DNA of 38,551 nt from Leucoraja erinacea. Taxonomy: Eukaryota. Position numbers and translations under genes: made by a program. The stretch lies in assembly GCF_028641065.1 (NCBI RefSeq), contig NC_073410.1:13268001-13306551 (forward strand), read 5' to 3'. Under the pieces are notes generated by a model. It was given only the letters and a program-made list of their open reading frames with translations, was not told where the DNA came from and searched no databases. Of the stretch, positions 1-38,551 are shown piece after piece. How positions within the stretch are numbered: the stretch's first letter is position 1; each line of letters opens with the position of its first letter.

Positions 1-283
1 AGGCCATTAACAGACATAGGACACCTATTTAAAAAGATCAAGTGCTGGAGTAATTTGGCAGGTCGGGCAGGCAGCATCACTGAAGAACATGGATAGATGT
101 CATTTTGGGTTAGGACTCTTCACCTTTCTTAAACAAAATAGTTTCAACGTTCCTAGTGAGAGCTGCAGTAGACGAGTTGAGTTAGATTTTAAACTATATT
201 GTCGAATTGTGAAAGGAATTTACTAAACCATTCTGGAATTATTGCTCATTTAACTGTCCTGCTTTGGAATTATCACTCACAAT

Positions 284-440
284 CAGTGGCGGACTGGGTC
301 TAAAAATATTGGTTGCCAGGAGACAAAGGGGGCCCACCCACAACTACAATGCTATTGATTAACAGGGCCCCACTTGCTATCACTTCATCAGGGGCCCACT
401 TGCCATCGGGCAAGCTGACACCCTGGTCAGTCCGCCACTG
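284..440. mobile_element. hAT-type MITE (157 bp)
   Basis: Perfect 13-bp TIR CAGTGGCGGACTG...CAGTCCGCCACTG; degenerate 8-bp TSD ctcacaat/cccataat. Confidence 0.8.
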
Positions 441-1212
441 CCCATAATGCACCATGGAACGGTGAGCAAGAGGAAGCCCAAAATATGTGTGACCCAGTGT
501 AAACTATATGGTGGCTCGGAGGAGCCAGAGCACTCCTTAGCTCCACTGTACTGAGCCTCTTACTGCACCAACTTGTTTTTTTCTGTTTTGCTACCTTAGA
601 ATGCAGTGAGACCCAGCCCAAAAAAGAGCATAGGCCCTTTGTTAGAATTTTATGTACCTTGGCAAGCCAGTTTTTCGAACTTAGCAGCTGTCTGTGCAAG
701 AATGCTGAGATAATTTGAAGCTGTTTAAATTTTGACAATTACAGCCATCTTCGGTATATACAGCAGGGGAGCAGGCCCTTCGGCTCACAATGTCTGTGCA
801 GAGCAAGAAGCCAAGATAAACTAATCTCATCTGCCTGCATGCGATGCATATTCCTCCATTCTCTGTATATCCATAAAAACCCTCTTAAATGTCACTATTG
901 TATCTTAAGCACAATTCAATTTGTTTTTATGGGTTGTATTCTTAACTTGAGTCGGCGGAGGAAGTATTTACAGTGCCACCCTAGTTGATCGTCGAAGATG
1001 CTGGCAACTATCTTGTAGCTGCCAGTAAAAAAAGGTTAATTTGCATACAATTCCATTCGGTGTTTCCCAGAGCATACAGCTTGTGTCGCGACCAATTTAT
1101 GCATGGCAAGATAGTACATGTAGCAAAGTGGATCAAATTATTAGTGCCTACTATTGGGTTTACTGCATAACCTATCACCGGAGATGAGCCCTGTGTTTTT
1201 TGGATCCTTGCG

Positions 1213-1503
1213 TCTAGTGCAGAGATACAGTGCGGAAACCGGCCCGTTGGCCCACGGAGTCTGCACCAACCAGCGATCTCCGCACACTAGCGCTATCCTA
1301 CACACACTGGGGGCAATTTACAATTATACCAGGCCAATTAAGCTACAAACCTGTATGCGTTTGGAGTGTGGGTGGAAACTGGAGATCCTGGAGAAAACCC
1401 ACGCAGGTCAAGGGAAGAACGTACAAACTCCATACAGACAGCACCCGTAGTCAGGATCAAACTTGGATGTCCGGCTGCAACTCTACTGCTGCGCCACCGA
1501 GCC
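1213..1503 (-). mobile_element. HE1-like V-SINE
   Basis: On the minus strand: tRNA-like head (ggtggcgcagcagtagagttgc), V-domain (ggagtttgtacgttct...tttccacccacactccaaa) and LINE-derived tail. Confidence 0.85.
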
Positions 1504-1744
1504 GTGATTTGTTGAAAGGGTTTGAGTTGTAATATTTTGTCCAAATATCAACCTTCAACAATGTAGTGCTCTGTTAAACTGTTGCCTAGGTTTGGATCTT
1601 GGACCATTTCTAACTGAGCCAGGAAACGTTGAGTTAATCTGGAGTCTGTGACAGGAAGTGATTGTATACCGCGACTAAATGTGTCTTTGAAACAATCTAA
1701 CAGCTCTTCTCTTTTGCTTGTGCATAAGCTGAGTTTTTAGTTTC

Positions 1745-2005
1745 GAGCTCAGTTTAGTGAGGCCCTTTGGCCCACTGAGTCCATGCTGACCTGCTCACAT
1801 TGGTTCAGTTGCCCCTCTGTTGCATCCGTTCCCTGCACCGCAGGGGCACTTTAGGTGCCAATTAACCCAAGCCCCACATGTCTTTGGGATGTGGGAGAAA
1901 ACTCACATGGGCACATAGTGGAAACTCCACACAGACAGATCCCAACGTCGGAATCGAACCTGGGTCCCTAGCGCTAAGAAGCAGAGGTCTATCAGCTGGC
2001 CACTG
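1745..2005 (-). mobile_element. Degraded V-SINE
   Basis: Similar to the other SINE copies in the window. Confidence 0.65.
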
Positions 2006-2204
2006 TGGTGGCCCTAATGAAATAAAAAACTTAGCTTGCTCTTATAACTGCTGCATTTTATCAGCTTTCAACTTAATGGGGATAAAGTTGAACGATTTGC
2101 AAGCAGTTGTTACAATTGAGGATTCCAAGCTATTATTATATATCAGATTTAGTTTGGGACATGTGAAATGTCTTCATACATAGGGGTGTGAGACTGATAT
2201 GCCA

Positions 2205-2452
2205 CAGGCCCGGGATTGATCCTGACTACGGGTGCAGTCTGTACAGAGTTTGCACGTTCTCCCCGTGACGGCCTGGGTTTTCTCTGGGTGCTCTGGTTTC
2301 CTCCCACAGCCAAAGGCACATATGTTTGTGGGTTAATTGGCTTCTGTAAAATTGTACCTAGTGTGTAGGATAGAACTAGTGTGTGGGTGATTGCTGGTTG
2401 GTGAGGGATCAGAGGGCCGAAGGGCCTGGTTCTGCACTGTCTCAAAACTAAA
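2205..2452 (+). mobile_element. HE1-like V-SINE (5' truncated)
   Basis: gatcctgactacgggtgc...ggtttcctcccacagccaaag...gggccgaagggcctg...ctaaaa. Confidence 0.85.
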
Positions 2453-2564
2453 ATTCGCAAATAGCCCCGAGTCCAAGGTTTAATAAAAATGCTTCCTGGA
2501 ACTGTAACTTAAACACCGGTAATGTGTTTTTCTAATGTGTAACAAACGCCTGCCTCTTTTCCAG

Positions 2565-2797
2565 GTACTATAAACCCTCTGTGGTGCTTTTGTGTTTCGT
2601 GCTCCCAACATTTGTTCCCTGGTATTTCTGGGAGGAGACCTTTTGGACTTCCTACTTCCTGGCTGCCATCCTGAGATACACGTTGGTGCTGAATGCCACC
2701 TGGCTGGTGAACAGCGCAGCCCACATGTTCGGTAACAAGCCCTACGACGTTACAATTAACCCCCGGGAGAACAGATTTGTCGCATTTGGAGCAATAG
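2565..2797 (+). CDS. scd: Stearoyl-CoA (delta-9) desaturase, penultimate coding exon (exon 5 equivalent)
   Basis: Acceptor ctcttttccag|g (2564/2565) and donor ATAG|gtaag (2797/2798). Translates YYKPSVVLLCFVLPTFVPWYFWEETFWTSYFLAAILRYTLVLNATWLVNSAAHMFGNKPYDVTINPRENRFVAFGAIG, including the conserved WLVNSAAH motif. The 233-bp length and phases match vertebrate SCD exon 5 as I recall it. Confidence 0.97.
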
Positions 2798-3039
2798 GTA
2801 AGAATGCCCCGCTGTATATTCATCGGGCAACTATGCCTCCCGTTTAATCCGACTTATCTTTTAGATGTTTGCAAATTTGGTTGCTGCTGCTAATCATGTG
2901 CCCAAATCTGCTTGGCTTGGAATTTACTGTTAACCACAAAGTGTTTATTTAGCATCTTTAATACTTGACAATCTAATGGACTGGTGCATTAAAATCCGGC
3001 ATGAATTTTGACTTTGCAACCCAGGCATCTGTCTTTTTG

Positions 3040-3212
3040 CATAGCTTTCGTTAATTTGTTCTATGTGCCTTTTCATTATCCCTTGCTTCCCTCTCCCCTG
3101 ACTCTGTCTGAAGAAGAGTCTCGACCCGAAACGTCACCTATTTCTTTTCTCCAGAGATGCTGCCTGACGCGCTGAGTTACTCCAGCATTTTGTGTCTTAT
3201 CTTTGGTGCAAA
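3040..3212 (+). mobile_element. Penelope-like terminal repeat (pLTR) fragment with hammerhead motif, in SCD intron
   Basis: ctgaagaagagtctcgacccgaaacgtc...cagagatgctgcctg...gctgagttactccagc; same sequence follows a GIY-YIG remnant at 18.0-18.5 kb. Confidence 0.75.
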
Positions 3213-4222
3213 TAGGAATACATGAGCTGCCAGAAATGGAGGTCTGGGGATTGGAGGTGCCAGGAATGGTGTTGGTGAGGATATGGAGGAACAATTTTGA
3301 AATGTGAAATCATCTGAGAACAGAGCCCTGTTGAGAAGGGTTGATGAGTGAACAGGGCTTTTGTGTGTCAGTTTGAGCTGCAGTGTTTTGGATCTGCTCC
3401 AGTTTGGAGATGTTTGTATTGCAGACTGGGAGTGTGTGTTGGAATAATCGCAATGCAAGGCCATTGTGCAATGAACCTGGACCTCTGCGGTCAGGTTGCC
3501 AATAGGACAGTGAGTGCTGGCTGCTGTCTCCTTGAGAATCAAACCTTGTGCATTCCTTTATCACAATGTAGCCAGATTCAAAACCTTTGCCTTGAGTTAT
3601 TGGGTGAAAGGTGAATATGCCTGTAGCTGTGGGGGAACCAAACTAATGAAATGTCACTATGTATACTGTCTGAAGGTTGTTTGAACGATACAATGGAGCA
3701 CTGAGCAGTTATTTTGTTGTTCATGTTCTTTCCACAATTTGTATTCCCTACTGCATTTTACTCAAAACTCTGAGGGAAGATCTGCATAAATATTCCCTCA
3801 GCCCCTAAAGTAACCCAGCAAATCTCTGGAGGATTCAGCTCTTTACATCTGAAATTGTTTGTTTGACTTTGGTCTCTTAATCAATTTAACAGGCACATGT
3901 TTCTCCTCGAGGGAACTGTACCTACGGCCAGAAACAATACAAATCTATTGTTTTGGGTTAATATGGATTTTTTTTCCTTGTAAATTTAGGCTCGATTGAA
4001 CTCTGCTACTTGGGAAACTGTTAATAACCGTCCTCCTTGCCCTGCCCCCAACCTAACACTGAAAAACCACCACAATTTGGTGAATATCTTTCCCTTGGTA
4101 TAATACTTCATAAGGCCCTTCACACAGGAGCAATTGGACAAGATTTAATGCTAACCCAAGTTAGAAAGCATCAAGTTACAGAAAGCTTAAAACTTGGCAG
4201 AGCTAGATTTTTGAAGACGTAT

Positions 4223-4514
4223 AGCCCTGTCCCACTGTACTAGTTCATTTAAGAGCTCTCCCGAGTTTTAAAAAAAAATCTCCAACTCGTGGTAAGCACG
4301 TAGAATGAACGTAGCGGGTACGTCGGGGACATCTCTTAGCGGCTCGTAATGCTAACGGCAGGTACTTGGGAAACGCAGTAAACTCGGGAAGACTCGTGAA
4401 GATTTTTCAACATGTTGAAAAATGTCCCGAATACCATTACCGTAAATCTCCGAGTTCGAATCAGGGCAAACTCGGGAGAACTCTTTGAATGAACTCGTAC
4501 AGTGGGACAGGGCT
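4223..4514. mobile_element. PIF/Harbinger-like MITE, family A
   Basis: 18-bp perfect TIR AGCCCTGTCCCACTGTAC extending imperfectly to ~45 bp; internal 22-bp palindrome at 4402-4423; homologous to 20207-20524. Confidence 0.85.
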
Positions 4515-5334
4515 TTTAAAGTTTTGGTGATCAATTCCAAGTTTTGGGGTAATTGTGGTGCTACCAATAACAACAACCCAATAATTGTTGTAGTGCCAGA
4601 TTTATTTGTAATGAGGGAATGAAAGGTAGGATTGGTTGATGGGGCTTGACAACAGGAAAGCACTATCCACCCATCTTGTGGATCAGTGTCAATATTTGAG
4701 CTGTGAAATTATTAACCTTCAGCCATTTAACTGAAGGTCTCTGAACTGAATACATACCCGAGCAGCCCCAAGGCCATTTGGTTATCAGCTGCACTGTTGC
4801 AGACCAGGCTTTGATTTAAGCATTCAGTTGTTGCTGTCAAAATCAACTCTATTTCATACAGCAGCAAAGAGCTTTACATAATAAAGGCAAGCAATGCTGT
4901 AGTAACTCGGCAGGTCAGGAAGCATCTCTGGAGAACTGGGATTGGTGATATTTTGATATCAGGACCCTGTGTTTCTTTCATAATGTGTGTTGTATAGCAT
5001 GTGGGCACTAGTTAAGGTTGTGGTTCAAATACAGACCCCCCCCCCCCCCCCCCCAGGAAACCATCTAGTTCATGAGCTTTAGTCTATGCTGTGAGAAATA
5101 CATCTTGTTTGGCATTGCAGGAATACATTTGTGGGAAGGCAGTTGACAAAGCATTGTCCTCCGGTCAAGGGTGGGTTAGGTCATGGTCACGTGTGTGCTG
5201 TTGAACATGGAAAATAATGGAAGCCAGGCTGGTACCAGTGGTTTCACTAGTCTTAGCCCACAATGTTACACGGGGTATGAGAGCGGACCTATTATAAGCA
5301 ATAATAAAATCCAAAATGCTGGAAATAGCTCCTG

Positions 5335-5550
5335 AGAGATGGAACAGAATTAGGCCATTCGACCCATCAAGTCTACTCTGCCATTCAATCGTGGTTGATC
5401 TATCTCTCCCTCCAAACCCCATTCTCCTGCCTTCTCCCCATAACCTCTGACAGCCACACTAATCAAGAATCTATCTATCTGCCTTGAATATGTCCACTGA
5501 CTTTGCCTCCACAGCTTTCTGTGGACAAGAATTCCACAGATTCACCACCC
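5335..5550 (-). mobile_element. CR1/HER1-type LINE 3' end
   Basis: Reverse complement of the CR1 ORF2 C-terminus (VVNLWNS...) plus 3' UTR. Confidence 0.8.
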
Positions 5551-6914
5551 TTACAAATACTAGCATCTGTGAAGTGAAATTGAGCGTGGATGGTGGTGTC
5601 ATGACCAGTTGGGCTTGTGCTGGTGAAGGGGTGTCTGGTTCATAATTCTGATGTCTGAAACATTAGCTGATTCTCTCTCCACAAATGCAACTTGATATGT
5701 CAAGTATTTTCAGCTTCTGCAATATTTTTGTTTTAAGAGCAACATTTATCAATTTGAAAGACGTACACTGCTGGAGCAGCTAACTCAGTAGCTCAGGCAA
5801 TATCCCTGGGGAACATGGTTAGCTGACGTTTTGAGTAGCAACCTTTATTCAGACTAAAATAACTCAACAAGTGCCCTGACCAGAAATGTCACTTATTCAT
5901 GTTCGCCAAGGTAGCTGCCTGGCTCGCTGAGTTACTCCAACATTTTTTTTCTCATCTTGGTAAACCAGCATCTACAGTTCCTTGCTTCTACATTCTTAAT
6001 TGAAATTGAAAATTCTACTTTTGTAGGAGTATTGTAACTATACAGCACAGTAACTGGGGCCCTTCGGCCTGCCACGACCATCCACCTATAAAAGTCCAAT
6101 TGTCCTTCAGTGGGACTGTATCCTTTTGTGGCTTGCCTATAATGAATGCCTCTTAAACATAGGGGTTTGTAACTAATTCCACCACCTCCAGCAGCAAGTT
6201 CCAGACAGTTTGGGATAAATAAAAGGACTTGCCCCTTCTACCATCTTTTGAAATCTCCCTTCTCGCCTTAAACCTATGCTCTTGTGTTTTATACCACTAC
6301 CATGTGAAAAGGCTATAATTCTCTGTCCTATCTCAACCTGTTTTATAATTTTATGCACCTCTATTGGGCCTCCCTTTGGCCTCCATCTCCCCAAGGGAAA
6401 CAAACCCAGCCTGTCCACTCTCTCACTAAATCCCACTAAACCCAGCAACATTCCAGTTATCTGCATAAATCAGCAACTTTTATAAAATCGGTTACTTGCA
6501 TCTTATTTGACCACATACTGCCTTTTGTTGGCCAGTGCCCGACTCAAAATAGGTTTTATGGCCCATCTTACAGGAAGGAGGAGAGGGTGTTTGGGTGATA
6601 GTGGAACCGGAAGCCAACTTTGGAGCCAAATTGTGGATGAAACAGTGTGCGATATCCCACAAATTCTGTTGAAAGTGGAGTAATTGTGAGGAAGTTGGGT
6701 CTTTAAATGGTCCATGGAGGTTGTTTTAATTGAGGTTTAGTCTCGAGGTGGCACCTGCATCAATCAACAAAGAAGAAATAGTGCATGCTTCAGGGGAGGT
6801 TCAACTTCATGCAGACATTAATGCTGGAATTAAGTCGGGAACTGCCTCCATGAGAACGAGGAACAGTGCTTAGTCACAATTGGCACTTCAGGCATTGTAT
6901 CTATCTGCAAACTT

Positions 6915-7216
6915 TACTTTAGAGATACAGCAAGGAAATGGGCCCTTTGGCCCAGCAAGTCCATGCTGACCAGCAATCTCCATGCACTGGCACTTATTTG
7001 ATGAAATCCCAACATCCTACACACACACACACAAGAGACAATTGACAATTTGTTTTAACCAAAGCCAAAATAACCTACAACCCTGCACTGTATTTGGAGT
7101 TTGAGAGGAAACCGGAGCTCCCGGGGAAAACATGCAAACTCCATACAGACAGCACCCGTAGTCAGGATTGAACCCGGGTCTCTGGCACTGTAAGGCAGCA
7201 ACTCTACCACTGTGCC
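6915..7216 (-). mobile_element. HE1-like V-SINE
   Basis: Head, V-domain and tail match the other copies. Confidence 0.8.
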
Positions 7217-7554
7217 TCCCTTTACTTTGCATTCAGAAAGGAGCTGGCTGGCATTCAGATCCGGGGTTATATTAGTGAATTTGCTTTTCTGATGGCTCTG
7301 TGCCCAGTGCTGGGGTGAGGAACATAAGATTGCCAGCTCTGGAGCTGAAAAGTGGTAATTTCTCTACTTGGTGAAAACTGGAGACAGTGAAGATATTAAA
7401 TAGCAGTTTAGCGAGGTTACACAAGATTGTTTTTTTACAATAGTATTTCAATTAATTGATTTTATTTATACATTGTTTTGGATCTGTTACACTGTTGTAA
7501 GTAAGAATTTAATTGTTCTGTTGGTACATATGACAAATAAACATTTGACTGGAG

Positions 7555-7952
7555 GTGTAGAAACAAAGAACTGCAGATGCTGGTTTATACCAAAGATAGA
7601 CACAAAATGCTGGCGGTGTCTCTGAACCTCTGGAGAAAAAGGATGGGTGCCTTTTCGGGTCTGAAGAAGGGTCATAAGGAATAGGAGTGGAATTAGCCCA
7701 TCAAATCCTCTGCTGATTTATCTCTCCCTCCCAACCCCATTCTCCTGCCTTCTCCCCATAACCTCTGACACCTGTTCTAGTCTATGCCTTAAAAATATCC
7801 ACTGGCTTTGCCTCAACAGCCTTCTGTGGCACAGATTCACCAACCCTCACAAAGATCTCGATCCGAAACGTCGCCTCTTTTTTTTTTTTTTTTTTTTTTG
7901 TTCCTCCAGAGATGCTGCCTGACCCGCTGAGTTACTCCAGTACTTTGTGTCT
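7555..7952. mobile_element. PLE pLTR pieces interrupted by a CR1 3' end (7672-7846, minus strand)
   Basis: ctgaagaagggtc is broken by CR1 tail sequence and resumes with ctcgatccgaaacgtc...gctgagttactccag. Confidence 0.7.
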
Positions 7953-8095
7953 GCTCTTGGCTGTAGGGCTGGATATTTGTCGGTTGGGTAATTCTGGTGA
8001 TGACGGGGTTGCTATTGTTTTGGTTACATTTCTGGGTTCGCCCTTATCGTTGGCAACTTGATGCTGAGAATTTTTCCCCCTCGTGCTTTTTGCAG

Positions 8096-8295
8096 GTGAA
8101 GGATTCCACAACTACCATCACACGTTCCCGTACGACTACTCGACCAGCGAGTACGGGTGGCGAGGAAACATCACCACCTGCTTCATCAACATATCGCGTT
8201 GGCTCGGGCTGGCCAGTAATTGTAAGGTGGCCTCGCATGAGGTGATCTTGGCCCGCAGGAGGAGAACTGGAGACAGCAGCACCAGAAGTGGCTGA
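8096..8295 (+). CDS. scd: Stearoyl-CoA desaturase, terminal coding exon
   Basis: Acceptor gctttttgcag|gt; splices in frame to the upstream exon (G|GT = Gly). Encodes GEGFHNYHHTFPYDY (third His box) through ARRRRTGDSSTRSG*, with TGA at 8293-8295. The 200 coding nt and the terminal -SG favour SCD1 over SCD5. Confidence 0.97.
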
Positions 8296-9675
8296 GGGCG
8301 CTCAAGTGAGCAGACTCAACGTACACTGTTGCTCCCCAAAATGCCAAAGACTCCACCAAGTCACGAAGGCAGTTTTGTCAGCAGTTATGATTTTTAAGGT
8401 GGAATCCTTTTTAAGAAGTCTCCTCTCTCCACGTTACCAGTAAACTGATGAAAGATTTGAGAATAGCAGGCGGCTGTAAATAACAATTGTGCTTCATTGT
8501 TGATAGTAGACAGTAGGTTCTTGCTCAATTTTGGAATTGACACCTTACTGAATGGTAATCTTTGGGGCATCTGGTTTGTCGCTTGTTTCTCCAGAACTGT
8601 TTCGTAACAGTGTTAGCTCCCAACACCCATCCATTCTTACCTCTGCTTCAAAGTCTCCTTGCACAGGTAAAGATTTTGCATTAAAGGATTCCATCTTAAC
8701 TCTCAGCGCAGCCAGGTGCAAACGATACAAATTTAAGGGAAAAAAAAAAAAAAAAATACTGGATCAGAGGGAAGTGCTTTTTGTAAATATTTGGCAGAGT
8801 CTGCCAACGTCAATGATATGGAAATGATTTGGATTGGGATGATCATTCTTCTCAAATGCTGGCTGCTCCCAGAGCTTGCAACAGTGGATGGCATGCCATT
8901 CATTGCCATCTATTACACATTTCAAGTATATGGTCTCATTCCATACTGTATCACTTTTGCCCATTGCCTTTTGTAATAAGTTGGATTTTAAGTTTGTGTT
9001 TGTTAACAGTGTGCCGTAGATCACTAGCCGCACTCATATTTATTTTGTCTGCATTTGAGTTGCGTATTGGCCTTAAGACCACTCAACAGTTCCAGCACCT
9101 CCCACACCAACCCTGATCCATCCCAAGCTCGCCAGTACTTTTTTTTTTTTTTTTTTTTTTTTTTGCCCGATGAAAGCAAATGCTGAGCGACTAACCATTG
9201 ACCATCAAGCATTTGACACTATTGCATTTTCCCCATTCCCCTCCCCACTTCAATTTCTTGTTAACCCACGTAACAGTTCTAACTTAAACTGAAATCCATG
9301 GTCTAGCCTCCATTAAGGGGGAGGGGAAGAAATGAGCTTTGGCACACATTGTGCTCTGTACACTATTGGACATTGACTGATGGACAGTTTGCACCAAATG
9401 TTTGTAAGCGTGAGAATCTACCTGCACCAAACACAATCTTTCTTTCTAATACTCAGTGTATCAATATACAGGTTCGCCTGTGGTCTTTTCTGGAGTTGGA
9501 ACTTTAGATGGTCAGGGATGTACTGTATATGAAGTTTCCTTTGGAAGATGCTTTGTTCTGAGATTTTTTTTTTCCAGTCTTTGAATTTCCTTTTGGTGTA
9601 AGGTGTGATGCCATTGTCTTTTGTGTGACTGAATGTTGTGCTTCAATAACCATGCGGAAAGTTAATAGTAATATA

Positions 9676-9693
9676 ATTAAACACTATATTAAA
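9676..9693 (+). terminator. Candidate proximal poly(A) signals (2x ATTAAA)
   Basis: ATTAAA at 9676 and 9688 in an AT-rich patch. Confidence 0.35.
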
Positions 9694-11014
9694 AACAAAA
9701 ATCTCTCGCTGTTGAAGTTGTCCCAGGTTGCCAGGGCTGATTCAAGTTTCCCAAAGCCATTGGGAACTTCAGGAGTCTGGGAGAAGGCTCCCAACCCAAA
9801 ACGTCATACATCCCTTGTTTGCCAGAGATGCTGCCTGGCCCGCTGAGTTACTCCAGCACTTTGTGTCCTTTGCTCCTGGAACCAGCTTGTTGCACAGCCT
9901 TGGTCCAGAAACAGCAGCTCCTGCATCCTCCCACAGTACAACTTGATCTCCAGAGAATACAAACCAGGCTGGGTATGGCTTTTTTTTTTTTTTTTTTTCC
10001 TCCTCCTCTCTCCATGTTCTTGGGTGTCTCATAAATTGGCAATTGAGATGTCCGTTTGCCCTCCATGTCAAGCTGCAGCATCAGCATTTGGGTGATTTGA
10101 TTCTAACCTCTGCTCCAGTACCTCCCTGTGTGGTGGTTCCTGTTCATTGTGGTGCCTCTGGAGTGACTCCTCTCAGCTGGACCAGCGGTGCAGATCCAAG
10201 CGCCAAGGAATGATCTTTAATCGCTTGGTCATGAGTTGACTCCAAATGGGTTTAATTGATGGCTCGGACGTTTAAAGCAAATTGAACTCCTGCTGAAAGG
10301 GACCTGACTCAACAATGGACAATGCCACAGATATTCCATTATGGGTTTGAAATTGATTACAAATTGAGCTTTTATTTCAAACTGACCTCGCCTGCTCGGG
10401 GGTGTGACCTCTGCCCCTTATCCACCTGTCCCTCATGTGGCTGCGGACATGCTTAGTTTTACGCAGATCAGATAACTTGCCCGAGTCGGGAGCTGCATTG
10501 TACCGCTGATGTATGCTGTTATCCCCCCCTCCCTCCCCCCCCCCCCCTAATGTGAATGCCACTGACCCAATCATATAACAATCAAAACATTCCTTTCACC
10601 TGCAACCTTAATGATTCAGCTGGGGAGGAATGAGGTGAGAAGGTTTGACACCAAGTCACGGATGAATGGGATGTGCCATTCTAATTTATTTGATGAAATC
10701 CCTGCATCCCACCAGAATATTGGCGGTGGGTCTGCAGGCGCCCAAGTCTATTAAACCATGGGACAGAACCCCAACTTGCCTTTTGCTTGATGTGTGTACT
10801 TAACAAGAGCTTGAAGAACAACTAACCATCTCGCCGATCAGCAAGTCTGAGCAGACTAGTCTCTGCTTTATTAAAGTCAATGTCCCTATAGTGTGGCAAT
10901 CTCCTGTTCACCAACACTGTAGTCTGGAACCTGCTGTGAATCATGTTATTGTGTAGATCTTGATGCACTTGTATCAGTGTCACTTGTTCCTATTTTAACA
11001 GAGGCAATATTTAA

Positions 11015-11020
11015 AATAAA
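11015..11020 (+). terminator. Canonical polyadenylation signal (distal)
   Basis: AATAAA followed by tcctttctttgttttatatttt (U/GU-rich downstream element). TE-dense DNA resumes ~120 bp later. Confidence 0.65.
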
Positions 11021-11142
11021 CAATTTAACTTCCTTTCTTTGTTTTATATTTTCATTCATACTTTTGGTAAGGAGATCCGAGGATTAGCTGTGCTCGTGAC
11101 AAAGCATTGTGTCGAAGCAGTGCAATAGCTCACTTCTCAAAT

Positions 11143-11430
11143 GGCAGCACAGTGGTACGATCGGTAGAGCTGCTGCTGCACTGTGCTAGAGACCTGGGTT
11201 CAGTTCTGTGTGGAGTTTGCACGTTCTGCCTGTGACCAGGTGGGTTTCCTCTGGGTGCTCTGGTTTCCTCACACTCCTTTTTGGATGCGGGTGTTTGTAG
11301 GTTAATTCGCCTCTGTAAATTACCCCACGTGTCAGCAGTGGATTGGAAAGGGGGTTAAGCTAGAACTAGTGAGATTGATGGCGAGCATGGATTTGGTGGG
11401 CCAACCATTTCCATGCTGTACCTCTAAACT
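11143..11430 (+). mobile_element. V-SINE
   Basis: ggcagcacagtggt...gtagagctgctg...ggagtttgcacgttct...tctaaac. Confidence 0.8.
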
Positions 11431-11607
11431 TAAGTGTATCAATCCGAATGATGTTTCAATGTGACCCCTGCTCCAGCGTAACAAATCTCCATTATTTCTT
11501 GCAGAAATGCTGCAATTATTCAGCAGCTTTGTATGCTTTCTCAACTGCACTGAACATGTGCTGTCATTTTAAGAGTACACCTACCATTCTAACCAAAAAC
11601 ACCGATT

Positions 11608-11805
11608 CTGCGTTCTCCCCGTGACATTCTGGGTTTTCTCCGAGATCTTTTTTTCTCCCACACTCCAGACGTGCAGGTATGTATGCAAATTAGGTTGGTG
11701 TATGTGTAAATTGCCCCTAGTGTGTGTAGGATAGTGTTAATGTGCTAGTCGGCACGAACTCAGAGGACCGAAGGGCCTGTTTCCGTGCTGCATCTTTAAA
11801 CTAAT
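11608..11805 (+). mobile_element. V-SINE 3' half
   Basis: V-domain and tail match the other copies. Confidence 0.75.
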
Positions 11806-12048
11806 CTTTGTTCCTCTGGTACTCTCCCAGTTATTGTTCTTGCTACTGCTACCTTGCCAGGACATGGGTCCCAGCCCTGTTGAGCAGCACCATGCCTGGC
11901 TACAGGTACCACCTTCCCTGGACATGGTCCCAGTCCACTAAGAATTTAAGGCTCAATCTCTTTGGCTTTGTGCAAACTTACATGTGATCTCAATGTCCTG
12001 AAACAGCTACCTCTGTGGTCCTGCACTTGAGATTCTGTTTTCATGTGT

Positions 12049-12076
12049 CTGAAGAAGGGTCTTGACCCGAAACGTC
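12049..12076 (+). ncRNA. Minimal type I hammerhead ribozyme-like motif (intact core) in PLE repeat
   Basis: CTGAAGA-A-GGGT-CTTG-ACCC-GAAA-C-GTC. Both conserved core boxes, 4-bp stem II, palindromic ACGT stem III and a GUC triplet are present; stem I is weak. Confidence 0.55.
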
Positions 12077-12273
12077 ATCCATTCCTTCTCTCCAGGGATG
12101 CTGCCTAACCCACTGAGTTCCTCCAGCATTTTGTCTATCCAAGATTCCCACATCATGCCTGTTGGTCTGTCCTTCTACCAAGTACACCATACATGCCCCT
12201 CAAAACATCCTACACCTGCTCAATTATATCCCAGATCTCGGAATTGGATCTATTTCAGACATACAACCACAGG

Positions 12274-12514
12274 TTTTTTCACACGGTGGTGAATCTCTGG
12301 AACTCTCTGCCACAGAGGGTAGTTGAGGCCAGTTCATTGGCTATATTTAAGAGGGAGTTGGATGTGGCCCTTGTGGCTAAGGGGATCAGAGGGTATGGAG
12401 AGAAGGCAGGTATGGGATACTGAGTTGGATGATCAGCCATGATCATATTGAATGGCGGTGCAGGCTCGAAGGGCCGAATGGCCTACTCCTGCACCTAATT
12501 TCTATGTTTCTATG
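12274..12514 (+). mobile_element. CR1/HER1 LINE 3' end
   Basis: Translates VVNLWNSLPQRVVEASSLAIFKRELDVAL (CR1 ORF2 end); ends in ttctatgtttctatg tail. Confidence 0.88.
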
Positions 12515-13741
12515 AAATGCAGGCTTTTGATGTGAAATAATTTTTCCCGATTTCACTATGTTAGGCCAACTCTAATTTGAACTTGGTGATAAACTTTTTT
12601 TCTGAATGCCCCCATTGGGGAAAAATCAATTTGCTGTGCAGGCTGTTCCTTGGTTACAAATATCTGTCTTGCAGGGAGGCTGACATGCAAACAACCTCCC
12701 ATGTTATTGATTTAAAACGTATGTAAAACCTAGTGTGATATCCATTACCTACAAAGGGGTGCACACCTCATTCAACCGTTCCTTCTCTTCAGAGGTGCTG
12801 CCTGTCCAGCTGAGTTACTCCAGCATTTTGTGTCCCTCTTTGGTGAAACCAGCATCTGCAGTTCCTTCCTATGCACACACCTCAAGCCTGTCATGATGTT
12901 GAGTTGTGTCACCTCTCTGAAGTTTTGCAAGGTTTCCAGTTCTTCATTTGCAGGGGTCAGATATGTGGATAGTTTCGCCATATTGTAACTGTCATAAGAA
13001 CCCCCCAGTTATTTAGTAGACTAATGAGAGATGGAAGCCAATGGAGTGTGTAACTCAATTATAGTGTGTGTGACGGGGTATGAGAGCCAGGTTTGTCTAG
13101 CGTTTCCACATCTTGTGTTGGTACACCACTCGCATGAAATTCTGCATGTCAAGATGTACAGTGGTTACCTCTTATTCAATGACACCACTGTATACCAGCC
13201 CCCAGCTCAAAATAATTGCCATTATATATCAGAGGGGCTCTGCAAAATATCCCAAAATAACTTGTTTCAACGAACCTAATAAGTAACTCTAAAAAGCTCC
13301 GGAATATTAAATTGCAGCCAATTTACTTCAAAGCTGACCACTGTTGCAAATAAATAAGTTGGAAATAATGAGGAAACCTATGCAGTCGCAGGGAAAACGT
13401 GCAAACTCCACTCAAACCGCGCCTGTAGTCGGGATTGAACCTGCGACACTGCCTTGTAAAGGCAGCCAATCTACCACTGTGCACATGGTGGATTTACCTG
13501 AAATAAACCATGGGAGTTTATGTTGTTGAGTTTACTGTCACATGCACAGGTTTGGAGTGGTAAAGGTACAATGAAAATCTTCCTTTGAACATCATCTCAC
13601 ACACACACAACTCATAGACTCGGATAATGTCCACAATCATTAATTGCACATACATTCTGCAAGATGATAAAAGAAAAAAACTTCAGAAAGGGGCAAGTTT
13701 GTGCAAAAGACAATTGGGGGAAAACGACTCCACAGCAGCAG

Positions 13742-14030
13742 GCACCGTGGTGCAGCGGTAGAGTTGCTGCTTTGCAACGCCGGAGACCTGGGTTCGATCC
13801 CAACTCTGGGCGCTGTTTGTATGTTGTCCCAGTGACTTTTCTCAGAGATCTTCGGTTTCCTCCCACGCTCTGAAGACATACAGGTATGTAGGTAAATTGG
13901 CATGGTAAAATGTAAAAAGAAATTGTCCCTAGTGTGTAGGATCGTGTTAATATGTGGGGATCGCTGGTCGGCGCGGACTCAGTGCGCCAAAGGGCTAGTT
14001 TCCACTCTGTATCTCTAAAACTAAAACTAA
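13742..14030 (+). mobile_element. Near full-length HE1-like V-SINE
   Basis: A/B-box-like tggtgcagcggtagag / gggttcgatccc, V-domain and ctaaaactaaaa tail. Confidence 0.88.
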
Positions 14031-14414
14031 TGCAAGAAATGGCCCATAGCGTTCTGTTGCCAAGGTCAGATTAGGATTGTGCCAGTTGGTTCAACATGCT
14101 GATAGTTTGTAGGAAAGCAGCTGTTTTTAAACCTGGTTCTATGTGCAGCTTCAGGCATTTCCCTCTCCAGGTGTGAAGAAGCTCTCTGGCTCCTGCACCG
14201 TGTGTGTGTGAACACAAAAAACAAACTTCCTTGCAGCTGTTTGCTGCAGTTGTGCTGACTGGAGGTGATCTGCTGCTGGAGGTGCCCTGGAGTCTGCATC
14301 TCCCACCAGCTGGGTTGTAGCTGGCATTACTAAAGACATTTCGGCTTGTCGTCTCGTGGTAAGTACAGACTTGGTGGGTAAGCGAGTGGTGAAGGTGAAC
14401 CTTTGCCTTGGCAA

Positions 14415-14660
14415 GGTAGAGTTGCTACCTTGTTAAATTCTGACCATGGGTGCCGTCTGTACGTTCTCCGAGTGGAGTTTCTCCAGGTGATCCGATTTCC
14501 TCCCACACTCCAAAGAAGTACAGGTTTGTAGATTAATTGGCTTCAGTAAAATTGTAAATTGTCCCTAGTGTTTGGAGAATAGCGTTAGTGTGCAGGGATC
14601 GCTGGTCGGTGCGGACTCGGTGGCCCGAAAGGCCCGTTTCCACACTGTCTCTAAAATAAA
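14415..14660 (+). mobile_element. V-SINE
   Basis: Matches the consensus of the other copies. Confidence 0.8.
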
Positions 14661-14715
14661 TTCTCAGATTAAAAAATACTTATTTTTGTGCTGAACATGT
14701 AGTCTGCTCCAAGTT

Positions 14716-14842
14716 TCTGAAGAAGGGTTTCGGCCCGAAACTTTGCCTTTTTCCTTCGCTCCACAGATGCTGCTGCACCCGCTGAGTTTCTCCAGCATTT
14801 TTGTGTACCTGGGATTTTCCAGCATCTGCAGTTCCTTCTTAA
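14716..14842 (+). mobile_element. PLE pLTR, subfamily 2 (gggtttcggcccgaaac)
   Basis: ctgaagaagggtttcggcccgaaac...gctgcacccgctgagtttctccagc...cagcatctgcagttcc. Confidence 0.75.
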
Positions 14843-15559
14843 ATACCATCTTAAATATGTTGTTTAAAGGCAAAAAAATTGAAGAAAAAAAATCAAATCC
14901 TCTGATTTAAATTGCTTCACAGAGACTTTCTATTTGATTTTAGCAAGAAGTGCGTTTTTGGACACTGTGAATTCCCGGAATGGTGATTGTGGCCACAGCA
15001 AACACTCAAAAATTCCATAGATACACAAATGATGCACTCATGTCGAATGTCCAAAGTCTACGTTCAAAAGCAAGTCAATAGAGTCACAGCATACAGTGAT
15101 AGGTGGCCCTCCAACATCTCCGGGAGTTGCCCATTTACCCACTTCCACATTCGCCTGCAGATATTTCTTTTTCAATAACAAAAAACCAAATCTCTTTCAA
15201 AAGTTTCTCATGAATGCTTCATCTATGCTTCTAGCTCCTGAGATCAGGCCGTGAGCAGAAAACCATGAGGAAGGGATAAGAGTTTTAGTTTAGAGATACG
15301 GCATGGAGACAGGCCCTTCAGCCCACCAAGCCTATCGATCACCCATTCACACTAGTTCTATGTTATCCCACTTTCACATCCACTCCCTGCACATTACGGG
15401 CAATTTAAAATGCCAATTAAAGTGGGGGAAGGTGAGCGAGATGGAAGAGGGGCCAACGGGACTAGAGAAGGGACTTGACCCGAAACGTCACCCATTCCTT
15501 CTCTCCAGAGATGCTGCCCGTCCCGCTGAGTTACTCCAGCATTTTATGTCTCTCTTCGT

Positions 15560-15838
15560 GTTAGAGATGCAGCGTGCAACCAGGCTCTTCGGCCCACCGA
15601 GTCCGCACCGACCAGCGATCCCCGCACATTAGCACTATCTCACACACACAATTGGGACACTTTATGGCTATGCCAAGCCAATTAACCTTCAAACCTGTAC
15701 GTCTTTGGTTTGTGGGAGGAAACCGAAGATCTCTGAGAAAACCCACACGGTCACGGGGAGAATGAACAAACGGCACCCGTCGTCGGGATCGAACCCGGGA
15801 CTCGGCCGCTGTAAAGCAGCAACTCTACCGCCGTGCCA
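15560..15838 (-). mobile_element. HE1-like V-SINE
   Basis: CpG-rich, well-preserved reverse copy. Confidence 0.85.
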
Positions 15839-16585
15839 GGTGTTCGGTGTGTAATGCATGCACAACAAAGAATTTCACTGAAGCATGTGCACACGTGACA
15901 ATAATGAATCGATCAATATTTGGAATTAGCACGAAGAGGCAGAATTCCTAATCAATGGGCTTATTTGAGCAGGTTGGGTGAAGCATGGATGTAAAGCACA
16001 TCCAGGAGCGAGTGAGATGCAGTGTTGCTGAGCATAAAATCCTGCTTCTCTGTGAATAAATCCCTTAAGTTAAAGCACTAAACGATTAGAGATTGGTTGC
16101 TATGCTACTGAGTCCAGAGGTGATGCTAGACTGTCTCTCGGGCAAGCTTGTTGTGTTATTCCTGCTACTTGTGTAATGCAGCAGCTGAGCTCAGCGAATG
16201 TAAAAACCTTTCCATTCTAGGGTGGCCCAACTCAGTAAAACACATTGAAGAGTACCCTGGTCTCCAGCTATGAAGGAAATGGCCCCGGCTACAGATCAGT
16301 CCAGTGGTCCACCATCCCATCGCTGTGGCCAAACCTTGGACTGGAACGCTGACTGCCAACTGATCGTGGAGGTACCATCCAGACCTCACCCAACACTGGA
16401 AACAAGCTTCCCTGTGGAGCTCGTGTGAGCGGAGCTAGAACTCCCGAGACTCTATTAATAATGTATTTGGATATGATGACAGTGTTCTTCAAAGCATGTG
16501 ATGGTGCCTGCTTGATCCATCATAGGCTGCCAGCTAAATCAATAAGACTGAAAGAACGATCTCTGCATTTGGAACAGACTGGATG

Positions 16586-17072
16586 TGGGTGGTGCAGCTG
16601 GTAGAGTCACTGCCTCACAGCACCAGAGACCAGGGTTCTATCCTGACCTCTGTTTGTGTGGAGTTTGGATGTTCTCCCTTTGAGATTGTTGTTTTTTTTC
16701 CCCTCGGTGCTCTGATTTCCTGCCACATGCCAAAAACGTCCAGATTGAGAAGCTTGACCCTGACTATAGATCAGCCCAGTGGGCTTGCACCCCATCCCGG
16801 TCTGAAGAAGGGTCCCAACCCAAAATATCACCCATTCCTTTTCTCCCGAGATGCTGCCTGACCCGTTGAGTTATTCTGGCATTTTGAGTATCTAGGTTGG
16901 GAAGTTAATTGGCTTTTGTAAATAGTCCCCTATATGTATGTAAATGATTTAAATTGTGGGGGGGTAAAAAAAAAATTGAGTTTAGAGTATGGTGAGTATG
17001 AATCCTTTGGTTTGTGGTCAGGGAGGCCTTGGTGGGCTGTATGGCCTGTTTCCCTGCTGTATCTCTCTCTCT
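16586..17072 (+). mobile_element. V-SINE interrupted by a PLE pLTR (~16798-16893)
   Basis: SINE head/V-domain, then ctgaagaagggtccc... repeat, then SINE tail. Confidence 0.7.
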
Positions 17073-17416
17073 AACCTCCCACAAAGTACAAAACACAAGA
17101 CAATGTTTCCTTATTTTTGGAATATGGGCAACATTTGTTCCTGCCTTCCACAGGCTAGAGTTGCCACTTACAAATAATGGAGATAGATTCACCCACAGAG
17201 CTGCCTTGCTGAACCTTGTGGACTCTCTCCTAAACAGCAACAGAGGACAAAGTATTAAAGTCGTCCCACACAATAACACTCCGATAAATATCTCCTTACA
17301 CCATCTATATGCACCACTCTGCATCCTCTTTAGAAAGGCAAAAGGAAACCGATGGAAACAATTTACACATGTGATTTTTGACGAAGCATATGCAGCAACA
17401 ACTCGACGGGTGGCAA

Positions 17417-17710
17417 GGTGGTGCAGCGGTAGAGCTGCTGCCTTACAGCGCCCAAGACCCGGGCTCAACCCTGACCACGGGGGCTGTCTGTGTGAGCTTT
17501 GTACCTTCTGCCCATGACTGCGTGGGTTTTCTCTGGGTGTTCAGGTTTCCTCCCACACTCCAAAGACATACAGGTTTGTAGGTTAGTTGGCTTTGGTAAA
17601 GACTGTAAATTGGCCCTAGTGTGTAAGAGAGTGTTAATGTACTGGTTGCTGCAGACTCGCTAGGCCAAAGGGCCTGTTTCCGTGCTGTATCGCTAAACTA
17701 AATCTAAACT
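17417..17710 (+). mobile_element. Near full-length HE1-like V-SINE
   Basis: ggtggtgcagcggtagagctgctgccttacagcg...ctaaactaaatctaaac. Confidence 0.88.
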
Positions 17711-18054
17711 ATAACTTTATAATCAATATATTTCCTCTCAGATCTCCTCAATTTAACGATGCATTTGTTATACCCGAGATGTCCACTTCACTTGCCCTCT
17801 ATTCCTACAGCCCACATCCTCTCAGTGAGCCCTGTCCAGTGATGGCTACAACATATATCAGGTCGGTTGGTCAGTCATATCCTGGCTCATCTTGCACATC
17901 ACACTCAATTCAATGGATATTATCACGGTGGCGATTGATAGATTCGTGATTAGTACAGGAGTCGGCGGTTATGGGGAGAAGGCAGGAAAATGGGGTTGAG
18001 AGGGGTGAGATACCCACTCTGACCCTTCTCCTGCTCTCCGTCCAAGTAAAGCTA

Positions 18055-18480
18055 TACCCGGTTGCTAAGGACTTTAATTCTCCTTCCCATTCCCACACAG
18101 ACCTTTCTGTCCTCTGCCTCCTTGCCTCCTCCATTGTCAGAGTGAGGCTAAATGCAAATTGGAGGAACAGCATCTCACATTTTGCTTGGGCAACGTACAG
18201 CCCAGTGGTATGAATATTGATTTCTCTAACTACCAGTAACCCCAGCATTCCCTCTCTCTGTATCCCACCAACACCCAAGTCACACCAGCTGCTCGTTTTC
18301 ACCCAACAACAGCTAACAATGGCCTGTTTACTTAATCCTTGTTACTTTTTTGCATTTCTTTCATTCATTGTTCTTTATCTCTCATTTCCCTTATCAAAGA
18401 CTAGTCTAAAGAAGGGTCTATATCCAAAACGTCCCACATTCCTTCTTTCCAGTGATGCTGCCTGTCCCGCTGAGTTACTA
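18055..18480 (+). mobile_element. Penelope-like element 3' remnant: GIY-YIG endonuclease C-terminus plus pLTR
   Basis: Frameshifted PVAKDFNSPSHSHTDLSVL/LHCQSEAKCKLEEQHLTFCLGNVQPSGMNIDF, typical of the PLE GIY-YIG end. Followed by a pyrimidine-rich UTR and a decayed hammerhead-type repeat at ~18405. Confidence 0.8.
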
Positions 18481-18611
18481 TCTAAAGTTATACCTAGCTG
18501 TGCCCATAGACATTAACCCATCAGCATGCCACCAGGGACTGCTTCTGGAGTAAGCAGAAATAGTGCCTCAAGAACCATTTTGGTTTTTTTCAGTATTTAC
18601 GTTGTCATTTC

Positions 18612-18940
18612 ATAGAAACATAGAAATTAGGTGCAGGAGTAGGCCATTCGGCCCTTCAAGCCTGCACCGCCATTCAATATGATCATGGCTGATCATCAAC
18701 TCAGTATCCCGTACCTGCCTTCTCTCCATACCCTCTGATCCCCTTGGCCACAAGGGCCACATCTAACTCCCTCTTCAATATAGCCAATGAACTGGCCTCA
18801 ACTACCCTCTGTGGCAGAGAGTTCCAGAGATTCACCACTCTCTGTGTGAAAAAAGTTCTCCATCTCGGTTTTAAAGGATTTCCCCCTTATCCTTAAGCTG
18901 TGACCCCTTGTCCTGGACTTCTCCAACATCAGGAACAATC
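18612..18940 (-). mobile_element. CR1/HER1 LINE 3' end
   Basis: Near-identical reverse complement of 12274-12514, extended further 5'. Confidence 0.88.
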
Positions 18941-20014
18941 TTCGGGAACAACATCGGGAACAATTTCACCGAGTACTTGCATACACAGAGGAAACAAAAA
19001 ATTGTTTCATCAGTTTTTGTCAGTGCAATTAATAAAAACAGAAATAAATACATACAACTTAAAAATTATATCTAAAATAGACCTAAAATTGAACTAAAAA
19101 ACAGACATTCAAACCGAACAGTGACTTTACCTTGACGGGTGTCTAGATGTCAAGGTTTGGGTGAGGTTAGATGTGGGGGGTGTTGACTGGTAGCCGTTTC
19201 ATTTGCACTGTAAATGGCTCGATTGTAATCATGTATTGTCTTGGTGCTGACTGGATAGCAAGCAACAACAGCTTTTCACTGTACACTGGCGCACTGATCT
19301 TCTATACTTCAATAGTTCAGCCTCCCCATTCGGCGCTGAATGTTATGTAGATGTTAGATCTGCTCTTGTCTTAACTGGGTGTAGACATACAACCCTTGTG
19401 CAGGTGAATAGCCAGGTAACGGACAACAATGCCAAGCATGGAACTGGTCCACATTGCCAAACAATTGTCAATTCCATGCAGGGCAGTCGGGCATGCATTG
19501 TATCCTGGTCAATATTTACCTCTCACTGTATTTGACAGTATCTGCAGTTCCCACCTACACATTATTTGTTCCCCATTGTATTCGGATTGTGCTATTTTGC
19601 TGGGTCAAGCACGGCTTCTCCTTTTCCAAGGGTTACTACAGTGAGTCAAATTCAGCATCACTTAATTGACTAAACAAGTGTGGAGTTGTGACGCTCAGCT
19701 GCCTACAAGTGCAAGTCTGCCCTTCTTTACGCTGGTATTTCTAAAACAAGGAAGAAGCAGCAGCCGTGATCTTTCGGAACGGACTCTGTTCCCTCTGCTT
19801 TTCCAAGTGGGCATTGAATCCACAAGCAGCCAGGTTTGTGACTGTTTGTACACCCGCTTCCACAGTACATCAATCCTCTCCTCTTTTCCCCTTCCTTTAC
19901 TCCTGCATAGACATGTCCCAGCCTCCCGCAACCATCCTTGTGTCAGTGCAATGACTTTCAGTAACATCTGGAGGTAAGCAGAGCTTTGCAAAGTGTGAAT
20001 AGATTATACCAACC

Positions 20015-20642
20015 AGCGGTAGAGTTACTGCCTTACAGCGAATGCAGCGCCGGAGTCCCGGGTTCGATCCTGACTACGGGTGCTGCCTGTACGGAGTTTG
20101 CACGGTCTTCCCATGACCTGTGTGTGTTTTCTCTGGGATCTTCAGTTTCCTCGCACATCTCGTAAGATGTACAGGTTTGCAAGGTTAATTGGCTTGGTAA
20201 ATGTGAAGGCCCTGTCCCACTGTACGAGTAATTCAAGAGCTCGCCCGAGTTTTTAAAAAAAAAATCAAACTCGTGGTAAGTACATAGAATGTATGTAGCG
20301 GCTACATACATCGGAGCTCATGGACGTCTCGTAGCGGCTCGAAACGCTAACGGCAGGTACTCGGGAAACGCGGAAACTCGTGAAGTTTTTTCAGCACTGT
20401 GAAAAATATCCACGAAAGCCCCCAAGCACCTACGAACGGCTACCACCGTAATTCTCCGAGTTCGAATCGGGGAAACTCAGGAGAACTCTTGAATTACCTC
20501 GTACAGTGGGATGGGACAGGCCCTTAAAACATTTTGCCCCTAGTGGGTATAGGATAATGTTAATGTGCAGGGATCGCTGGTTGGCGCGGAGCCGGTGGGC
20601 CGAATGCCCTGTTTCCGTGCTGTATCTCTAAACTAAACTAAA
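20015..20642 (+). mobile_element. HE1-like V-SINE with nested MITE
   Basis: SINE sequence is split at ggtaaatg/taaaac by the 20207-20524 insertion. Confidence 0.85.
20207..20524. mobile_element. PIF/Harbinger-like MITE, family A (nested in SINE)
   Basis: TIR aggccctgtcccactgtacgag / ctcgtacagtggg...acaggccct; 3-bp flanks tga/taa at a site that is TAA in uninterrupted SINE copies. Confidence 0.85.
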
Positions 20643-20889
20643 CGGTGTGATAGAGGTTTCAGATATAGACTGGGTGAACACACAGAGGCACGTGAAGCAG
20701 GGATGAGAGACGGCTGCCGTCTCCACTTGGCTCCACCCACTCACATTGGGCAGTGAAACTTAAATTTAGAAATAAAGGCACATAGAGTAGAAGTAAGGAA
20801 CCGCAGATGCTGGTTTACAAAAAAAGATACAAAGCGCTGGAGTTATTCAGCGGGTCAGGCAGCATCTTTGGAGAACAGAGATAGGTGAA

Positions 20890-21437
20890 GATTCAAGAGT
20901 CTTTATTGTCATGTGTCCCAGATAGGACAATGAAATTCTTGCTTTGCTTCAGCACAACAGAATATAGTAGGCATACCTACAGATCAGTGTGTCCATATAC
21001 CAATGAATATATATATATATACACACATAAATAAGCAGATAAAATGCAATGGGCTATTAATGTTCAGTTTTGTTTTAGGAGTTTAATAGCCTGATGGCTG
21101 TGGGGAAGTAGCTATTCCTGAACCTGGATGTTGCAGATTTCAGGCTCCTGTACCTTCTACCTGAAGGTAACGGGGAGATGAGTGAGTGGCCAGGATGGTG
21201 TGGGTCCTTGATGATGCTGCAGGCCTTTTTCAGGCAGCGACTGCGATAAATCAACTCGATGGTAGGGAGGTCAGAGCCGATGATGGACTGGGCAGTGTTT
21301 ACAACTTTTTGTAGTCTTTTCCGCTCCTGGGCGCTGAAGTTGCCGAACCAAGCCACGATGCAACCAGTCAGCATGCTCTCTACTGTGCACCTGTAGAAGT
21401 TCGAGAGAGTCCTCCTTGACAAACCGACTCTCCGTAA
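20890..21437 (-). mobile_element. Rex1/Babar-type LINE 3' fragment
   Basis: ORF LSNFYRCTVESMLTGCIVAWFG...LPSGRRYRSLK...RFRNSYFPTAIRLLN plus 3' UTR with acaataaa. Confidence 0.85.
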
Positions 21438-22486
21438 TGCTGCCTGGCCCGCTGCGTTACTCCAGAGGATAGACAGAAAATGCTGGAGTAACTCAGCGGG
21501 ACGGGCAGCATCTCTGGATGGAAGGAATGTGTGACATTTTGGGTCGAGACCCTTCTTCAGACTGGGGGTGGGGGGGGGGGGAGAGATTTACCCCTGCACT
21601 CTTTTTTTCTCTCCAGGAAATGAGGATTTTTTTGGCCACAATTCAACTTTCCAAAGAAGGGTCTTGACCCAAAACTGTACTTGGTCATGTTCCCCAGAGA
21701 TGCTGCCTGACCCGCTGAGTCACTCCAGCATTCGGTGTCCTTTTGAGTACAACTGCAAAGGTCAAGTGGAAGAAACCCGCTGAGTTCCCGACACTGAGTG
21801 AGAGTACAAGCAGGGCCATATCAGACCAAGACCTGGGGCATAAGCGTTTATTTGTCTAAATCCCCGCAAACCTTGTGGTTGGGATTAATGCAAGTCACTC
21901 CGTGCCAATTAGTGGCGTGATTTATTCCGTCTCAGTGTCTCACCCTGTACTCTGACACTGGCCGGCTTCAGTGTGAGTAACCGGAGCCCAGGCTGAAGCC
22001 TCCCGCAGAGGAGGAACGCATTTCACTCGCTTACTGCCGTCTGGCTTCTCCTCTCCCAAGGGTTACTAAAAGTCATTGCACTGGCACAGTGGTGGAGGCA
22101 GAGCTGCCGGCTGTGGCGTGTCATGGCAGGCGTTGGGGGAGGGGGAGAGGAGAGGAGAGGATTAGCGAGCAAACCGGGTGAGTCAGGAGTATCGCAACAG
22201 CCGAGTGACCCATTGTAATTAGTAATGCGCAAATTCCAGGCCTGTCTCTGCTGCCACTGCAAGCAGGAAAGCTTGGGAGGTGGAGAAAGGAGCTCCAGGG
22301 AGGTGTGCAGCACCACAACAAGCAGGAGGCCAGGAACCTGAGCTGCAAAATGGACAACACACACTCAATTCCAACGGCCAGACACAAGTTCACCGGTTGA
22401 AGCTGGTGGAGGGTCGACCTGTCGAGGTCAGGCCTAGTCACCCACAGCAGGAAATACAACCACAGATGAACACATTCCGTTGTGTT

Positions 22487-22612
22487 TAAGAAGGAACTGC
22501 AGACGCTGGAAAATCGAAGGTAGACAAAAATGCTGGAGAAACTCAGCGGGTGCAGCAGCATCTATGGAGCGAAGGAAATAGGCAACGTTTCGGGCTGAAA
22601 CCCTTCGTCAGA
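22487..22612 (-). mobile_element. PLE pLTR subfamily 2 with intact hammerhead core (22584-22611)
   Basis: Minus strand reads CTGACGA-A-GGGT-TTCA-GCCC-GAAA-C-GTT; palindromic AACGTT. Confidence 0.75.
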
Positions 22613-23023
22613 CATTCCCTTCTGCAAACAGGACAACGTCAAAGCCACACCATCATCTCATACAGATGGACAGATGCCAACTATATCTCTCCTGTATCTA
22701 CAGTCATTACCATCCTCCTCGGTATTCACAGCACAGAAACAGGCCATTCAGCCCAGCAGCTCCATGCTAGTATTTATGCTGGCCAAGTTTCCTCCTATCT
22801 CACCATAACCCCACTCTCGTGCACCATCTCTTGCACATCGAGCTTTATCTCTACCATGCCATACTTTGTGCTTCTTATTTATCTACTGATTGCATTTATT
22901 GCCAATCCTAACTTTATGCTTCCTGGCTCCGGACTCTGGCCAAAGAGTTTACATAATTGTATTCAATCAGTGATAGTTACCATGGAGACACAGAGAAGCT
23001 GGGAAGGCTGAAGATGTGAGCTA

Positions 23024-23420
23024 GGGGACTTATCGCAGTCGCTGCCTCAAAAAGGCTGGCAGTATCATCAAAGACCCACACCATCCTGGCCACACTCTCA
23101 TCTCCCTGCTACCTTCAGGTAGAAGGTACAGGAGCCTGAAGACTGCAACAACCAGGTTCAGGAATAGCTACTTCCCCACAGCCATCAGGCTATTAAACCT
23201 GGCTTGGTCAAAACTCTGATTATTAATGACCACTTTCTGCTATTTGCACTTTACCAGTTTATTTATTCATGTGTGTATATATTTATATCATGGTATATGG
23301 ACACATTTATCTGTTTTGTAGTAAATGCCTACTATTTTCTGTGTGCTTAAGCAAAGCAAGAATTTCATTGTCCTATACAGGGACACATGACAATAAACTC
23401 ACTTGACTTGACTTGACTTG
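23024..23420 (+). mobile_element. Rex1/Babar LINE 3' end
   Basis: Highly similar to 36181-36810; aataaa plus (acttg)n tail. Confidence 0.85.
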
Positions 23421-23479
23421 AGGATGGTCAGATGGTATGGAATCATATTCCCAGTGCTTTTAAGCAGTCGGGATATTTC

Positions 23480-24410
23480 ATTTAGAATTTAGAGATACAG
23501 CATGGAAACAGGCGCTTCAGCCGACCAATTCCACCCTAACTATTGATCACCCATTCCCACGAGCACCGACCAGCGATCCCCGCACAATCCACTATCCTAC
23601 ACACTAGGGACAATGTACATTTATACCGAGCCAATTAACCTACAAACCTGTACATCTTTGTACTGTGGGAGGAAACCGAATAACTCTTGAGAAAACTCAC
23701 GGGGAGAACGTACAAACTCCGTACAGACAGCACCCGTAGTCGGGGTCGAAGCCGGGTCTCCGGCGCTGTAAGACAGCAACTCTACCACTCTGCCCTAGTT
23801 CTATGCTATCCTACTTTCTCATCCACTCCCTACACACTCTGGACGGTCTACAGAGGCCAATTAACCTTTGGGATGTGGGAGGACACCTGAGCACGTGGAG
23901 GAAAGCCACACAATCACAGGGAGAACGTGCAAACTCCACACAGACAGTACCCGAGCTCCGGGTCTATGGTGCCGTGAGGAAGTTCTAGGATAATATATGA
24001 GCGGCACAGAGATACACCATTAGAGTTGCTGCTTCACAACTGCAGCGGCCCGGGTTCAGTCCTGATCTTGGGTGCTCCGATATACTCCGATACACTATAT
24101 TCCAAAGACATGTGGTTGGTAGATTGGAGAAACAAGGAACTGTAGATGCTGTTTTAGTAAAAAAAAAGACCCAAATTGCTTGGGGAACAACGAGTCAGGC
24201 AGCATCCCTGGAAAACATTGGCACGTTGTGTCTATTTTGGTTGGCAGGTTAGTTGACCACTGCAGATTGACTGTAATGAGTGGTGGGAACTGAGAGAACT
24301 GATGGGAAGAATAAAACAAGATGAGCGTAGGATTAATGACCGTAGGATGTGCGGTTAATGATCGGCACAGACTTGATGGGCTGAAGGGCCTGTTCCTGTA
24401 CTGCATGATC
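23480..24410. mobile_element. Cluster of V-SINEs (two minus, one plus) with an inserted pLTR piece
   Basis: Repeated SINE V-domain and tail segments. Confidence 0.7.
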
Positions 24411-24489
24411 AATGAAACATAATATAAATGGGCAATGACTGTGTTGAATTTACTGGAAGCCCTGTAACATCTATGTGAGGCCGGCAGCC

Positions 24490-24660
24490 TCCCCATTTTA
24501 ATTCCCCTTCCCATTCCCACACTGGCCTTTCCGTCCTGGGCCACCTCCATTGCTAGAGAGAGGGTACATGCAAATTGGAAGAACAGCACTTCAGATTCCA
24601 CTTAGACAACTAACAACCCAATGGTAAAAACATTGAAGTAATCAATTTTAGCTAAACTCT
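24490..24660 (+). mobile_element. Degraded PLE GIY-YIG fragment
   Basis: HFNSPSHSHTGLSVLGHLHC*...KLEEQH; homologous to 18055-18230. Confidence 0.72.
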
Positions 24661-24737
24661 CACCCTTCAACACAACTACATCCTACAATTCCTCCCCCTT
24701 CTGTCATGGGGGTAGACTGAGACTGATTGATTCCCCC

Positions 24738-24772
<35 letters not shown>

Positions 24773-25299
24773 CTTTTGCACATCCCCCAAGCCTACCCTC
24801 TGGTCCTTTTAATTTCATGTTAAACTCTGAACATCAATAGCCCATTATCTGTTTATTTGCACTTTATCTGTTTATTTATACATGTATGTATATATTTATA
24901 TAATGGTATATGGACACATTGATCTGTTCTGTATTCATGCCTACCATATTCTGTTGTGCTGAAGCAAAGCAAGAATTTCATTGTCCTATCTGGGACACAT
25001 GACAATAAACTCACTTGAATCTTGTATGTTTCATGTATTTTGTGTTTTTTATGGCATGTTGGCAAATCAATTTCCCTCCTAGGATAAATAAAGTTCTATT
25101 GTATCGTACCCCCCTCTGATTTTGCTCTAGTACTGGGATTTTTTCACAATGTCAGCAAATTACACGAAGCAGAGCATGATGAGAACCTAATTAGAGGAAG
25201 CCATGGATTTGTAGATCAGGTTTCATGTATAACAGGGATTATCTGAATCATTCTCCAGTATCCCCACCCTCTGTCAGCCACAAATGAGGACAACCAGAT

Positions 25300-26190
25300 A
25301 AACACACCATGCTGGAGTAGCTCAGCGGGTCACTTCACTTCACTTTATTGTCATGTGTACCGAGGTACAGTGGAAAGCTTTTGTTGCGTGCTAACCAGTC
25401 AGTGGAAGATTACAGTCGAGCCATCTCTGGAGAAAAGAAATAGGGAATTCAGACGGTGTCTGAAGAAGGGTCTCGACCAGAAACGTCACCTATTTAATGG
25501 CCCCAGTTATGCTGTCTGTCTCGCTGAGTTACTCCAGCATTTTGTGTCTATCATCGGTGTAAACCAGCATCTGCAGTTCCTTCCTACACATGTGGACAGC
25601 CAGATTGGCCTATTAACAAGGGACCCATATACTGCAAGCACAAACCCACACAGGGGCACACATGGACCCAGTAATTCATTCAACCGGGGCCTACTTGAAG
25701 CTGAGTCCCAGTAAGACAATAACCAAACCCCAGTGTAGAAGCTAATTGCATAACATGGATAGGTGACGTCTCAGGTTGGGACACTTCTTCAGACAGTCTG
25801 AAGAATCGAAACAGAAGCATCACATCCGAAACGTTGCCTATCCATGTTCTCCAGAGATGCTGCTTGACCCACTGAGTTACTCCAGCACTTTGTGACTTTT
25901 TTTCCTGACCCAAAGTATCACCTGTCCATTCCCTCCCCTGATGCTGCCTGACATGCTGAGTTCCTCCAGTCCTTGAGTAAAACCCATGTGCTGGAGTAAC
26001 TCAGCAGGTCAGGCAGCATTTGTGGGGCGAATGGACAGGTAGAAACGCAGGTGGCCGCAGTGGCAAATCTGGGTCAGAACAGGGTGGGAAAGCAGCCGGA
26101 CTCACAGAACGAGGGCAGTGACAGAGAGGGACTGGCTGAGTTACTCCAGCACTTTGTGCTTTACTGAAGACCCCAGCATCTGCAGTTCCT
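25300..26190. mobile_element. Cluster of PLE pLTR copies in both orientations
   Basis: At least 6 copies of gctgagttactccagc or its complement; hammerhead-like core at 25460-25487. Confidence 0.7.
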
Positions 26191-26239
26191 TGTGTGTCCT
26201 CCTGCGCCTTTCGTTTTGTTGAAGTTAATTTTGTAACTT

Positions 26240-26720
26240 TTCCTCTGAGTGAGATCCGCCCTGAAAGTAGAAAACGGTGGTGCGATATTTAATAGGCAAT
26301 TATTTAAATGACTGCGGCCAGGATGACACATTCCTCACCTCACCAGCTTGTGCCTGGTGATGTTATTTCCCCACATGATGTGTGAGTGGGCTGTGTAGAA
26401 GAGCGGGCTGTACGTGCACTGTAGCTAGCCGGGCCGGCTCAGTCACAGTGTTGCATCAGCCTCGCTGACCGGGTTACTGCGGGTCACCGCGCTCTGCCCC
26501 CCCCCCCCCCCCCCCCCCTCTCTCTCTCTCCCCCTGTCTCTCTCACATTCACTCTCTCCATTCACTGCGGCCGGGGGCAGGCGCCACAGCTCCTGATGGA
26601 TGCGCGGCCAATCGCAAGCAGGCAGCGGCTTGTATGATGCGGCTCAGCAAATAGGAACGAACTGGCACAAGCCGACTGGAAGTTATTCATTTCTTCCTGG
26701 AACGGAGGCGGTCAGGTGTT
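26240..26720. promoter_or_regulatory. CpG-rich promoter/enhancer-like island
   Basis: Not similar to other repeats in the window and retains many CpGs. Contains a GC box (gatccgccc), TACGTG, GTTGCATCA, a C/CT tract and GGCCAATCG. Confidence 0.45.
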
Positions 26721-26730
26721 GCTGGCGTGA

Positions 26731-26916
26731 TGTGGCTAGTGGCTGCTGGGGTGATGTGCCCGGTGTGTGGCTAGTGGCTGCTGGGGTGATGTGCCCAGTG
26801 TGTGGCTAGTGGCTGCTGGGGTGATGTGCCCAGTGTGTGGCTAGTGGCTGCTGGGGTGATGTGCCCTGTGTGTGGCTAGTGGCTGCTGGGGTGATGTGCC
26901 CTGTGTGTGGCTAGTG
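26731..26916 (+). repeat. 35-bp minisatellite, ~5 copies
   Basis: Unit TGTGGCTAGTGGCTGCTGGGGTGATGTGCCC(A/G/T)GTG starting at 26731, 26766, 26801, 26836, 26871. Confidence 0.95.
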
Positions 26917-27665
26917 AAGTGACCAGAGACTGCTGGTGTAAAGTGACTAGTGACTGCTAGTGTGAACTCACTAGTGACTGCTAATGTGAACTCATTAGTG
27001 ACTGCTGGTGTGAACTCACTAGTGACTGCTAGTGTGAACTCATTAGTGACTACTGGTGTGAACTGACTAGTGACTGCTAGTGTGAACTGACTAGTGACTG
27101 CTAGTGTGAACTCATTAGTGACTGCTAGTGTGAACTGACTAGTAACTGCTAGTGTGAACTGACTAGTGACTGCTGGTGTGAACTCACTAGTGACTGCTCG
27201 TGTGAACTGATTAGTGATTACTAGTGTTCACTCACTAGTGACTACTGGTGTGAACTGACTAATGACTACTGTTGTGAACTGACCAGTGACTGCAAGTGTG
27301 AACTTACTAGTGACTGCTAGTGTGAACTGACTAGTGACTGCTAGTGTGAACTCATTAGTGACTGCTGGTGTGAACTCACTAGTGACTGCTAGTGTTAACT
27401 TATTAGTGACTGCTAGTGTGAACTCACTAGTGACTGCTGGTGTGAACTCACTAGTGACTGCTGGTGTGAACTCACTAGTGACTGCTAGTGTGAACTCATT
27501 AGTGACTGCTAGTGTGAACTCACATTAGTGACTGCTGGTGTGAACTCATTAGTGACTGCTAGTGTGAACTCATTAGTGACTGCTAGTGTGAACTAACTTG
27601 TGACTGTTGTGTGATGTGGCCACTGATGTGACTAGTGACTGCTGACTAGTGATTGCTGGTGTGAA
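26917..27665 (+). repeat. 24-bp minisatellite, ~30 copies
   Basis: Unit CTAGTGACTGCT(A/G)GTGTGAACTCA; produces the spurious TASVNSLV repeat ORF. Confidence 0.95.
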
Positions 27666-27679
27666 ATGATTAGTTCAGT

Positions 27680-27940
27680 GTAGTTTATAGATCCAGCATG
27701 GAAACAGGCCCTTCTGCCCATCGAGTCCATGCCAACCAACCCATACACTAGTTCTATTCTATGCACCAGGGACACTTTACAGAAACCAATTAACCTACAA
27801 ACCCACCGGTCTTTGGAATGTGGGAGGAAACCAAAGCATCTGGATAAACCCCACACAGTCACAGGGAGATCATGCAAATTCTGTACAGACAGCACCCATA
27901 GTCAGGATCAAACTCAAGTGTGTGGCGCTGTAAGGCAGCA
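27680..27940 (-). mobile_element. V-SINE
   Basis: Reverse copy of the SINE consensus. Confidence 0.8.
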
Positions 27941-27964
27941 GCTTGCACTAATGATGTTCACAAA

Positions 27965-28262
27965 TTATAGGAGTAGAATTAGGCCATTCGGCCCATCGAG
28001 TCCACTCCGCCATTCAATCATGGCTGATCACTGCCTCCTAATCCCATTTCCCTGCCTTCTCCACATAACCCTTGACACTTGTACTAATCTAGAACCTGCC
28101 TTAAAAAAATATCCACTGACAGCCTCCATAGCCCTCTGTGGCAATGTTCCTCCTCACCTCCTTTCTAAAAGAGCGCCCTTTAATTCTGAGACTATGAACT
28201 CTGGTCCTAGACTCTCCCACCAGTGGAAACATCCTTTCCACATCCACACTATCTATGCCTTT
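27965..28262 (-). mobile_element. CR1 LINE 3' end
   Basis: aggccattcggcccatcgagtc... tail family. Confidence 0.72.
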
Positions 28263-28337
28263 CTATGTTGCTAGTGACGTTACCAGTGACTGCTGGTACA
28301 AAGGAGGAGGGATTGCTGGTGCGATGTGACCAGTGTC

Positions 28338-28607
28338 TGGCACAGTGGGGCATCTGGTAGAGTTCCTGCCTCACAGCATCAGAGACCCGGGTTCAATCCC
28401 AGCCTCGGGTTTTGTCGGTAGTTTGCACGTTCTCCCTATGACCACGTGGATTTCCTCCCCGTGCTCCAATTTCTTCCCACATCTCAAAGACGAGCCGGTT
28501 TGTAGGTTAAATGGCCTCTGTAAATTGTGTAGGGAGTGGATGAGGAAGTGTGTGGGCCGATGGTCCTGTTACCATGCAGCATCTTTAAAACTATAACTAA
28601 ACTAAAA
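28338..28607 (+). mobile_element. V-SINE
   Basis: Head, V-domain and ctaaactaaa tail. Confidence 0.8.
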
Positions 28608-28904
28608 CTGCTGATGTGATGTGGCTAGTAATGTCTGGTTGACAACACATCCATGCATTTGAAATAATTAGATTTCTCGCTGAGCTAAATGTATTCCTCA
28701 GCCTCTGTGATCAGACGGATTGCAATTTCCCTTAAACTCGTCAATACAATTTAGAAGTCTGATGGAGTTTTTAGGAGTCTGAAGAAGAGCCCCGACCTAA
28801 AACGCCACCCATCCTTTTCCTCCAGAGATGCTAGCTGACCCACTGAGTTCCACCAACACTTGGTATAATGGTATATAGCATGGTATATAATGGTCTATGG
28901 TATA

Positions 28905-29132
28905 AACACAGAGAGTGGTGAATCTGTGGAATTCTCTGCCACAGAAGGTAGTTGAGGCCAGTTCATTGGCTATATTTAAGAGGGAGTTAGATGTGGCCCT
29001 TGTGGCTAAAGGGATCAGGGGGTATGGAGCGAGGCAGGTACAGGATACCGAGTTGGATGATCAGCCATGATCATATTGAATGGCGGTGCAGGCTCGAAGG
29101 GCCAAATGGCCTACTCCTGCAACTATGTTTCT
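28905..29132 (+). mobile_element. CR1/HER1 LINE 3' end
   Basis: Near-identical to 12274-12514. Confidence 0.85.
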
Positions 29133-29457
29133 AAACTAGCATCCGCAGTTCCTTTCTACACAATTTAATTTAGAACTTTGCATAATGCTTCAGTCCAAGG
29201 CTTCACGTATAATTGCATTGAATGAATCCTACACAACTGCTGTCTGCTGTTTCAACATATTTGTAATTTGACGACAGTTCTTTTTGTGTATGGACGACTC
29301 CTGTTCCTGCCAAGTCTCATCGCTCGTGTATATCCACAAACTTCCTTGATCATAATCCTTCCCCGAGCACCAACATTCCCTCAGACACTGATGTCTATCG
29401 ACACTTCCCTGAAACACATCTCCCTGCTCCTAATATATAGGGCCCACTTCCTTAATA

Positions 29458-29730
29458 ACCATATAACCATATAACAATTTCAGCACGGAAACAGGCCATC
29501 TCGGCCCTACAAGTCTGTGCCGAACAACTTTTTTTCCCCTTAGTCCCACCTGCCTGCACTCATACCATAACCCTCCATTCCCTTCTCATCCATATGCCTA
29601 TCCAATTTATTTTTAAATGATACCAATGAACCTGCCTCCACCACTTCCACTGGAAGCTCATTCCACACCGCTACCACTCTCTGAGTAAAGAAGTTCCCCC
29701 TCATATTACCCCTAAACTTCTGTCCCTTAA
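29458..29730 (-). mobile_element. CR1 LINE 3' end (second family)
   Basis: Reverse strand reads FFTQRVVAVWNELPVEVVEAGS; atataacc tail repeat. Confidence 0.8.
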
Positions 29731-30346
29731 TCCTTCATGTCCTTAATCCATTGAGCAGAAAATAAAATCACAGATAACAAATTAACCCAGACACAGGGGG
29801 TGCCAAAACAATTAAACATCGCAGACAAAATGCAGCACAAGCACTAAATGGGGCCTGGAGACCAAGGCCAGAGGAAAAGGTGCCAGAACAGAAAGGTCCC
29901 GACACCAGAGTCCAGAGAGCCAAAGCTCACAGGCAAAGTTTCAGCCAAAGGATTGCTTCATTCTGCCAGTAGTTTCAGATAGGGAAACGTCCCAGTTAGT
30001 GAAGTGGCCCATACAGAGTTCAGAACTGCAGATGCTGGTTAATATGCAAAAGGACACAAATTGCTGGTGTCACTCAGTCTGAAGAAGGGTGTCGACCCGA
30101 AACATCACCCATTCCTTCTCTCCAGGGATACTGCCTGTCCCGCTGAGTTGCTCCAGCTTTTTGTGTCTATCTTTGATTATTGTAAGGATTTTAAATTATG
30201 TCAAAGCTCCAAGGCAGGCAGAATACAACCAGTCAACTTCCTATTTACAGGCTATCCCTGGATTAAAAATGCTCAAATTATGGACACCCACTGAGTGAGC
30301 TCCCATGATAATATTATATTCAGAAGACTGACATCTGTATGTATTT

Positions 30347-30658
30347 AAGAAAGAACTGCAGATGCTGGAAAATCGAAGGTACACAAAAATGCTGGAGAAA
30401 CTCAGTGGATGCAGCAGCATCTATGGAGCGAAGGAAATAGGCAACGTTTCGGGCCGAAACCCGGAAGGGTTTCGGCCCGAAACGTTGCCTATTTCCTTCT
30501 GGGTTTCGGGCCGAAACGTTGCCTATTTCCTTCTGGGTTTCGGGCCGAAACGTTGCCTATTTCCTTCTGGGTTTCGGGCCGAAACGTTGCCTATTTCCTT
30601 CTGGGTTTCGGGCCGAAACGTTGCCTATTTCCTTCGCTCCATAGATGCTGCTGCACCC
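30347..30658. mobile_element. Fold-back PLE pLTR insertion with internal 34-bp tandem array
   Basis: Inverted arms, five 34-bp units (30467-30635), and a 20-bp direct repeat actgacatctgtatgtattt at 30327-30346 and 30659-30678. Confidence 0.85.
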
Positions 30659-30934
30659 ACTGACATCTGTATGTATTTTGTTTCCTACAAACAGCACAGC
30701 GATGAGTCTTGATCGGTCTTTCAGCCGACTTGTATATATTCTTCACATGCCAAACCTTTAAGGGCCATTTCTGGGGAGTTTTTACTAAAACTCTAATCTC
30801 CCTCACTGCAGCTGTGTTGTCCAGTCATTCAAATTTGCCTTCTAGACCTCGAGTCAACCTGTGAACAGGAAGCCCAACTCTTGTCACATGTCACTAATTG
30901 CTTTGTATGTAAATGAATCACTACTGACGACAAC

Positions 30935-31310
30935 CAAAGATCCTGTAGCAAAGCAAGATAGATCACTGGTTGACAAAGACGTAGTACGGTCATGGGCAGA
31001 TTCATGGGTAATTTTCGACCCCATTTCTGTAACCGGCTTCCGTCTCCGCACCAGAGATCCCGTAGCGGAGCTGGTGCGGAGACGGAAACATCCTCGTAAA
31101 AATAAAAGTTTGTTGGTAAAAATCTTCTCCTCATTTTCAGAATTATAATTTATTAACACAAACTGTTCCCCTGCAACGTTGATTACATTGCGTATCGGGT
31201 CGGGTTACTTAAATGGATGAAAAAAAGGCCCACGTTCCGTTCCGTTGCGTATTACACATCAGCCCATTGCATTTAGGAGTGGTCTATCTTGCTCCGCTAT
31301 AGGATCTTTG
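30935..31310. mobile_element. Non-autonomous DNA transposon (376 bp), P-superfamily-like termini
   Basis: 33-bp imperfect TIR CAAAGATCCT(G/A)TAGC..AGCAAGATAGA.CACT; 8-bp TSD acgacaac/acggcaac. Confidence 0.8.
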
Positions 31311-31470
31311 ACGGCAACAGCAACGTGTCTGCCTTTGACCTCAGTCACATGAGTTTGCTTCAATGTCGACTCTGCAACATCTTCACTTTCAAATGCAGTG
31401 TACACAGTGCCTCCGCTTTTCACAGCATCGCTGGTATTGAATTCAATGCCATGTATTCAAGGGAGAGTTA

Positions 31471-31677
31471 AGGGCCCGTTTGGTTGCCGTCATTTGCGCG
31501 TCATGCAGGTGGCGCACGAAGATTTTGTGAATCCCAAATTCCCGGGGCGCCGCGCGTCACTGCCTACGTCACCACGCCTCACCGCACGCCATGCACGCAT
31601 CACGTGTGCGTCACGACACACGCGTAAATTATATCGCGTAAATGACGCGCAAATGACGCCCAAGTGGGACAGGCCCT
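31471..31677. mobile_element. PIF/Harbinger-like MITE, family B (CpG-rich)
   Basis: TTA TSD on both sides; TIR agggcc...cgtcatttgcgcgtcat; homologous to 37235-37438. Confidence 0.82.
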
Positions 31678-31760
31678 TTAGATTTATCTCTTAGGCTTAA
31701 CGGAATCAAGGGATATGGGGAGAAAGCAGGGACGGGGCGATTACTGATTTTGGATGATCA

Positions 31761-31960
31761 TGTGGTGGTCCCTGGGGGGTAGGCCACTCCTTGGATCATC
31801 CCCCTCGACGATTGAGGGACAGGGCGTAGGTCTGCCACGGGGTTTACCGGTCGACTCCCGAGGGGTAGAGATAAGAGTGTCGGTGTGTGTTCTTGAACTG
31901 TTGGAATTAAAAAGCTTCTTTTGAATCCGGTCTTTTCCTGACCTTGACCAGGCCACTGCA
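31761..31960 (+). mobile_element. Solo LTR (200 bp) inserted in a CR1 3' tail
   Basis: TG...CA termini (tgtggtgg/ccactgca); 4-bp TSD ATCA splitting the CR1 motif ggatgatcagcc; internal ATTAAA. Confidence 0.8.
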
Positions 31961-32184
31961 ATCAGCCATTATCATATTGCTGGCTCGAGGGGCCGAATGG
32001 CCTACTCCTGAACCTATTTTCTATGTTTCTATGTTCATATGTTTCTGTGTACCTTATCCCCCCCCTATGATTTTGTCTTTGTTTTTTGATTAATTACATG
32101 TCTGCACTGAGTAGGAGCTGCTTTTAATCTCATTGTACATGTGTATAGTGACAATAAAATGGCATTATTATTATTATTATTATT

Positions 32185-32585
32185 CATACCATTGGGTTGT
32201 AAGCTACCCAAACTAAATATATGATGCTGTTCCTCTAGTTTGCGTCGGGGTCACTGGCTAGAGTGAGACCTCACGCAGACTAGAGTAACTGCGCCCCATA
32301 TTCTGTTTGGGTCGCTCACAACGGTGTGAACATGGAATTCCTCAATTTTAAGTAATAGTTCCCTTCCCCTTCTCTCTTTCCTGTACCTCCACCCATTCTT
32401 CCCACTCTTGTCCCTCTCCCCCCCCTCCCCCCCTCCCCCAATCCTCTTCCACCAATATCCCTCCCTCTGCCTTTACACTTCACTTTATCTAAAACCTTCT
32501 TGTCATCTTTCCGCTTCCAGCCATCGTCCACCCATCTGCCAGTCACAACCTCCTTCACCTTTACCCACCTATCACTTGCCAGACT
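32185..32585. mobile_element. Divergently oriented PLE GIY-YIG/3' UTR remnants
   Basis: Minus strand 32185-32245 reads RKLEEQHHIFSLGSLQPNGM; plus strand from 32318 reads NGVNMEF followed by a C/T-rich UTR. Confidence 0.65.
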
Positions 32586-33386
32586 TTGTCTATCTTAAAT
32601 GTATCAACAGTTCGTTTTATTCCCTTCAATGTTCCTTTTCTGGTCACTTGCTGACTGTCACCCATGTGACTGACCCCCTCCCCACAACAGCCAGCGGGGA
32701 GAGCTATAGAGACCAATCTCCATCTAGTGGACTCAAAAATAAATTCCTTGCCCTCAAAACCAAACAGTTGGAGCGTACAGAGGGAAACAGCACCGCCATG
32801 TGGAGACATCTGGGATGTATGTGCAACCTGGGCTCATTGGTGAACTGTAGCTAGTAAAAAGCAAAGATCCAGGGAGGATAGCAGGCCGGCAAGGGGGGGA
32901 GAGGTCCATGAAGTTGGTGATGGGAGATGGGGCCGTCACTGGACTGCAATGAGTCTTCACCAGCAAAAAATGGCCCTAGACAGAGGCTCCGTGTCATGGT
33001 GTGCCCAGAACTCATCGAGGTATAAACTAGTGGATACAATGGTACGGTGTCTGCTGAAATAAGGCCTCACTCAGTCTGAAGAAGGGCCTGACCTGACCCA
33101 TCACCTGTCCATGTTCTCCTGAGATGCTGCTTGACCCGCTGAGCTACTCCAGCATCTTGTACCTTTGCGTAAAGTATGTTTGCGATGGTCCCAACTCACG
33201 GGATGTGTGCTCAATGGGATTCGCTCCCCCTCACTGTCCTTGTTGCCTGATCTCTATTTCAGGTACTAGGTACCATTCATGGAGAGGCTGGGAAGGAAGA
33301 AACTCTAATGCAATCATGGAGCTAGAATAGAACCATGGTGCCCATGTAGACTCCCCAGATTAATCTGAGATGAATCTATTTTTTTC

Positions 33387-34660
33387 ATTGTATATTGTAT
33401 TGTATTGTATTGTATTGTATATCTTTATTGTCATTTCCTGAGTATTCACATACCCAGAGGAAACAAAAAAACGTTGCTCAACCAGTGTCCATTCAGTGTG
33501 CATTAAAAATAAATAGAAATAAAAATACATGTATCATGAACAAATTTAACACTCTACTAAACATTCAACAGGCATTCCGATCGGCAGCGGCACAACAGTG
33601 GCTCTGCTGCAGTGTGTCCAGGTTGGTGGTTGGTGCGCGATACTTTGGCAGGGGGCAAAGTCCGTTTATCAGTCTTATAGCCTGTGGGAAGAAGCTGAGG
33701 AGCATCCTGCTGGTTTTGCAGCTAATGCTCCTGTACCTCTTCCCAGATGGCAGGATGGAGAATATGTGATGCGATGGGTGGTAGGGGTCTTTGATGATGG
33801 AGATGGCTCTGCTGATACATCTCTTCCTGTATATGTCCAGCAGGAAAGGGAGTGGAGCACCAATAATCCTGCTGGCGGTCTTCACAATCCTGTCTAGTTG
33901 GTGCCGTTCGTACGCCTTGCAGCTCCCGAACCAGGAAGTGATGCCGTAGGTCAATGTGCTCTCGACAGTCCCCCTATAAAAAGTCCGTAGGTGTGTGGTG
34001 GGGAGGCCTGCTTTACGTAGTCTTCGGAGAGGGTGTAGTCGCTGCTGGGCTCCCTTGACCAGAGCTGTGGTGTTGGCCGTGGGCGTCAGGTCATCTGACA
34101 GATGTAGTCCTAAGAACTTTATGCTGCTGACCCTTTCCACATCAGCTCCATCGATGTGCAGAGGTGTATGGTGTTGTTTCCCCGCCCTCCTGAAGTCAAC
34201 CACCATCTCCTTAGTTTTTCCCACGTTGAGAATGAGGTTGTGGGATTTGCACCAACCTGTGAGCAGCTCCACCTCCATCCTGTATGCCGACTCATCATTG
34301 TCACTGATGAGACCCACCACTGTTGTGTCATCAGCGAACTTGTTGATGAAGTTGTTGTTGAGTCTGGCAGTACAGTCGTGTGTCAGCAGACTAAACAGCA
34401 GGGGGCTTAGGACACAGCCTTGGGGTGAGCCAGTGCTCACGGCTATGGTTTTTGATGTCCTACTGCCCACCCTGACTGTCTGCTGCCGTTGCGACAGAAG
34501 GTTCAGGACCCAGTTGCATGTGCCAGCATCAACCCCCAATAGCTCCAACTTCTCCACCAGCTGCTGCGGAATGATTGTATTAAAAGCAGAGCTGAAGTCT
34601 ATGAAGAGGATCCTGGCATAAGTATTTTTCCGATCAAGGTGTGACAGTACGAGATTCATC
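33387..34660 (-). mobile_element. 5'-truncated Rex1/Babar LINE with (CAATA)n tail
   Basis: Uninterrupted RT ORF, short 3' UTR with aataaa, and tattg repeats at ~33390-33420. Confidence 0.92.
33565..34659 (-). CDS. Reverse transcriptase C-terminal part (non-LTR, Rex1/Babar), 364 aa, N-truncated
   Basis: Motifs [47 protein letters not shown]. Confidence 0.9.
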
Positions 34661-34989
34661 CTCCATACTTCGCAAGTGTTTATGCTGCCATTGCCACTTA
34701 CATTGTGTGACCACTCAACAGATCAACTCCTTACTCTTCCCAAGCCTGACTCCACATGTTTGCATTGTTATTTACATTGTCAGACCTACCCCAACAGACT
34801 TCCCTGCCCACAGCTCGTGCCAGATAGCACATGACATGTGTGTGAAGGAACTGCAGATGCTGCTGCAGATACAGATGCAGATAGCACACAGCAGCCTTCC
34901 AAAGTCAACTGATTAAAAAATAGAGATATCCTACACAGGCCCTTCAGCCCACTGAGTCTGCAAAAACCATCAAGCACCATTTGTCTGAA

Positions 34990-35118
34990 GTCTGAAGAAG
35001 GGTCTCGACCCAAAACGTCACCCATTCCTTCTCTCCACAGATGCTGCCTGTCCCTCTGAGCCACTCCAGCTTTTTGTGTCTATCTTCGGTTTAAACCAAC
35101 ATCTGCAGTTCCTTCCGA
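34990..35118 (+). mobile_element. PLE pLTR copy inside a degraded SINE
   Basis: ctgaagaagggtctcgacccaaaacgtc; GAAA is mutated to AAAA. Confidence 0.75.
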
Positions 35119-35744
35119 CACCAGCACCGACCACACATATTTAATAAATTATCACATATTCTCCTCAAATTCCACCACTCGTCTACACTACACCCTGCGA
35201 ACAATTTGTAGGGGCTAAACAGCCTACCGATCCGCAGGTCTTTGGGAAATTAGAACATCTAATAAAACCTTATGTACAAATTCCACACAGACATCAGCGG
35301 CTGCTCTACCAGCTGCGCCACTGTAACATGAGATGTTACCTTTGTTTTTATTAATCGATGCTTGCTGCCTGCTGAGTACTTCCAGCATTTCCTATCTTCA
35401 TTCGAAGTTTCCAGTGCCCATTGTGTCGGGGGTGGAACAAGCTGCCAGAGGAGGTAGTTGAGGCAGGTACGATAACAGCATTAAAAAAGACAATTGTATC
35501 GGTACAATGGCAGCAAATGGGACCAGCTTAGATGGGGATTGTTGATCTGCATAGACAAGTTGGGCCGAAGGGCCTGTTCCCATACTATATGACTATGAGT
35601 TTATATATGAACGCAGTTGTCGCAGTGTTTCTGCTGGCCTCGCATTCTGTTTCTCTTTCCACAGCGCAACATCCCACCACTTTCCACCTTTGTTTAAAAC
35701 TTGTTGCAACAGGAATATTTTCGCCAAGGACTGCTCTCACCCCA

Positions 35745-36062
35745 ACCATAGACTGTTTACCCTCCTACCATCCGGGAGGCGCTACAGGTCTCTCCGTTGC
35801 TGGACCAGCAGGTCCAGGAACAGCTTCTTCCCTGCGGCTGTCACTCTACTCAACAATGTACCTCGGTGACTGCCAATCACCACCCCCCCGGACACTCCTC
35901 CCACCAGGAAAACACTATGTCTGTATGCATGTAAATAGATGTATTTATTGCTCATATTCGCTCATGTCATTCTTCCAGGGAGATGCTAACTGCATTTCGT
36001 TGTCTCTGTACTGTACACTGACAATGACAATTAAAGTTGAATCTCAATCTGAATCTCAATCT
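35745..36062 (+). mobile_element. Rex1-like LINE 3' end (different family)
   Basis: LLPSGRRYRSL...NSFFPAAV; gaatctcaatct tail. Confidence 0.72.
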
Positions 36063-36180
36063 GATTATTTTGCAATTCTGATGAAAGCTTCTGGCAGGAA
36101 AACTCTGTTGAGCAATTACTGATTTTTAGGCAGAACATAGAACATTGAACAATATCGCACATGAGCAAGTCTTTCACAAG

Positions 36181-36810
36181 AGAACACTAATGCAATTATC
36201 AAGAAAGCTCATCAGCGCCTCTACTTCCTGAGAAGATTATGGAGAGTCGGTTTGTCAAGGAAGACTCTCTCTAACTTCTACAGGTGCACAGTAGAGAGCA
36301 TGCTGACCGGTTGCATCGTGGCTTGGTTCGGCAACTTGAGCGCCCTGGAGAGGAAAAGACTACAAAAAGTAGTAAACTCTGCCCAGTCCATCATCGGCTC
36401 TGACCTCCCTTCCATCGAGGGGATTTATCGCAGTCGCTGCCTCAAAAAGGCTAGCAGTATCATCAAGGACCCACAGCATCCTGGCCACACACTCATCTCC
36501 CTGCTACCTTCAGGTAGAAGGTACAGGAGCCTGAAGACTGCAACAACCAGGTTCAGGAATAGTTACTTCCCCACAGCCATCAGGCTACTAAACCTGGCTC
36601 GGACAAAACTCTGATTATTAATAACCCATTTTCTGTTATTTGCACTTGATCAGTTTATTTATTCATGTGTGTATATATTTATATTGTGGTATATGGACAC
36701 ACTGATCTGTTTTGTAGTAAATGCCTACTATGTTCTGTGTGATGAAGCAAAGCAAGAATGTCATTGTCCTATACAGGGACACATGACAATAAACTCACTT
36801 GAACTTGAAC
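36181..36810 (+). mobile_element. Rex1/Babar LINE 3' fragment
   Basis: KKAHQRLYFLRRL...FYRCTVES...AIRLLN; aataaa plus cttgaa tail. Confidence 0.88.
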
Positions 36811-37234
36811 TTTCAGCCCACGAAGTCTGTGCTGAACATAATGCCAAGATAAACTAATCTCATCTACCGGCACACAATGCATATCCCTCCATTCCCTGCA
36901 TATCCATGTACCTATTTAAAAGCCTCATAAATGTCACTCTTGTGTCTGCCTCCACCGCAGCCCCTGGCAATGCTCCAGGCATCCACGACTCCCTGTGTAG
37001 ACAATACTGCTCCACACATCTTTAAACTCTACCTCTCTCACTTTAACGTTATGCCTTCAAATCTTTTGATACGATGCGATAGAACTTTATTCATCTCCGG
37101 AGGGAAATTGGTCTGTCAACAGTCATAACCCACAACAAGATACACGAAAACTTGAAATTAAAATTAAATTAGAAGTGAATAAAGAAGAAAAAGCCACGTG
37201 ACTGTTGGCCGGCTGTCGTGCGCACAGCGCCTGA

Positions 37235-37438
37235 AGGGCCTGCCTCACTTGGGCGTCATTGGAGCGTAATGCAGGTGGCCCACGAAGATTTTGTCTATCC
37301 CAAAATCCTGCCTATGTCATCACGCCTCATCACGGGCCATGCGTGCATAATGCACGCCATGCGCGCATCACGTGTGCGTCACGACGCGCGCATCGTGCGT
37401 AAATGACGTGCAACTGATGCCCAAGTGTGACAGGCCCT
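37235..37438. mobile_element. PIF/Harbinger-like MITE, family B
   Basis: TIR agggcctgcctcacttgggcgtca / tgatgcccaagtgtgacaggccct; flanks tga/tta; appears inserted in a LINE 3' UTR remnant. Confidence 0.8.
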
Positions 37439-37836
37439 TTAACCGGATCGAACGAACAAACGAACGCAGGCTTATTCCTTGAGAAGATGATTCTAAAACT
37501 AGAGTCCCCTCCCCCACCCCCCCCCCCCCCCCCCTCCCCCACACCGGATCCTCCATTGTTCTTCACAGCAGTCCCGGGCACGCCCGGGAAACGTTCTGAT
37601 GGTCTACACTATCTTTTCTGATTTTATTTCACACCTCCTGCAGCTGCGGTATTTTCTAGTATCCTTCTGCCGGCCAATACACTTCAACCCATCTAATAAA
37701 GCCTTTGTCCTATCCTCTATACATTCCAATTCCTGCTCCCTAAATGTTGCCAAATAAACTTCTAGAGATGCTATGAATTTGTTCATCTCCCCGGAGAGAA
37801 GTTAACCATGATTCACGTGGACATTGACTGGAAAAA

Positions 37837-37971
37837 AACGGGGTGGGAGATTGCAACCTTCACGTGGTCCAACCTGTTTCGACTAATGCAATCGACCCGA
37901 CGTGCACAAACAAATAGACCAAGTTGACCGACAACTTTAGGCTGTTCACGCCATATACGCAAGAAGAAGAA
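37837..37971 (+). mobile_element. Short retroposed insertion with (AAG)n tail
   Basis: 11-bp TSD gactggaaaaa (37826-37836 and 37972-37982); ends tacgcaagaagaagaa. Confidence 0.75.
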
Positions 37972-38169
37972 GACTGGAAAAACAACTTGCCAAGCAGTTT
38001 GGGGAGGAAAGAGATGTTTGAGAATAAACTATAACCTAGAGGGCAGAAGGGGCCAGGTTAGGATGTGAGGAGGGTGGAAGATTCAAGGTCATACTGAAGA
38101 GATTTGAATTGGTAAAAAACTGCATGGAGCAATACCAGGGCTAAGAGTTTCAACTGCAGGGGAAAGGCT

Positions 38170-38267
38170 AGTTAAGCAGGATAACGAGGGATAAAATTGG
38201 TCCATTGGAGAGACAGAGTGGACAGCTATCTGCAGAGCCAAAAGAGATGGGGGAGATATTGAACAAT
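38170..38267 (+). mobile_element. CR1 ORF2 internal fragment
   Basis: Translates RDKIGPLERQSGQLSAEPKEMGEILNN. Confidence 0.6.
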
Positions 38268-38371
38268 ACCTGCAGCCTCCGGCAACCACCTGCAACCTCC
38301 GGGAACCGCACGGAAACCTTGGGCGGGGCACAAAGTCTCCAGAGGTTCCTGTTTCTAAGTGGGACAGGGGC
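38268..38371. mobile_element. Partial Harbinger-like MITE, family C (one end only)
   Basis: Ends in aagtgggacaggggc, the terminus shared with families A and B. Confidence 0.55.
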
Positions 38372-38551
38372 ATAAGGTTCACACTTCGCCAAACGTCAAT
38401 TACAACCACGTTGCATCGTAGGCCATGTGCCGAATATGCATCAACTTAAAGTACAAGGATTGGTGTGAAGTTGCAAGGAAGTTGGACTCAGAAGTTCCCG
38501 TGGCTAAAATGTGGACGCGAAGGTGACACTGTCGAATACTGGAACCAAGAG

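What the first reader, a model, noticed from the sequence alone, without database searches (positions are those of the whole stretch)
3040..35118. Dispersed Penelope-derived repeat carrying a minimal hammerhead ribozyme motif
Seen: a ~130-bp repeat occurs more than 15 times and begins CTGAAGA-A-GGGT-CTCG-ACCC-GAAA-C-GTC (variant CTGA(A/C)GA-A-GGGT-TTC(G/A)-GCCC-GAAA-C-GTT). The best cores are 12049-12076, 22584-22611 (-), 25460-25487, 30079-30106, 3108-3135 and 14717-14744. Established: this fits the hammerhead consensus CUGANGA/stem II/GAAA/NUH; an extra A after A9 is tolerated in the CChMVd viroid hammerhead; and PLEs are known to carry minimal type I hammerheads with a palindromic stem III that cleave as dimers. 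Inference: most copies here lack any ORF, so they may be a high-copy non-autonomous, retrozyme-like family in this lineage. The two subfamilies keep stem II paired (T-A vs T-G closing pair, different loops), suggesting structural selection. Caveat: stem I pairing is weak by eye.
Basis: partly seen in the sequence, partly recalled or inferred. Interest (0 to 1): 0.8.

Follow-up and report, generated by a model that had tools for sequence, protein, structure and literature searches.

The report
Penelope-element end repeat with minimal hammerhead
This very common 130-letter repeat is the end piece of a known kind of jumping gene (a Penelope-like retrotransposon) that carries a known miniature self-cutting RNA motif; most copies look like short by-products of that element's copying rather than a separate family.

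Summary
The repeat is real: 35 profile hits in the window, an estimated 0.9 million fragments in the genome and 59,188 exact matches to an intact minimal hammerhead core. It fits the published minimal type I hammerhead of Penelope-like elements (PLEs). It is the terminal repeat (pLTR core) of Neptune-type PLEs. It lies about 100-250 nt behind RT + GIY-YIG ORFs for both stem-II subfamilies, and in partial tandems it runs into the inferred ORF start. It fails the retrozyme tests run here: arrays are rare, no solo-specific variants were found in the two groups that could be tested, and copy ends are not enriched at the cleavage site. ORF-less copies often carry 9-14 bp target duplications (21 of 87). 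Their 5' ends cluster at the hammerhead's 5' edge, and they end at two 'tail' sites. Most likely they are short cDNAs copied from an internal RT start to the RNA's 5' end (inferred). Stem covariation is not significant, stem I is 2 bp, and cleavage is untested. Verdict: a new member of a known kind, unusual in scale.

The parts
12049..12076 (+). Intact minimal type I hammerhead core (subfamily A) in a solo copy, about 12046-12146
22482..22612 (-). Solo full-tail copy (subfamily B, GUU triplet) with an intact core at 22584-22611
22613..22621 (-). Upstream half of a 9-bp target-site-like duplication of the 22482-22612 copy (8 of 9 match)
22473..22481 (-). Downstream half of that duplication
18126..18236 (+). 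C-terminal fragment of the PLE GIY-YIG endonuclease ORF
   Evidence: (74,278 first-look candidates genome-wide)
18237..18398 (+). Pyrimidine-rich spacer between the ORF end and the hammerhead
18399..18479 (+). Decayed unit linked to the ORF end: a 5'-truncated PLE 3' end
3040..3218 (+). Copy with a spacer remnant; core at 3108-3135 has a stem II mismatch
14712..14848 (+). Solo subfamily B copy; core at 14717-14744 has lost the palindromic pair
34985..35118 (+). Solo subfamily A copy with full tail (G12 mutated); a short inverted tail piece lies upstream near 34845-34862
5755..6003 (.). Head-to-head inverted pair of units joined at the hammerhead's 5' edge
21456..21749 (.). Two units head to head, about 80 bp apart
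25413..25594 (.). Inverted piece plus forward unit; core at 25460-25487 has G10.1-C11.1 broken
25752..26040 (.). Cluster of inverted and partial units
30016..30196 (.). Inverted tail piece plus forward unit; core at 30079-30106 has lost the palindromic pair
30335..30694 (.). Subfamily B fold-back insertion: a perfect 30-bp hairpin at 30433-30496, then four 34-bp tandem repeats of a partial core that lacks CUGA
37..33166 (.). Further dispersed copies or fragments at 37-130(-), 4871-4968(-), 7549-7661(-), 7846-7973, 9772-9902, 12772-12875, 15458-15571, 16797-16941, 20784-20894(-), 21435-21465, 24122-24217(-), 25296-25332(-), 26131-26195, 28771-28866, 33068-33166

Best explanation
The repeat is the pLTR core of endonuclease-bearing (Neptune-type) Penelope-like retrotransposons. 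It is a 130-nt stretch that follows the ORF after a variable pyrimidine-rich spacer (shown) and, in partial tandems, leads into the next ORF (shown). It begins with a minimal type I hammerhead (sequence fit shown, cleavage not tested) and ends in two 'tail' positions (shown), which by analogy with the Anolis PLE are internal RT start sites (inferred). The element's RT primes on a nicked target and copies uncleaved RNA from a tail site. It very often stops a few bases upstream of CUGA, most simply because the RNA begins there (inferred; the site is Inr-like by a recalled consensus). The short cDNA is joined to the target with a 9-14 bp duplication (solo copy), folds back (inverted pair) or jumps to another place in the element (deletion form). 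The hammerhead rides along as the element's own processing motif. It would need a dimer or protein help, and it decays by CpG loss in about 90% of genomic copies.
For: 25 of 30 loci with the endonuclease end have the unit downstream. A 727-aa RT + GIY-YIG frame with a Cys motif in the linker lies about 120 nt before a B unit, and L038 links RT motif YIDD, the endonuclease and an A unit. 14 of 18 loci with the post-tail leader show unit or tail directly before it, read by eye. There are two 3' end clusters, as described for PLE tails. 77 of 228 spacer-less fragments start in the five columns at the hammerhead's 5' edge, against 10.5 per five columns inside; 43 against 8.4 without the reference's first column. 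Only 9 start at the cleavage site (background). 21 of 87 solos have target-duplication-like flanks against 0.8 in permutations. Most of the 15 joints shown from RNA reads and contigs end at the same CAGT. G replaces the second upstream base in 17 of 54 solos against 2 of 58 ORF-linked copies (p 8e-5), as expected from non-templated addition at an RNA 5' end (inference). No column separates solos from spacer-bearing copies in groups A and B.
Against: No transcription start was observed: the read lay listed no place where many molecules begin or end (fragmented single-cell libraries, a weak test). The spacer also looks like a 3' splice acceptor, and in D. virilis Penelope the start site lies upstream and an intron ends at helix I. 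The oldest clusters are almost all solo (35 solo against 3 spacer-bearing), so a solo-only lineage there is not excluded. 66 of 87 solos show no detectable duplication. Diverged spacers missed by my library would inflate the 5'-edge peak. Arkhipova 2013 argues for antisense templates and self-priming.
Confidence: 0.62

Rival explanations
1. The spacer's end is a 3' splice acceptor, as in D. virilis Penelope. Short copies and joints arise because RT stalls or switches on splicing intermediates or spliced RNA at that acceptor. A donor-like site about 35 nt after the tail would frame the unit as an exon of about 165 nt (possibly back-spliced).
For: 58 of 64 ORF-linked copies have A then G just before the unit; the median pyrimidine share of the preceding 38 nt is 0.76. 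AAG|GTATG follows the tail in 12 of 18 loci. An intron ends at helix I in D. virilis.
Against: No exact spliced joint for two candidate donors in the ORF end (0 of 3 matches; 0 of 2). For the post-tail donor, 3 of 6 matches were exact, not above a rough chance value of 1.8. No GT..AG joint among the 15 joints shown from RNA; 151 were not shown. Solos share no upstream exon. PLEs retain introns, so the DNA tests are weak.
Confidence: 0.17
2. The ORF-less copies are a self-propagating non-autonomous family (SINE-like or retrozyme-like) mobilised in trans by the PLE protein, possibly through hammerhead-cut, circular RNA.
For: Half of sampled copies are solo (103 of 204), with defined ends and target duplications. 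The repeat is abundant in RNA (about 0.34% of records laid). Non-autonomous PLE derivatives are described. Old clusters are nearly all solo.
Against: Only 19 tail-to-head joins against 59,188 intact cores (A-type tail only). 5 of 148 sampled copies have a same-strand neighbour within 400 bp. No solo-specific columns and equal divergence in groups A and B. No enrichment of ends at the cleavage site. Solos lack the sequence downstream of the tail, which the Anolis PLE needs for insertion in vitro.
Confidence: 0.15
3. The copies are ordinary randomly 5'-truncated PLE ends; the apparent shared 5' boundary is an artefact of fast-diverging, low-complexity spacers.
For: Spacers vary from 99 to 251 nt and differ strongly between lineages. 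Some 'solo' copies have pyrimidine-rich upstream DNA.
Against: Target duplications place the boundary within 0-8 nt of the hammerhead in the 21 cases found. Inversion and deletion joints hit the same four bases. Young B solos, about 96% identical to their group majority, have unrelated upstream DNA.
Confidence: 0.06

Closest known systems
[quoted passage not shown]
   Same: CUGANGA, one unpaired base, G10.1-C11.1, GAAA, palindromic CG, UH. Located at the 3' end of PLE ORFs and scattered as single motifs. GUU triplets and 2-bp helix I also occur in their Fig. S3; their Acropora Neptune motif has the same layout.
   Different: 59,188 exact cores here against about 4,000 (coelacanth) and 9,000 (X. 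tropicalis) there, with different search patterns and genome sizes. Stem II is only 4 bp. I saw no cartilaginous fish in their list.
Neptune clade EN+ PLEs (Craig et al. 2021, PMC8557442; passages read)
   Same: Single RT + C-terminal GIY-YIG frame, Cys motif in the linker, 5' truncation, partial tandems, inverted 5' copies, optional 30-40 bp tail.
   Different: Here the leader-length insertions outnumber long copies by far. Clade assignment rests on the linker motif, not on a tree.
Poseidon_Ac of Anolis (Frangieh et al. 2024, PMC11167929; parts 1-2 of 4 read)
   Same: Two internal RT start sites define the tail; uncleaved RNA is the template; no RNA ends seen at the cleavage site.
   Different: There the ORF starts inside the hammerhead; here the inferred start is about 35 nt behind the tail. 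They do not discuss a shared 5' boundary of short copies in the parts I read.
Animal non-LTR retrozymes (PMC7229834, passages; bioRxiv 10.64898/2026.07.22.740005, parts 1-3 of 5, supplements closed)
   Same: Type I hammerhead, no ORF, derived from PLE pLTRs; 'monomers' are dispersed over chromosomes.
   Different: Defined by tandem units that each hold a hammerhead and by circular RNAs. This repeat is dispersed, solo or inverted, with a minimal core.

Membership tests
EN+ Penelope-like element pLTR (Neptune type) | Lies at the 3' end of an RT + GIY-YIG ORF | tested here: met
   (RVT_1 E 9e-7; GIY-YIG E 0.08, below cutoff)
EN+ Penelope-like element pLTR (Neptune type) | Repeated upstream of the ORF in partial tandems | tested here: met
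   593 exact leader matches; 14 of 18
EN+ Penelope-like element pLTR (Neptune type) | Inverted 5' copies and optional 30-40 bp tail | tested here: met
   70 of 204 copies inverted; two 3' end clusters
EN+ Penelope-like element pLTR (Neptune type) | [quoted passage not shown] | tested here: met
   CNRKKCNTC in L141; criterion
EN+ Penelope-like element pLTR (Neptune type) | RT phylogeny within Neptune | not tested
   no reference set at hand
Minimal type I hammerhead of PLEs | Core CUGANGA-N-stem II-GAAA-palindrome-UH | tested here: met
   all six subfamily majority sequences; 59,188 exact matches; 17 of 177 sampled copies intact
Minimal type I hammerhead of PLEs | Helix I closing the core | tested here: inconclusive
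   only 2 bp; predicted pairing probability at most 0.002 in the monomer; 2-bp cases are published
Minimal type I hammerhead of PLEs | Covariation in stems | tested here: inconclusive
   one-sided U-A to U-G only; score equals shuffles, 239 of 500, on 18 copies
Minimal type I hammerhead of PLEs | Self-cleavage as dimer or with protein | not testable with these tools
   no pile-up of RNA ends, a weak test
Animal non-LTR retrozyme | Tandem units each with a hammerhead | tested here: not met
   19 tail-to-head joins genome-wide for the A-type tail; 5 of 148 close same-strand pairs
Animal non-LTR retrozyme | Lineage separate from ORF-bearing elements | tested here: not met
   groups A and B; the oldest group could not be tested
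Animal non-LTR retrozyme | Abundant circular or unit-length RNA | tested here: inconclusive
   no such joint among those shown; these libraries are unsuited
Rfam hammerhead families | Covariance-model match | tested here: not met
   no hammerhead family among 16 hits to E=10

The most novel reading that the evidence does not exclude
Hundreds of thousands of insertions record a 'strong-stop'-like step of PLE transposition in vivo. RT starts inside the 5' leader, runs to an RNA start just ahead of the hammerhead, and the short cDNA integrates by itself, folds back or jumps. That would explain solo pLTRs, dispersed minimal hammerheads and retrozyme 'monomers' as direct by-products of copying. It would also leave about 59,000 intact cores, many inside transcribed introns, that could cleave in trans as dimers.
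Probability: 0.35. Interest if true: 0.65.

Novelty: new member of a known kind. Interest (0 to 1): 0.4.

Why it matters
The motif and its host element are known. The value lies in scale and in what the ends record. About 4% of sampled DNA and 59,188 intact cores give a very large natural sample of PLE insertion products. The shared 5' boundary, two 3' ends and target duplications make the poorly understood PLE mechanism (where the RNA starts, whether the hammerhead cuts the template, how pLTRs and inversions form) testable with CAGE and in vitro priming. It also warns that dispersed minimal hammerheads should not be counted as retrozymes.

Tried and rejected
Rfam scan: no hammerhead. Pfam on short window and locus fragments: nothing for the PLE pieces. 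PDB by sequence: no relative of the ORF. Retrozyme arrays: rare. Solo-specific variants: none at p<0.01 in groups A and B. Ends at the cleavage site: background level. Spliced DNA copies for three candidate donors: none or chance level. Core conservation across subfamilies: 0 of 12 against 23 of 80 columns (p 0.033), but that used forced CpG restoration; one B lineage truly has GUU, and 1 of 12 gives p 0.17. At copy level the core is not clearly better conserved than downstream non-CpG columns (0.928 against 0.913, p 0.17). Predicted monomer folds bury the core in another hairpin, and z-scores against shuffles are near zero. Run search: no RNA holder listed. The read lay showed no pile-up of ends; its strand bias goes with poly(T) loose ends at a T-run in the spacer, probably oligo-dT priming on opposite-strand passengers (inference). 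Earlier scan notes: nothing returned. Lunse et al. 2017 is not held (known to me by recall only). Paper searches for hammerhead + cartilaginous fish + Penelope and for Penelope + pLTR + promoter + initiator + transcription start found none; the library lacks most subscription papers, and Repbase was not available.
Full report
Setting. The window lies in a 2.19-Gb genome and holds the last exons of an acyl-CoA desaturase gene among many repeats. The repeat landscape looks like that of a cartilaginous fish to me; this is recalled and comes from no call.

Observation. A profile built from copies finds 35 hits in the window and 257 in 600 kb taken as 60 arbitrarily placed 10-kb tiles. An earlier profile gave 0 hits on reversed sequence. 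This extrapolates to about 0.94 million fragments (bootstrap 0.74-1.12 million) and 4.2% of sampled bases. An exact pattern for the intact core has 59,188 matches genome-wide and 0 for the reversed control, in line with 17 intact of 177 sampled copies. Rfam reports no hammerhead.

The motif. Cervera and de la Pena (PMC4209133; main text parts 1-2 of 4 and two of three parts of supplement file 2 read, file 1 not searchable) define the metazoan PLE minimal hammerhead. It has CUGANGA, one unpaired base, a G-C pair opening stem II, GAAA, a palindromic pair and UH. All six subfamily majority sequences fit. GUU triplets and 2-bp helix I occur in their alignment too. Stem I here is 2 bp. Predicted monomer folds pair the purine-rich core with downstream pyrimidines: -7 to -11 kcal/mol against about -4 for the hammerhead fold, with stem I probability at most 0.002. 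Between subfamilies the only stem changes are U-A to U-G in lineage B. Covariation on 18 aligned copies equals shuffles. The apparent invariance of the core (p 0.033) drops to p 0.17 once the real GUU lineage is counted. So the motif is a convincing sequence member; selection on structure is only weakly shown and activity is untested.

The host element. The window itself has an endonuclease C-terminus at 18126-18236 followed by a spacer and a unit. Of 30 genome loci found with that peptide, 25 have the unit downstream; one of the 30 is the window's own locus and one miss was mis-oriented by my script. L038 links RT motif YIDD, the endonuclease and an A unit. L141 has a 727-aa open frame with RVT_1, a weak GIY-YIG match and a Cys-rich linker, followed after about 120 nt by a B unit. 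The Atlas places it with GIY-YIG/RT clusters of chordates at 0.98. The linker motif marks Neptune and Nematis elements (PMC8557442, passages); no tree was built. In L173 the unit's 3' half and tail run straight into the ORF's N-terminal region. A post-tail leader motif has 593 exact matches. Of 18 of these fetched (plus-strand matches among the first listed), 14 show unit or tail directly before it, read by eye. The unit is therefore the pLTR core: 3' end of one copy, 5' leader of the next.

Anatomy of short copies. Among 204 classifiable copies from the tiles and the window, 103 are solo, 70 have an inverted partner and 31 keep the spacer. 3' ends form two clusters about 35 nt apart. This is the PLE tail, which in the Anolis element marks two internal RT starts (PMC11167929, parts 1-2 of 4). 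5' ends peak at the CAGT just ahead of CUGA: 77 of 228 spacer-less fragments in five columns against 10.5 per five inside. Without the first column, which collects any missed spacer, the count is 43 against 8.4. Only 9 start at the cleavage site. Deletion and inversion joints converge on the same bases in the genome and in most of the 15 joints shown from RNA reads and contigs. Of 87 solos from all loci, 21 have target-duplication-like flanks of 8 or more matching bases against 0.8 in 60 permutations (maximum 3); the window copy 22482-22612 is one. An extra G upstream is enriched in solos (17 of 54 against 2 of 58).

Mechanism. Shown: location in the element, two 3' ends, a shared 5' boundary, duplications, uncleaved template. 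Inferred: RT starts at a tail site and runs off an RNA that begins at the Inr-like AGT (consensus recalled), and the 100- or 135-nt cDNA integrates, folds back or jumps. Longer copies come from read-through RNA. Against this, no start site was seen in RNA (fragmented single-cell reads, 1-3% of each run). The spacer also resembles a splice acceptor, as in D. virilis where the start lies 46 bp ahead of an intron that ends at helix I (PMC2377424 passages). Exact spliced joints were absent or at chance level for three donors, but PLEs keep introns. An antisense self-priming model is also in print (PMC3846280 passages).

Retrozyme test. Animal retrozymes are tandem units, each with a hammerhead, expressed as circles (PMC7229834 passages; bioRxiv 10.64898/2026.07.22.740005 parts 1-3 of 5, supplements closed; these cover one chondrichthyan and may bear on novelty). 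Here tail-to-head joins number 19 for the A-type tail pattern. Solos match spacer-bearing copies in divergence (B 0.956 against 0.955; A 0.891 against 0.902) with no differing column of 93 tested. The oldest group (35 solo, 3 spacer-bearing) could not be tested. The repeat is abundant in RNA (about 0.34% of records), most simply as a passenger in introns and UTRs (inference).

Novelty. The PLE pLTR hammerhead is known, and so are solo pLTRs and retrozyme monomers. My searches turned up no report of this family, of this copy number, or of short copies sharing a 5' boundary at the hammerhead; Repbase and subscription papers were not searchable. Verdict: new member of a known kind, interest 0.4.

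Noticed in passing
window 2566-2797 and 8096-8295 (+): Last two coding exons of an acyl-CoA desaturase (SCD) gene; the first matches solved SCD structures at E 5e-32. A sense unit at 9772-9902 lies just behind the presumed 3' UTR end.
   Followed up: partly
window 30433-30694: Perfect 30-bp hairpin at an inverted junction (z -14) followed by four 34-bp tandem repeats of a partial core: a small satellite born from the pLTR.
   Followed up: partly
window 26696-27640: Six 35-bp repeats running into about 30 copies of a 24-bp minisatellite.
   Followed up: no
window 33565-34722 (-): 385-aa open frame of a LINE-type RT (RVT_1 plus ALKBH8_N); related 3' ends at 21081-21438, 23027-23406 and 36165-36802.
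   Followed up: no
window 4223-4513 and 20207-20523: Two related 290-310 bp elements with terminal inverted repeats, MITE-like by eye; similar termini near 31460-31680 and 37230-37440.
   Followed up: no
window 24500-24650 (+) and 32160-32250 (-): Two more decayed PLE endonuclease ends with no unit next to them.
   Followed up: no
window, e.g. 1218-1500, 2170-2450, 13740-14020, 17410-17700, 20020-20640: Many copies of a SINE-like repeat of about 300 bp (families D9, D11-D13, D16-D18); tRNA-derived by recall only.
   Followed up: no
L173:1098-1115, L087, L072, L174-L191: A conserved donor-like AAG|GTATG about 35 nt behind the tail overlaps the inferred start codon; with the acceptor-like spacer end it frames the unit like an exon of about 165 nt.
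   Followed up: partly
L038:1713: 1,724 reads in one run carry poly(T) ahead of a T-run in the spacer: opposite-strand RNA primed or polyadenylated there.
   Followed up: no
L164, L169, L170: The element's N-terminal region holds a long proline-rich stretch of variable 26-bp-like tandem repeats.
   Followed up: no
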